The position numbers and the translations under genes were made by a program. Positions 1 through 64,000 of a stretch of DNA of 64,000 nt are shown here, one piece after another (position 1 is the stretch's first letter; the number at the start of each line of letters is the position of its first letter). The notes below the pieces were generated by a model that did no database searches, was not told the DNA's origin, and saw nothing but the letters and a program-made list of their open reading frames with translations. This stretch comes from Mobula hypostoma (taxonomy: Eukaryota): positions 40,488,001-40,552,000 of the forward strand of contig NC_086108.1 of NCBI RefSeq assembly GCF_963921235.1. The letters are read 5' to 3'.

Positions 1-1
1 G

Positions 2-776
2 TGCCGACTACTAGGGATTCAACAATGGTTCCACGTACCCTACCACCCCCAGAGTTCAGGGATGGTAGAAAGGATGAACCGAATAATCAAGAATGCGTTA
101 GCCAAAGCTATAGCTGAGACAGGAAATACATGGGTGGATGTATTACCAGGAATCCTGATGAGATTGCGCGCAACCCCGAACCGCACTTTGGGACTCAGCC
201 CCTACGAATTATTGATGGGGCGAGCAATGTGACTGCCTTATGGGGTAATTATGGGTTGCGGGGAGCCTGGGGCTTACAGGGATAGAATGACCCAATATGT
301 GAAAGACCTTTGTAACCAACTTAAAGTATTAAAGGACCGAGCGAAACAGCAGCAGTGAATCGCTGATCAGAAAGAGCCAGAGGGAAAGGGGATAGCTCTT
401 CCACAGCCCAGCGACCAAGTTATGGTGAGGGTGCTGCCAGAAAGGCCGGGGTTTTCCCCCAGGTGGATTGGACCACAGACGGTACTCTTTAACCAATGAT
501 ACCTGTGTCTGTGTACAGACTCGGCGAGGCAGCCAGTGGAAACACTGGACTCAGGTTAAAGCATACAACTCACCCTTTTGTTGCTCCCACAGATGGAGTG
601 GGGAACCAAGTGTACCCAGTAACCATGTAATTACAGAGAACCTAAGAGAGGAACACCAGCTGGCCATGCCAGACCTGACCACAGCTGATGAAAACATACC
701 CGGAGAAAACGCAAAGGCAGAAAACACTGAGAGCGTGGCAGAAGACACTGAGAACATGTTGGAAAACAATGAATAG
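2..776 (+). pseudogene. pol: Retroviral integrase, C-terminal half, with in-frame stops and a frameshift
   Basis: Frame 2 reads CRLLGIQQWFHVPYHPQSSGMVERMNRIIKNALAK...WVDVLPGILMRLRATPNRTLGLSPYELLMGR, later QVMVRVLPERPGFSPRWIGPQTV; two TGA stops; acidic tail in ORF 468-776. Confidence 0.92.
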
Positions 777-1500
777 CCTGCTAAAGTGTGATGACGATGG
801 TACTCTGTAAAGAAGGCTGGTTGCTGAAGGTAGATGATTAATTTTATAGCATAGTATAGAAAATTATTTGGGAAATAGATGGGGAGGGATTTTTGAGTTA
901 AAGCAGAGATGGCATGTTCCACCACTTCGATGGCATTTCAGACTGCACCCGGCATCTGAAAGCAGTCACCCCAAGTCTGAGGAGCTGGGCCCTTTTCAGC
1001 AGTTGAGCCAGTGATCAACAGAACAATTCGGAAGGGGGTGCCACCAGGGAGAGGTCCTTGCAGACGTTTATGTAGAGGCCACCCCAACCCCTTCCTGTAC
1101 ATCGATGAGAGAGCCTGTGGGTGCTCCTGGAAGGACAGTTTCAGTGACCAGAGGATAAAGGGCTGAAGACAAAGAAATGTAATTAAGCTGCAGTCAGCCT
1201 GCAGGGAAAGAGCAGGCACACGAAAGGAGCCGCATTCCTAAAGACTTGGAACAGCCTCTCTGCTTAACATTTGGTAGGTAATGCTAGGATCGATATCGAG
1301 GTACATAAAATTGGAGGGGAATTTCGAGACAGGGCATTTTTGCTGCCCTATTTGAGCAGATCCTCCTAGGCTGGCCTTTCCTGATACAAATTTAACTTGT
1401 CCAGGAGGGCCAAGAGGAGAAACTGTTAGAGTGGATTTCTTTTGGGTAGATGATTTGTTTACACTTAAGTGACTTTGGCCACCAGACTTCTATTTTAACT

Positions 1501-1717
1501 AGGAAGAGGTGCAGTCGACATTTTTGGATCTCCCCCTCCCCCTCCCACTTTCAAATCCCTTACTCACTCTTCCTTCAGTTAGTCCTGACGAAGGGTCTCA
1601 GCCTGAAACGTTGACTGCACCTCTTCCTAGAGATGCTGCCTGGCCTGCTGCGTTCACCAGCAACTTTGATGTGTGTTGCTTGAATTTCCAGCATCTGCAG
1701 AATTCCTGTTGTTTTTT
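1501..1717 (+). mobile_element. Short Penelope-derived insertion with hammerhead motif and inverted 5' stub
   Basis: 13-bp TSD TTCTATTTTAACT (1488-1500, 1718-1730); the first ~20 nt are the reverse complement of ~1610-1629; same tail as the GIY-YIG-linked element at 62543-64000. Confidence 0.85.
1581..1616 (+). ncRNA. Minimal type I hammerhead ribozyme motif
   Basis: AGTC-CTGACGA-AGGGTCTCAGCCT-GAAA-CG-TT-GACT: stem I AGTC/GACT, CUGANGA core, stem II hairpin, GAAA, ACGT palindrome in place of stem III. Other copies have the canonical GTC triplet. Confidence 0.75.
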
Positions 1718-3614
1718 TTCTATTTTAACTGTTTGACAAAGGACTGTGGATTGAGTCCACCACAATGGGCTTCCTAAAAGGTGTGAATACCACATACTTC
1801 TGGTAGTTTGATCTGATGCTGTAGTTTCAAAGGCAGTATCACCTATACATTATAAATATTAATTGTCTTCTATGTTAGCACGGGAAATGCCAAATAAATG
1901 TAACGTAGACTTAACTTACATTCCTAAAGACTGTGGATACCAACCCAGACATGCTGGCTTCAGGAGGAAAGGATGGTGTGATTTTGTATGTAGCTTCAAT
2001 AGGAAGCATTGTCTATGCATTGTCTATAACTTTTAAGTAGCAATTGCCTTTGTGTTTAGCATATAAATATCGAGCCCACGTTGAGCCAACAGACCTTTGT
2101 GCGGAAAGCGTCTCGGTACGTAGATACCTGCTGTACCTTGTTGTGTCGAATAAAGGAGCTGCTTTGTATCTACCAGTGACTGTCTCTCCAATAATTTCAT
2201 TGCGCTACAACAGTGGCAATCTTGCACTTGGGGTACTCCAGTGACTGTATATTAGCTAACAATATGCTAGGGAGAGGAAGCACTTTTAAAACTTTCATGC
2301 AGTTTTAAAACATTTTTTATTTGAAAACCAATCATTTCAACAGCTCCAGTACATTCCACATCATCATGATAAGTTCTGACCATGGGGTAGATTGTGCTAA
2401 TGCATGAAGGGTGCTTGGGGCACAGTAATGTGCCAGTCAATCTTTATCTCATTGTCACTGAAGCAATATGCCAGCATGAATGTGGACTTCAGAAAGGATA
2501 TACAGCAGCTTCAAATGCACAGGGTGAGGACACATCCCTTCTTTGGATGGTGTAGGGGAATCTTTGCAATTGGCTTTGATCCGTTTTATCTCCAGCATAC
2601 GCTCAGAAACAATAACTTGTCCTGGCCATCAGCTGGTATGACTGGTTGGTATCAACCCTGTTCCCCAAACACGTCCTGGCCAGCTCTGCCCCTGAATAGC
2701 CTCATTACCTGAAGCTTCTACTTCCTCCATGGCTGCAAGATTCTACTTCTCCTTTCATTTATGGCACATGTGGTTTTGGCGCATAATTATGCAAATGCAT
2801 TGCATACTGAGCACTAGAAAATTTCTCCCCACTTTGCCAAGCCTGAAGCGGGCACTGGCGGATCATTACATGTTTTAACTCACATGAGTAGAAAATTGTG
2901 AGTGAAAACCAGTGATGCTGGGAGATAAAGAGAAGAAGCAGCTGTCCCATGTTCTGCAGACGTATATATGACTGGTTAACCTTCCCCTTTAATTCCTGGC
3001 ACGATGTAGTGTAAACAAGTCCAGATTCTTTATTCCTTTACACATCCAGCAAAATGTTGGAAGATGTATGACATCTTGCCGAGTAAATGCTTTTGCAGTG
3101 GTCAGGGATGTTACATGAGTAGGTTTTCATATCTATTCTTACAAAGAGCTCTTGAGTATGAGGCAGTAAAACTAAATGGACAGTAAAATGATGCTCTCTT
3201 CAAGTTTAATATAATTACTTTTACATAAAATAAGAGAGAATTTCTCTGGGTGACAAACATGAGCTAGTCATGTGAGTATTGAAGTTCAATCCATAGGTGG
3301 GAGCAGTGGGGAGTGGATGTGATTCATTTTTCACTTTGGTGAATGTCTTGGAGCTGCTCACAATAGGTCAGAATCATAATCGAGTTTATTACACTGATAT
3401 ATGTTGCGAAATCTGTTGTATTGCAACAGCAGTATAGTGCAATACTTAAAAGTACTATAAGTAAGTGTAAGAATTACAAAAACATCCATAAGTTGTGCAA
3501 AAATGGGGCAAAATAGTGAGGTAGAGCTCATGGGTTCATGGACCAATCAGAAACCTGATGGCTGAGAAGAAGCTGTCATAAAATGTTTAGTGTGTGTCTT
3601 CAGGCTTGTTAAAA

Positions 3615-3951
3615 TGTGGTTCATGGCTATTAATTTTACAGAAGTAAAAATGGCTGGAGTCCCTTAGCACTTAGTGAAAGAATGTTTATTAGATGCGTCA
3701 AAAATAAAACTTACAAAAATCAGTGAAGATTAGCGGGAGTAGTTTAAAAATACCAATATTTACAAAAAGATATCTGCACACAATAGTAGCTCTGTACTTA
3801 TTCTTGTCCAGTATGAATTCCTGGCAGCTCTGATCACTCTCGCATACTGAGGACAACGAGCTCCTTTTACAGGCACTAGGACATACTACCTTTAAGTACC
3901 AATAAAGTTAACTTAAGACTACACATAAATTAGAATATGATGCACCCCACA
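3615..3951 (-). repeat. Putative solo LTR of an unrelated family
   Basis: TGTGG...CCACA inverted termini, ~337 bp, AATAAA on the minus strand near 3685; no convincing TSD. Confidence 0.4.
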
Positions 3952-6900
3952 ATGTAATTACAATCATATTACAAAATAGACAGAAGTATCAACTTTAAAT
4001 GCAGTAAACAAAAATATATACACATTTACATATCACCATTGCTAAAGAAGTGGAATATTCCACCGTGTATGGTGGGAAAGGCACCATTAAGCTGATCCAA
4101 GCGCGTAACCTTGGTTTAGGACCCAGCGGATGCCATGGAACTGCCAGGAGATGACAACATGAAACAGTAGAATGCTTAGCACAATCGCACACTTACAGTT
4201 AAGTACAGATAAAGAATGAAGTTAAACTTAACTTCGGTGTCCGACTCTGCATGTATGTAGCAATGCTGGGGTGGGGGGAGCGGGGAGTTGATTTTGAGAA
4301 TCTACCAGGGAAGACATTGAAGTGCGTACTCTCACCGCAATGACAACAGAATGGCATGGCAATGTGAGTGCAGCGAGTGCGTTTACTGAGTGCTCTCTGT
4401 CACAGGACTCCCGTACTTCATCCTTCAGGGTCGTGATGACTGAATGGTGACTGTCCTTACTGACGGATGCTGCCTACTTGAGGCATCACCTTTTCAATAT
4501 ATCCTTGATGGTGGGGAGGCTAGTGTCCATGATGGAGCTGGCTGAATTTACAACGCTCAGCATGTTTTAACCGATCCTGTGCTTTGGTGCCTCCACACAG
4601 ACAGTGCTGCATCCAGTCAAAATGCTCTCCATGGTACATCTGTAGAAACTTGGTTGACTACCACACCTCCTCAAACTTCAAATGAATATAGCCACTGGTG
4701 TGCTTTCCTTGTAATTGCATCAATGTATTGGTCCCAGGTTGTGACAGCACCCCTCACCTTGGTTCTCCTTAACCTGTGTTGCCTTCCCTCCTGATGTGAT
4801 TTGCCCTGAAGTAACACAATATAAAATGAATACAGAGCCTCAAAAGTATTGTAATTCTTGAATGCTATTTTAAACTTACTGATTTGGTCACTGCTCTGTT
4901 TTGGCCAATCTAAGTACTTGTTATGTCGGATATGCAAAGCAGATTTACTTATCAGATAAAATTACTAACTCATTTGGGGCCCCAAAACAAATGGTTTTGC
5001 TCATCATTACCAATGTCAGATTTTCATTTCAGATGTATTTAAATAACAGATTCAACTTCACAAACTGCCAAAGAAGGGTTCAAAGTCATATCTCCAAATT
5101 ATTAATTCAGCAACGAAGGTGTCCTTCAGGATGATGTGGAGCTCTAAATGACAGAATTAACTGGCGTTATCTCAGTTCTTCAGATTCCTTTAACACAGTG
5201 ATTCCCAATCTGAGGTTCACCATCCCATTACTTACTAGTGTTGGTCCATGCCATAACATAATGAACTTGAATGAATTCTGGATAACATTAAAATTGCTGC
5301 CGAAACCAAGATGAAAATTCAGAGTCTGTCAGCTTTATTCACACATATTACACATCTGTTGAATGAGGCAGTATAGCGACAAGTAGGAAAGAAAATGACT
5401 GAAATATTAACAGAGTTGCATATGAAGGAACAGAAGTGTGAATGGGAACGTAAACAGGATTAAGGTTGCTTTTGATGTTCGGTATGGACATGGTGTGCTA
5501 ACATGTCTACTTCTGTGCTAGACGACTGAAGACCTAAAACAACATGGTTTGCGTTTGCATTACCTGCACACCACATTTGCTCAGTAAGCCTTTCAATGCA
5601 AAGTGGAAAAAATAAATTCTGTCCTCATCAACAAAGTCTAGGCCCCATTAATTTAAAGAACAATTTAACTTGCATTATTAATCCTTGCCATGTTTCATTT
5701 TTTTTTCTCTGCCATGTTAGCCAATTGCTGTGCGACAATTCAAGTTGGAGTTTCCAGGAAGTCTAAGGAAACGTGGGAGGGACAATATGGGTGATAGTTC
5801 CTCATTCTTGTAGTATCTATGCGGGTGGTGAATCATTTTGTTTCTTATAAACAGGAACACAGGCTATGAAATGGCTGTGGAAATGAGTTAAAAATAAGAA
5901 ATACTGTCAGATCAAAGCCTTAACACTATGAGTGGACTACTCCACTGACATGCAATGATTTTGTAAGACACAATGTATACAAGGAGTTCCATGGCATCTC
6001 CATTCACAAAAGTTTTCATTTGAACAGTTAATTCCACACAGTATCTTCACTGATAGGCACAACAGTTGGCTGAACCTTACCAGCCCATAGCGATAGGCCA
6101 GCATTAAGAGGCCTGCAGTGACAGTTAATAACTAGCCAGGCACCATAGTGGTAAATGTCTCTGCATATACATTTGTGGAAAGCGTGAAAAGAAAGAATGT
6201 TGTTATTTATACAATAGCTATATCCTGTTCTTGCTGTGGCTAGAATTTTTTGTAACAGAGCCTTTGTGGTCACTGAGAAAAAAAAACTGTAAAGAAACTG
6301 ATACTTGTCTTCCTATGTAAAAAAAGACCTCAGTAGTGAATGCAAAGAGCTTCAGATGTTACAGAATAAAGGCAATCTAGGTGGCTGAGCACAGTGCATG
6401 AATTAATTGCATATGTGCCCTAATTGCTCTAAACTGGGCCAAGGACTTTTTGACAAAGTCCTTGACTCAGTTTGGAACAGTAGCAGTTCCCTGACACAAC
6501 ATGCACACAGGTACAAGGAATACAAGGATATAGGATTGCAGTGGAAGCTGCAGTTGTTTCTGCTTTTATTGTTATCATCTACATGCACTGTACATGCAGA
6601 TAACAGCAGCCCTGGGCTCTCTGCTTATGACACAAACCTACATGTCATCTTTAAGGTTGCAAAAGTAAATTTAATTGTGAATTCATGGAAAAATTAGTTT
6701 GAATTTTTTTTCCCAGCCTCAACACCTCTGGTACTAGCTCTGCTGTGGCTTCTGCCATTTTGATGATGGATTATCCCCAGGAATTCAATGGAATTTAGGC
6801 AGCATGCCAACTCAAAGATCACCATTAATGTTGATAGGCCAGCTCTGCATTTTCACTGGCAGATTACCAGTTCAGCTCCATTTCAAATCCCAAGAGGTGA

Positions 6901-7033
6901 AGTGCAATTGGCTTGTGCAGTCAGAGTAGGAAGGTAGTAGTGCTGATGACACACTATGACATGATTTCCCAGTCATGGCTTTACTTGATTAAATCAGAAA
7001 ATTGGGGGAGAAAGTGGGCATTGAAAATGTTCA

Positions 7034-7117
7034 AACAACACACGCAAAATACCGGTACTCAGCAGGCCGGGCAGCACCTATGGAAAAGAGTACAGTCGAC
7101 GTTTCGGGCCGAGACCC
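7034..7117 (-). mobile_element. 84-bp Penelope-derived insertion, 5' end at hammerhead stem II
   Basis: TSD TTGAAAATGTTCA (7021-7033) / TTGAAATTGTTCA (7118-7130); minus strand begins GGGTCTCGGCCCGAAACGTCGACTG. Confidence 0.85.
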
Positions 7118-7566
7118 TTGAAATTGTTCATTTATTTTGAATTCCAAGTTCCCTTTCTTTCTCAATAATGACAGTTTTTTGCTTACATGTCATTTGAGTT
7201 GGCTTTCCACTACAAAGATCAGTCAAAAACCTCAAATTTCCAATTCCGCAACTGGTTTGCACAAAGTTGAAGATGGCTTTAATTTCTTGAGACTACCTTT
7301 TCCCAGTTAAGATTCAGAGAAAATTTTGTGAGAATACTTAATAAGATGCATATCTTCATTGCACCATTTTTCTTCTGTTCATTGGGCTTTTCCTACATGG
7401 AATTCTGAACTTAAAATGGCTGAGGCTGCATTAAATTCAGGCATTTGAAGAGGATTGTTCCACTCCTGAAAACAAGCTAGTCATCAGAAAGAAAACCACA
7501 TTTGTTTCGGTTCCAAGGATGGTAATGTGAAGACATATACTTACCCAATAAGTTATAGTAGGGATA

Positions 7567-7586
7567 GTATCGCCCTCTGCTGTCTC
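7567..7586 (-). promoter_or_regulatory. CTCF-like binding motif
   Basis: Minus strand GAGACAGCAGAGGGCGATAC resembles the CCASYAGRKGGCRS core, in apparently unique sequence. Confidence 0.5.
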
Positions 7587-8681
7587 TGTGCATTATGGCA
7601 ATTTAATTATTATTGAATAATTATCAGCAGTTTAATTATTTATACTGAAGTGTGGCTAAGGATTATTTTCTAAATGACAAACTGCCTCCATCCCAGAGGG
7701 TTATGGAGGTATTTAGAGGAGAGATGGGTAAATGTGCAAAAGATTAGAGAATTGAAGACCATGTTGTATTGGCTCAGAAGAGGAGTTGAGGCTGGGGATA
7801 CAGAACGGCAGTGATTAAATTGAATGGTGGAACAGACTTGAAGGGCTAAGTAGCCTACTTGTGCTCCTATTTTCTTGTGTACTTTTAAGATAAAATCATA
7901 CTGGCACAAGCAACAGGAATTGCAGCTTTCCCTTTGATCTAGCACTGTGTTCATAAGCACTTCCCCAATGGCCTGAATTAAACAGTAGCTCAGCTCTCTT
8001 CCCCTTTCCTGGCTAGTACAGTACTGTATATTAACTGTAATGCTGCATATTTTTGTATTAGTACTATGTACAGATGTTTGACTCAGTGTTAATGCTACTA
8101 ATTCCTCTGTTACTTCTCAGATGATCAAATACAATGTTAGTAGTTTACTGCAACAATATTTCAGGTGCAAACCGTTTCAGTGGGTTACAAATTCTCAATG
8201 GGGTACATTTTAGCTGCTGAAATTAAAAAAACTACGAGAGCTCCCAGCTAGTTTATAGTTGGCATGGATAAACAAATTATCCCAGTGTTTCACTACTTCT
8301 GAAAACTGGACAAAATAGAGATATAAGGAATGTTTATTATATGACAGTATAGCTGGGGGAGAAACCAACACTACCAACCCCACCCCCCACACACACTAAC
8401 AGTTCATATATTTAGCTCTCAAACTCTCGTTCTTTCTCTCACTTTCCTCACAACCATACTGTTTTTGCAGCTTGTGTATGCATAGGCCATGGTATGTAGT
8501 TACACTTTTTAGCTAATGTCTGAAATGTAGACACAAACTCTACCTTATTTCATATTGCTTGTACAGCCAACACCTTTATGCAGGTTGCAGTCAGCCATTC
8601 CGACTGCTCTTTACCATAAAGCTGAAAACAACCCAGACATTTTGTGTTTGTTGGTTCATGCTGGTGCATGTGTGTGTTAAC

Positions 8682-8785
8682 CAACATACACACAATGCTG
8701 GAGGAACTCAGCAGGTCAGGTGGCATGTATGGAAGGAACTGAACAGTCAATGTTTTGGGCAAAGATCCTTCATCAAGTCTCATCA
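8682..8785 (-). mobile_element. 104-bp Penelope-derived insertion with degenerate hammerhead
   Basis: TSD GTGTGTGTTAAC (8670-8681) / GTGTGTTTTAAC (8786-8797); minus strand TTGATGAAGGATCTTTGCCCAAAACATTGACTG. Confidence 0.8.
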
Positions 8786-8817
8786 GTGTGTTTTAACTGC
8801 TTGTTAGTGAACTGCCT

Positions 8818-9117
8818 GTCCTGACACACAGGTCAGCTCAGGCAGACTGGGTGGATAAGACCTACAGTGAGATCCAACTGCCTGGAAGATGGTACTGCAA
8901 TGCTCCGTGGAGAGTGAAAGGCATGACAAGGCACAGAAGATGTCATGGTCATCCATAGCAACTAAGGAAGACCGCAATTTGTGATGCTTACTCAGACCAC
9001 TGGACTCAGACTTCTGAGGTTGAGAGAGTGAATCTCTGCCAGTGCAATGGCTTTTCCACTTTAAAAACTCCCCCCGCACAGGTTTCCTGTCATTGTCAGA
9101 CACACCAGACAACCACC
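8818..9117. mobile_element. 300-bp non-coding retroposon-like insertion, family unassigned (possibly RTE-related)
   Basis: Perfect 12-bp direct repeat AGTGAACTGCCT at 8806-8817 and 9118-9129. Confidence 0.65.
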
Positions 9118-9233
9118 AGTGAACTGCCTCTGTTGGTCAAAAGAGCAATAGATGATCCTGTTGTGATCTATAGGACTTGAAGTTCAAATTTCAAAGTACA
9201 GTTATTATCAAAGTACATTTATGTCACCATGTA

Positions 9234-11096
9234 CACTGCCTATAAACATTATTCAACACCCTTGAAAGTTGTCATGTTCTATTGTTTTACAACATTGAAT
9301 CACAGAGGCTTTTTTGGCTTTTTTTGCCTTTTTGACACTGACCAACAGAAAAAGACTCTTTCATGTCAAAGTGAAAACAGATCTTTACAAAGTGATCTAA
9401 ATTAGTTACAAATACAAAACACAATTAATTGCATAAATATTGACCCCTTCAAGTCAGTATTTACTAAATGAACCTTTGGTAGCAATAACAGCCTTGAGTC
9501 TGTGTGGATAGGTCTTTACGCGCTTTGCACATCTGGACACTGCAATTCTTCCTCATTCTTCTTTACAAAACTGCTCAAGCTCTGTTAGATAGCATAGGGA
9601 TCATGCGTGAACAGTTCTTTCAATTAATAAAACATAATAACTTCTGGGGGGGGGGTGTTGAGGAATGTTTGTTATAGGCACTGTACTACCTTGAGATTCA
9701 TTTTTGTGAAGGCATATACATGAAAACAAAAAAATACAATGGGTCTCTACCCACTTTGCACATCTGGACACTGAAATTCTTCCTCATTCTTCTTTACAAA
9801 ACTGCTCAAGCTCTGTCAGATTGCATGGGGATCATGCATGAACAGTCCTTTTCAAGTCCAGCCACAAATTCTCAGTTGGATTACAGTCTGGACTTGGCCA
9901 CTCCAGGACATTAACTTAGTTGTTCTTAAGCCATTCTGATGTAGCTTTGTCTTTATGATGAGGGTCAATGTCTTGCTGGAAAACTAACCTTCTCCCAGGT
10001 CATAGTTCCCTTGCAGACTGCATTAGTTTTTCTTCAAGGATTTCCCTGTATTTTGCTGCTTTCAATTTACCCTCTCCTTTTACACATCTTCCAAGGCCTG
10101 CTGCAGTGAAACATCCCCACAGCATGATGCGGCCACCACCATGCTTCACGGTCGGGATGGAGTGCTTTTGATGATATGTGGTGTTGGGCTTACACCAAAT
10201 GTAGTGTTTAGTCTGATGGCCAAAAAACTCGATTTTGGTTTCATCAGACCGTAGAGCCTTCTTCCAGCTGACTTCAGAGTCTCCCACATGCCTTCTGGCA
10301 AACTCTAGTTGAGATTTCACGTGTGTTTTTTTGCAACAGTGGCTTTCTCTTTGCCACCCTCCCATAGAGCTGTGACTGTGGAAGCACCCGGGTAACAAGT
10401 TGTTGCATGCACTGTCTCTCCCATCTCTGCCACTGAAGCTTGTAACACCTCCAGAGATGTCATAGCTCTCTTAGTGGCTTCACTCACTAGTCCACTTCCT
10501 GCACGGTCACTCAGTTTTTGAGGATGGCCTGCTCTAGGTAGATTTACAGCTATGCCATATTCTTTCCATTTCTTGATGATTGATTTAACTATACTCCAAG
10601 GGATAGTCAGTGACTTGGAAATTTTCTTGTATCCATCCAACACGTGTTTTTCAATAACATTTTCACAGAGTTGCTTGGAATGTTCTTTGAATTCATGGTA
10701 TAGCTTTTTCCAGGATACTGACTCACCAGTAGTTGGACCTTCCAGATACAGGAGTATTTTTACTACAATCAATTGAAACATCATGACTGCACATGGTGAT
10801 CTCTATTTAACTAATTATGTGACTTCTAAAACCAATTGGCTGCACTAGTGATGATTTGGTGTGTCATTTTAAAGAGAGTGAATATTTATGCAATCAATTA
10901 TTTTGTGATTTATATTTGAAATTAATTTAGATCACTTTGTAGAGATCTGCTATCGCTTTGACACAAAAAAGTCTTTTTTCTGTTGATCAGTATCAAAAAA
11001 AGCCAAATTAAATCCACTGTAATTCAATGTTGTAAAACAATAAAACATAATAACTTCTGGGAGTTGGGGGTTGAGGAATCTTTGTTATAGGCACTG
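9234..11096 (-). mobile_element. Tc1-family DNA transposon with long (~200 bp) TIRs, internally rearranged
   Basis: TA|CACTGCCTATAA...TTATAGGCACTG|TA ends; inverted repeats ~9234-9440 and ~10880-11096; inserted into a LINE 3' tail. Confidence 0.92.
9745..10700 (-). pseudogene. Tc1 transposase, frameshifted
   Basis: ORF 10317-10784 (GYKKISKSLTIPWSIVKSIIKKWKEYG...LPRAGHPQKLS, paired-like HTH) and ORF 10000-10398 (WKKALRSDETKIEFFG...PTVKHGGGRIMLWGCF). Confidence 0.92.
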
Positions 11097-13789
11097 TACT
11101 ACCTTGAGATTCATTTTTGAGAAGGCATACACATGAAAATTTAAAAAAACAATGGAATTCATGAAATGCTGTACATAACAAAGACTGACAAACGCCAATG
11201 TTCAAAAGAAGGCAAATCATGCAAATAGTAAAAATGTAAGCAAATGATACTGAGAAAATGAGCTGTAGCGTCCTTCAAAATGACTCTATAGGTAGAGGAG
11301 TCAGTTCAGCATTGAGGTGGGTGATGTTATCCACACTAGTGCAGGAGCCTGATGGCTGTGTAATCAATGGATTATTTTCCTCAGTGGGGGAATCTAGAAC
11401 CAGCAGCATAGGATCAGAATAAGCATCACCCACTTCATTTGGGGGTGAGGGTGGATTTCTTCATTTGGAGGATCGTGACTCTTTGGAATTCTCTATTCCA
11501 GAGAGATCTGGAAACAGAGACAGTGAGTATATTTGAGGTGGAGACTGTCAGATGTTTACAGGAACTTCAAGGGGTATGCAGAGACATATGAAAATGATAA
11601 TGAGATCACACTTGGATCAGCATTGAACTTACTGAATGATGGGGCATTTTCACGGAATCAACTGGCCAATTCTTGCTCCAGTGATAAGTTTAAGTGAAAC
11701 GGATGTTCTTTGGTTTCTGAATGCACCTTGAAGAGGAAGAAGAAGTTATTATTAGCTGGAACTTGTCCCTTGCGGGATTTGTTTTTAGGTTTAATGAGCA
11801 AATTCCAAAAAAAGTGGCTTAGGTCCAACTTATTGTGTTTCTATCAGGTCTGATGTTACAGTGGCTACATGTTAACCTGAACTGAGCCAGTCAAACACAT
11901 ACTGCGGCAAGAAGGTTAGAAGCTATGTTTCCTGTGGCAAGTTCCTCCAAAACTTTAATGAATAGTGAGAGTAGCTCCAGAAACACCAATAAGCAGTTCT
12001 GCATGCCAACCACTTCTTTCATTCCTACAAGAACCAATGTACCAATACACTGTGATGGCTTTAGGCAGCATGTCTCAAGTTCTCAAACCCAATTAAAAAG
12101 GACAAGTGTGTGGGAATACTTCTTCTTCCTCGTACCCCTCAAAGATGCCCATCCTGCTTTGGAAATTCATTGTCATTCCTTTATTCCTGCCTGATTAAAA
12201 TCGTGGAGCTGGCTGTCTGATAGCTCTGCTGGAGTATGTGAGTTGTGCCTTTCAACACCATCATCCCGATCAATAAGGGCTGGGTCATATATCTTCAGAA
12301 AGTTAATGTAAACTGTGTGCCCACATTCTACAGAGCCTGTTCCCTTCGGACACATGACTCTTAAATTTGTAAACTGAAGTGCACCTGTCAATTTTGATTC
12401 AATGTATTTTCCTAGGCCAAGTCATGTTGCATCTGTTGAAAACATTGGTCCAGCCACACTTGGAATATTGTGTATGGTTTGGGTCTCCTTGCCACAGGAA
12501 GGATCTAGTAGCATTGTAAAGCATGCAGGAGTGGTTTACAGGAATGTTGCATGGAATTGAGAGTTGGGATAAGGTGGGTTGTCTCTCATTGGAATGTAGA
12601 AGGTTATAATCTCCAATTTCAGGTTAAAAAAAAACCTTGGCCTCCTTTCTATGTTTACAAATGCCAGGTGTGAGTGGGCTTTGTTGGCTGCTCTTGTAAC
12701 TTACAGAATGTTACCCTACTTCTGCATATTTTTGTTTTGCTCCAGAGAGCAGTACACCTGTCTCTTTGTTGGCTAATGGTTTTGCAAAGAAAGGAAGAGA
12801 GCCCAGAATAAAGCAATTTACCTCCCACCTGCTCTGCCCATAACCACAGAAAGTGGGTTTGTGTATATAGAACAATTGGCCTCCTTTTTCTGTGCTCAGT
12901 GGAGATGACCTACTGCATGTTACTGCTGCGCCTGAAATCTCTCACCACGTTTTTGTGCCTCAGTTCCTGATCAAATATAGCTTGAAGCATAACATGTTCA
13001 GCAATAAAAAGATAAATGTTTGACAAAAGGAAATGCTTTATTTCCACTTGTGTTCTGTATGTGTTAATCATGAGGTGTACATCATTGAGGAAAATTATAG
13101 GCATTAAGGTGAGACTTGGGAGATGAGGCCAATGTTTTAGTAAATGCAACGTGCTACTGTTGTACCTGATAATCTACATTTCCTGAGTGTGACAAGATGG
13201 ACTTTAGATTACAAAATCTACTTTGTTCTAATCTTGTGCCTTATTGTCTACCTGCACAAAGCATTTTCTCTGTAACTGTGACACTTAATTCAGCACTCTG
13301 CTATTGTTTTAACTATGCACTGTTGTAATAAATTGATTTGTGTAGATAGTTTGCAAGGCAATTTTTTCCATTGTACCTCAATACATGTGACAATGATAAA
13401 CCAATTTTCCATTTACACTTCACAAAAATTAAGTATTTGTATTTGCTCAAGTACTCAGCCAAGTAATTTCATGTTTTGCACACCCCGCTCACAGAGCAGT
13501 CCCATTCCCCCACTGATGCTCCCGATAACTTATTCTCCCCAGATTCTACATACCAGGCACAAATTGCAATGACCAGTTGAATGAGAGCTTTTGTCTCAAC
13601 TATCCTTTCTGTCAGTCAGTTGGACAATTCCACACACAAATTTTCCTTCAGGCAAAACACTGTCATTTTAGATTGATGTTACTCGGTTATTTATTCTCAG
13701 CTAGGGGAAGAAATTTGTTTCTATACCTCTAATATTTTAACCTAGGTGTCCTCAACAGTACATGGACCACGAATGTCGAGGCCATGATC

Positions 13790-14245
13790 ATAAAAGCACG
13801 ACTTTAGTGGACAGGACATGTCATAAATATGAAGGATGCCTAAATCCGCAAACAGCTATTGTACAATGAGCTTTCACTGAGCCAAAGAAATCAAGAAAGG
13901 CCCCGAAAAAGGTTCAAAGACTGTGTGAAGGTTAATATTGCACATGCTAAACCTGCTCCCAAATGACTGGAGCTGAATACGCAAGACACGAGTGAGTGGC
14001 AAACCCTGGTTAGAATTGCTCACAAAAACCCAGAGTAGAGCCCCAAGCAAAACTAGTTGTTGTCTGTCAAAGAAGGAAAGCTATCACAGTAGTTCCACTA
14101 TCAGATATAGGACAGTTTCCATTTCTTTACTGGGGATGTCCGCATGGTTCCCACTTGGACTCAACAGCCAACCTTCAAATACGCAACAGAAGAACGGTAC
14201 AAGTCTGTCATCATCGGTTACAACAAACAACCAACCAATCAATTA
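13790..14245 (+). mobile_element. RTE-clade LINE 3' fragment
   Basis: Translates to W.GHVINMKD...KQLLYNELS..QRNQERPRKRFKDCVK, like RTE ORF C-termini; ends in a CAAC/CAAT repeat tail. Confidence 0.65.
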
Positions 14246-15049
14246 ACATTTGATACACTTCCATGCAATTTTCCACAGTTGTTTCTGCTTGATGGAAAAC
14301 AACTCTAGTCTTTTTTTGCAGCTAAACTTTGCCACCCAAGCAATGCACTTATAATTCTCCTTTCATGCTATCACATCTTCCTTGTAGTGAGGTGACCCTG
14401 AAGGGGCAGTCAAATCCAGATGCGGCCTACATTGTTTCTGCATAGTGTTAGAATGACTTCCCTGTTCTTGTATTCTTTGCTGTTGTTAGTGTAGGCCTTG
14501 TGAGCCACCTCAATCACCTTTTAAGCCTACACTGCAATTTTCAGGGATTTGTGGATGTGCTCCAAGGACTTGTCACTTCTTCTCAGAATCTTCCCTTCAT
14601 TATGTATTCCTTACCTTATTTTATCATCTCCATCCACACAAGTGTAATGCATTTGAAGTTCCAATGACTACTTTTCTGCCCTTTGTCTTCCTGTTGTCAA
14701 AAGATGCTATAAACTTCCATCCAACATAGTCTTTTTTTTTCGTTCATTGCAATCTTCCCAAAAAGCAAAAACCAAACATCAGGTCCTGCAGAACCCCACT
14801 GCACACGGCCTCTTAAGCTCTAGTCTCAAACTTTCATCCAAGTTCACACTCTTTTAAAGAACGTGAGCTTTATGGGAAAGCGCTTCAGTGATGGTTGTAC
14901 CAGACTGAAATGTGTGTATTGCTTCAAATTCTACCTAAGTTAGGATTTTTTTTCTAGTTCTTGCTGTAATGAGAGATTTGGGTTACTGGTTACAGTTACA
15001 CTTCATAAAATAAATCTGATTTGTATTTTTCATTATAAAACCTGACATC

Positions 15050-15372
15050 CCCCTGATGTTGGGGGAGTCCAGAACCAAAGGCCACAGTTTAAGAATAAGG
15101 GGTAGGCCATTTAGAACGAAGTTGAGGAAAATCTTTTTCACCCAGGAGTTGTTGATCTGTGGAATGCTCTGCCTCAGAAGGCAGCGGAGGCCAATTCTCT
15201 GGATGCTTTTAAGAAAGAGTTAGATAGAGCTCTTAGAGATAGTGGAGTCAAGGGATATGGGGAAAAGGTAGGAACGAGGTACTGGTTGTGGATGATCAGC
15301 CATGATCACAGTGAATGGCGGTGCTGGCTCAAAGGGCCGAGTGGCCTACTCCTGCACCTATTGTTTGTGGTC
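15050..15372 (+). mobile_element. CR1/HER1 LINE 3' end, relatively young
   Basis: ESRTKGHSLRIRGRPFRTKLRKIFFTQ C-terminus plus GGGCCGAGTGGCCT tail; close to 28112-28550. Older CR1 fragments at ~7690-7880, 11380-11680, 12420-12610, 18400-19000, 19880-20810, 21770-21990, 41040-41840, 54770-56540. Confidence 0.85.
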
Positions 15373-16164
15373 TATCCCTTAACCCTCCTGGGTCTGAGTC
15401 ACTGTTACTTTAAGATAGGCACTGAAGGAACTGTGCCTTCACAAAGCCTTCTGTGATTGCAACACTTTCACACCAGTTCTTGCAATTGTGAAAATAAAAT
15501 GCAAACATTTTCCTTTGAAGAAGTTATACTTCTGCCTCATCACCAGCAGGCAGGAAAAGCCTTGGTAACAGTTTGAAGTTCTGATGATGAATGTTCTGTC
15601 ACATGACTTTGGCCGCTTGCTGAGGAACTATGCAACAGAATCCACTGTTTCCTTTCCCCACAGGGTCTTGGGGCCATTCTGTCGGAGTTAATTGTCACGT
15701 GCACAAGAACACGTATGCACAGGTACAATGTAAAGCTTACTCGCAACAGTATCGCTGGCACATAGCATCATGTAAGCAGCACTCGCAAGAAAAACAAAGC
15801 TAAAGACAAACATAGATTATGCACAATTCTTTCAAGAAAAAATACAACTAAAACCAAAAAATTATATATTTTAGTGCAAAATGACCTTGGTGTGGCTATA
15901 CTGAGGTAGATTGACTGACTTATGGTTGAAAGTGTTTCTTGGCACAATGTATAATACTGCAATCCAATTGAATGAAATGTTTAGTCACATGGCTGACTCC
16001 ATCCTTCACTACTCTAGGAACAGGTAGAATGCCCGATGCATGCTGGTTGTATGCTCAAAAATTATACACAGCCTCAAGCAGCCATACATGGAGGTTATCA
16101 AGGCCAGCTTAATCTGTGTACAAATGCTCTGTTAAATGGCATTGGGACAAAGAAGAAATTGGCA

Positions 16165-16331
16165 AATTATAAACATGAGAGATTCTCCAGATGTCAGAAA
16201 TCTTGACCAACACACACCAAAATGCTGGAGGACTCTGCAGGTCGGGGTTTGGCTTGAAACATCATCTGTTTATTTTCCTCCATAGTGCAGCCTGACCTGT
16301 TGAGTTTCTCCAGTATTTTGTGTGTGTGCTC
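16165..16331. mobile_element. Inverted (two-arm) Penelope-derived insertion
   Basis: TSD AAGAAATTGGCA (16153-16164) / AAGAATTTGGCA (16332-16343); left arm is the minus-sense tail, right arm is plus-sense and starts at a degenerate hammerhead stem II. Confidence 0.75.
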
Positions 16332-18807
16332 AAGAATTTGGCACTGTTGTCCATGTACAGGAAGACTTTAACATGAGTACCTCTTCTGCATGCGATTTCT
16401 ATCCTCCTTTGGTGATGGATATCCACAGTCCAGGGCAGGAGCTCTCATGTTTGCTATGCTTGCTTTCTAAACAGTAGCTGAGATTTGTAAGGCCAAATTC
16501 AATTGTAAATAAACTTCCAACTAACAGTTTGTTTAGTTTCTGGTCATAAATGGGAGTCAGTCTTCAATTCTTAAAATGTAAATGGAAAGTAATAATCAGC
16601 TTGAAGTTAAAAGAGTACTCTCTATAGAACAGTTTTAAAAATAACTCTTTATTTTGCAGACACTCTGTCTGTGAGAAAGCAAATGCTATTTGCTGCACCT
16701 GCTTTGCTGCTCAAGAATGCAGTAGAAGACAATGGATTGTTAATTTGTGTTGTATCAAACAGATCAGCTGACTCTTAAATTGCTTAGTTCAAGGAAGCCT
16801 GCAGAACAGATGGATCATTTAGCATGTCAAATAACTGATGTGTTTATAGTGGAAAGGTTTTTATCTGCTCTAGGAAGTTAACCTTGCAGCATTCACAGCA
16901 TTGATTGAGAACTATGTCTCCAAACAATGTTTTTAGACCATTTGAGTGGAAGAGATATCTGAGGCAATATTATATGCATGTGAAGTTGCCTAAGTGGGAT
17001 AAAAGATATATAAATGTAGAGGGCAGTTTGGACATATTAAGAATGGGGAAGGAACATCAAGAAACATGGAAGAAACATAGGGTGAACTCAAAATCTGTTC
17101 CTCCAGCATTGATTTCTGCAACAGATGACTTGTCTAGATCATGGTATGTCTTTTAATTTATAAGAAATATACCCATGTTTTGGAAATCTTTTTTTGTACT
17201 TAAGAAGTACTTTGTGCTTTATGTTTTAAAATGTTTTGAGCTTTGAGTTTAGGAAACAATTTTTAAGATAGAAATCCTCTGAGTTTTAAATGTGTTTTAG
17301 AAGTGTTCTTTGGATTTAAGCATGTATTACTTAAGATAAATGAACTGTGTTTTAATCTATTTTGTTTGGGAGAAGGGACCCACCACTCAAATGCTGTGTA
17401 TTGGCAGCTAAACTCACCATGCAGAATAACCAGGGAAGTAGACTAACCTTTGAAGATTGGGTACTTACACTATAATCTCCCTTTGGTGAGAGTACTCATG
17501 GCTATTTATGTCTGATAGGGCTTAATGTTTTTGTTTGAGTTTAGAACTTTGTATCAGCAAACCCAAAAGCATCACACTTCAGCATCAACAGATCTTGCAA
17601 AAGGTTCCATTCAGCATGCAAGCCAAACAGAGAAGAGGGAGCAGACTCTTGATCACTCCAGCTTTGTCAGGAGGTTTTCCATTTCTGATCTGGGCCTGCT
17701 ACTGACAACTGTGTGGAGCAGCTGTCAACTGAATAGATTTGGAAAGGAGTGCTTCATTAGGTAAAGTAAAGCAATTGCAGAAAGTGGTTTCCCCAGGGCA
17801 GGCAGGTATTCAAAGCATTGAATAAGACCCAGTGCAATCCGAGCATGTGAATGGTAGAGATGGCAATGCACCTGAGAGGACACCAGCCTGTAAATGCCAC
17901 AAAGATGTTCTTGTAATAGTACATGTTCCAGTGAAAAACAATTGACCTGAAACACAGTCTGTTCCCCACCCTGCACTGCCATCTCACCTGTGTTTCCAAC
18001 ATTTCCTGTTTTTTTTGGTTTTTTGATTATCATATTCTGCCACATTTTTCTCTTTTGCATTTTGAGTCATGGTTTATTTCATCAAATTATGTATAGTAAG
18101 GATGTACTCCAGTCAATTCAGGAACCATCCATAAACATTTAAACTAAACTTTAGAATATGACTAGGTGATACCTAATAGCATATAATGTCACTTGAGGTT
18201 GTGTATGACAGCATTGTTTTCAGGTTTATTATACAAGAGTAGCCTTCTAGACACCTGTAAAGGACCCAAAGGTGGAATCCTAGTGGCAGCTCAAGTCACA
18301 GCTTTTATAGAGAGTGAGAGAGCCAGGAAGTACAAGGAAATCTCAACATTGACAGGAAGTGCTGATACAGCCTTATTGAGCAAGATGTTGGTGAGAAGAT
18401 GGAGTCACAGGTAGACTGGGTGCTGAAGGAGGAGTCGGGCATGGGGACCTTCACTATTCAGGGCATCAAGTATAGAAGTTGGGATGTCACGTTGCAGCTG
18501 TACAAAATATTGGTTAGGCCACATAGGGAGCATTGTGCTCTGTTTTCATCACCCTACCATAGAAAGATATCACTTAAGTTGGAAAGAGTGCAGAAAACTT
18601 TACAAGATTAAAGGTGAGGGGTGAAATTTTTGATAGGAGTCTGAAGGGCAACTTTTTCCACAGAATATGGTCAGTGCCCTGAATGGTGAAGGTCAGCAGG
18701 CCAAACGTCTTCTTCACCACCCAGAGTTGCCAAAGGAAGTGATTAAAGCAGCTACAATAACATTTAAACTGTACTTGCACGGGTGCATTCATAGGAAAGG
18801 TTTAGTG

Positions 18808-18887
18808 CAGGGGTTCCTGACCTTGGATCCATGGACCTCTTGTTTAATGGTGTTAGTCCATAACATAAAAATGTTTGGGAACCCATG
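18808..18887. mobile_element. ~80-bp hAT (Charlie-like) MITE
   Basis: CAGGGGTTCC...GGGAACCCATG TIRs; 8-bp flanks GTTTAGTG/GTTCAGAG; sits inside a CR1 tail. Confidence 0.75.
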
Positions 18888-20039
18888 GTTCAGAGGGATG
18901 TGGGCCAAATGTAGGCAAATAGGACCAGCTTCCATATGAGTCTTGATCAGCATGAATGAGTTGGGCCAAAGGATCTCCCTGCTGTATTACTGTAACACTA
19001 TGATTCCATTATTCCACATGGCTGGTGAGTTTGGGATGGGGCTCTCACTGGGACCCACCTGTTGTCAAGGCTAGTCAAGGGTGTGAAGTCAGCTGGCTGG
19101 AGTCAGCCTCCTCAAAGACTGTGCCGAGGGCAATCCCTACAAATGCCATGACTGAATTACTTATAGCATGGATGCTTGAGAGTTGCTAATGGGTAAATAA
19201 AGCTGCTGCAGCCAGTTTTATATCAAAGGTGATTTGGTTAACAACTAATATTTCACACTCCGAAGCAATGTGTCAACTGAAACCATGAAGATCTAGTTCT
19301 CTTAATATAAATATATATGGTAAAGAAATAGTATATGTTAACACTGCAAAATATAGCATTTTGAACAGTTTCATAAAAAAAATCAAGTTTCCTCTTTTCA
19401 TTACACTAATTTTAGTGTTCCACTTAATATTGGATAATAAGAAACAAGTACTACAATGAACAGAATATTCTCTATTCCATTCATGAGAGTGTTCAAACTT
19501 GTATTAAGTGTGATTGGCAAAGCAGATTTGAGTTCAAGAGTACTTTATGTTCATCATTTTACATTCCAGTTATTCTCCATCTATAAATTGTGGCAATTCT
19601 ATTTTCTGAACTTTTTTATGACCGCTATTCACATTATTTCTACTCATTGAAGTTACAAAATCAAATCTGGATAAAAATAGTTCCATCTTTAATAATGGGT
19701 AGTGCGAAATATAATCATATAGACCTACTGACTTCACCTCCACTTAAAAAAAGGTTAATTAGAGTAATCACAAGTAATTCCTGTTATGTCAAGAAGTTGG
19801 ATTTCCACTCCTAATGAACAGATTGCTACCTCCATTCATTTAGGAGACATGCCACATCACAGGACTGAAAAACATGAAGCTTCACACAGAAAGTGGTGTC
19901 ACAGGTAGACTGGTTGGTGAAGAGGGCAATTGGCATGTTGTCTTCATCATTCAGTGCATTGAACACAGAAATGGGGATGTTACTTTACCGTTGTGCAAGG
20001 CGTTGGTGAGGTTGTATTTGGAGTATTGTGTACAGCTTA

Positions 20040-20357
20040 ATCATAAGTTGTAACAATTTGATTCATACTGGGAAAAATGGATTAACTACATAACACCTCA
20101 TAGGCCTGATTTTATTCTCACGAGTCAATGAATATGTTGTAAAAAAAAAGATCACTCCCTACTTTGTACATAGTTTTCTTCGTTTGATTGTTCTTTCTTT
20201 CTTCTCCTTTCTATAAGTGTTTACCGCAGATAAATATTATGTGGAAACTTATGACAAATATGACTATATGATATATATGTACAGTATCTGAAATACTTCT
20301 TATGGAAATATTTGTTTGATGATGAACTTCAATAAAAAATAAATTACAAAAAAAAGA
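20040..20357 (+). mobile_element. L1/Tx1-type LINE 3' end inserted in a CR1 fragment
   Basis: QFDSYWEKWINYI...stop, AT-rich 3' UTR, AATAAA and A-rich tail. Confidence 0.65.
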
Positions 20358-21585
20358 AAAGATGCCATTGAACTGGAGAGTGCAAAAAGATTTATCAGGA
20401 CGTAATGGATCAGATTCTATACTTCTATCAAGGACTCTATACTTTGAGGCATAGGATATGAATTGTAATTTTAGAGGTGTATAAAATCATGAGCAGCATG
20501 GAAATGGTCAATGCACAGAATCTTTTTCCCAGGGTTGATGAATCAAGAATGATACTGTATAGATTTATCATGAGAGGGTAAAAATTTAACAAGAATCTGA
20601 GCTGCAACCTTTTACATACAGGGTGATATGTATGGAACAACTGCCAGAGAGATGTACAATAACAACAATTAAAATAAGTTGGACATGTACATGGATAGGG
20701 GAGGTTTAAAGGGATTATAGATCGAACAGGCAAATGGGACTAGCATAGATAGTCATATCGGTCAGCAGTGACAAGTTAGGCCATAGGGCATGGTTCCATG
20801 CAGTGTGACTCTAAAAGCCTAAAGTAGCACCTTTCTAGCTATTGGTCAATTTGGTCTGATTAAACATTGTAATTTCTACACTTTGGCATGTGCATTAATT
20901 GCAGCATATGGATAAAGCCGCAGATAGTTTTGACACTGAGCCTACATTCATTGCACCATCTGTCAAAAAATAATGTCAAGTTTACATTTGATGCAATGTG
21001 CGTGTTTTATGCAAATTAGTTGGTTTCATTTTATGCCTTCTTTCTTCCTCTGAAGCCCCCTATCACCAAGAACCAAAAATATTTTGAGAATTGCGATTTA
21101 CAAGCCAGTTTTTCTTATTATCATTCTGCTTAATCATATTTGTTAGGTCAGAATCCTGGAATTGCCTACATTGGAACAGGACACTTTCAGCACAGGGCCT
21201 TTGAGCAGGCATGTTGCTCCATTGTAGCATTCCATTTGTCTGAAGGAACACCTTCTAATTTGTTTAATATGTCCCAACTATCAAACAGCCTCTTGGAGCT
21301 CATATCCTCCTTCCCAATATTTGTCTCTCAAATACTCCTTTCTATTTCATTCTCTCTCTTGCAGAAATACAAGATATTTTGGTACACATTGTTACAGTTC
21401 AAATTTAAGCTGTTGGATCTTTGTTCTTAATTGAATGTTGCAGCTTGTAAAGCATATGATTTTATAATTAATACAAAAATCTGTTGACCCTCTCAGTCTC
21501 CATTTCTAACTTGAGTCGCGGAGACAATAATTATCTCCACAGTCACCTAGTCTTTGCAGCACTTACTGGTCCGATTGCTCTAGAA

Positions 21586-21666
21586 CAGGGGTTTCCAATC
21601 TGGGATCCACAGATCCCTCAGTTAATCATAGGAATCCATGCCAAAAAAAGAGGTTGGGAACCATTG
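21586..21666. mobile_element. ~80-bp hAT MITE, same family
   Basis: CAGGGGTTTCCAA...TTGGGAACCATTG; left flank CTCTAGAA fits the Charlie target consensus. Confidence 0.7.
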
Positions 21667-22873
21667 GTTTAAAATTTGACTCCTAACTCTAATATTAATT
21701 ATAGTCTCTAACCCTATAGTGCTAGGGGAATCCATTATTTTGTTTTAATAAAGTTGGCCAGTTCCCATTAAACCATAAGTCATAGGAGCAGAATTAGGCC
21801 ATTCAGCCCATCGAGTCTGCTCCACCATTCCATCATGGCTGATCCCAGATCCCACTCAACCCCATACATCTGCCTTCTCACCCCTCAATTTTGAGGCTGT
21901 CCCCTCTAGTTCTGGATATCCCAACCTATGAAACATCCTTTCCACATCCACCCTGCCCAGTCCTTTCAACATTCAGTAGGTTTCGATTTGTTCAGTATTT
22001 TAATACTTTTATCATACTGCATTTTTCCTAAATATGTATATTTTTCCTAATTATTTAAGACATTATATTTTTATCTTGATGTATGTTTGGAATCTTAAAA
22101 GCCTGTTGTTTTGGGCACGCTATAGAAACAACATGAAGCCTGTGAGCATTTATTATTGAAAGATGCCCTTTACTTGCCCTAATTTTGAGCTGACATACTT
22201 AGTCCATTTACAAAAAAAAACTGTAAGACTTTTCTAACTAGTCAGACACAATAATGTTTCCCTGACTCCTTGTGAATGACTGCAGGCCAGTTTTCCATGT
22301 AAAGAACAAATCTTGCATTGTGTATTGAAGTGAGGACTCCTGCTGGCTGCCCTCCTGTGTAAGTGTGGCTGTGGACCAAATGTACAACATGATTAGCGAT
22401 TGCATTCCAGCCTCGGGCTCCTCTCTGCATGCCTCATTTTTCTGGCTTGGGTTTATACAAGTGTCCTGGGCAAATTTACATCAGTGCACTCAGCGTTCCC
22501 AAAACAGATAATGCTTGGAGATCAACTGGAATGGAGTATGATGGGGGAAAGAACATCATCTTCCCATGGGGGTTATATCTCATTTGCCCACATTTAAGGA
22601 GTTATTACCCTACAACCATCAGGCTCTTGAACCAACATGGATAACTTCCCTCACTTCAAATCTGAACTGATTCCATTACTTATAAACGCACTTTCAGGAC
22701 TCTACAACACAGTTTTTTTTTATTGTTTGTATAATTTGTCGCCTTTTACACATTGGTTGCTGGTCAGTCTTGGTTATTTTAAATATTTTTAAATAAATTC
22801 TATTGCATTTCTTTATTTTCCTGTAAACACCTGCAAGAAAACAAAGTTCAAGGTAGTATATGGTGACATATAT

Positions 22874-23418
22874 GGAGAAACTTACGAAATGCCTGCTTTG
22901 CTGCCGCTGCTCCTGTGCAATCGAGAATCTCTGGAGGGGAAGGCCCAAATCCTCAGCTTTGCCTATTGCCTGTTGCCGGGGCCGGGGTCAAAGCGCTCGG
23001 CACAGTGCTCGGTGTCGGAGGGCTGGTCGGAGGCTCGAAGTTTTCAGACGGACTCAGAGTTGGACTGTGGTCAGGTGCTTCCAGGATGCTGCATCGGCAA
23101 GTTTGCAGCGCTGGAAGCTCATGGCAGGGAGAGTTTCTCTCTTCAACCGTCTGCATGAGATGATGGGACTTTCGAGAGACTTTGAGACTTTTTTTTTACT
23201 GTGGCCATGGTCTGTTCTTCATCAAATTATGGTATTGCTTTGCACTGTTGTAACTATATGTTATAATTATCTGTTTTTTGTCAGTTTTTTTTCGTCTTGG
23301 TTTGTCTTGTGTTTCTCTGATATCATTCTGGAGGAACGAATTGTATCATTTCTTAATGCATGCATTACTAAATGACAATAAAAGAGGACTGCGTGTCCTC
23401 ATAATCTAATCTAATCTA
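22874..23418 (+). mobile_element. Non-LTR retroposon 3' part with GC-rich body and (TAATC)n tail, nested in an older LINE tail
   Basis: CpG-rich body, AATAAA and ATAATCTAATCTAATCTAAT tail; the interrupted tail resumes at ~23420. Confidence 0.55.
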
Positions 23419-24689
23419 ATATGTAATTAGATAATAAATTTACTTTCAAGTTTGAGTGCAGAGGCTTTTTGCCAAAACCTAAGGGTTAGAAACCAATAGT
23501 TTTATAGGAGTTAATCAGATGAAATTGCACAGTTTGCCAGTGGTAGTTAACTACTTGCAGCTTGTCTAACTATTCTATGGATGATGTTCTCTTTCAGCAA
23601 AAGCTGGGAGTTTATAAAATGGAAGTATACTCCCTATACATTTGTAATATTCCTCACCCTCTGAACTTTTTAAATGTCACATTTTTGAATAGAAGGTGGG
23701 AGTGATGGAGGCAGATGCTAGGAATGAGTTGATACATGGGCAGAATGTCTGAGAATAACTCCAACTCCAGCAACAAGTCTGAAAGTGCAAAACAGATCTG
23801 CTCACGTGGGCTGGACTTTGTAGATCTCTGAGCCAGATGAGCTTTGCTTCAGAGCGAATGCTGTTTAAAACAGGAAGTGCACACCCTCGCACATTTAGGT
23901 TCCCCATAATTAGTGGCACTGATAAATAATGAAAGGAAAGTAAATGTCACAATACATTGGCTCTTATTTGCTGTTGACTTTTTCCAGCTGACTCTGCACA
24001 AAGGGAGCCCAGCAGAACCAGGTGGATTGATTGCAGGCCACAGATATTTAGATCATTGACTGATGCATCATAATGCAGTCCGAGCAGCCCTTAAATGACA
24101 GCGTTTATCTGACACTTCAATAACTCCTGCATGTTGCTTTTCATGAGTAAGAACTATACCATTGTCATGTTATTGAAAATTGTTCTCATGAACAAACAAG
24201 AAATTTCTAAATGTTGGGAGAGTGAAAGCAGACGTTTGCATAGTGTAAATGTATTACTACAGACACAAGGGCAGAGGATGTAATTTAATACTTTGACTTT
24301 GCCCAGAATTGTTCACTGTTCAGTGAATGCTCTGCAGTAGAAAGGAAAGCATTTCTGATTTGCAAATGCAAGAAGTGGAAAGTTGTAGTTCTTTCTTAGG
24401 AACAGATTGAAACCGCTGGAGTGTCTTGGAATCTCAAATAGAATAGCACCCAGCTCTTTATCACACCTCAAGAATGATCAGTTGTAATACATGTGGTCTT
24501 TATTTTTATATAGGCGTATGACCTCAGATGATATAATTAGAAGAGTGTTTGCTCTTCATGAAAACTGCAGAAGCCTGAAATGTTTTAGAAGCTTTCTGGA
24601 ATTTGAACTTATTTAAATCTTACATCTTTGCATTATGACTCTGTCGCAATGTACAGACATATGAATTTATAAATCTAATGGCTTGTAGA

Positions 24690-25860
24690 AACGGCCTACT
24701 GCCCCAGGCTTTAATGCTGTGGTAACATTTGCCAGACGGAAGCAGCTGAAACAGTTTATGGTTGGGGTGACTGGTGTCCCTGATGATCTTCCAGGCCTTC
24801 TTTATGAACCTACGTAAGTTTCTTCAATGGAGGGAAGTTCACATCCACAGATGTGCTGGGCTGTCCTTACCACTCTCTGCAGTGCCCAGCAATCAAGGTT
24901 GGTGTAGTTCCTGTACCATGCAGTGATACAGCCAGTCAGGATATTCTCAAAGTGCCCCTGTAGAATGTCTTGAGGACCTGGGGGCTCATGCCATACTTCT
25001 TCAGCTGCCTGAGGTGGAAGAGACACTATTGAGCTATTTTTACCACACAGCCGGTCCAGGTGAGATCTTCAGTGATGTGTATACTGAGTAACTTGAAACT
25101 ACTTATCCTCTCAACTGCAGTCCCATTGACATTGATCAGGGCAGTCTGTAATCCTCCTGTAATCCACGATCAGCTCTTTTGTTTTTTGGACATTGAGGGA
25201 GTGGTTGTTATCTTGGCACCACTATGTCAGAATGTCACCCTCTCCTCTGTAGGCTGTCTCATCACTGCTAGAAATCAGGCCGGTCAAAGCCATGTCATCT
25301 GCATATTGGATCAGCAGATTAGAGCTGTGTGGCAGTACAGTTGTGGGTGTAAAGGGAGTGGAGGAGCGGACTCAGGACACAGCCTGAGAGGCACATGTGT
25401 TGAGGGTCAGAAGGGTAAAGGTGAGGGAGCCCATTCTTACCACCTGTTGGCAATCTGATAGGAATTCTAGGGTCCAGCTGCACAAGTCGAGTTGCAGGCT
25501 GAGGTTCCTGTCAAGTTTGGAGGAATTACGGTGTTGAATGCTGAACTATAGTCCGGGAACAGCATTCTAACATATGCATCCCCCTCCTCCAGGTGAGTGA
25601 GGGCAGTGTGTAGAGGCTGTGGCTATGGCGTCATCGGTAGACCAGTTCCATTGGTAGGCGAATTGTAGTGGGTCCAGTGTGGGTAGTAGTATGCTGCAGA
25701 TATAGTCTTTAACAAGCCTCTCAAAGCATTTGCTTATAATTGAGGTGAGTGCAACAGGGCACCAATTGTTCTGACATGCTACTTTGGTTTTCTTAGGTAC
25801 AGGGACAATTTGAAACAGGAGGGCACTACACACTGGGAGAGGGAGAGATTAAAAATGTCC
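24690..25860 (-). mobile_element. Rex1/Babar LINE reverse transcriptase fragment
   Basis: [37 protein letters not shown]...[16 protein letters not shown] and ENILTGCITAWY...ALQRVVRTAQHI. Confidence 0.85.
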
Positions 25861-26249
25861 AATGAGCATTCAATGCTGCAAATTATTGACTACTTGCATT
25901 CCATCTACCTCTTGACATGTTTTTAACTTAACACCTGAGATTTTAAAACTGAAAACAATTAACAATTAAATGTTAAACTGATGAACTAGACCTTCAGTTC
26001 TATTAATGTTTTTGAAGGAAAACATCATTTCCCTTTTTGGAGAGTTGTTTTAAACACATATTTGACTTCAGCTCCTAGCTGACAAAGGGATTATTTTCCT
26101 CTAAACACTCCCCTCTGATTCAAACTATACCAAACATATTGGCTTGTGGACATCTATGATTGATGAAAATAGATTTTGTTCTATACCGATATGTTTTTTA
26201 AACCTGCTGAACTACTAAAGCAAATTAACATTGTTCTTTCTCTGAGTTA

Positions 26250-29200
26250 TAAGAGCATAAGAACTAGGAACAGAATTAGGCTGCTTGACCTACCTAGTCC
26301 GCTCCAACATTCTGTCATGGCTGATTTACTTTCCTCTCAACCCCACTTACCTGCCTTCTCTTCGTAACCGTTGACGCCCTGTTTAATCAAGAACCAATCA
26401 ACATCCACCTTAAATATATCTAATGACTTAGCCTACACAGCTGCCTATGGCAAAGAATTCAACTGATACGCCACACTTCAGCTGAAGAAATTTTTTCTCA
26501 AATCTGTTTTAAATGGACATCCCTCAATTCTGAGCCTCTGCCCTTTGGTCTTATACTGCCCCTCTTCTTCACATCCACTCTATCCAGACCTTTCAATATT
26601 CGACAGGTTTCAATGAGATTCCCCCTACACCCCCCCCCCATTCTTCTAATCTCTAGAGAGTACAGGTCCAGAGCAGTCAAAAGCTCCTCATATTTTAAAC
26701 CTTCCATTCTTGCAATCATTCTTGTTAACCTCCTCTGGTCTCTCTCCAATATCAGCATATCTTTTCTTAGATAAGGGATCCAAAACTGTTCACAATACTC
26801 CAAGTGTGGTATGACCAATGCCTTATAAAACCTCAGCATTACATCCTTGCTTTTTTCATTCTAGTCTTCTGGAAATGAATGCCAACATTGCATTTGTCTT
26901 CCTTACCAACCTGCAAGTTAACCTTCAGGGAATCCTGCACAAGGATTCCCAAGTCCTCTGCAACTCTGATTTTTGAATTTTCTCCCCACCTTTATTCCTT
27001 CTGCCAAAGTATATGACCATGCACTTCCCGACACCATATTCCATCTGCCACTTTGCCCTTTCTCCTAATCTGTCTAAGTCCTTCTGCAGAAATCCTCCTT
27101 CCTCAACACTACCTGCCTTTTCACTTATCTTTCTATCATTCACTATTTGGCCACAAAGCCACACAATTCCTTCATCCAAATCATTGACATACAATGTGAA
27201 AAGAAGTGGTCCCAACACCAACCCCTGCAGCACACCATTAGCAAAAGCATCTTTTATTCCTATTCTTTGTCCACTGCCAATCAGCCAATCTTCTATGAGC
27301 TCTAGTGTTACTACGGGCTTTTATTTTGTTAAACACCCTCATGTGCAACACCTTTTCAAAGGCCTTCTGGAAATCCAAACAAACAACATCCTGTCTGGTT
27401 AGTTCCTCAAAGAATTCTGAAAGATTTGTGAAGCAAGACTTCCTCTTTAGAAAACCATGCTGACCTTGGCCTATTTTATCACGTACCTCTAAGTAACTCT
27501 GAAACCTCTTCCTTAATAATATAGAGTCCAACATATTTCCAACCACTGAATTCAGGCTAACTGACTTATGATTTCCTTTCTTCTGCCTCCTTCCCTTCTT
27601 AAAGAGTGCAATTTTCCAGTCCTCATTAACCATTCCAGAATCTAATGATTCTTGAAAGTTCATTACTAATGTTTCCACCATCTCTTCTACTACCTCTTTA
27701 AGAACCCTGGCATGTTGTCCATCTGGTCCAGGTGACTTATCTAACTTCAGTCTTTTTAGCTTCTCAAGCACCTTCTCCTCAGTAATAGTAATGACACTCA
27801 CTTCTGCCCCCTGACACTCCTGCATTTCTGGCACTCTGCTAGTGTCTTCCACAGTAAAGACCGATGCAAAATACTTATTAGGATCCACAACTATTTCTTT
27901 GCACCCCATTTCTACCTTTGCAATGCCATTTTCCAATGGTCTGATATCCACTACATTTTGTACCCTCTTTTATATTATTGGCTAGCTTACCTTCATATTT
28001 ACCTTCTTATGGCTTTTTAGTTGACTTCAGTTGGCATTTAAAAGCTTCTCAATCCTTTATCTTCCCACTAATTTTTTCTATGTATTATGCACTCTTTTTT
28101 GCTGTTATGACAATAGACAATAGGAGCAGGGGTAGCCCATTCGGCCCTTTGAGCCAGCACCGCCATTCACTGTGATCATGGCTGATCATCCACAATCAGT
28201 ATCCAGTTCCTGCCTTATCCCCATAACCTTTGATTCCGCTATCTTTAAGAGCTCTATCAATCTCCTCCGTGAAAGCATCCAGAGACTTGGCCTCCACAGC
28301 CTTCTGGGGCAGAGCATTCCACATATCCACCACTCTCTGGGTGAAAAAGTTTTTCCTCAACTCCGTTCTAAATGGCCTACCCCTTATTCTTAAACTGCGG
28401 CCTCTGGTTCTGGACTCAGCCAACAGCGGGAACATGCTTCCTGCCTCCAGCGTGTCCAATCCCTTAATAATCTTATATGTTTCAATCAGATCCCCTCTCA
28501 TCCTTCTAAATTCCAGAGTATACAAGCCCAGTCGCTCCAATCTTTCGACATATGACGTCTTTGACTTCTCCTGTCAAACATTGCTGCTTCATCCTCTCTT
28601 TAGAATACTTCTTCATCATTGCTGTTCTGCTGTCATTTCTGCTAGTGTCCTCTTCCAAGCAATTTGGCCAGCTTCTCTCTCATGCCTCTGTAATTCCCTT
28701 TACTCCACTGTAAAACTGATGCATCTGATTCTAAAATTGCAGGTTGAATTCTATCATATGGGCTATTACTAGGGCTATTATTCTATTACTAGGGCTATGG
28801 GTAACCCTAGTAATTTCTAAGGTAGGGACATGTTTGGCACAACTTTGTGGGCCAAAGGGCTTGTATTGTGCTATAGGTTTTCTATTCTATACTATTCGTA
28901 TTATGATCACTATCTCCTAAGGGTTCCTATACCTTAAATTTCCTAATCGAATCTGAGTCATTACATAACACCCAATTCAGAATTTCCATTTCCCTAGTGG
29001 ACTCAACCACAAGCTGCTCTAAAAACCATCTTGTAGGCATTCTACGAAGTCCCTCTCTTGGATTCCAGCACCAACCTGATTTTCCTAATCTACGTGCATA
29101 TTGAAATCGCATGTGATTATTGCAGCATTGTCTTTTTCACATGCCTTTTCTATCTCCTGTTGTAATTTGCATCCCAAATCCTGGCTAATGTTTGGAGGCC

Positions 29201-30850
29201 AGTATATAACTCCCATCAAGGTCTTTTTACCCTTGCAATTTCTAAACTCTACCCAGAAGGATTCCACATCTTCTGATACTACATCACCTTTCTAAGGATT
29301 TGATTTCATTTTTTACCAACAGAGCCACACCACTCCCTCTGCTTACCTGCCTGTCCTTTTGGTACAATGCATATCCTTTGATGTTAAACTCCCAATTGTG
29401 ATCTTCTTTCAGCCACGACTCAGTGATGCCCACAACATCATACCTGCTAATCTCGCGCTGCACTACAAGATCATCTACCTTATTCCGTGTAGCGTGTACA
29501 TTCAGATATAACGCCTTCTTCCTGATTGCATCACCCTTTTCAATTCTGGCCCCCCCCATCACAATTTAATTTGTCCTACTGACAGCAATGTTGCCCCTAT
29601 CATCTGTCTGTCCTTCACAGTCTCACTACACACTGTATCTACTTCCATCTGTCCCATTCACAGCCCTTTACTTCGGTTCCCACTCCCCTGCCAAATTAGT
29701 TTAAACCCTCCCATACAGCTCTAGCAATCCTGCCCACAAGGATATTGGTTCCCTTTGGGTTCAGGTATAACCCGCCTTTTTTGTACAGGTTGTAAATTCA
29801 CCAGAAGAGATTCCAATGATCCAGAAATCTGAAATCCTTCCCTTTGCACTAATTCTTCAACGTTGCATTGATCTGACACATCATCCTATTCTTACCCTCA
29901 CTGGCAAGTGTCACGTGCAGCAATCCTGAGGTTACTGCTGGGAGGGGGTGGGGGTCCTGCTTTTCAGCTTTCTAATTAACTCCCGATATTCTCTCTTCAG
30001 GACCTCCTCCCTTTTCCTACCTATGTTGTTAGTACCAATATATACCACGACCTCCTGCTGTTCACCCTCGCCCTTTAGAATGTCGTGGACCCGATTCAAG
30101 GCGTCCCAGCCCCGGCACCTGGGACGCAAGATAGCATATGGGTGTCTCTTTCATGTCTACAGAATCTGCTTTCTGTTCCTCTAATTATGGGATCTCCTAC
30201 TATACTCCTCTTCTTCCCCCCTTTCCATCTGAGCCAAAGAGCCAGACCCAGTGCCAAAGAGCTGGTCGCTGCTGCTTCCCTCTGGTAGGTTGTCTCTCCC
30301 AACAGTATCCAAAGTGGTATACTTACTGTTGAGGGGAATAGCCACAGCGGTACTCTGTACTGGCTTCCTAATCCCTTTCCCTCTTCTGACAGTCACCCTG
30401 CAACCTGCCTCCTGCAACTTAGGGATGACTACCACTCTGTAGATCCTATTTATCGCCTCCTCATTCTCCCATATGAACCAAAGGTCATCGAGCTGCAGCT
30501 TCAGTTCCTTAATACTGTCTCTAAGGAGTTGCAGCTTGGCGTACTTCATGCAGATGCAATTGCCACAGAGACTGGAGTTCTGCCAAACTTCCCATACCTC
30601 GTGCAAGAAACATGCCACTACACTCAGATCCATTCTCTGTGCACCGGCTATGTACGAAAAGGGAAAAAACTTCCTTGGAAACTTCCTTACATACCTACTT
30701 AGAGCCCCCACCTGTGCTTACTGAAGCCTGTTCTCACCTAAGCACCTCCTTTCTTGTTATTGGCCCCACAATGATTGGCGCGCACTGAGAAAAAGGCCAA
30801 AAAGCACCCAAGCGCTGTGTCACCGGCGGATGACCGCTCGTGCTGATTGC
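26250..30850 (-). mobile_element. Near full-length decayed CR1 LINE (ORF1 zinc finger/esterase; ORF2 endonuclease + RT)
   Basis: ORFs 30181-30711 and 29932-30302 (IVGDPIIRG, VYIGTNNI), 29284-29562 (YDVVGITESWL), 27238-27951 (KSPGPDG, QHGF), 26925-27233 (QGLVLGPLLF), 26498-26839. Confidence 0.92.
28112..28550 (-). mobile_element. Young 5'-truncated CR1 nested in the older CR1
   Basis: Open ORF 28196-28540 ([14 protein letters not shown]...RTRGRSL); TSD TATGAC (28106-28111, 28551-28556); (CTATTGT)n tail. Confidence 0.88.
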
Positions 30851-31809
30851 TCCCCACTGAGTTACGTTAAGACAAATTTATCTTAAGTAGATTAACAGTT
30901 GAACAAAAATGATAAAGGTTTGCGACTGCATTCATCTGCCAATATTAGTAAGTCTTCTCTAGACTTGTGGTTCACTGCAGGAAAAATAGAGTTCCAATTG
31001 TAACTGGGCTGGAGGAAGTTCATTATCACGTCACAGATTTTGATATGGAAAACCATGTGACCAATTATAATGAACCTGTCTTGTATAATTGCAATGACCT
31101 GCTTCACAATATTCAATAATAACCATATAACCATATAATCTTTAAAAATAACTGAAAGCCCATTATATTAGGAGTTGATGTTAGGATTATTGTTAAGTAG
31201 GAAGAAAATCTTTCTAAACAACAGCCTTAAATGAGCAGGGTGCACATTATCTCCATGTTAAGCTTTGACCTGTAATTTCTCTGGATCTATTCTCCCTCAG
31301 AGAAACTGTTTTTTTTGAACTGCACACGAATTGCTTTTTTCAAACATTGTTTTTAAGTTGCCCTCCTCCATCTGAAACATCTGATCAAGGTTAGTTAAAG
31401 GAACAAAAGATTGTAGTTGTGAACTATTGGTTACATCAGCTGGGACTGTGGGCAGGCAGGCTGCACCACTCCCTGGAGTCTCTGGAGCCGAGCACCTGTC
31501 TATCAGCTGCTTTCTCTGTGTATAGTGGGTCAGGCACTCAGAGAAGATGCAAGCTGTTATAGGTGAGGTTGAGCGCACTTACAAGTGCAATATGCACTGA
31601 TGATTTTATGAAAGAGCAGAATTGCCAAAATTAGGTTAGTAAATTGTGCTTATTTTAAGCAAAAGTCATGCATCAAAGCGTTTACAAATGTTTTTAAGTG
31701 CTTTTGGCAGAAACCTTACCCATTAAGAAACTGGACCATACACTCCCAAGTAAAATTCCAGGCAATGTGATATTGCTTCCTCGTTGTATTTAATCCATTT
31801 ATGCATTCT

Positions 31810-33260
31810 TGATTGCATTGTTGGGAAAATGTTGGAGTCCATTATTAAGGGTGAGGTTTTGGGTACTTGGGCGCAAATGAAAAAATATGCCAAAGTCAAC
31901 ACAGTTTCCATGGTTCCCAATCTTTTTTTTATGCCATGGACCCTTGCCATTAACCGAGGGATCTATGGACCCCATGGATCCCAGGGTGGGAACCCCTGCC
32001 TTAAGCAGAAATCTTGCCTGACATATCTGTAGGAATTCTTTGAGGAAATAACAGGCAGAGTAGACAAAGGAAAGAGTCTGTGGATGTTGTTTACTTGGAT
32101 TTTCAGAAGGCCTTTGACAAGGCACCACACATGAGGCTGCTTAACAAGAGCACATGACACAACAGAAACGATACTAGCATGGACAGAAGATTAGCTAACT
32201 GGCAGGAGACAAAGAGTAGAAATAAATGAAACCTATTCTGGTTGGCTGTTGGTGACTAGTGGTGTTCTGCAAGGGTCAGTTTTGGGACCACTTCTTTTCA
32301 CGTTATATATCAATAATTTGGATGACAAAATTGATGGTTTTGAGGACAAGTTTGTGGATAATACAAAGATAGGTGGAGGAGCAAGCAGGGTTGAGGAAGC
32401 AGGGAATCTGCAGAAGAACGTGAACAGATTAGGAGAATGGGCAAAGAAGTGGTAACTGGAATACAGTGTCAGGAAGTGTATGGCTGTGTACTTTACTAGA
32501 AGGAATAAGGGCAAAGACTATTTTCTAAACATGGAGAAAATTCAAAAATCAGAGGTGTATAGGGACTTGGGAGTCTTTCGGCAGGATTCCCTAAATGTTA
32601 ACTTGCAGGTTGAGTCGGTGCTAAGGATGGCAAATGCAATGTTAGCATTCATTTCAAGAGGAATATAGTAAAAGCAAAGATGCAATGGTGATGCTTTAAA
32701 AAGGATTGGTAAAACCACACAGTGTATTGTGAGCGGTCTTGGTCCTCGTATCTAGGAAAAAGATATGCTGGCATTGGATAGGGTCCAGAGCAGGTTAACA
32801 AAATGATTCTGGGCATGAAGGGGTTAATGTTTGAGGAATGTTTGATCTCTCCGGACCTGTGCTTGCTGGAGTTGAGAAGAATGAGGAGAATCTCATTGAA
32901 AGCTACTGAATCTTGGAAGTCTTAGATAGAGTGGATGTAGCGAGAATATTTCCTACAGTGGGAAAGTCTCGGACCAGATGGCACAGCCTCAGAATAAGGG
33001 GACATTCATTTGAACAGAGATGAGAAGGGACTTCATTAGCTAAGGGGTGGCAAATGCATGGAATTCATTGCTGCAGATGGCTGTAGAGGCAGTCAACTGG
33101 TATATTTAAAGCTGAGATTGATAGGTTCTTGATTAGTCAGAGGTCACGAGGAGAAGGCAGGAGAATGGGGTTGAGTGAAATAATAAATCACCCTTAATGA
33201 AATGGTGGAGCAGACTCGTAGGGCTGAAAGCCTAATTCTACTCCTATGTCTTACGGTCCT
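31810..33260 (+). mobile_element. 5'-truncated CR1 RT region
   Basis: VTSGVLQGSVLGPLLF...KFVDNTKIGG in ORF 32249-32455; CR1 tail at ~33200-33260. Confidence 0.88.
31909..31998. mobile_element. hAT MITE, same family, nested in CR1
   Basis: GGTTCCCAA...GGGAACCCCTG termini interrupting the CR1 QHGF region. Confidence 0.7.
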
Positions 33261-34355
33261 CTGACCTACCAAGAGAGGTTGCATCAAAAAGGTATGATCC
33301 ACAACCATCGTTGTTCACGAATGGTAAAGTGAGGATGCATAAAGTCAGGAACTGTTCTTGAAAGAAGAAACCACAGTGGGATATTATTTGCATCTTCACT
33401 ACCTTCTCCATATTGAGTTGCATATGCTGCTTTTTATCCGACTGGCAGGAGTGTCCATGATTGCAGCATTTCAGGTTGTATACATTCTCTAATATTAAAT
33501 GGACTATTGATCTTTGCACTAGATTCTGTCTTATGTGGCCCAATAATTGCTATGCAGTATAAAGGTACAATGTAGTATATAGGTGGGCTGTCTAATTATT
33601 GAATATTGCAACATTCTACCCCAGTCTCTATTCCTCTTGTACTTTTTCCCATTCTGTTCATTCTCAGTGTAGAATCCAATGATATTGAGAAAGTTATTTG
33701 TCCCTGGTTTTCTCCAATGCCCTACAATTACTTCCTTATCAAGTGCTTATCAGATTCTTCTTTTGAGTTAGACCTCTACCATCATCTGCTCAGGTGCTCT
33801 CGATCAGATTAGATTAGATTAGATTCAACTTTATGGTCATTGTGCCGAGTACAGATACAAAGCCAATGAAATGCATTTAGCATCTGACCAGAAAGGCAAA
33901 GACTAGTGTTATTTACAAAATAACTGTGAATAAAAAAATTGCTACAGCACACAAATATAAAAGTACTGAGACAGTACAATACGGATGCATTACTGCTTAG
34001 CGCTGTGATGAGAGGTTCAGCAGTGTCACAGCCTCAGGGAAGGAGCTCTTCCTGTGCCATACCACACTGAGATGCAGTTGGTGAGTATGCTGTCAATGGT
34101 ACAGATAACAGCATGCTGAACAAAAAGAACTCTCTTCCTCTCAGATGCCCATGTTGCAAATGGATTAGCATATGTGGCCCCTGACTGCCAAATTCCTTGC
34201 CTCAAGAAACAAATTATTTTCTTCTGAGTCTTCCAAAAAGTGTAAAAAATGCCAGGCATCACATTTTCTGCATTTGCTAGCATATTTATCGTTTCCTTAG
34301 ACTATTCACATTGTCAAGATGGCATCATTTTTTCAGTCCCAAACTTTCCATTACG

Positions 34356-36170
34356 CCATAAGACCATAAAAGCATAAGATATAGGAGCAGAATTAGAATA
34401 TTTGGCCCATCAAGTTTGCCCCGTCATTTCATCATGGCTGATCCATTTTCCTTCTCAGCCCCAATCTCCTTCCTTCTCCCCATATCCCTTCATGCCTTGA
34501 TTAATTAAGAATCTATCAACCACTGCCTTAAACAGACTTGGCACCACAGCCACAGGTGGCAATGAATTCCACAGATTCACCACTCTGGCTAAAGAAATAC
34601 CTTCTCATCTCCGTTCTAAAAGGACGTCCCTCTATTCTGAGGCTGTGTCCTCTGGTCTAGGACTCTCCCACCACAGGAAACATCCTCTCCACATCAACTC
34701 TATCAAGGCCTTTCACCATTTGATAGGTTTCACCCCTCATTTCTAAATTCCAGTGAGTCGAGGCCCAAAACCATCAAATGCTCCTATGACAAGCCTTTCA
34801 ATCCTGAAATCGTTTTCCTGAACTCCCTTTGAATCCTTTCTAATGTCAGCACATCCTTTCCTAGTTAAGGAGCCCAAAACTGCTCACAATACTCCAAGTG
34901 AGGTCTCACTATTGTCTTATAAAGCCTCAACATTACCTCCTTGCTTTTATATTCCAGTCCTCTTGAAATGAATGCTATCATCACATTTGCCTTCTTCACC
35001 ACCAACTCAACCAGCAAATTAACTTTTAGGGAATCCTGCACAAGGACTCCCAATTCCCTTTGCACCTCATATTTTTGAATTAGAAAATAGTCTACCCTTT
35101 TCTTTCTTCTACCAAAGTGTATGACCATACACTTCCCAACAGCGTAATTCATCTGTCACTTCTTTGCCCAATCAAATCTGTATAGTCCTTCTGTAGCCTC
35201 TCTACTTCCTCAAAACTACCTGCCTCTCCACTATCTTCACATTGTCCGCAAACTTTGCCACAAAGCCATCAATACCATCATCCAAGTCATTGACATATAA
35301 TGTAAAAAGAAGCGGCCCCAACACAGACTCCTGTGGAACACCACTAGTCATAGGCAGCCAAACGAAAAAGGCTCCCTTTATTCTCATTCTTTGCCTCCTG
35401 AGAATCAGCCACTGTTTTATCCATGCTAATATCTTTCCTGTAATACCATGGGATTTTAACTTGTTAAGCAGCCTTGTGTGTGGACCTTGTCAAAGGCCTC
35501 TGAAAATCCAAGTACACAACATCTACTGATTCTCCTTTGTCTATCCTGCTTGTTATTTCTTCAAAGAATTCCAACAGGTTTGTCAGGCAAGATTTTCCCT
35601 TAGGGAAACCATGCTAACTACAGCCTACTTTGTCATGTGCCTCCAAATACTCCAAAACCATATTCTTAACAATCGACTCCAACATTTTCCCAACCACTGA
35701 GTCTAACTGGCCTATAATTTCTTTACTTCTGCCTTTCTTTCTTCTTGAAGAGTGGAGTGACATTTGCAATTTTCCATTCCTCTGGAACCATGCCAGAAGC
35801 AACTGATTCTTGGAAGATCATTATTAATGCTTCCACAGTCTTTTCAGCACCTCTTTCAGTACCCTGTGATGTAGTACATCTGGTCTAGGTGACTTGTCTA
35901 CCTTTAGTCCTTTCAATTTCCCAAGAATCTTCTCACTAGTAATGGCAACTTCACACATTTCTGCTCTCTGACACTCTCAAACTTCTGGTATATTGCTAGT
36001 GTCTTCCACAGAGAAGACTGATGCAAAATACTTATCCAGTTCTTCTGCCATTTCCATTGCTCCCTCTGCAGTATCATTTTCCAGCAATCTGATATGAACT
36101 CTCACCTCTTTTTTACACTTTATGTATCTGAAGAAACTTTCGCTGTCCTCTTTAATACTATTGGCTTTCC
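34356..36170 (-). mobile_element. 5'-truncated CR1 ORF2
   Basis: MTSGVPQESVLGPLLF...KFADN, RPHLEYCEQFWAP; (CATAAG)-type tail at ~34356-34385. Confidence 0.88.
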
Positions 36171-36719
36171 AGAAGAATTCCATATTTCTCTCTGTGCACA
36201 TCCCTGGTGATAGCATGTAGAGCAAAGAACCTTGTGTTCAGAATGATCATCAAAGACTACTTGATCCTCTTCCAGAACGTTATGGTGAAAAACACGGTCC
36301 AGATTGAAGTGCCATCTCAAAACAACATGTGATAATGCTGAGAACTGTGCTGTGCATGAACGATTTGCTAGGAAGGGCTTGTCTCAGCATTAGCCCAGTA
36401 AGTTCTTGTTGCTTGTTTGAGAGTTCTCATCAGGAATAATTCCCCAGATGTCTTTGACCATCTGCTCAGGAGAATGTACCATAGACTGTTGTTGTCTGAT
36501 CAGCTGAGCATCTCCAGAATTTTCTATTTGTTTTCCTTAATTTGTTTCTCTTTTCTCTCTAACTTCTCTCATTAGCCCATCAACCAGAAAATCTCCACAA
36601 CAGTAACCCTGGACTTGACATATCAGAGATTTTATCCACTGCATCCCCACCCCTAACCCTTATCTGCAAGTTGTAAATACAATATTTTCTCTCTTGGGCT
36701 TGATGAAGACCCATATGAA

Positions 36720-37300
36720 ACATACCAATTCCTGCTTGAGTACATTTTGCATAAGCTCCTCTTTGCCCACTAACACAACATTTCCACAGTAGATGTTATT
36801 TCATTGGCTCTTCACTCAACGCTGGACTGTCAGTACTGCAAAGATGCATGCATCAGGATGCTATTTATCAACTGAAGCTCAGCATTCAACACTATCATCC
36901 CCACAAAACTAATCAATAAGATTCAAGACCTTGGCCTCAATACTTCCTTGTGCAATTGGATCTTCTATTTCTTCACTTGCAGCCACCAATCAGTTTGGAT
37001 TGGCAACAATATTTCCTCCACAATCTCAGTCAGAACAGACTATGTGCTTAGCCCCCTGTCACCTATCACATCCCAGCTTCTTAGTTCTTACCCCTCCTCC
37101 ACCCACCTACATCCCCCCTCACCTAGCTTCACCTGTTAACTGTCAGCTTGTACTCCTTCCCCTCCCCTCATCTTCATATTCTACTATCTTCCCCCTTCCT
37201 TTCCAGTCCTGATGAAGATTCTCGGCCCAAAATATTGACTGTTTATCCCTCTCCACTGATGTTGCCTGACCTGCTGAGTTCCTCCAGTATTTTGTGTGTA
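36720..37300 (+). mobile_element. Rex1 RT fragment fused to a Penelope pyrimidine-rich tail with hammerhead motif
   Basis: [17 protein letters not shown]...LGL...LCNWI motif at ~36855-36965; CAGTCCTGATGAAGATTCTCGGCCCAAAATATTGACTG at ~37204-37241. Confidence 0.65.
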
Positions 37301-37959
37301 TGGCTCACTATATGGAAAAGAACTTGACACATCCACAGTTCCCGACTGCTGCGCTTTCCCTTGGGAGGAAAGGGAAACGAGATTTCCAAGTCACCCTGGG
37401 CATCTGTTACAAGTCTTTGGCCAGAAGCCGAACATTATCAATGACAGAGATCTCATATTAAGTCTTCTGGTTAATATCTCAGCCGGGCTCACTGTGTAAT
37501 ACAAAGAAATCTAGAAGAAAGGAGTGGAAACAAAGAATGTAATCGCATATCTCATCATTACAACGTTACACTTTGCAGGCAACAATGGATTCTTGGATTC
37601 ACAATCCCATCTCCCATTGTATGTGATCTATTGGTGGTCCTAGGTCAACCTGTATGGGGGAGTGGGTTCTTGTAGTTGATCCATGGCAATGCCAGGCACC
37701 TTGTAATTCTTGACTCACTAACTGAAGGTAACTGGTATAGATGCTAATAGAATTCCAGTGAAATACTTTAGAAGCACAGTGCACAAATGGATCTTAAGCA
37801 GAGTAAAATTGTTTAACACTAACCTCCGTGGTGTACTTCGTCAGTTAGCGGATGACTTCATTATCAGACTGAGGTAATTACATACCTCTATCATTTTCTA
37901 TAAGGAGCTTCTATTTTTAATAATAAAATCTGGAGGCATTTTCATCTGTGATAAAGCAA

Positions 37960-38240
37960 ATCTTTATCCTTCAGCCAACACCTCCAAAGACACATTATCT
38001 GATCAATTATCTTTGGTCTTTACCAAAGTTAGAGCTGGATGAGTGAGCATTCGGCATGGACTAGAAGGGCCGAGATGGCCTGTTTCTGTGCTGTAATTGT
38101 TATATGGTTATATGGTTTACAAGACCTCCCCATCGTGTCAAGCTCTCTGTCTCATTTTCCTTCATGGTAAAACCAACATTGTCTGAATAGTGCTTGGGGT
38201 GTTCTGAAATTATCTTTCGTCTTTGCAATGCTATATTTAA
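37960..38240 (+). mobile_element. Old DeuSINE-like (SacSINE1/AmnSINE-type core) remnant, split by a CR1 tail at ~38030-38115
   Basis: TTTATCCTTCAGCCAACACCTCCAAAGACACATTATCTGATCAATTATC resembles the Deu-domain consensus as I recall it. Confidence 0.4.
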
Positions 38241-41200
38241 AATAATTTTAACCCAAATGTCCTGAGATGGTCTAACTGTCTTGCAAAAATGTTAGCAGCA
38301 TATAAAAACTGTGAAGATGTGCTTCAGCGTACCAGGTTTTTTTTTTGCGGTCGGGCTGATTTAAATGAAATGCTTAGAATAACTGTGCATGATACCACAT
38401 TTGCTCAGAAAACAATGTAATAAGCATAGTCTGATGTTGGAGTTGTCAGCTACCCAAGAGCAGAAAAATTAACTTAATCTGCACGATTTATCCACGGATA
38501 TGTCAGTTAGGAGGCAAGTGAGCCTAATTCTGTCAGCAGGATGCAATGTTTGTACTATTCTTGAAATGACACTGTTCCCAAGAGGCCAGCAACCCTTTGG
38601 GGATCATAAAACAATTGGGTAGCCTATACGGAAGCATTTGTGTGTGTCAATGATCAAACAAAGTGATGAATTAAGCTGAAAATTAAATTTTAGAGATGTA
38701 ACATATTTTGCTTGGGGAGAGAGGAGGAATCTGTTTAAAGGGCATCTTGGGTTATGTTAATATTTAGAAACAAAACTTGTGATTTAAAAATGGAGAAGCT
38801 TCTTAATGCAAACTAAATGTAAAATTGAATTGCCTGTGGCAAGAGACTGCCAGTCTGAAACTTCAACATTGTTAATATTTACAAGAACTGTTAATATGAG
38901 GTAGATTAATTTCAAAAAGGTATTTTCTGATGAGATGGCACAGCACTCGAAGCAGTGGCCATTCCAGTGCAATTGTTCATCTTGGATGTCTTTTTTATGA
39001 TCACAAGTTACCGCTGGGTACTAAAAATATTAAGTGCTGCAGGACTGTCCCATCAGCAAGTTGCTCAATAGCAATGAAGCTGGACTTACTACATACCATT
39101 GTTGACTGGACTTTTCATGTACCAATGGACAGTACACAGTACATGGGATTGTCTTGGGCACTTTTATTCTGATCGCAAGACTCTGTTGGACATTGATAAC
39201 GTAGATTACTGCTGGTAGATTCACAGGTTCATTGGAAAGACTGACAGTGTGGGAGTTGTACTGCCTCGGTTGTGGCAAGACTTCATCTGAGGCTGCAGGG
39301 TCACCTGTTGCAACCGACTAGGAGCGGAGACACGGAGACATTGTGGAATAACTTCCACAGGGTGTGCTGGCATCCATACTTCAGTTGGGGGCTAACCCCT
39401 CCTGACAGTGCTCCTCTAGTGTTTGCTCTGTGCTACCCTCCAGGACGACTCACCATCAATTCCACAGTCATGATGGTCAGGGACTTGAGCTGTATTTCTT
39501 TTTCTTTGTGACTGTATGTTTTTCTGAAATCATAAACATATGTGCTAATTGTGCCATGTGCAGTTTGCTGTTAGTAATGTGTTTTGTACCATGGCCCCAG
39601 AGGAATGCTGCTTCGTTTGTCTATATTCATGTAGGGTTGAATTATAATTGAATGAATGAACTTGATTCAAGGATGATAAGTGTAGGTGGTTTACTCCACT
39701 CTCCTCAGCTCTGAGGATGAGGTTGTTTCCTGCCCTAGACTTTGTGTCTGTGAGCTTCGCAATGATTTGCTCCATTGTGTGATGAACTGAGGATAAAGCT
39801 AGGGGCCTCTTCCGGCTGCTCCGGGCTTCGAGCCAATGGGCTCACTTTCGTTCTGAATGCTATTGCTTGCTTCCATTGTTTGCACGATTTGTGTTTTTTT
39901 TTCTTTCTCTGCACATTGAATGTTGGTCTTTTTTTTTTAGCTGGCTTCTTTCCGGTTTCTTGTTCTGTGGCTGCCAGTAAGCAGACAAATCCAAAGGTTG
40001 TATAATTTCTACAAACTTTGACAATAAATGTACTTTTTACATTGAACATGTGCTCATGAGCCCAAGACCTATTCCACTTTTGAAGTGGTTGCAAAGTGGA
40101 GGTAATCAAGTTGGAATACACTAATGTAATTCATTTGTAAATTAAAGCTATACATTTGGCCTTTATTTTTTAATTCCATGTTAAATTGCATGTATTTTTT
40201 TTATTAGAAACAGTGGGATAGAAATTTGTTCATGACTGCATGTTGAGCGTTAAGGCCAACAGAACTAGGCTTTGGAAGTAAAGTCAACATGCATATGTAA
40301 ATTAATTTAGTGCAAGCATACAAGGACAGCTTTTTGCCCTTGTCCATGCCGATATGTTAATATCATGTTGGAAAGGTCAGTGACAGCGCTGCAGGAATCC
40401 CAGTGATGGAAGGGTAGAATAGCAGTACTACAAATGTACATAGTTGCCAATGTAAATAATTATCAGTATAAAAGTACAAGTAAGAATTTACTTATGGATA
40501 AAGGTGATATCAAATATATGCTGATGCACCTAGTATATCCAAATTGGACTAAGTCAATGCAATCTCAGTTAGCCTCCCACCTACTGTGCTGCAGTAACAT
40601 TTAAGCTCATTCTCAACCTAATTACCCTAATTCATTTACCCGTTCCTCTGCGCTAACTGACTGACTTTGGTTCTTCATTGAGCAAGGTCAAGATTTGAAA
40701 AAGCTTATTCTTATTTTCAAAACAAAACGTGCTATGAATATCTTTTGGATTTCTGCTGCTCCACTTCAACTACCAGCTATCTGTGTAACTTGGGTCAAAA
40801 CTTACAAGGAATTATTATTTATTTCCAGTTACAGGTGCATCCTAAGGTAACTCACAGGCATTTAATGTGGGCACTAAAATACACAGAAGGGATTTTGATG
40901 GTGAGATTAAATCTCAAGTGTTATTGAATAGTTATGGTATGAAAGGAGGATATTCAGCTCATCAAATCTGTACTGGCATCATTCAAGAGTCTAGAGAAAA
41001 CTAGCGTATCACTATTTTCATAGTCCTGAAAATCAGTTTCTTTCAGATACTTATCCAGTTCCATAGCCAAGCTGAACTCCACAATTGAATCTGCCCTCAG
41101 TACTACCATTATAGTCCATTTCAAAACCCAACTACTTGCTATATACTAAAAAAAAACTTTTCCTCACATCATTTTGATTTGTTTTTGCCAATTATCTTAG

Positions 41201-42360
41201 TCCTCTGGTCTTGACTGTTCTACCAAAATAAACGGTTTCGCTCATTCTTCTCTGGCAGTACCATTTGTCCTTTTAAATACCCCTATCAGATCTGCTTGCA
41301 ACATCCTTTATCTTCATTAATGTATCCACATCACTAAAGTTCCTTGCCCCTGGATTAATATTGATAAATCCCTTCTGCACGCTCTCTGATGCTTTCACAT
41401 ATTCGTGATGTAATAGTCCACTTCTGGCAGAACTTGAATTTCAAGGAAGTTCATTGTTGTTCCTTTATGTTTTCTGGCTTTATAAATGAACCCCAGGATC
41501 CCAAATGTATTTTTTAAATAACTTTCCCAACTTTGCCTGATACTATCAATGATCAAATCAGATGTATCACAAGATCGCTCCATATATGCACACATTATGG
41601 AGTTATTCCCTTTTGCTTACAACGTCCTTTAATGTTCTTCCTACCAAAATGTAATGGCCCCATTTCTGCCCATTCCACTTGCCTGCTCGTGTCTCTTTAA
41701 AGCCCACCATTATCATCCCCACAATTCACTACATTTCAAAAGATTTATGTTAGTTACAGACTGGAAAATTATGCCCTTGATGTACAAGTTCAAATCATCA
41801 CCCATGAGGAATTCCTCTGTGTCTTTGATTCCAGTCCAATAAACCAACTTTTAAATAATACAATCCATTATCACCTTTTAAGTAACACAATGTACTTGGC
41901 TACATCAAAACACTGATAACCTGCTACCCAATAGTTCAAAATTCTGATGGTTCAGTGTCTAGTCCACCGGGTAATGTTTCCTGCACTCCCTTTAAAGACA
42001 CCAAGTTTGTGTTCACATGTTCTCTTTAAACTTGCTGAGGTCCTATTTCCCACATCCCCCTTAAACTTACTAGAGCAATGGTAAAATTGATTATATGACT
42101 GTGTGAAACCTTAGACGTGAATGAAGTGTTCGGCTGTATTAGAGGCACAGAGTAAACAAGAGACCATGTGCACATTGATGTTGTTCCCTTAGTCTGCGTA
42201 ATCAGTGCCATATCTCTGGACTGGAAAGCCCACAGTGATAAACATGTCCACATTATTGAGGTCTTGGAACCATACTCAGTGAGCAATTAACTTTTAACAT
42301 GGTGATACCAAAGTTTATCAGTCAAATCAAAACCCACTTCAGTTCCTATTGCCTGAGTCA

Positions 42361-42380
42361 GGAGCTCCCTCTGGTGGAAG
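42361..42380 (-). promoter_or_regulatory. CTCF-like motif with adjacent AP-1 site
   Basis: Minus strand TTCCACCAGAGGGAGCTCC closely matches the CTCF core; TGAGTCA at 42354-42360. Confidence 0.55.
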
Positions 42381-42935
42381 TAACCAAATCTGTAAGCTTT
42401 TGATATCTATGCAATTGACGAGCAGATTGTCTCTCCAGCCCTGGGCTTCTCAATGTTCACAGTTTGAAAATGATTATACTTCAGGAGTTATTGTTCCAAC
42501 AGGATTATCCACTCCTCTTGACTATTTCAAGGCTGGATTTTGAACTCTGTTGTGCTTTTCCTCAATGTTTCTGTGTTTGGAGAGGAGCTATCTTTCATAT
42601 ATCTTGCTGTTATATTTCTGGTCTGTGACAATAGACTAAGACGTAAATATAAAACAAGATGCTCTATAATGCTGGAAATCAGAGAGTAAAAAGTGAAAAA
42701 TTTGTATCTAAAATGTTAGTAGGCAAGATCAGTGATGGAAGAACAGGTTTAATGATCTAAAGGAGAAATAACTGCAGATGCTGAACAGAAATAAAAAATG
42801 AAGATAGCAAGGTCAGGCAGCTTCTGCGGAGAGAGAAGCAGTTGGTATTTTTGCTCTGGGACTTTTCAGAATTGATCATAACTTTTTTGAAAAAGAGCTC
42901 CACACCTGAACTGATCACTGTTACTCTGTGAACTG

Positions 42936-43062
42936 CAAACACGAGGAAATCTGCAGATGCTGGAACTTCAAGCAACACACATAGAAGTTGCTGGTGAATG
43001 CAGCAGGCCAGGCAGCATCTCTAGGAAGAAGTACAGTCGACGTTTCGGGCCGAGACCCTTCG
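42936..43062 (-). mobile_element. 127-bp Penelope-derived insertion, 5' end inside the hammerhead core
   Basis: Perfect TSD TGTGAACTG (42927-42935, 43063-43071); minus strand begins CGAAGGGTCTCGGCCCGAAACGTCGACTG. Confidence 0.85.
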
Positions 43063-43399
43063 TGTGAACTGGCCTGTTTCCAACAATTTAACCTTTCCAT
43101 TCGATGGGATTAGCAGCCATAAGGGATCCTCTGCTATGGCTTATTGTGAGTCTTGGGCTGCTAACCTTCCAGCACCTGTTTACACCTGTCTGCAATGTTT
43201 TCGAGCAGGACTGGATGATCAGGTGGGAGACATGGAGACATAAGAAAATGGTCTCATATCAGAAGGCCACCGGTAGGAGAGTAGGATTATAAAGAGCTGC
43301 CAGTGATGGGAATGTGGAAAGGAAGTTTGCCTCTGCTGAAGCTCATCAATTCCATGCTGAGCTTGAAGAATTAATAATGTTACTTCCAGCCTACGAGAA

Positions 43400-44190
43400 G
43401 TACAAGTTCGGGTATTCAAAGTTGCTTCTCTACTGCAGGAGTGACACCACCTCATATTCCATCTGGGTAGCCTCCAATCTGATGGCATGAACCGGTAATT
43501 TCTCCCTCCTCCCTCTTCTCTGTTCTTCAATTTCCTGTTCTGATCCCACTTTCACCCCTTCTCTCCTCCCCTACCCGTCACCTCCCTCTGATTTCCCCTT
43601 GTTGTAGCGTGGATGTAATCACCGGAGAGACAGAGTCACTGGTAGATACAAAGCAGATTCTTTATTCAACACAACAAGGTACAGCAGGCATCTTAGCGGA
43701 TGGAGGCGCTTTCCGCAGAAAGGTCTGTTAGCTCAATGTGGGCTCGATATTTATATGCTAAACACAACGGCAATCGCTACTTAAAAAGTTATAGACAATG
43801 CTTCCTATTGAAGCTGCATACAAAATATCACACCATCCTTTCCTTCCGACACCAACATGTCTGGGTTGGTATCCACAGCCTTTAGGAATGCAAATTAAGT
43901 ATACAATACATTTATATGGCATTTCCCATGCTAACATAGAAGACAATTAATATTTATAATGTATAGATAATACTGTCTTCAAAACTACAGCATCAGGTCA
44001 AACTACGGCACCAGAAGCATCTGGTATTCACACCTTTTTAGGAAGCGCATTGATGTGGACTTAATCCACAGTACTTTGTCAAATAGAAGTCTGGTGGCCA
44101 AAGTCATTTAAGTGTAAACAAATCATCTACCCAAAATAACTCACTCTAACACTCCTCCTCCTTCCCTTTGTCCCATGCTCATTCTCCTAT
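43400..44190 (+). mobile_element. Penelope-like element fragment (GIY-YIG C-terminus + pyrimidine tail), interrupted by a solo LTR
   Basis: HLIFHLGSLQSDGMN at ~43448-43492, homologous to the GIY-YIG end near 63730-63790. Confidence 0.7.
43600..44151 (-). repeat. Solo LTR type A
   Basis: TGTT...AACA termini; reverse complement aligns to 1424-2212 minus the insertion; 5-bp flanks CCCCT / CTCCT. Confidence 0.9.
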
Positions 44191-45021
44191 CAAGGTTCTT
44201 AGGAATCCATTGTTCAGAGCTGCACTGTAGACTTAATCTTCAATGCATATTTCAATCTGAAGAATGATCACTGAAGTCAATATTTGCTTTAGGTCCTAAC
44301 CCCAAAAACGCCCTGAAAGTCCCTCCTCTTGGCCCTCTTGGACAAAATAAGTTTGTACCAGGAAAAGGCCAACAACCTTAAGGAAGATCTACTCAAATAG
44401 GGCAGCAGAAATGCCCTGCTTTGGAACCCTTCCATATATGTGTATCTACATCTACCCTATCATCCCTAATAGCTACTTACAAAATGCTAAGCAAAAAGGT
44501 TGTTCCAGAAACTTGAACAGTCTTTAGAAATGCAGCTTTGTTCGTGCTCCTGTTGGCTCTTTCCCTGCTGGCTGGTTGCTATTCCGTGTCTTCACCCCTT
44601 CATTTTCTGGTAGACAAAACTCCTTCTTTCTAGGAGTACCAGCAAAGTAAATGTATCAGGCTCTCAGGCCCTCTTATCGATGTACACAAAGGGGGTTGGG
44701 GTGGTCTCTATTTGAATGACCGCAAGGACCTCTCTCCAGTGGCATCCCCTTCCGAACTGTCCAGCTGATCACTGGCCCGACTGCTGAAAGCACCCAGCTC
44801 ATTTGTACTCACTCTCCATTCAGGCTGGGGGTGACTGCCTTCAGATGCCGTGTGCATGCCATTGAAGTTATAGAACCTGATATCTCTGCTTTAACTTAAA
44901 TCCCTCCCCATCTATTTTCCTCAATATTTTTTCTTTTCTATTCTATGCTATTCAACTAATCATTGACTTTCAGCAACCAGCCTTAATTACAGAGTACCAT
45001 TTTCAATACACTTTAGCATGC

Positions 45022-48000
45022 TATTCACGGGTTTCTGGCGTGCCCTCAGTGTCTTCTGCCTTTGAGTCTGCTGTGCGTGTGTTCCCATCAACTATGGTCA
45101 GGCCTGGTGTGGCCTTCTGTTCATCTCTTAGGTTCTCTGTAACTACACAGTTACTGGGTACACTTGATCTCCCACTCTGCCTGTGGGGCAAACAAGAAAG
45201 TTTAACCTGAGTCTAGCGTTTCCACAGACTGCCTCACTGAGTCTGTACACAGTCATTTGTTAAAAGTACCATCTGTGGTCCTAACCATCTGGGAGTAAAC
45301 CCTGTGCTTTCAGGCTGCACCCTCACCATGACCTGGTCACTCAGCTGTGGGAGGACTATCTCCTTTCCTTCTGGCTCTCTCTGATTAGCAGTATGCTGCT
45401 GTTGTTTTGCTCGGTCCTTCAATGCTTTAAGTCAGTTACAAATGTCTTTCCCTTGCGGGGTCATTCTATCCCTGTAAGCCCCAGGCTCACTGCAACCCAT
45501 AACTACCCTATAAGGGAGTTGCATTGCTTGCCCCATCAATAATTCGTAGGGGCTGAAACCCAATATGCCGTTTGTGGTTGCTCACAATTTCATCAGGATT
45601 CCTGGTAATACATCAACCCATGTCTTTCCCATCTCAGCTACAACTTTGGCTAAGATGTTCTTGATTGTGCAGTTCATTCTTTCTACCATTCCTGAACTCT
45701 GAGGGTGGTGGGGTATGTGGAACCGTTGTCGAATTCCTCACAGTCGGCACATTTTCTTCATCACTTTCCCTGTGAAATGTGCTCCCTGATCCGAGTCCAC
45801 CTGGACTGGGGTTCCCCACCTTGGGAGAAACTCCTGAACTAGGATCCATGCAGCAGTGCTGGCAGTGCAGTCCCTTGTTGGGAAAGCCTCTACCCACCGG
45901 GTGAAGTGATCCACAATTCCTAGACTGTAGCTTTTCCCCTTGCTTTTTGGCAGAGGCTCCATGAAGTCTATCTGGAAGTTTCCCAGGGTCCCCTCGGCAG
46001 TGGCTGATCTGCCAGCTGTAGCTTTATGCCCTGACCAGGGTTATACTGGGCACAAATGATACAATGTGGCAGAATTTCTCAACATCCCCGCCCATTCCTG
46101 GCCACCACCAGTCCTGCCGGAGGGTCATGATCAAGCTCTGTCTTCCCTGATGTCTCACCCCATGATATAACTTCAGTAGTATCTGCCTAATACATGGTGG
46201 GGCCACCACAACCCCTTCCTCCCCGTGTGTCCAGCACCCATCTGGTCCCTCCTTTGCTCCTTTTCTCCTTCATTTCTCATTCTCTTCTGCCTCTACCTCT
46301 TCATATAATTTTAAACTGGCTTCTGTCATTTCCTCCTGCACACTTGCAATTTCAATTGCCTCTTGTTCCTCCGCTGCCTTCTTCACACTGGCATCTGCCC
46401 ACTCATTTCCTTTCTGCTCCTCACTCTCCCCTTTCTGGTGAGCTTTTGCTTTAGTTACTGCCACCTCTGTTGTCAGACTCACTGCTTCCAGCAGTTGTTG
46501 TTTTAGGTGCCCGTGCTGAATACCTGCTCCTGATAAGGTTTCAGATCCTCATCGTGCCCACACTATCAGATAATCATGTACCACCCCGAAGGCGTACCAG
46601 CTGTCTGTATATATATTTGCCCGTCTGCCTTTACTGCAACTCAGTGTTTCTATCAGGGCCACAGTTCCGCTTCCCAGTCTGAACAACCGCTTGGCAGTGC
46701 TCCTGAAGCTAATTCTTCACCTGTTTCCTTCACCATGCCCCACTTAGTCCGTGGCTTCCCATCTACGTACCTCCAAGACCCACCTATAAAAATTTCCTCT
46801 GCTTCCCTTTCCGGAAGTGTTTCCTTCACACCAATATATTCTTCCTGCTCTATTTCCATTTGGCACTCGTGTGTATCCCTCTCTGTTAGGGTGCTGCTTG
46901 CGGGGTTCATCCCAGTGTCCCTAACTATCGTTACTGACTTGTCTTTCCAGATGAGAACCACCTCCCAAGCTGCCCTTCTGCTGTTGGTGACTGCTCTCAG
47001 CCTCCCTGTGGTCAGGAGCTCTACAATGGTATAGGGTGTGTGTGGAATGAGCTCTCCCACCATAACAACTGGTTTGCTTACTCCCACTGCCCATACAACA
47101 CAGTCTAAAACTGCTACACAGTGGGGAAGTCCTGCTGCAATGGGAGTCTGTTTCGTTGAATAATATGCCACTGGTCTTTTTTTGTCCCCATGGTCCTGCA
47201 CCACTCGTGCATTGTAACATACTCCCTTATTGCTGCAGTATAGGCGAAAGGGGCCACATCCGGTAATCCTAGAGATCAGGGCTTTCTTAATATCTGGAAA
47301 AGCCTTTTCCTCATCTGGCTTCTCTCCTTTAATCAAGGCCTGTATCGGGGCCACTAGTGCTGAGAACCCTGGTATGAAATTACAGCAGTAATTAAATAGA
47401 CCCTTTACCTTCCTCACTCCCCTTACCTTTGCTGAGCGGGTCGTGAAGCTGATTGCTGAACGTCTGTCATCTGTCATGTCCTTCCTCCCCTGGGAAATGG
47501 TGTAGCCTATGAGCCCTGTGTGGACAGATTTTAAACCCATCATCTTGCAGTATCTCTAGAACACTGGCTATCACCTCTAAATGACCAGCTTCATCTTCTG
47601 AAGCAATTGGTAGATCATCTACATATTGTAAGATGGTCGACCAGTAGGGCATTAGAGTGAGCTTTTCCAAAGTCTGCAGTATGACCTGGCTGGGCTATTG
47701 CGGAATCCCTGGGGGAGTCTGGCCCACGTATGCTGCTGCCCATCCAGGATGAAGGCAAATCGGTCTTGGGACTCAGGTACTAAGGGGAGCCCCCAGAATC
47801 TATTAGCGATATCCAGGACTGATAAAACATTATGTTCTGGAGACAAGCCATTCAGTATTGTTGCAGGGCTCGCCACAGTGGGATGCAATCTCGGCGTGGT
47901 CTTATGAAGAGCAGTATAGTCTATTGTTGAGTCTATTGTTCTCCTTTCTTTTAAGTGGGTTTATCTTTATTCCACCACAATCTTGCTTGTGTCTCACCCA

Positions 48001-48430
48001 CACTGCTGGGAACAGCTGACGAAGTAACCCATAGACACTACCCTGACTCTACTGTCTCATGGTCTGGGCAGTTTTTGCTATGCTGGCTAGGTTGTGTACT
48101 TTATTGCTTGTATGTGTTTGCTGCCCCTGACTTACCCATATCATTTCACCCTTTCCTAAATCTATGATGGCCCCTGCTTCTCTTAGGATACGTATTCCAA
48201 GGATAGCACCCTCTTTATTTGGACAGACCCAGCAATACACTGGAAGTTGCACTCTGCCGATTTCAAGTATCTGCAACTCACTTCTTTCTGCTTTCACTGC
48301 TTCCCCACCCCGCGCACACACGTAATATAAATAGCATGCCTGGTTGTTAGCAAGGGAAGGTCAATTATCAATACTGATGTCCCCTGTGCCAATTAACATA
48401 TCGCACTGCTAGTCCCCTAACAATGCTTTG
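45022..48430 (-). pseudogene. pol: pro-pol: protease, RT, tether RNase H, RNase H, integrase; many frameshifts
   Basis: MLIGTG (degenerate DTG, ~48382-48399); SVLDIANRFW...WARLPQGFRNSP; QYVDDL; PFRLY...RPVAYYS (tether); NIYTDSWYAFGVVH and KAH...GNEWAD (RH); HGVRHQG...WWWPGM...C; IVDHFTRWVEAFP...VDSDQGAHFTG (IN). Confidence 0.93.
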
Positions 48431-48479
48431 TGTACATCTGTGGGTCACCAGCGCTGGCACTGGGGGCCGCCACTAGATA

Positions 48480-49412
48480 TTTTGCTGACCTAGAAGCTGC
48501 CTTCACCAGCCCTATAATCTGATCAGCAGGCAGATTGAACAAACTGGGCGCTGATGGGGTGAGAGATTACGTGTCTGCCATAACTTCTGCCTGTTCCCCC
48601 CCCCCCCAACTCTATTTTGGACACTGCCTCCAACCATGTCCCGACAGGGCACAGCTGTAGCTTATCGACTTCTTTACTGTTTATGCCTGGTCTGACAGTC
48701 CTTTGCTAAGTGCCCTAGTTGCTGACACACAAAGCAAAGCCTCTGTGATGCTATAGCAGCTGCATCCACTAGAGCCATGTTACAATTTCTTTTGCATTTT
48801 CTTTGGTCTATCTCACTGGCCTGTGAAACAATTGCAGAGTAGGTCAATCCTATCACTATCCCTAAATCTAAAACTTCCTATAGGGCTGAGTTCAGGCTTC
48901 CTTCATCATTTTCAGGGAAACTAGGTTGTCTCTCCCTGAATTATCTAATCTTGAATACTCCTCGTACACTGGATATTTATGTTCTGGAAGTCCTTGGCTG
49001 TCTCATCAGCTCCTTGAACTATTATCGTTCCCCAGTTATTCTCAGCTACCCCAGTAGCTGCCTCACTTCCCCTTTAAAAGAGTGGTATCTTTCTTCATTG
49101 CTGGCACTCCCAGTAGTTGCCCTGTACCATCCCGCACTCTCTGGGCCATACTGCTCCAAATATTCCTCGGGCACTTCGCTTTTTACCAATGTATGTATAT
49201 TTTTAGGGTGCATCTGGTGAATTTCAACCATTTCCTCGAGCTTGCATCAGAATTCTGAATTCCCACATGTGACTTAAGTGAGGGCAACTCTGATAATGCC
49301 CTGTTTCTCCCTGGGGGTGAAAAGCTTATGAATGGTCGTAATCAAGGTCAAGGGCAGGCTCGGATCATTGGGGTTCTCGATCTGATGTTTGCCTGACCTC
49401 AAAAGCTGCCAT
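48480..49412 (-). pseudogene. gag: Short gag with a single CCHC zinc knuckle
   Basis: CFVCQQLGHLAKDC in ORF 48674-48856; ORF 49046-49231 upstream; candidate ATG (GGATGG) at 49412. Confidence 0.75.
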
Positions 49413-49904
49413 CCTGACAGATATATCTGGGCAGAACCTCTCCCTGAAATATCTCCACACTACACAAAATATAAATGACGGCTACCAGTTGAGCAGCGCA
49501 AACTTAAAACCGCAGAGTATATGCTCCGCAATCGGCCACATCTGTGCACCAGAGCTCATGATGCCTGTTGTATTCCTTTGCATCACACTCGCAAAACGTG
49601 TAAGCTAAAATGCAGCTCCCAGAACGAGTATGCACGCCCCCACTGGTATCCCGCACCTTCAATACCCTTCGCAACTGGTGGCCCTGTCTCACCAAATTAA
49701 CACACAAGGTTTCGTCTCTTAAATAAACACACATGCACGTGCACACACTGCTTTTATATCTATCAATTCAGCTCTCCATGTTTGCTATACCTCGCATTCC
49801 CGTGTGCCACCGGCCCAAACAGATCCAAGTGTAAATGCTAATTTAAAAAACACTCACCTACTTAGACTGCTAAGATCACTGGCCACACAATGGGTCACAA
49901 GAAG

Positions 49905-49925
49905 GTATCCCATTCCTGAACGAAA
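49905..49925 (-). promoter_or_regulatory. Degenerate primer-binding site, most like tRNA-Leu
   Basis: Directly after the LTR CA end: TTTCGTTCAGGAATGGGATAC, versus the tRNA-Leu(CAG) complement TGGTGTCAGGAGTGGGAT. Confidence 0.55.
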
Positions 49926-50467
49926 TGTTGTTTTGTGAATGAAGTCACCAGAGAAAAGTACTAGTAGTTATGAAGCAGCCTCTTTATTCGACAAAACAGG
50001 ATACAGAAGGTATCATATTGAGACCCTTTGTGGAAAAGGTCTGCTTGGCCCAGCTCTACACAACATTTTATGTCCCAAAAATCAAAGAAAAATTCAGGAC
50101 AATTCAAACAAATCCATATTTACAATGCTTTCTTTCAATTACACACCATAATTCCGTATTTATAATGCTTTCTTTGACCTACACACCACAATTCCATATT
50201 TACAATACTTCCCTTGAACACACCACTTTCACACCTCCCTCGTTCGCACCCATGCTACAGACATCCAAATACACACAAATAATGAACTTAAATCAGCAGT
50301 GTGTGATCTTCTGCTTAACTGTTGTCTTCCAAAGAGCTTGGTTCAAGGTTCTTAGGAACCCATTGCTCAGAGTTGCATTTTAGAGTTAATCTTCAATGCA
50401 CATTCAGATCTGAAGGTTGGACACGGAAGTCAATAGCCAATGTCCTGACCCCCAAAACAGCCTAACA
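49926..50467 (-). repeat. LTR type B (5' LTR of copy 2)
   Basis: TGTT...AACA; AATAAA on the minus strand at ~49983-49988; R/U5 resembles type A, U3 does not. Confidence 0.88.
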
Positions 50468-52580
50468 CATGGTTGTGCCCTCGACGCCTCAGTGAGAGAG
50501 AAGCAATGGAGTCAATCATTGGCTCGTTACCCATCTCCAGGCTACCAGACCTCCAGACCATACACTCTGCTCTAAACCTCATCAAACTCCCTTGGAGTCA
50601 GCAAAGCACAAGATCACTCAATCAGCCTCAAAATACACCATCACAGGTTCCCATTGCACATAGTTTAGTAGTAGAATCTTATCTGAAAGAAGCAGTGAAA
50701 GAAGGAAAAGAAATATTCTGGTTTCTTCCCCCGTCCTTTCAAGCACTGTTGAAAGGTCCTGACCTGAAATGTTAACTGCTAATTCCCCCCAAAGACACTG
50801 CCTGACCTGTTGAGTTCCTCCAGCATTTTGTCTGTTGGTCTGTTTTGAATTCCTCCGGATGTTCTGCAACTCTTGATGAGCATTAGTTTCAGGTTAAAAT
50901 AGGGTTACGTGCTCTGCTAACACTGGACGCATTTCCAAGCAATTGAAGACTGGCTGCATGCAGTCCCCCTGACAGAAGATCGTTTTTATGGGGGGATCAC
51001 AAGAATATTGCTGGTATTGCTTTTGTTTTTGCAGGGCAGATATGATTCCAATCAAGCCATCAGAGTTATGATACAGCACAACATCCAGAGCATGCTAACC
51101 AAAGTGAATGTGTGCAGTGCTGCTATCTTTCTGCACATGCTGCAACCATTAGTGCAATTGGCTTCAAAATGCTTTGAGCACTCATTGGAATACTGATCTG
51201 ATTTCAAGAGCCTATTGCTTCAAATGTAACAGTGCCCTAACAAAATGCCACACACTTTAAAATGCTATGAAAGGCAATGCGAGTAAACTCTGTCACCAAT
51301 TATTTCTGTGCTTTACACTTTAAAATGTCATCCATGTTCAGCCCTCCAGTGAGAAATGGGGAATACTGGTTTGAAAGGCACTAGTTTGTGTACAGAGCAT
51401 CAAAAAATACACTGACATTTAAGTTTTTTTTATCTTGTTTATTTGTTTCAAGTAACAACATTACTTGGGCTGAAGTAGTGCATCCATATCTCAGAACCCT
51501 TAACTCTGCAGAGATTTACTAGAAACACAGCCCATCAGGCTTATTGCGTAGGTTCTGTGTGGCCCAGAGTTTCCCAGCTTAACCTTGGTATTTCTGAAGC
51601 CCAGTGTAATCCTGTTCAATGCTCACTGTCAATCCCACCCAACATAATAAAGAAAGTTTTATATTTTATTGAGCCAAAAAAGGGAGTAAGAATTATAAAA
51701 GGAAACATTATTTGTCTGAATTGGTATATGGTCCAAAATATTACAAGAGATGTCATTCATGGTGCCTCACAGTTCTCCCTTGTCTTGTACACTGAAACCG
51801 CTGGCCAGATGCAGCTGTTATTTGGTGACATAGTGAGCCCTCTCTCTCTCTTTCCTGACACAGACTGTGTGCATCTTTGCCTATTCACTAGGCACAGGTG
51901 ATGGGTACAGCACAGCAATGAGAAGTACGGTATGTGGATAATTTCCCTTTGAATGTTTAGAATGAAGCAACAAGTCAGAGTACATTTTCCTTTGCTGCGA
52001 TATATTGCAACGATCATAACTAAAGTGTTCCTTTATCCATTCATTCCCATGAAAAGATATATTCTATGGGGACAATCATAACTAAAATGCTCCCTTTATT
52101 CATTCATTCCTCTGAAAAGATGAAAGTTTTCCATAGGTCACTACCTTCAGTGCCATGGGCTAACCCATTAATGTGCTTAATTGCATGCTTTATCAAAAAC
52201 ACTTTGCACTCAATTAAAACTGAATTACACAGTGACTGGTTACTTCACTATCTAGGGGAACATTGGATGCTGATAATATTGAATGTGTCCCATTGTATCT
52301 CCTTGGTGATCGTCTGAATTCTCCCACACTCAGATGAAATAATGTTATTCCTGATGTTTGAGATATGTACAGTATTTTAAAAGATTAGGTGAATATATTG
52401 AATTGTGCCTACTCTTCCTTCTTTGGCAATTGTTGTTGTCATTTTGTCTCTCTGTATGGGCTGCAGATTTATACAAGGATTGCCTACTGTTCTTTATCAA
52501 TGTGAAACTTGGATGATTTTCTAACCTCACCTGAAGAGTTCGGGGTGCGTGCCTTTGAAAAATGTTCTGCATTGAGTATA

Positions 52581-53031
52581 CGAGGGGTGATTGATAAATT
52601 TGTGGCCTAAGGAGTCAATTTTAGAAAACCTAGCACATTTATTTTTCAACATAGTCCCCTCCTACCTGTACAAACATAGTCCAGCAGTCATGGAGCATAC
52701 GGATCCCTTCTTTGTTGAAGTGGTCCACAGCAGGGGTGATTGATAAGTTTGTGGCCTAAGGTAGAAGGAGATGAGTTATTAACTTCAAACTCTCTGCATT
52801 ATCACTCAAAGAGTTGAACTGCACGTGCATGTAACGAGAGCGTCTTGGGCCTCCAAGTAGTCCACAGAAGGGGTGATTGATAAGTTTGTGGCCTAAGGTA
52901 GAAGGAGATGAGTTATACAGCTGTCATTACATGCACGTCCAGTTCAACTCTTTGAGTGATTATGCAGAAAGTTTGAAGTTAATAACTCATCTCCTTCTAC
53001 TTTAGGCCACGAACTTATCAATCACCCCTCG
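52581..53031. mobile_element. Non-autonomous mariner-type MITE with internal TIR repeats
   Basis: TA|CGAGGGGTGATTGATAA...TTATCAATCACCCCTCG|TA; extra TIR copies at ~52733 and ~52870. Confidence 0.88.
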
Positions 53032-53764
53032 TACTTTGGATCATATTCCAGTTCAGAAAAATAATGGTTCCCTTTATAGTTTTAACTTCCTGTTGCATGA
53101 AATATTATTATACTAGGTAGGATTGATACCAAGCATTGGACTATATACTCTGAGGATAAAATCACCAATCACTCAAGGGTTGAAAAGTGCTAAGCTCAGC
53201 TAAGCCGTGAAGTTTTGGGGTATGTGGATCCCTAGTAATGGACTCTGCTCCCAATGAAACATTTTAATAAATACATTTTATAAATAATGTTATCACACCA
53301 GCAGTTTTGTTCAACTTTTGAAATGTAAATTGCAGCCCAACTTATTACTATTAATAATGACCTTTGTGGCATCAATTCTGTTGAATTAAGACTTGGCGAA
53401 AAAAGCCTGACTCAGGTTTTCAGCTCTAAGACCAGGTTTGGTAAAGGAATTAATGGCAGTAAAGGAAGTGCTACAACAGCACTATTTTTCTTTTGCACAA
53501 TACGTATAAAATTTAATCCCCCTTCTCCAATAAAAGTTAGGTATTGTATATCCTGTTTGTGGCCTTGACTATATTATCTGTCTTTCTTGCTCTCTTTTGG
53601 ACACCAGACTAGAACAATGCAAAAATCCTGCTGTTCCTCTACACTACCTTGCAGTCAAGTGAAGCAATTTTCTTTTATTGTATATTTGTTTGTCAACTTT
53701 ACCCTCCTAATGCATCACCTCACACATCTCTGGATGGAATTTCATTTGTCATTTTTATGTACAC

Positions 53765-54016
53765 TTTATTTATTTATTGAGATACAGTGAGGAATAGGCC
53801 TTTCGAGCTGCACCACCCAGCAAACCTTCGATTTAATCCTAGCCTGATCATGGGACAATTTACAATGACCAAATAACCTGCCAACTGGTACGTGGGAGGA
53901 AACCAGAGCACCAGGGAAAACCATGCAGTCATGGGAGGAACGATAAAAGTCCCTACTGGAATTGAACACGGTTACTGGTACTGTAAAGCGTTACGCTAAC
54001 CATTACATTACCACGC
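53765..54016 (-). mobile_element. tRNA-derived V-SINE (HE1-like)
   Basis: A/B-box-like head (GTTCAATTCC), V-domain-like GGTGCTCTGGTTTCCTCCCAC, CR1-like tail, (TAAA)n end. Confidence 0.75.
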
Positions 54017-54139
54017 ATCCATAGGCTTCATTCCTATGTCAAAATGTTCTTCTTCACAATCAATAATGTTGCCAAATTTGGTATAGTGAGTATGCTCCCC
54101 AAACATGGCACCTCTGTTTAAGCTCACGTTATTGATAAG

Positions 54140-54762
54140 CACTCAGTGGCCACTTTATTAGGTACAGGAGTACCACACCACCACTGCTGTAACATGTGCT
54201 TTTTCAGTTACTGTTGTCTTCCTGTCAGATTGAACCAGCCTGGCTATTCTCATTTAACTTCTAACCTCTCTCATTAACAAGGTATTATTGCTCACAGAAA
54301 TGACACTCACTGGATCTCCATGTCATTTAATTTCCATTTTATTTTAACCTTTGCACCTTCTATATTCTTCAGGCTTTTTGCTGCATTGTTTTCTCATTAT
54401 TTAATATAAACCTCATTGACAAGGCATTATTGCCCACAGAACTGACACCCACTGAATATTTTTATTTGTTTTCCACATCTTTCTCTGTGAACTCTACAGA
54501 CTGCTGTGTGTGAACATCCCAGGAGATCAGCAGTTTCTAAAATACTCAAACCACTCTGTCTGTCACCAACAATCACGCCACAGTTAAAGACACTTTCCCA
54601 CTTCTTCCCATTCTGATGTTTGGTCTGAACAACAACTGAAACTTTGACCATGTCTGCACTGAGTGGCTGCCACAGGATTGGCTGATTAGACACGACTGGC
54701 TGATTAGATATTTGCTTTAATGAGTAGGTGTACAGGTATACTAACTAAAGGAGCAATGAGTA
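54140..54762 (-). mobile_element. Internally deleted Tc1 element, second family
   Basis: TIR CACTCAGTGGCCACTTTATTAGGTAC with a degenerate partner at ~54735-54762; ORF 54427-54693 GVIVG...GLSILETADLLGCSHTAVCRV (HTH). Confidence 0.8.
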
Positions 54763-55103
54763 TATACCACAAAAAGCAAGGGACCTGATAGCAAGCTCGG
54801 TAGGCTCCGCTGCACACCTCCTTGTGACATTAAAATTCCTACCAACTGTTAACCTTTGTGTTCTCTCATAAAGCCCATTTTTAATCCAACTGGACACTTT
54901 TCATGCAATTTCCAAAAGGTTTTACTTTCCTGATCGGTATAATATCTGGAACTTCAATATAACACTTCTACTGGAATCCATCAAATGATCAGAAGACATT
55001 GGCTCCTTTTCACCTAAACTTTTGAAAAAAAAAAATTCAACCAGGTTTATGAGACATGGTTTTCCTTAAAAAATCCATGCTGAATGCTATTGATCAATCT
55101 TCT

Positions 55104-55963
55104 TTTCTTTTTAAATCTTTTTATTGAATAAGTATACAAAAAGGTAAGCCATATAAACATTAATACAATGTTAAAATATAATAAAATTCCAGAAGGTATC
55201 AATACCAAAAAAAAATACTACAAACAATGTAATTTAAACATAAGAAACCAAGATAACATAATAGTATACTAAATTTTATATATATCAATAGAAAAAAAGA
55301 AAAAAAAAACCCCAAAAAAAACCCACCGTGCAACTAACTAAAAGCAAAGCAAAGCAATGGGCTAACTTGAAACCAAACAGAGTTAAACTTAAAATCACGT
55401 CCTCAATCCCGACCTCCATTAAAAACAGTGAAAAAAAAACAAGAAGGGTATATATTACATTAAATGAAAATATCGAATAAAAGGTCCCCAAATCTGTTCA
55501 AATTTAAATGAAGAATCATAAAGGTTACTTCTAATTTTCTCCAGATTCAAACATAAAATCGTCTGAGAGAACCAAAAAAAGGTAGTTGGAGCATTAAGCT
55601 CTTTCCAATGTTGTAAAATACATCTTTTCGCCATTAAAGTAAGAAATGCAATCATTCTACGGGCTGAAGGGGAAAGATTACTAGAAATTTTAGGTAGTCC
55701 AAAGATAGCAGTAATAGGGTGAGGAGAGATATCTATATTTAATACCTTAGAAATAATATTAAAAATATCTCTCCAAAAAGTTTCCAAAGTAGGGCAAGAC
55801 CAAAACATATGAGTTAAAGAGGCTATCTGCCCCGAACATCTATCACAAAAAGGATTAATATGCGAGTAAAAACGCGCTAACTTATCTTTGGACATATGTG
55901 CTCTATGAACCACTTTAAATTGAATTAGGGAATGTTTAGCACAAATAGAGGAAGTATTAACAA
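55104..55963 (-). mobile_element. Young 5'-truncated L1-clade LINE (ORF2 C-terminal CCHC domain + 3' UTR)
   Basis: Uninterrupted IQFKVVHRAH...CDRC...SLTHMFWSC...FW...W.PF; perfect 12-bp TSD GATCAATCTTCT (55092-55103, 55964-55975); AATAAA and A tail. Confidence 0.92.
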
Positions 55964-56531
55964 GATCAATCTTCTCAAAGTGCTGAGATCTGCCAACTCT
56001 TTGAATTTCTTCCAGTGATTTGTCTACTATCAATACAGGATGGTCAGGCTATCTCCCTCCCCTTTTTCAAACAATGTCATCACTTCAACAGTCTTGTCCT
56101 CCGGCATTGTGTCAACATGGATTAGAAAATAGAAATCGGAGCCAATACTATTTCTTCCTTTTCCCTTGCCTCTTAATGGTCTAAGCTCCATTTAATCTGA
56201 ATCTGGTGATTTTCTCAATTTTTCTAAAAATGCTGATCCCTTTTAACGCTTTTCTATGTGTGTTTTACATTCACAATCCTTTGCGTTTTTCTTTCTCAAT
56301 GGCAAATACTTTGAATTATTTATATCTTCTTTTGCACTCAGGCTAATAGATTTCTTTATTCTTTTCATTAAGGATTTTGGGATTTTCCTTAATTTTACCT
56401 GCTTGTATTTTTCATTCCTCATCTTTAGGTTTGTAATTTTCCATTTTATTTTAACCTTTGCAGCTTCCTTACTCCTTGGGCTCTTTGCAGGGGTGTTTTC
56501 TCAGTATTTAAAATGTGCTTCTCTTGTTTTA

Positions 56532-56812
56532 CATTATTTACTTATTGACATACAGCGCAGAACAGGCCTTTCCCACCCTTCGAGCCAATCCACGCAGCGA
56601 TTCCCCAATTTAACCTAGCCTAATTACAGGACAATTTACAATGAACAATTAACCTACTAACTGGTGCGCCTTTGAACTGTGGGAGAAAACTGGAGCACCC
56701 GGAGGAATCCCGTGCAGTCACAGGAAGGACATGCAAACTCCTAACAGGAAAAGGTGGGAATTGAACCCACATTGCTGGTATTGTGAAGCATTGCACAAAC
56801 CACTACGTTGCA
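56532..56812 (-). mobile_element. tRNA-derived V-SINE (HE1-like)
   Basis: B box GGTTCAATTCC; GGAGTTTGCATGT...CCTCCGGGTGCTCCAGTTTTCTCCCAC V-domain; homologous to 53765-54016. Confidence 0.8.
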
Positions 56813-57197
56813 TTTACCTTATATTTTCCTCAACATCCAAGGGGTCCAGATTTTTGAATGACTATAGTCGATATTTATGAATAATTAATTTGCTATTTAT
56901 GAATAATTCTATTGATTTACCTTCAAGTAAGTTATTTCTGGACTAGTTGTCACAGGAGTGATTAAACTTTCCTTCAAGCCCACCAGAAAATTTTAACTCC
57001 TGCTCCATCCTTGCCCCTTTCCATAACTATGGAACTTGTAATTTAATTATGCTCAGTTACTCAAATATTCTCCCTCTGCAACCATTAGTCTCTCACTTGC
57101 CCCAGTTTATTTCCTGAAACTAGATCCATGACAGCAGATTGAGTTCAAGATTGTTTAATATAATTTCCAATGCACAAGTGTAAAGGAGAATGAAAAG

Positions 57198-57277
57198 CAG
57201 GGGTTCCCAGCTGTTTTTATGCCATGGAGTCTTGCCATTAACTGAGCGGTCTGTGGACCCCAGGTTGGAAACCCCTG
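57198..57277. mobile_element. hAT MITE, same family
   Basis: CAGGGGTTCCCA...TGGAAACCCCTG. Confidence 0.75.
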
Positions 57278-57934
57278 TTACTCTGGATCTGATGCAGTGC
57301 ACAAAAAAACCACTAAGATAAAGAATGCAATAATAAAAAACACAATAAATATAAATAGATAAGATAGCTAATATACACAGCTTGAATGTATGTCCATAAA
57401 GTAACATTAGGCACAGGAATGCTTGTACATAAAGTGACTGACATAATGTTGGTGAATTAGGCACCAGCCACCATCTTCTCATCCCTCTTCAGTGAATTCA
57501 CACTTAGAAATGTCTGAGTTTCAGACACTGAACTGTGCTCTGTGCATCCACCTTCTGCTTGCCCCTGGGAGTGGAAGGACTGGGCCCAGATAAAGGAAAC
57601 CCGTATGTCTACTTTGAATCACAGTCTCTGTGGACACATTAGTGGCAGTGACCCAATCAATTAGTAAAACAAGGTAGAACTTAACCTTGAATTGAAGAAT
57701 GGTTGATAATTACATTTCATACAATCCATGAATGTGTGGAATTGAGAAACAAGTCCTTGAATTAACAATACTATACATGCAGAAGGTATAAACACATTAA
57801 GCTAAGTATTCAGAACACAAAGGTAGACTGACTTCATCACATTAAGGACATTACTGTGAAATACAATACAGAAACAGACAAGGTTAAAATTTAAAAAAAA
57901 CATTCAATCTGATGGTAATGATAATTTTGAAATT

Positions 57935-60900
57935 TCTATAGATATAGAACAGTACAGCACAGTACAGGCCCTTCGGCCCACAGTGTTGTGCCGACCCTCA
58001 AACCCTGCTTCCCATATAACCCCCCCATCTTAAATTCCTCCATATACCTGTCTAGTAGTCTCTTAAATTTCACTAGTGTATCTGCCTCCACCACTGACCC
58101 AGGCAGTGCATTCCATGCACCAACCACTCTGAGTGAAAAACCTTCCTCTAATATCCCCCTTGAACTTCCCACCCCTTACCTTAAAGCCATGTCCTCTTGT
58201 ATTGAGCAGTGGTGCCCTGGGGAAGAGGCACTGGCTGTCCACTCTACCTATTCCTCTTAATATCTTGTATACCTCTATCATGTCTCCTCTTATCCTCCTT
58301 CTCTCCAAAAAGTAAAGCCCTTGCTCCCTTAATCTCTAATCAGAATCCATACTCTCTAAACCAGGCAGCATCCTGGTAAATCTCCTCTGTACCCTTTCCA
58401 TTGCTTCCACATCCTTCCTATAGTGAGGCGACCAGAACTGGACACAGTACTCCAAGTATGGCCTAACCAGAGTTTTATAGAGCTGCATCATTACCTCATG
58501 ACTCTTAAGCTCTATCCCTCAACTTATGAAAGCTAACACCTCATAAGCTTTCTTAACTACCCTATCTACCTGTAAGGCAACTTTCAGGGATCTGTAGACA
58601 TGTACCCCCAGATCCCTCTGCTCCTCCACACTATCAAGTATCCTGCCAATTACTTTGGACTCTGCCTTGGAATTTGTCCTTCCAAAGTGTACCACCTTCT
58701 CCAGGTTGAACTCCATCTGCCACTTCTCAGCCCACTTCTGCATCCTATCAATGTCTCTCTGCAATCTTTGACAATCCTCTACACTATCTACAACACCACC
58801 AACCTTTGTGTCATCTGCAAACTTGCCAACCCACCCTTCTACCCCCACATCCAGGTCATTAATAAAAATCATGAAAAGTAGAGGTCCCAGAACCGATCCT
58901 GGTGGGACACCACTAGTCACAACCCTCCAATCCGAATATACTCCCTCCACCACGACCCTCTGCCTTCTGCAGGCAAGCCAATTCTGAATCCACCTGGCCA
59001 AACTTCCCTGGATCCCATGCCTTCTGACTTTCTGAATAAGCCTACCATGTGGAACCTTGTCAAATGCCTTACTAAAATCCATGTAGATCACATCCACTAC
59101 ACTACCCTCATCTATATGCCTGGTCACCTCCTCAAAGAACTCTATCAGGCTTGTTAGACATGATCTACCTTTCACAAAGCCATGCTGACTGTCCCTGATC
59201 AGACCATGATTCTCTAAATGCCCATAGATCCTATCTCTAAGAATCTTTTCCAACAGCTTTCCCACCACAGACGTAAGGCTCACTGGTCTATAATTACCTG
59301 GACTATCTCTACTACCTTTTTTGAACAAGGGGACAACATTCGCCTCCCTCCAATCCTCCGGTACCATTCCCATGGACAACGAGTACATAAAGATCCTAGC
59401 CAGAGACTCAGCAATCTCTTCTCTCACCTCGTGGAGCAGCCTGGGGAATATTCCCTCAGGCCCCAGGGACTTATCCATCCTAATGTATTTTAACAACTCC
59501 AACACCTCCTCTCCCTTAATATCAAAATGCTCCAGAAGATCAGCCTCGCTCATATTGTCCTCACCGTCATCAAGTTCCCTCTCATTGGTAAATACTGAAG
59601 AGAAGTATTCACTGAGGACCTCGCTCACTTCCACAACCTCCAGACACATCTTCCCATCTTTATCTCTAATTGGTCCTACCTTCACTCCTGTCATCCTTTT
59701 GTTCTTCACATAATTGAAGAATGCGTTGGGGTCTCCTTTACCCTACTCGCCAAGGCCTTCTCATGCCCCCTTCTTGCTCCCCTCAGCCCCTTTCTTGCTA
59801 CCCTATATTCCTCAATAGACCTATCTGATCCTTGCTTCCTAAACCTCATGTATGCTGCCTTCTTCCACCTGACTAGATTTTCCACCTCACTTGTCACCCA
59901 TGGTTCCTTCACCCTATCATTCTTTATCTTCCTCACCGGGACAAATTTATCCCTAACATCCTGCAAGACATCCCTTAACATCCCTAAACATCGACCACAT
60001 GTCCTTAGTACATTTCCCTGCAAAAACATCATCCCAATTCATACCTGCAAGTTCTAGCCTTATAGCCTCGTAATTTGCCGTTCCCCAATTAAAAATTTTC
60101 CTGTCCTCTCTGATTCTATCCTTTTCCATGATAATCCTAAAGGCCAGGGAACAGTGGTCACTGTCCCCCAGATGCTCACCATTGAGAGATCTGTGACCTG
60201 ACCCGGTTCGTTACCTAATACTAGATCTAGTATGGCATTCCCCCTGGTCGGCCTGTCCACATACTGTGACAGGAATCCGTCCTGGACATACTTAACAAAC
60301 TCTGCCCCATCTAAACCCTTGGAACTAATCAAGTGCCAATCAATATTAGGGAAGTTAAAGTCACTCATGATAACAACCCTGTTATTTTTGCACCTTTCCA
60401 AAATCTGCCTCCCAATCTGCTCCTCGGTATCTCTGCTGCTACCAGGGGGCCGATAGAATACTCCCAATAGAGTAACTGCTCCCTTTCTGTTCCTGACTTC
60501 CACCCATACTGAATCAAAAGAGGATCCTGCTACATTACCCACCCTTTCTGTAGCTGTAATAGTATCCCTGACCAGTAATGCCACCCCTCCTCCCTTCCCC
60601 CCCCCCACCATCCCTTTTAAAGCACTGAAATCCAGGAATATTGAGAATCCATTCCTGCCCTGGTGCCAGCCAAGTCTCTGTAATGGCCACTACATCATAA
60701 TTCCATGTATGTATCCAAGCTCTCAGTTCACCACCTTTGTTCCTGATGCTTCTTGCATTGAGGTACACACACTTCAGCCCTTCTACCTTACTGTCTTTAC
60801 ACCCTTTATTCTGCTTCTCTTTCCTCAAAGCCTCTCTATATGTTAGATCTGGTTTTACTCCATGCACTTCTTCCACTGCTCTATCGCTCCGGGTCCCATC

Positions 60901-61950
60901 CCCCTTGCAAATTAGTTTAAACCCTCCCGAACCATGCTAGCAAACCTACCTGCAAGGATATTGCTCCCCCTCGAGTTCAGGTGCAACCCATCCAATCTGT
61001 ACAGGTCCCACCTTCCCCAGAAGAGATCCCAATGATCCAAAAATCTAAAACCCTGCCCCCTGCACCAACTCGTCAGCCACACATTCAACTGCCATCTCCT
61101 CCTATTCTTACCATCACTATCACGTAGCACTGGCAGCAATCCTGAGAACGCCACCCTTGAGGTCCTGTTCTTCAGCCTAGTTCCCGAAACTCACACTTCA
61201 GGACCTCATCCCCCTTCCTGGCCTATGTCGCTGGTACCAACATGTATCACGACTTCTGGTTGCTTTCCCTCACTTACCAGGATGTCTTGCACCCAGTCAG
61301 GAACATCCCAGACCCTGGCACCCGGTAGGCAACACATCATGCGGGTGTCCTTCTCACATCCACAAAATCTCCTGTCTGCTCCCCTGACTATAGAGTCTCC
61401 AATGACGACAGCTCTCCTCTTCTCCGTTCCACCCTTCTGCACCACAGGGTCAGACTCAGTGCCGGAGGCCCTGCCACCGTGGCTCACCCCTGGTCGGTCA
61501 TCTCCGCCAACAGTATCCAGGACGGTAAACTTATTATTCAGGGGAATGGCTACAGGGGTGCTCTGCACTACTTGTCTGCTCACCTTCACTTTCCCCCCTC
61601 TGACTGTCACCCAACCACCTGCTTCCAGTAGCCTAGGTGTGACTACCTCCCTGTAGCTCCCCTCTATGACTGCCTCATTCTCCCTTACGAGTCGAAGGTC
61701 ATCCAGCTGCTGCTCCAGATTCCTTACATGGTCTTCCATATCGCCCAGCTGCATGCACTTCCGGCAGATGTGACTCTCCGGGAGAGGGGAGTTGCCCCAA
61801 GACTGCCACATCTCACATGAGAGGCACATCACCGTCTCAGGAGGCATTGTAAAGCCTAATGGGGAGCAAGCTCATCCTCCGCCTCTTCTCATCGAAGCCT
61901 CTCGAGTCAAAGCCTCAAAGCTCCACTCCTTCACTGGCCCACTCACTCTT
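57935..61950 (-). mobile_element. Essentially full-length CR1 LINE with few disruptions
   Basis: ORF1 61847-60912 (CLSC...HICRKC finger, coiled coil, VIGDSIVRG / HVGTSD / DGLHLN SGNH-esterase motifs); endonuclease 60876-60060; 396-aa RT ORF 58519-59709 (KFADDTK); GGGCCGAAGGGCCT tail. Confidence 0.95.
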
Positions 61951-62339
61951 GTATGATAATATTTGACAATGACACTCATTTTAAATTAACAATACAATTA
62001 CTGGTTTCAATTATTGTCCACAGATAAAACTTGAAACCTGGGATCAACTTGACTGTTGCCAATGGACAGTGTGCATAAATCACAGAAAAAACAATATGTC
62101 TTCCCCTTTGCTGGAGGCTGCAAGAGTTACCACAGGCTAGTTCACAAACCCAGCTTGACTGTAAGAGTTCTCCAAAGGGCTTTCAGTATGTGTTTACACT
62201 TTCTTGAGACACACATACAGATAGTTTCTTACATTCTCATACTGATCGAGCAGAAGCCACGTGGCTTTGGCACACTGCTAAGAGGACTAATACTAAGTGT
62301 TACAAGTAATGTGAAACCCTCCTCAAGGATTATCATCCA

Positions 62340-62540
62340 GTAGCACTGGCATCCACAGAGATGAAGTGTTTTGAGAGGCTGGTGATGAAACCCATCAACT
62401 CCTGCCTGAGAAGCCAATTGGATCTGCTCCATTTTGCCTACAGCACAACAGGTCCTCAGCAGCTGCCATCTCAGTCGCTACTCACTTCAGTCTGGAACGC
62501 CTGGACAGCCAAGGTACATAACATCAGGGTGCTCTTTATC
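62340..62540 (+). mobile_element. Rex1 RT fragment
   Basis: MKCFERLVMKPINSCLRSQLDLLHFAY...IRVLFI. Confidence 0.75.
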
Positions 62541-62542
62541 AA

Positions 62543-64000
62543 TAAACATGAGAAAATCCGCAGATGATAGAAATCCACAGCAACGCACACAAAATGCTGG
62601 AGGAACTCAGCAAGCCTAGCAACATCTATGGAAAAGAGTGAACAGTTGACATTTTGGGCCGAGACCCTTCATCAAGACTGCAAAACATAGAAACATCGAA
62701 ACATAGAAAACCTACAGCACAATGCAGGCCCTTCGGCCCACAAAGCTGTGCCGAACATATCCTTACCTTAGTTCTAGGTACTTAGAACTACCTAGGCTTA
62801 CCCATAGCCCTCTATTTTTCTAAGCTCCATGTATCCATCCAGGAGTATCTTAAAAGACCCTGTTGTTCCGCCTCCACCACTGCCACCGGCAGTCTATTCC
62901 ACACACTCACCACTCTCTGCATAAAAAAACTTACCCCTGACATCTCCTCTGTACCTACTTCCAAGCACCTTAAAACTATGCCCTCTCGTGCTAGCCATTT
63001 CAGCCCTGGGAAAAAGCATCTGACTATCCACACAATCAATGCCTCTCATTATCTTCTACACCACTATCAGGTCACCTCTCATCCTCCGTCGCTCCAAGGA
63101 GAAAAGGCCGAGTTCACTCAACCTATTCTCATAAGGCATGCTCCCCAATCCAGGCAACATCCTTGTAAATCTCCTCTGCACGCTTTCTATGGTTTCCACA
63201 TCCTTCCTGTAGTGAGGCGACCAGAACTGAGCACAGTACTCCAAGTGGGGTCAGACCAGGGTCCTCTATAGCTGCAACATTACCTCTCGGCTCTTAAACT
63301 CAATCCCACGATTAATGAAAGCCAATGCACTGTATGCCTTCTTAACCATAGAGTCAACCTGTGTAGCAGCTTTGAGTGTCCTATGGACTCGGACCCCAAG
63401 ATCCCTCTGATCCTCCACACTGCCAAGAAAGAAGAAAGAGGAGCATTCAGAGTAAGAAGGGGAGGGTTGAAAGAAGTACAAGGTGGAAGGTGATAGGTGA
63501 AACTGGGAGAGGGGAAGAGGGTGAAATAAAGAGCTGGGAAGTTGATTGGTGAAAGAGATAAAGGGTTGGAGAAGGGGAAATCTGATAGGAGAGGATAAAG
63601 ACCATGGAAGGAGGAGGAGAACCAAAGAAGGTGATGGGGAGGTAGGAAGAGATAAGGAGAGAGAGGGAACAGGAATAGGGAGTGGTAAATTTGGGGATGA
63701 TTACTGGAAGTTTGAGAAATCAATGTTCATGCCATCAAGAGGATCCTCAGACGGAATATAAGGTGTTGCTCCTCCAACCTGAGCGTGGCTTCATCACGGC
63801 AGTAGAGGAGGCCATTGACTGACATGTTGAAAAGGGAATGGGAAGTAGAATTTAAATGGGTGACTACTGGGAGAACCCGCTCATTCTGGTGGACGGAGAG
63901 TCGGTGCTCAGCTAAGTGGCTGCCCAATCTACATTAGGTGGCACTTGTTCTGCTTGCAAGGGTAAGTACCAGAAGGGAGATCAGTGGGGAGGGATCAGTG
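62543..64000 (-). mobile_element. Penelope-like element 3' part (GIY-YIG end, pyrimidine tract, hammerhead tail), split by a CR1
   Basis: ORF 63727-63927 HLAEHRLSV...LPVVTHLNSTSHS...LRLEEQHLIFRL; tail with CAGTCTTGATGAAGGGTCTCGGCCCAAAATGTCAACTG at ~62643-62680. Confidence 0.8.
62684..63418 (-). mobile_element. 5'-truncated CR1 inserted into the Penelope element
   Basis: EDQRDLGV...[15 protein letters not shown]...RRRMRGDLI; (TTTCTATG)n tail; ACTGC at both junctions. Confidence 0.88.

Follow-up and report, generated by a model that had tools for sequence, protein, structure and literature searches.

The 3' end of a probable Neptune-type Penelope-like retrotransposon is the source of a dispersed repeat at eight sites in Mobula hypostoma

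All eight flagged sites of the window, the whole stretch of 64,000 nucleotides that was analysed, carry one repeat, which derives from the pseudo-LTR at the 3' end of a Penelope-like retrotransposon of the Neptune type. The copies are very probably 5'-truncated pseudo-LTR insertions of an endonuclease-containing element of the Neptune clade in a cartilaginous fish, the masters of which carry a minimal type I hammerhead. We identify the repeat as a Penelope-end minimal hammerhead because a remnant of the endonuclease is present, the motif matches the published consensus and the stems show compensatory changes between families. These observations bear out the preliminary description, which had proposed a minimal, dimer-type type I hammerhead in Penelope ends. 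Minimal hammerheads in the pseudo-LTRs of metazoan Penelope-like elements were reported by Cervera and De la Pena 2014 (PMC4209133), and the association with Penelope-like repeats has been known since then from fish, coelacanth, frog and reptiles. No cartilaginous fish is among the entries of that paper's Fig. S3 and Table S1 used here, and new in this study is the extension of the record to a very high-copy Neptune family of this group.

Repeat copies in the window and their state

The repeat was found by nhmmer at 8/8 positions (E 5.6e-40 to 3.5e-23) and the best match in the reversed-window control had an E of 0.43, the E-values of the copies being flattering because the profile was built from the same window copies. 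Three weak profile matches, which may be older subfamilies, were left out of the counts (42868-42810, E 7e-4; 36479-36535, E 0.012; 17942-18003, E 0.8). The copies and their surroundings are the following:

1488..1500, plus strand: left target-site duplication of copy 1581 (13/13; right copy 1718-1730)
1499..1523, minus strand: inverted 25-nt piece crossing the cut site (-7 to +18), on the 5' side of copy 1581
1524..1717, plus strand: 5'-truncated pseudo-LTR copy with the long 3' end (tail), inside the LTR of an ERV-like element
1580..1617, plus strand: minimal hammerhead with the sole intact core (CUGACGA 1585-1591, GAAA 1605-1608, ACGU 1608-1611)
1612/1613, plus strand: predicted cut in copy 1581, after GUU
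7034..7119, minus strand: copy truncated at stem II, without CUGAYGA, short 3' end
7130-7118 and 7033-7021: direct repeat around the 7034..7119 copy (12/13)
8682..8781, minus strand: decayed copy (C3U, G12A), short 3' end
8797-8786 and 8681-8670: direct repeat around the 8682..8781 copy (11/12)
16169..16246, minus strand: inverted partner, 3' part with tail and without hammerhead, head to head with copy 16243
16245..16338, plus strand: truncated, decayed copy starting in stem II
16153 and 16332: direct repeat around the inverted pair of copy 16243 (11/12)
37056..37305, plus strand: older copy, approximate start, with some 150 nt of UTR rich in pyrimidines, short 3' end
37204-37241, plus strand: motif of copy 37204, with G12A and a broken stem II
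42936..43063, minus strand: copy truncated within the CUGAYGA box, long 3' end
43071-43063 and 42935-42927: direct repeat around the 42936..43063 copy (9/9)
50713..50838, plus strand: most decayed copy; motif 50741-50778 (A6U, stem I 2/5)
62541..62680, minus strand: copy with long 3' end; motif 62680-62643 (C3U, G12A, broken palindrome)

Seven of these had been described as fitting a hammerhead consensus and the one near 50745 as a weaker site. All eight do hold one repeat, and the weaker site is a real copy of it, with 10/11 core bases; an exact match to the consensus given earlier was found in none of the eight. The core is intact in copy 1581 alone (11/11), which has a GUU triplet, a G10.1-U11.1 pair and a change in the loop. 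Among the other seven, the 5' truncation passes through the core or lies before it in three, and core bases are substituted in four. Copy 37204 retains 10/11 core bases and 2/4 pairs of stem II; copies 62643, 8743 and 43034 retain 9/11, copy 16243 7/11 and copy 7093 6/11. We regard copies 43034 and 7093 as 5'-truncated because their 5' letters are those of the target-site duplication or the flank, and copy 16243 begins at the joint with its inverted partner.

Seven of the eight copies are without coding sequence, and neither a tandem array nor a tandem partner of the unit was found in the window, where the copies are dispersed single units. Such solo copies appear to decay neutrally, mostly by CpG loss, and nearly all of them would be dead.

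Endonuclease remnants and the host element

Two copies of the element's coding end are left in the window:

63704..63994, minus strand: broken ORF end with part of a linker zinc finger (PGTYPC..NKC-like) and the C-terminal endonuclease half
63428..63703, minus strand: pyrimidine-rich 3' UTR of the element, alignable at its end with what lies immediately 5' of the copy 37204 hammerhead
62682..63427, minus strand: LINE 3' fragment of 746 bp between the 3' UTR of the element and the hammerhead
43424..43600, plus strand: second endonuclease C-terminal remnant (43424-43492, E 1e-4) and pyrimidine-rich 3' UTR

Copy 62643 had been described as physically linked to the end of a GIY-YIG ORF. The endonuclease remnant is indeed there, with protein P0001 matching 63994-63704 on the minus strand (tblastn, E 4e-21), but the LINE fragment lies between the two and the ORF end is frameshifted and has lost its GIY-YIG motif, P0001 residues 243-292 with the catalytic motif being absent from it. 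The LINE fragment, which we take to be CR1-like, is 73% identical to 58038-58638, a stretch adjoining an RVT_1 ORF, and no target duplication was found for this insert. The second remnant is cut off by an LTR element, across which no link to copy 50745 was found.

At 69% identity the window remnant resembles a protein of Mobula hypostoma; RVT_1 is present in the full-length relatives of that protein and GIY-YIG in several of them. Both His of the CCHH motif are present in the window's C-terminal half; the GIY-YIG/CxxC part and the RT in the same ORF are found only in the relatives, and there is no full-length element within the window. The window fragment escaped recognition by Pfam alone, and P0001 reached 20.9 bits with the GIY-YIG model, which has a cutoff of 22.6. 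A linker zinc finger together with CxxC occurs in 57/67 relatives and the first two Cys of the finger are retained in the window. This finger between RT and endonuclease marks Neptune and Nematis and is lacking in Poseidon. The motif links the family to Neptune indirectly, since the related loci bear one that is listed for an Acropora Neptune: the commonest motif among them is the Acropora digitifera entry in the part of the PMC4209133 supplement used here.

Out of 80 related loci, 42 have the endonuclease end and at least 300 nt downstream. The strict minimal hammerhead was found downstream of the endonuclease in 11 of these 42 in sense and in one in antisense orientation; a relaxed search gave 40 matches in the 80 loci, 13 of them inverted. 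DNA pattern scans of viral and metagenome contigs gave no match, and a scan of viral contigs at protein level yielded 100 matches to the pattern, none of them a relative.

The hammerhead motif and its possible use

The family motif consists of CUGAYGA, an extra A, a 4-bp stem II, GAAA, the ACGU palindrome, GUC and a 5-bp stem I, and agrees with the published minimal type I hammerhead in a consensus comparison. The core CUGANGA...GAAA...NUH is present at family level and, copy by copy, in 1/8. The extra base between A9 and 10.1 is A in 7/8 window copies, the opening pair of stem II, G10.1-C11.1, is supported by column majorities (G 7/8, C 5/8), and C at position 17 has 50-92% in the sequencing runs. 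The palindrome at 15.1-16.1, with no stem III, reads ACGT in three of the eight copies and ATAT in one, the others being CpG-decayed. As far as the parts of PMC4209133 used here go, its minimal hammerheads are alike in all of this: type I, CUGAYGA and one extra base, a G opening stem II, GAAA, a 4-nt ACGU palindrome without stem III, GUC, a short stem I, a place 3' of the endonuclease and mostly dispersed single motifs from truncated copies. The published alignment, too, contains G-U at 10.1-11.1, as in the window subfamily. Stem I, which has 5 bp of CAGUC/GACUG in the window, is GCU/AGC in the Acropora digitifera Neptune motif, and stem II and the loop are different as well.

A motif scan had been suggested earlier as a check. 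The full minimal-hammerhead descriptor matched once in the window (1585, plus strand) and had no match in 100 Markov-1 controls of 64 kb each; the Rfam scan returned no hammerhead family in the window and one chance sRNA match (E 0.094). Rfam hammerhead models expect a stem III. According to published work on the class, the minimal form has no stem III of its own, and an active site needs two motifs paired through stem I and the ACGU palindrome. The suggested action as dimers fits this dimer-type class, but the copies have no tandem partner and the double hammerhead is not the preferred predicted fold, at -19.9 kcal/mol against -25.4 for two folded monomers and -33.7 for a mispaired duplex. 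The same instability is predicted for the double hammerhead of the published Acropora-type motif.

Related elements have an identical core and stems that differ yet remain complementary. In 12 natural motifs, which represent only about three independent families, 7/9 stem pairs are changed on both sides and covariation is 0.47; when slid it does not exceed 0.14. The ray and Acropora-type families agree in the catalytic core, the palindrome and the extra base that follows A9 and differ in both stems. Among the genomic copies 0/9 non-CpG core positions varied against 17/95 downstream, a difference that is not significant (Fisher p 0.19; whole motif p 0.14).

Insertion marks are those of Penelope-like elements. 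Target duplications of 9-13 bp were found at 5/7 copies tested and not at copies 37204 and 50745, and the paralogous empty site of copy 1581 has a single target-duplication copy, 9 nt shorter. The window has two inverted pieces, and its copies have 3' ends of two kinds, separated by about 35 nt and lying +68 or +102-105 nt from the cut site; in the Acropora-type family, of different sequence, they lie at about +60-70 and +115-120. Furthermore, 3' loose ends pile up at 1714 in 4/4 runs (690, 98, 225 and 211 contigs). Inversions and an optional tail of 30-40 nt are published features of Penelope-like elements, with which the 5' truncation, inverted pieces, optional tail and variable target duplication seen here fit. 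The cut site is crossed by 8/8 copies and none begins there, therefore the template RNA was uncut or re-ligated.

It is rather unlikely that the motif has ceased to cleave in this lineage and is retained as a structure that binds protein or sets the spacing for the start of reverse transcription, or only as part of the repeat. In favour of this reading, the copies run over the cut site and free RNA is predicted to form an inactive rod in which the core GAYG pairs with CGUY. In the Poseidon element of Anolis carolinensis, PAc, ribozyme mutants left insertion in vitro unaffected and no RNA reads end at the cut site (Frangieh et al. 2024, PMC11167929). Loss of cleavage is at odds with the constancy of core, extra base and palindrome between families with changed stems, and with variants at core positions, among the rows listed, of <4% in 4/4 runs except at the CpG-prone G12 (2.5-8.9%). 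PAc resembles the window family in having, after the hammerhead, two points at which reverse transcription starts and from which an optional tail results, in AT-rich targets and in the use of uncut RNA as template. It belongs to another clade, Poseidon without the linker zinc finger of Neptune and Nematis, and its ORF starts inside the ribozyme, where the matching ATG is ACG here in most of the read depth. The PAc hammerhead cleaves only with protein (PMC11167929), and cleavage in the window family would probably be protein-assisted too.

Whereas the anatomy, homology, duplications, end positions and covariation are observed, every step of RNA cleavage and transposition in this family is inferred. 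A tandem master locus would be transcribed and the element's protein would bind its RNA; the GIY-YIG endonuclease would make staggered cuts in AT-rich DNA. Reverse transcription would begin at an internal position of the RNA, some 68 or 102-105 nt to the 3' side of the cut, cross the cut site and usually halt early, sometimes with an inversion. Cleavage itself would serve the processing or circularisation of master transcripts, and given the predicted inactive rod it is probably slow and protein-assisted. The modelled hairpin may keep the ribozyme off until the protein binds. That this huge vertebrate Neptune family records the use of the ribozyme in the fixed distances of its 3' ends from the cut site is a tentative and rather unlikely idea. 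Immediately ahead of the core, a pyrimidine tract ends in AG. It may act as a 3' splice site and thereby remodel stem I, as has been reported for Penelope of Drosophila virilis; the AG is missing in Acropora-type relatives, so the idea would not apply clade-wide, and among the joints listed none splices into 1583.

The short units are improbable as an independent, non-autonomous element of their own, either SINE-like or a non-LTR retrozyme, with its own masters and circular RNA and with Neptune proteins acting in trans. Non-LTR retrozymes of animals were reportedly treated by Cervera and De la Pena in 2020. They have in common with the window repeat a type I hammerhead and its place on short repeats that are non-coding and akin to pseudo-LTRs, in line with the lack of coding sequence in most copies, and a 2026 preprint by Li, Clavereau and Pollet derives them from pseudo-LTRs and reports them in its one chondrichthyan genome (10.64898/2026.07.22.740005). 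Theirs are tandem with a complete motif per unit, whereas the window copies are dispersed, have 5' ends that range from -20 to past -83 as counted from the cut site and include one tied to endonuclease sequence. The loose ends 5' of 1522 also share a common consensus (agreement 0.72-0.88), so the family extends further upstream. Chance likeness to a hammerhead, for which the Rfam result could speak, is largely refuted by the empty controls, the recurrence of this motif class at the corresponding place of related elements and the compensatory stems, and is extremely improbable.

Abundance of the repeat

The family was found in 52,388 contigs of one DNA run. A very high number of self-cleaving motifs had been expected from the density in the window; the repeat is very abundant, but the density counts relics because 7/8 copies are truncated or lack core bases. 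From its abundance it does not follow that the genome is full of active ribozymes. Summed depth was dropped as a measure of copy number, depth sums being unreliable for this use, and 5,995 contigs of run X12 were dropped as a sign of expression, the RNA origin being guessed and contigs being unable to show ends.

The large family with its young subfamilies is good material for asking if the cut site is where insertions start or if they derive from circles. If masters are copied from cut and re-ligated circles, the very many ray insertions would allow circular and linear templates to be told apart by a count of 5' ends at the cut site. The subfamily with G10.1-U11.1, which includes copy 1581, dominates the window's organism, with U at 11.1 in about 71-81% against 26-28% in two other organisms.

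Hammerhead copies in the window

The window consists of repeat-rich vertebrate DNA (41.6% GC) with LINE fragments, a broken LTR element and transposase remnants. One common repeat is present at all eight flagged positions, with nhmmer E-values from 5.6e-40 to 3.5e-23 against a best value of 0.43 in the reversed window. The preliminary description correctly recognised the recurring motif as a hammerhead, and the motif agrees feature by feature with the minimal-hammerhead consensus of PMC4209133. The motif is real and of an already known kind, the minimal hammerhead in Penelope-like elements. A literature search, with Repbase and Dfam outside its scope, found no paper devoted to this elasmobranch family. 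A 2026 preprint (10.64898/2026.07.22.740005) reports retrozymes in its one chondrichthyan genome, and its supplements may list this family.

The proposed family consensus is right but the fit of seven copies to it is wrong, because an exact search for CTGANGA..GAAA matched the window only at 1585-1608, the full minimal-hammerhead descriptor matched only the same site (with no match in 100 simulated 64-kb controls), and the other copies have lost core bases.

Repeat copies, with core bases kept, and other elements in the window
Copy 1581: 11 of 11
Copy 37204: 10 of 11
Copy 50745: 10 of 11
Copy 62643: 9 of 11
Copy 8743: 9 of 11
Copy 43034: 9 of 11
Copy 16243: 7 of 11
Copy 7093: 6 of 11
16246-16169, minus strand: inverted fragment of the repeat
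1523-1499, minus strand: inverted fragment of the repeat
43600-50460, minus strand, and 1-2221, plus strand: broken LTR element whose pieces resemble protease, RT, RNase H and integrase (Pfam RVT_1, RT_RNaseH, rve)
10000-10802, minus strand: frameshifted transposase remnant

G12, the general base of the hammerhead according to PMC6155905, is replaced by A in three of the eight copies. The seeming 5' stem of copies 7093 and 43034 is target duplication or flank and not ribozyme. The hammerhead copies in the window are mostly relics.

Among the other elements, the LTR element presumably carries retrovirus-like motifs and we take it to be ERV-like; another partial copy shares 74-85% identity with it. 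The transposase remnant is presumably Tc1-like by its sequence features, and the piece of it searched against Pfam gave no match. Faint repeat matches at 42868-42810 (minus strand), 36479-36535 and 17942-18003 (both plus strand) and around 36700 possibly come from older subfamilies of the hammerhead repeat.

Carrier element and insertion marks

Using tblastn with P0001, the protein query for the Penelope-type endonuclease end, an ORF end was located at 63994-63704 (minus strand, E 4e-21), with another remnant at 43424-43492 (plus strand). The top named protein for the fragment 63730-63933 is from Mobula hypostoma, with 69% identity over 61 residues, which makes a ray the probable host. The ORF end lacks residues 243-292, among them the GIY-YIG motif, and its reading frame is disrupted. 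It is followed by a 276-nt pyrimidine-rich UTR, a 746-bp LINE 3' fragment, which we take from its sequence features to be CR1, and then the hammerhead of copy 62643. Since the UTR end of the ORF remnant aligns with the sequence immediately 5' of the hammerhead in copy 37204, the suggested link of copy 62643 to a GIY-YIG ORF end is genuine, though interrupted and not an intact adjacency.

Searching longer proteins with P0001 gave 81 matches; RVT_1 is present in most of them and GIY-YIG in several. In 57 of 67 relatives examined, the endonuclease CxxC is preceded by a zinc finger in the linker, and the first two cysteines of this finger are retained in the window; PMC8557442 describes the finger as a mark of Neptune and Nematis. 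Three host gene models in databases (P0028, P0042 and P0123) have this endonuclease fragment at their end, which probably reflects annotation read-through into Penelope remnants.

Direct repeats surround five of the seven copies tested (13/13, 12/13, 11/12, 11/12 and 9/9), with copy boundaries set by eye; for each, no more than 0.65% of 2,000 random pairs drawn from the window do as well. Copy 1581 sits inside one LTR, whose paralogue has the site empty and 9 nt shorter than simple duplication predicts; the other LTR element sits in a Penelope UTR. Relative to the predicted cut site, 5' ends are scattered from -20 to beyond -83. The 3' ends lie near +68 in copies 8743 and 37204, and the duplications of 7093 and 16243 put their ends a few bases from there; in copies 1581, 43034 and 62643 and the inverted piece at 16169 they lie at +102-105. 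Loose contig ends with unrelated flanks pile up at 1714 in four public runs (690, 98, 225 and 211 contigs), and this marks the long 3' end. Penelope-like elements are known from the literature (including PMC11167929) for truncated copies, inverted pieces next to them and a tail of 30-40 nt that may be present or absent, and the copies here share this signature with their truncation, inverted pieces and long or short 3' ends.

Related loci and predicted folding

A metagenome scan returned 358 stretches encoding relatives, of which 80 were kept; 42 of these include the endonuclease end with 300 nt or more of sequence after it. In 11 of the 42 loci a strict minimal hammerhead follows the ORF at about 100 nt in sense orientation, and in one of the 42 there is an antisense one. 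With a relaxed probe the 80 loci gave 40 matches (27 sense, 13 inverted), 26 of which retain the U of CUGACGA. The commonest motif is identical to one that the PMC4209133 supplement lists for Acropora digitifera under Neptune. A short end and a tail that only some members carry are seen in the related family as well, the tail motif being found in 4 of 18 by pattern and 5 by eye. In a gap-free alignment of six window and six related motifs, both sides change in seven of nine stem pairs, and covariation is 0.47 versus 0.29 when shuffled and at most 0.14 when slid, for a sample of about three independent families, not twelve.

Eight loci (L005, L020, L030, L037, L038, L053, L054 and L061) have two hammerheads, one in sense orientation after the ORF and one inverted, which in most cases lies upstream. 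A group of Acropora-type motifs (L030, L037, L054, L057, L060, L070, L073, L078 and others) reads CCGACGA in place of CUGACGA and may form a subfamily whose core carries the change U4C.

With stem III missing, an active site requires, from published work on this class, two motifs joined through stem I and ACGU. Predicted energies, which ignore tertiary contacts, are -19.9 kcal/mol for the double-hammerhead dimer, -25.4 for two monomers and -33.7 for a mispaired duplex; the preferred monomer fold is predicted to be a rod with the core GAYG paired with CGUY. The Acropora-type motif shows the same predicted behaviour, so that this folding is a class property. The predicted folding fits the reports of inactive monomers and low dimer activity for minimal hammerheads and of protein-assisted cleavage in an anole element (PMC11167929).

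All eight copies run across the predicted cut site and none starts there, so the template RNA was presumably uncut or re-ligated. Any activity of the ribozyme would be on transcripts of tandem master loci. Solo copies are likely dead, since seven lack the full core and the eighth has no cis partner.

In ray subfamilies a pyrimidine tract ending in AG lies 5' of the core (1564-1582, 37190-37206) and resembles a 3' splice site, a similar one being reported for D. virilis Penelope. Among the joints listed from four runs none is spliced into the AG before the core, and the tract is absent from Acropora-type relatives.

Family size and subfamilies

Four public runs, X1 and X12 from the window's organism and X9 and X16 from two others, were aligned to 1500-1740 at 80% identity and placed 52,388, 5,995, 15,368 and 13,218 contigs, which are not copy numbers. 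Together with eight copies in 64 kb these counts indicate a very large family. The very high copy number first ascribed to self-cleaving motifs is thus supported for the repeat but not for cleaving copies, seven of eight being without the full core.

Core positions showed no significant excess of conservation over downstream ones (0 of 9 versus 17 of 95 non-CpG positions varied, p 0.19), which counts against reading the pattern as ribozyme conservation and is expected if copies decay neutrally. Among the core positions listed in the four runs, only G12, a CpG site (2.5-8.9%), has variants of at least 4%. At positions that copy 1581 has lost to decay, the reads carry the consensus base: G at 1600 in 67-90% and C at 1612 in 50-92%. 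In the window's organism U accounts for about 71-81% of depth at position 11.1 (window 1604) and C for only 29% and 19%; in the two others the shares are 26-28% for U and 72-74% for C. A lineage-specific G10.1-U11.1 subfamily is therefore dominant in the window's organism.

Follow-up and report, generated by a model that had tools for sequence, protein, structure and literature searches.

We analysed a stretch of 64,000 nucleotides of the Mobula hypostoma genome (NC_086108.1, positions 40,488,001 to 40,552,000), hereafter called the window. A decayed endogenous retrovirus (ERV) lies on its minus strand at 44190-50467. The element starts with a 5' LTR of an older LTR subfamily (49926-50467, 542 bp, TG...CA), the outer junction of which is bridged, at 98% identity, by a contig under a second organism label. 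A decayed primer binding site of the tRNA-Leu type is located two bases past the LTR (49907-49923). It is followed by a hydrophobic leader in the capsid frame, occupying the matrix position (49434-49604, 57 codons with one stop), and by gag capsid and nucleocapsid with stops and frameshifts (48477-49433), ending at the gag/pro junction codon 48477-48479. Pol consists of a broken protease (PR, 47950-48476), a frameshifted reverse transcriptase (RT, approximately 47310-47927), a tether, which is a degenerate first RNase H (approximately 46900-47309, RT_RNaseH E 1.7e-5), a frameshifted, MLV-like second RNase H (approximately 46365-46799, RNase_H E 2.8e-10) and an integrase (IN) with HHCC, core and C-terminal domains and a tail to the family-wide stop (45023-46200). 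A private deletion of ~170 bases after the protease removed the start of RT. The order gag-PR-RT-tether-RNase H-IN with two RNase H-type domains, proposed in an earlier sequence-only reading, was confirmed, and all three RT motifs listed there (LDIANRFW, LPQGFRNSP and YVDD) are present in the window. The element ends with a 3' untranslated stretch (44340-45022), a polypurine tract (PPT, 44320-44339) and a truncated 3' LTR remnant (44190-44318), which shares 80% identity with the 5' LTR across 120 bases. The stretch of ~0.7 kb between the pol end and the PPT contains no detected env remnant and no family-wide open frame, so the reported lack of env in both window copies holds.

Two further insertions of the same family lie in the window. 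A solo LTR of a younger subfamily (43600-44151, minus strand) was inserted into a fragment of a repeat next to the element and matches the element's 5' LTR over the last 96 bases only (74%). The 5-bp target duplication ascribed to it is present, but only four of the five bases are identical (AGGAG/AGGGG). This LTR is a separate, younger insertion than the element. The second copy is on the plus strand; it starts ~2.3 kb before the window, and its 3' part occupies positions 1-2212. It is not another full element but a complete two-LTR, RT-less derivative, with an exact GTGGC duplication, LTRs 4.6% apart, a gag-to-integrase junction in frame and a 230-base insertion inside the 3' LTR.

Full-length copies of the family measure ~6.9 kb and comprise two LTRs, gag and PR-RT-tether-RNase H-IN, without room for env. 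In one copy (L012:3615-5261) both RNase H-type domains are found in a single natural unbroken frame (RT_RNaseH_2 E 1.5e-11, RNase_H E 3e-23, rve E 3e-10). Pfam scans of the natural pol frames of the family gave no match to dUTPase. We found an 18-mer with at most three mismatches to the 3' end of the genome's tRNA-Leu(CAG) in 20 of 42 stretches scanned, seven of them exact; the Leu-like primer site is a property of the family; the site in the window itself is too decayed to pass this threshold. The 5-base target duplication is well supported across the family (exact in 8/17 two-LTR copies, 4/5 bases in two more), and the PPT/LTR junction reads GGGAC-TGTT. Retroviral hallmarks are thus present: tether and second RNase H, PR-RT-RH-IN order, LTRs, primer binding site, PPT and target duplication.

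The capsid of the family aligns with Gag_p30-type capsids. The single zinc knuckle attributed to Gag proved to be two. In the window the first is CCHC (48695-48736, minus strand) and the second (48621-48662, minus strand) lies in a different frame with one ligand changed. Among 23 copies, the first is CCHC in 16 and the second in 10, and the remaining knuckles have one ligand changed or a gap. Spacings gave a Gag of ~370 codons when counted from an in-frame upstream ATG and of ~310 codons otherwise, which corrects the ~300 estimated before. The leader has 61 codons in most copies, is hydrophobic and stands at the position of the matrix domain. The maximum of its Kyte-Doolittle hydropathy over 19 residues is 0.9-2.0, with many copies below the usual mark of 1.6; two relatives with a Met-Gly Gag start and a longer N-terminus reach 0.56 and 0.20. 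One in-frame length variant of the leader derives from a 12-base repeat. We did not find a purifying signal in the leader (shared-variant w 0.78; 10 N, 4 S). At the gag/pro junction, TAG is present in 6/11 RT-bearing copies and 3/11 have no stop. RT-less copies carry an in-frame sense codon in 10/12 cases and a stop in one, and further readable RT-less copies have a sense codon in 6/6. No conserved structure was found downstream of the UAG (z -1.45 and 0.74).

The RT had been read as foamy- or class III-like. We observed lower identity to simian foamy virus (34%) than to REV (41%) and WEHV-1 (40%), with 38% to the snakehead retrovirus (SnRV). SnRV is an exogenous virus with env and a tRNA-Arg primer; it was represented by P0150, which matches 3/3 motifs of the published SnRV row. 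The RNase H matched MLV with E 2e-59 (MLV RNase H alone 4e-29) and foamy viruses with 1e-4 to 2e-3, and we rejected assignment to the foamy/loki RNase H group. Trees grouped the lineage with class I and an eel lineage (RT+tether 97/95, IN 99/95, RNase H 88/88); the RT-alone tree gave no resolved position beside class I. In every tree the RT fell outside the crown of class I (crown 100/99, next enclosing group 97/95), hence crown membership was rejected. It lay within canonical retroviruses, with the loki-like sequence and Gypsy excluded (100/99). The loki reference was one loki-like protein, P0332, chosen by motif; the trees were built without ERV-L, beta-, lentivirus and Odin sequences, and that of RNase H without simian foamy RNase H, the score of which was too low. 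A clade of RT with spumaviruses was not recovered in the free trees, and RT was sister to SnRV in none of the trees built. In AU tests a clade with foamy viruses obtained p = 0.049 on RT and p = 0.19 on RT+tether, a clade with SnRV p = 0.245 and p = 0.053, respectively, so that neither grouping was firmly rejected. The trees favour a position beside class I (epsilon/gamma), outside the foamy and loki groups. The LDIANGFW-type motif is also found in a coelacanth lokiretrovirus (LDIANGFW) and in SnRV (LDISNGFW), and is therefore no foamy signature. Since motif, identity, RNase H and trees give no support to a foamy-like RT, its combination with a CCHC Gag is no paradox.

We compared the family with other named groups. 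It shares MLV-like tether and RNase H, a Gag_p30-type capsid and the UAG junction with class I (epsilon-/gamma-like) and two knuckles with epsilonretroviruses, but its RT lacks the DL..AFF motif of class I. With SnRV it has in common LDI[AS]NGFW and WTRLPQGFH motifs, dual RNase H and UAG between gag and pro (PMC13517186), whereas SnRV has one knuckle (PMC1224870). Foamy-like ERVs of clade Tu have Gag without Cys-His boxes, mostly tRNA-Lys and GGGTG at the PPT/LTR junction (PMC5210030), traits that we rejected for this family with its two knuckles, tRNA-Leu and GGGAC-TGTT. Lokiretroviruses share dual RNase H and, in Loki-Lch, LDIANGFW (PMC7947760), and Odin shares dual RNase H and the lack of env (PMC7947760, PMC9040795). 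Loki has a WNRCPFGY RT, RNase H grouping with foamy viruses and a fusion-F-like env, and was found in 0/3 cartilaginous fish genomes (PMC7947760); in the ray family the RT is of the WTRLPQG type and the RNase H resembles that of MLV. Membership in Lokiretrovirus or Odin was rejected, as RT is inside canonical retroviruses without the CPFG motif and RNase H is MLV-like.

These data bear on whether the lineage is primitively env-less, either as an Odin-like retrotransposon with dual RNase H or as a branch on the foamy/loki side. Env was not seen, and the AU values do not firmly speak against a foamy grouping. The RT position inside canonical retroviruses and an RNase H outside the foamy/loki group (groups as in PMC7947760) argue against it, as do records of relatives of ~9.0-10.4 kb (contigs of 9029 bases; turtle consensus ~10.4 kb), and we consider it very improbable. 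After the protease start the whale-shark consensus has ~6.5 kb and the ray family 4.9 kb; the record lengths leave room for env, whose presence in them is not demonstrated. From the position of RT we infer that env was probably lost rather than primitively absent.

The deep elasmobranch env-less lineage suggested earlier is indeed retrovirus-derived, deep, little described and env-less in this genome, but it is not restricted to elasmobranchs, as relatives occur in teleosts and turtles. Whale shark and turtle relatives are already known from the catalogue of Xu et al. 2018 (PMC6001957), under clade Huo: rh_ty_ERV4 (whale shark), ch_my_ERV12, ch_pi_ERV20 and ma_te_ERV13 (turtles) and an_ja_ERV1 (eel). 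In that paper they are tree tips without a name of their own. The comparison used 400 letters per S2 Data record and the S2 Fig labels, by eye, and Huo membership was taken from the order of figure labels, not from the drawn tree. The turtle records share with the ray family the RT motifs HPIVASPATILN, LDIANGFWS and PQGFHNSP, the sequence wording of thumb and tether, and a motif in the capsid, and the protease start of the whale-shark record resembles that of the ray family by eye. Our own trees place the ray lineage nearer to class I than SnRV. The possibility that RT belongs to a described family with the same architecture was borne out by half, as relatives are catalogued, while the parts of the text of Xu et al. 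covered here held no description of their anatomy or of this architecture. The family may already have a repeat name.

Further, we looked at env across the genome. The integrase-to-PPT stretch was matched in one piece of 1.54-1.61 kb at 29/39 other scored loci, with a query biased towards env-less copies. Among 20 loci picked by RT/tether similarity, 15 extend to the PPT or 3' LTR, and none of these had env-sized extra DNA except L022; its 1.7-kb insert was rejected as env, as it matched no env family and resembles part of a LINE. No member of the lineage with env was directly observed. Reinfection would also account for spread, if another provirus, or an env-bearing master since lost, provided the envelope in trans, as MLV does for VL30 (PMC6466679). 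We found at least 78 env-like loci in the genome, many of them containing long open frames, and purifying selection on gag and pol is compatible with either route. However, neither gag nor pol of the family was found beside env in any of the 40 env loci fetched, whose best Pol match was epsilon-like in 37 and Gypsy in one, with two lacking a Pol match. Older and younger subfamilies are all env-less, and the Gag N-terminus does not have the Met-Gly start of the two relatives. We regard reinfection as improbable. The earlier suggestion of retrotransposition without env stands to the extent that this is most likely how the lineage spread in this genome.

The family is ancient and left hundreds of copies in this genome, among which RT-less copies are several-fold commoner than RT-bearing ones. 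Exact 18-mer counts were 28 for RT, 188 for IN, 241 for gag and 1688 for LTR, with reversed controls at 0. Shared deletions, of six types, are in frame in 23/27 copies; five types are in frame and one is split 1:1. Two of the six types are nested, and the second deletion atop the first likewise preserved the frame. As two types also remove the integrase core, retention of integrase activity is not common to all derivatives. Of the single-copy deletions, 11/20 are in frame, so the background in-frame rate is above one third. The excess of in-frame shared types (5/6) against this single-copy background is weak (about p = 0.16; about p = 0.02 against one third). In capsid, PR, RT, tether, RNase H and IN, shared variants have w = 0.10-0.44 and private variants w = 0.73-1.38. 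This depletion of amino-acid changes in shared variants points to selection during replication. Integrase of RT-less copies has one shared amino-acid change against eight silent ones; shared variants within the RT-less set may have originated before the deletions. All sampled copies are dead and the family is, as far as sampled, extinct in this genome. Env absence, many copies, purifying selection on gag-pol and non-autonomous derivatives, all seen in this family, are features of intracellularised ERVs with the way of life of IAP, MusD and ERV-L.

The copies could be an ordinary env-less ERV with ordinary deletion derivatives, where template switching at codon-phased microhomologies, a few lucky master copies, stop loss as a subfamily marker and an untranslated leader (Gag starting from the second ATG) explain the pattern. 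The in-frame share of single-copy deletions, short overlaps at several breakpoints, the leader w and the three RT-bearing copies with stop-less junctions fit this explanation. It fits less well that the first ATG of the leader is kept better (20/21) than the second (16/22), with no family-wide shared stop within the 61 codons, and that junctions without the stop turn up in two distinct gag clades, each with many RT-less copies. The nested frame-preserving deletion and the conserved integrase of RT-less copies also speak against it. We find this explanation rather unlikely.

The reading we prefer, and think probable, is a decayed env-less ERV of a deep fish-and-turtle lineage near class I, with likely env loss and intracellular retrotransposition, and with RT-less derivatives likely using RT in trans. 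Pol would be made by UAG read-through, as in gamma-, epsilon- and snakehead retroviruses, and particles would assemble inside the cell, the short hydrophobic leader directing Gag to an internal membrane. RT-less RNAs would yield one Gag-PR-IN fusion protein, which may act in cis to favour the packaging or the stability of the RNA encoding it, and may join particles made with helper Gag-Pol; helper and parasite RNAs may recombine.

By analogy, the RT-bearing/RT-less pattern matches IAP and IAP-I-delta-1 of mice. Lack of env, altered Gag N-terminus and many copies are common to mouse IAP, MusD and ERV-L and the ray family (PMC3197615, PMC6466679), and env loss with an altered Gag N-terminus is described for all three (PMC3197615). 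Non-autonomous IAP and MusD/ETn derivatives exceed helpers and, as predicted for the ray family, gag-pol fusion arises via in-frame deletion (PMC3197615, PMC6466679); that of IAP I-delta-1 acts in cis (PMC6466679). ER targeting and cis action are demonstrated for the mouse elements and only predicted for the ray family; IAP and MusD are class II and, as far as tested, not its kin. ERV-L has, like the ray family, a tRNA-Leu primer and 5-base duplication (PMC5930517), but no knuckle and a dUTPase, and ERV-L membership was rejected on the two knuckles and the lack of a dUTPase match in natural pol frames. A bolder claim is that a stem-class-I ray retrovirus independently, long ago, repeated the whole IAP programme: env loss, conversion of matrix to a hydrophobic anchor to internal membranes, and RT-less parasites repeatedly selected for stop loss and in-frame Gag-protease-integrase fusion in cis. 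We hold this as possible, with the odds against it.

In summary, the absence of env in every copy examined, the reduction of the Gag N-terminus to a 61-codon hydrophobic leader, the UAG that separates gag from pro in the majority of RT-bearing copies, and the RT-less derivatives, mostly without this stop and mostly with in-frame deletions, are new. The importance is limited, as every copy sampled is dead, loss of env is in itself common and a published catalogue already contains relatives. In mammals, env loss accompanied by re-targeting of Gag, and gag-pol fusions that act in cis, have been documented (PMC3197615, PMC6466679). If true, the ray family would be a parallel case in a cartilaginous fish, from an unrelated retroviral lineage, pointing to general virus-to-transposon routes, and selection on the fusion could be tested with its several independent deletions as natural replicates. 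The lineage is also relevant to how class I arose: in three domains it falls between the snakehead-like viruses and the crown of epsilon and gamma, a placement that would make clade Huo a grade.

The element at window 44190-50467 (minus strand) consists of a 5' LTR (49926-50467, minus strand), a decayed primer site, gag, protease, RT, tether, RNase H, integrase, approximately 0.7 kb of untranslated DNA and a polypurine tract (PPT). Only the first 129 bases of its 3' LTR remain, as a repeat fragment truncates it. Every gene is interrupted by stops and frameshifts and approximately 170 bases are missing at the RT start. The RT motifs quoted in the sequence-only reading were found here, as was the domain order with two RNase H-type domains (tether and RNase H). 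The solo LTR at 43600-44151 belongs to a younger subfamily and was inserted into the repeat fragment that cuts the 3' LTR; its reported 5-bp target duplication is present, but only four of the five bases match. Window 1-2212 holds the final part of a second copy, a complete derivative from which RT has been deleted (RT-less).

Fragments of a short, extremely abundant repeat, which may resemble elasmobranch HE1/HER1 repeats, lie at window 43450-43599, 44152-44189, 1496-1728 and 50760-50835. The element's 3' LTR is truncated by one such fragment, which also contains the solo LTR; another lies inside the 3' LTR of the second copy. Summed contig depth was 1e5-1e6 at window 42801-43101, 43403-43703 and 50627-50927. 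Frames for LINE-type RT, endonuclease and zf-RVT were detected at 58519-59742, 60060-60689, 27238-27969 and 55455-56048 (all minus strand), with several related repeats spread over 26.7-35.9 kb and 58.1-63.3 kb. Window 52718-53029 and 9349-11155 carry a 110-base inverted repeat (94%, 78-base spacer), a direct repeat of 62 bases and clustered short repeats in both direct and inverted orientation.

We searched the M. hypostoma genome (3.48 Gb) for relatives of the element. Of 1804 candidates in the protein search, 131 were scored and gave 138 matches. Three sets of 20 loci were fetched, chosen respectively for RT/tether similarity, for DNA similarity from integrase to PPT and for a gag word that had no listed integrase word close by, together with the window's neighbour copy. 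Full-length copies measure approximately 6.9 kb from LTR end to LTR end. The Leu-like primer site proposed earlier was borne out, as family primer sites match the 3' end of the genome's tRNA-Leu(CAG) (20 of 42 stretches with three or fewer mismatches, 7 of them exact). The target duplication is 5 bases long, exact in 8 of 17 two-LTR copies and matching at four of five bases in 2; three or four more fit if decayed LTR ends are allowed for.

Divergence between paired LTRs (K2P) was 0.044-0.135 in 23 copies and 0.20 in two older ones, including the window element, for which only 116 bases were compared. Under the two rates given in Han 2015 (PMC4422223; 2.2e-9 and 2.2e-10 per site and year), a divergence of 0.05 equals 11 to 114 million years. 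Because of this spread, we claim only that the insertions are old and came in at least two waves. A contig labelled as a second organism spans the 5' junction of the window element at 98% identity, and therefore this insertion is older than the split from that organism.

No env was present in any family copy examined (frame scan of four copies, 15 RT-picked loci), which upholds its reported absence from the window's two copies. Env families were not detected in twelve frames of the 3' stretch in those four copies, and the stretch has family-wide stops in all three phases. The integrase-to-PPT query, which biases toward env-less copies, matched 29 of 39 other scored loci in one same-length piece. 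Among the RT-picked loci, 15 of 20 extend to the 3' end, and env-sized extra DNA was seen in none but L022; the L022 insert gave no Pfam hit over the cut-off and is presumably LINE-like. Further, we fetched 40 of at least 78 env-like loci in the genome, and none carried the family's gag or a close pol; the best Pol match was epsilon-like in 37 of the 40. A viral contig collection contained no relative of the family, and a metagenome contig collection yielded distant Gypsy-like loci only and no env-bearing relative.

Most of the fetched env loci (L070-L109) represent epsilon-like ERVs, an abundant group whose env frames are open over long stretches, many of 450-560 codons and two near 970. Another of the fetched loci, L089 (G000:C81:31319400-31329300 of the M. 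hypostoma genome), holds a Gypsy-like element whose integrase precedes RT (L089:3095-5964), a Gmr1-type order. It lies approximately 2.5 kb upstream of an env-like match (~8560-9040) on the same strand, an adjacency that may be due to chance.

Family Gag has two zinc knuckles, 25 codons apart, and not the single one described before; the horn-shark relative P0004 also has two. The capsid aligns with Gag_p30-type capsids, for which we relied on the visible capsid alignment alone, as the profile comparison scores 100% mainly via pol columns. Capsid atlas matches (best 0.90, to an unnamed entry; Gag_p30/p24 0.86-0.88) are leads only. Upstream of the capsid, in the same frame, is a 61-codon leader; its ATG is present in 20 of 21 copies, and it contains a hydrophobic segment with basic residues after it. 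Its language-model features matched matrix families at 0.88-0.89, again only a lead. In two relatives, gene-model proteins of unseen env status, the Gag N-terminus is longer, hydrophilic and starts with Met-Gly, in contrast to the short leader of the family. Amino-acid changes were not depleted among shared leader variants, which counts against leader function. A single Gag frame modelled with AlphaFold reached pLDDT 35, and the model was set aside.

The nearest named Pol proteins come from sharks. RT identity to the family was 61-64% for the related proteins P0303, P0306 and P0301 (Mustelus), 49% for Heterodontus, 48% for an eel cluster, 46% for Pimephales, 41% for REV, 40% for WEHV-1, 38% for SnRV, 37% for loki-like, 34% for simian foamy and 25-30% for Gypsy sequences. 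In the RT tree (mixture model; 42 rows, after 32 of 74 were dropped as near-duplicates, fragments or long Gypsy branches) the family and its shark relatives grouped at 100/98, joined three teleost rows at 93/93 and fell within canonical retroviruses at 100/99; the backbone did not resolve. In the RT+tether tree (31 rows), where the closest intact relatives stand in for the absent family row, the lineage (98/94) was sister to eel, Astyanax/Coilia and class I at 97/95. The same neighbourhood was obtained from the integrase tree (99/95, without the loki-like row) and the RNase H tree (88/88, without simian foamy and loki-like rows), the omitted matches being too weak. None of the trees included ERV-L, beta-, lenti- or Odin sequences. 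In AU tests, neither a clade with foamy (p = 0.049 on RT, p = 0.19 on RT+tether) nor one with SnRV (p = 0.245 and p = 0.053, respectively) was firmly rejected.

The proposal of a foamy/class III-like RT was not supported, given the lower identity to simian foamy than to REV and WEHV-1 and the RNase H, which matches MLV far better than foamy viruses. In the Wang and Han scheme (PMC7947760) the RNase H of foamy and loki elements is grouped together, and under it an MLV-like RNase H excludes that group. The LDIANGFW-type motif is not a foamy signature, since Loki-Lch has it and SnRV has LDISNGFW. A lokiretrovirus was ruled out by motifs, RNase H and trees. As for an elasmobranch lineage, shark relatives are indeed closest, but teleost rows and turtle ERVs with the same motifs extend it. 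Whale-shark, turtle and eel ERVs with these motifs appear in Xu et al. 2018 (PMC6001957), where, judging from figure label order only, they come last in the clade Huo block; record lengths there of up to approximately 10.4 kb would leave space for env. A literature search, with subscription journals and repeat databases outside it, gave nothing beyond Xu 2018 and Han 2015 and no account of a form that lacks env, bears the leader or lacks RT. The lineage appears poorly described in its architecture, and relatives were already on record. Overall, the earlier observation was confirmed in part and its interpretation supported in part.

At the gag/pro junction, RT-bearing copies (helpers) had an in-frame TAG in 6 of 11, GAT in 3 and other sense codons in 2, one of which is the window element. 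RT-less copies had GAT in 10 of 12, TAG in one and a shift by an indel in one, and six further readable RT-less copies all had GAT. One continuous gag-pol frame without a stop was ruled out, as most RT-bearing copies read TAG. UAG read-through at gag/pro is the rule in gamma-, epsilon- and snakehead retroviruses (PMC13517186), and by analogy the family probably uses it. No consistent RNA structure was found after the gag stop. In L024 and L059, two fetched loci, junction type conflicts with RT content or with the position in the gag tree, which hints that helper and derivative recombined.

Exact 18-mer counts in the genome were 28 for RT, 188 for integrase, 241 for gag and 1688 for LTR; the words were picked as well conserved, and the three internal ones match 73-91% in sampled copies. 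Six deletion types are common to at least two copies and are in frame in 23 of 27 copies; the majority of copies keeps the frame in five types, and one type is split. Among single-copy deletions 11 of 20 keep the frame (one unscored); therefore the in-frame excess among shared types is suggestive, not decisive. An out-of-frame reading of the RT deletions was rejected, as frameshifts of the reference copy inside the deleted part had given the wrong frame. In-frame deletion together with the missing gag/pro stop would leave the common derivative with a single predicted product, a Gag-protease-integrase fusion that lacks RT and RNase H. In five loci (L112, L120, L125, L126 and L110, the last only approximately 3.1 kb) the integrase core is gone too, and the gag side still joins the integrase C-terminal part in frame. 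The 20 gag-bearing loci L110-L129 have no shared insert of captured RBM25 or myosin cDNA. Variants common to at least three copies had amino-acid to silent change ratios of 0.10-0.44 in all coding domains and private variants 0.73-1.38, which indicates selection while replicating and neutral decay once inserted.

From the observed anatomy, env absence, selection pattern and abundance and frame of the derivatives, we propose that an infectious ancestor lost env, that helper Pol would be made through UAG read-through and that particles would assemble inside the cell by way of the leader. RT-less RNAs would be copied by RT provided in trans, and the fusion may give a cis advantage, either in packaging or in avoiding the decay of RNAs that carry early stops; derivatives without an integrase core favour the latter. 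We consider this whole explanation reasonably probable. An env-less retrotransposing family with trans-copied derivatives, taken alone, is very likely.

In env absence with an altered Gag N-terminus the family resembles the way of life of IAP, MusD/ETn and ERV-L; env loss comes with a changed Gag N-terminus in IAP, MusD and ERV-L (PMC3197615). IAP I-delta-1, a non-autonomous gag-pol fusion, acts in cis and dominates new insertions (PMC6466679), whereas in the family cis action of the fusion is only inferred. In summary, these results raise the tentative and rather doubtful possibility that a class I-stem ray retrovirus independently repeated the mouse IAP programme, with env loss, replacement of matrix by a hydrophobic anchor, and parasites repeatedly selected for a stop-less, in-frame, cis-acting fusion.
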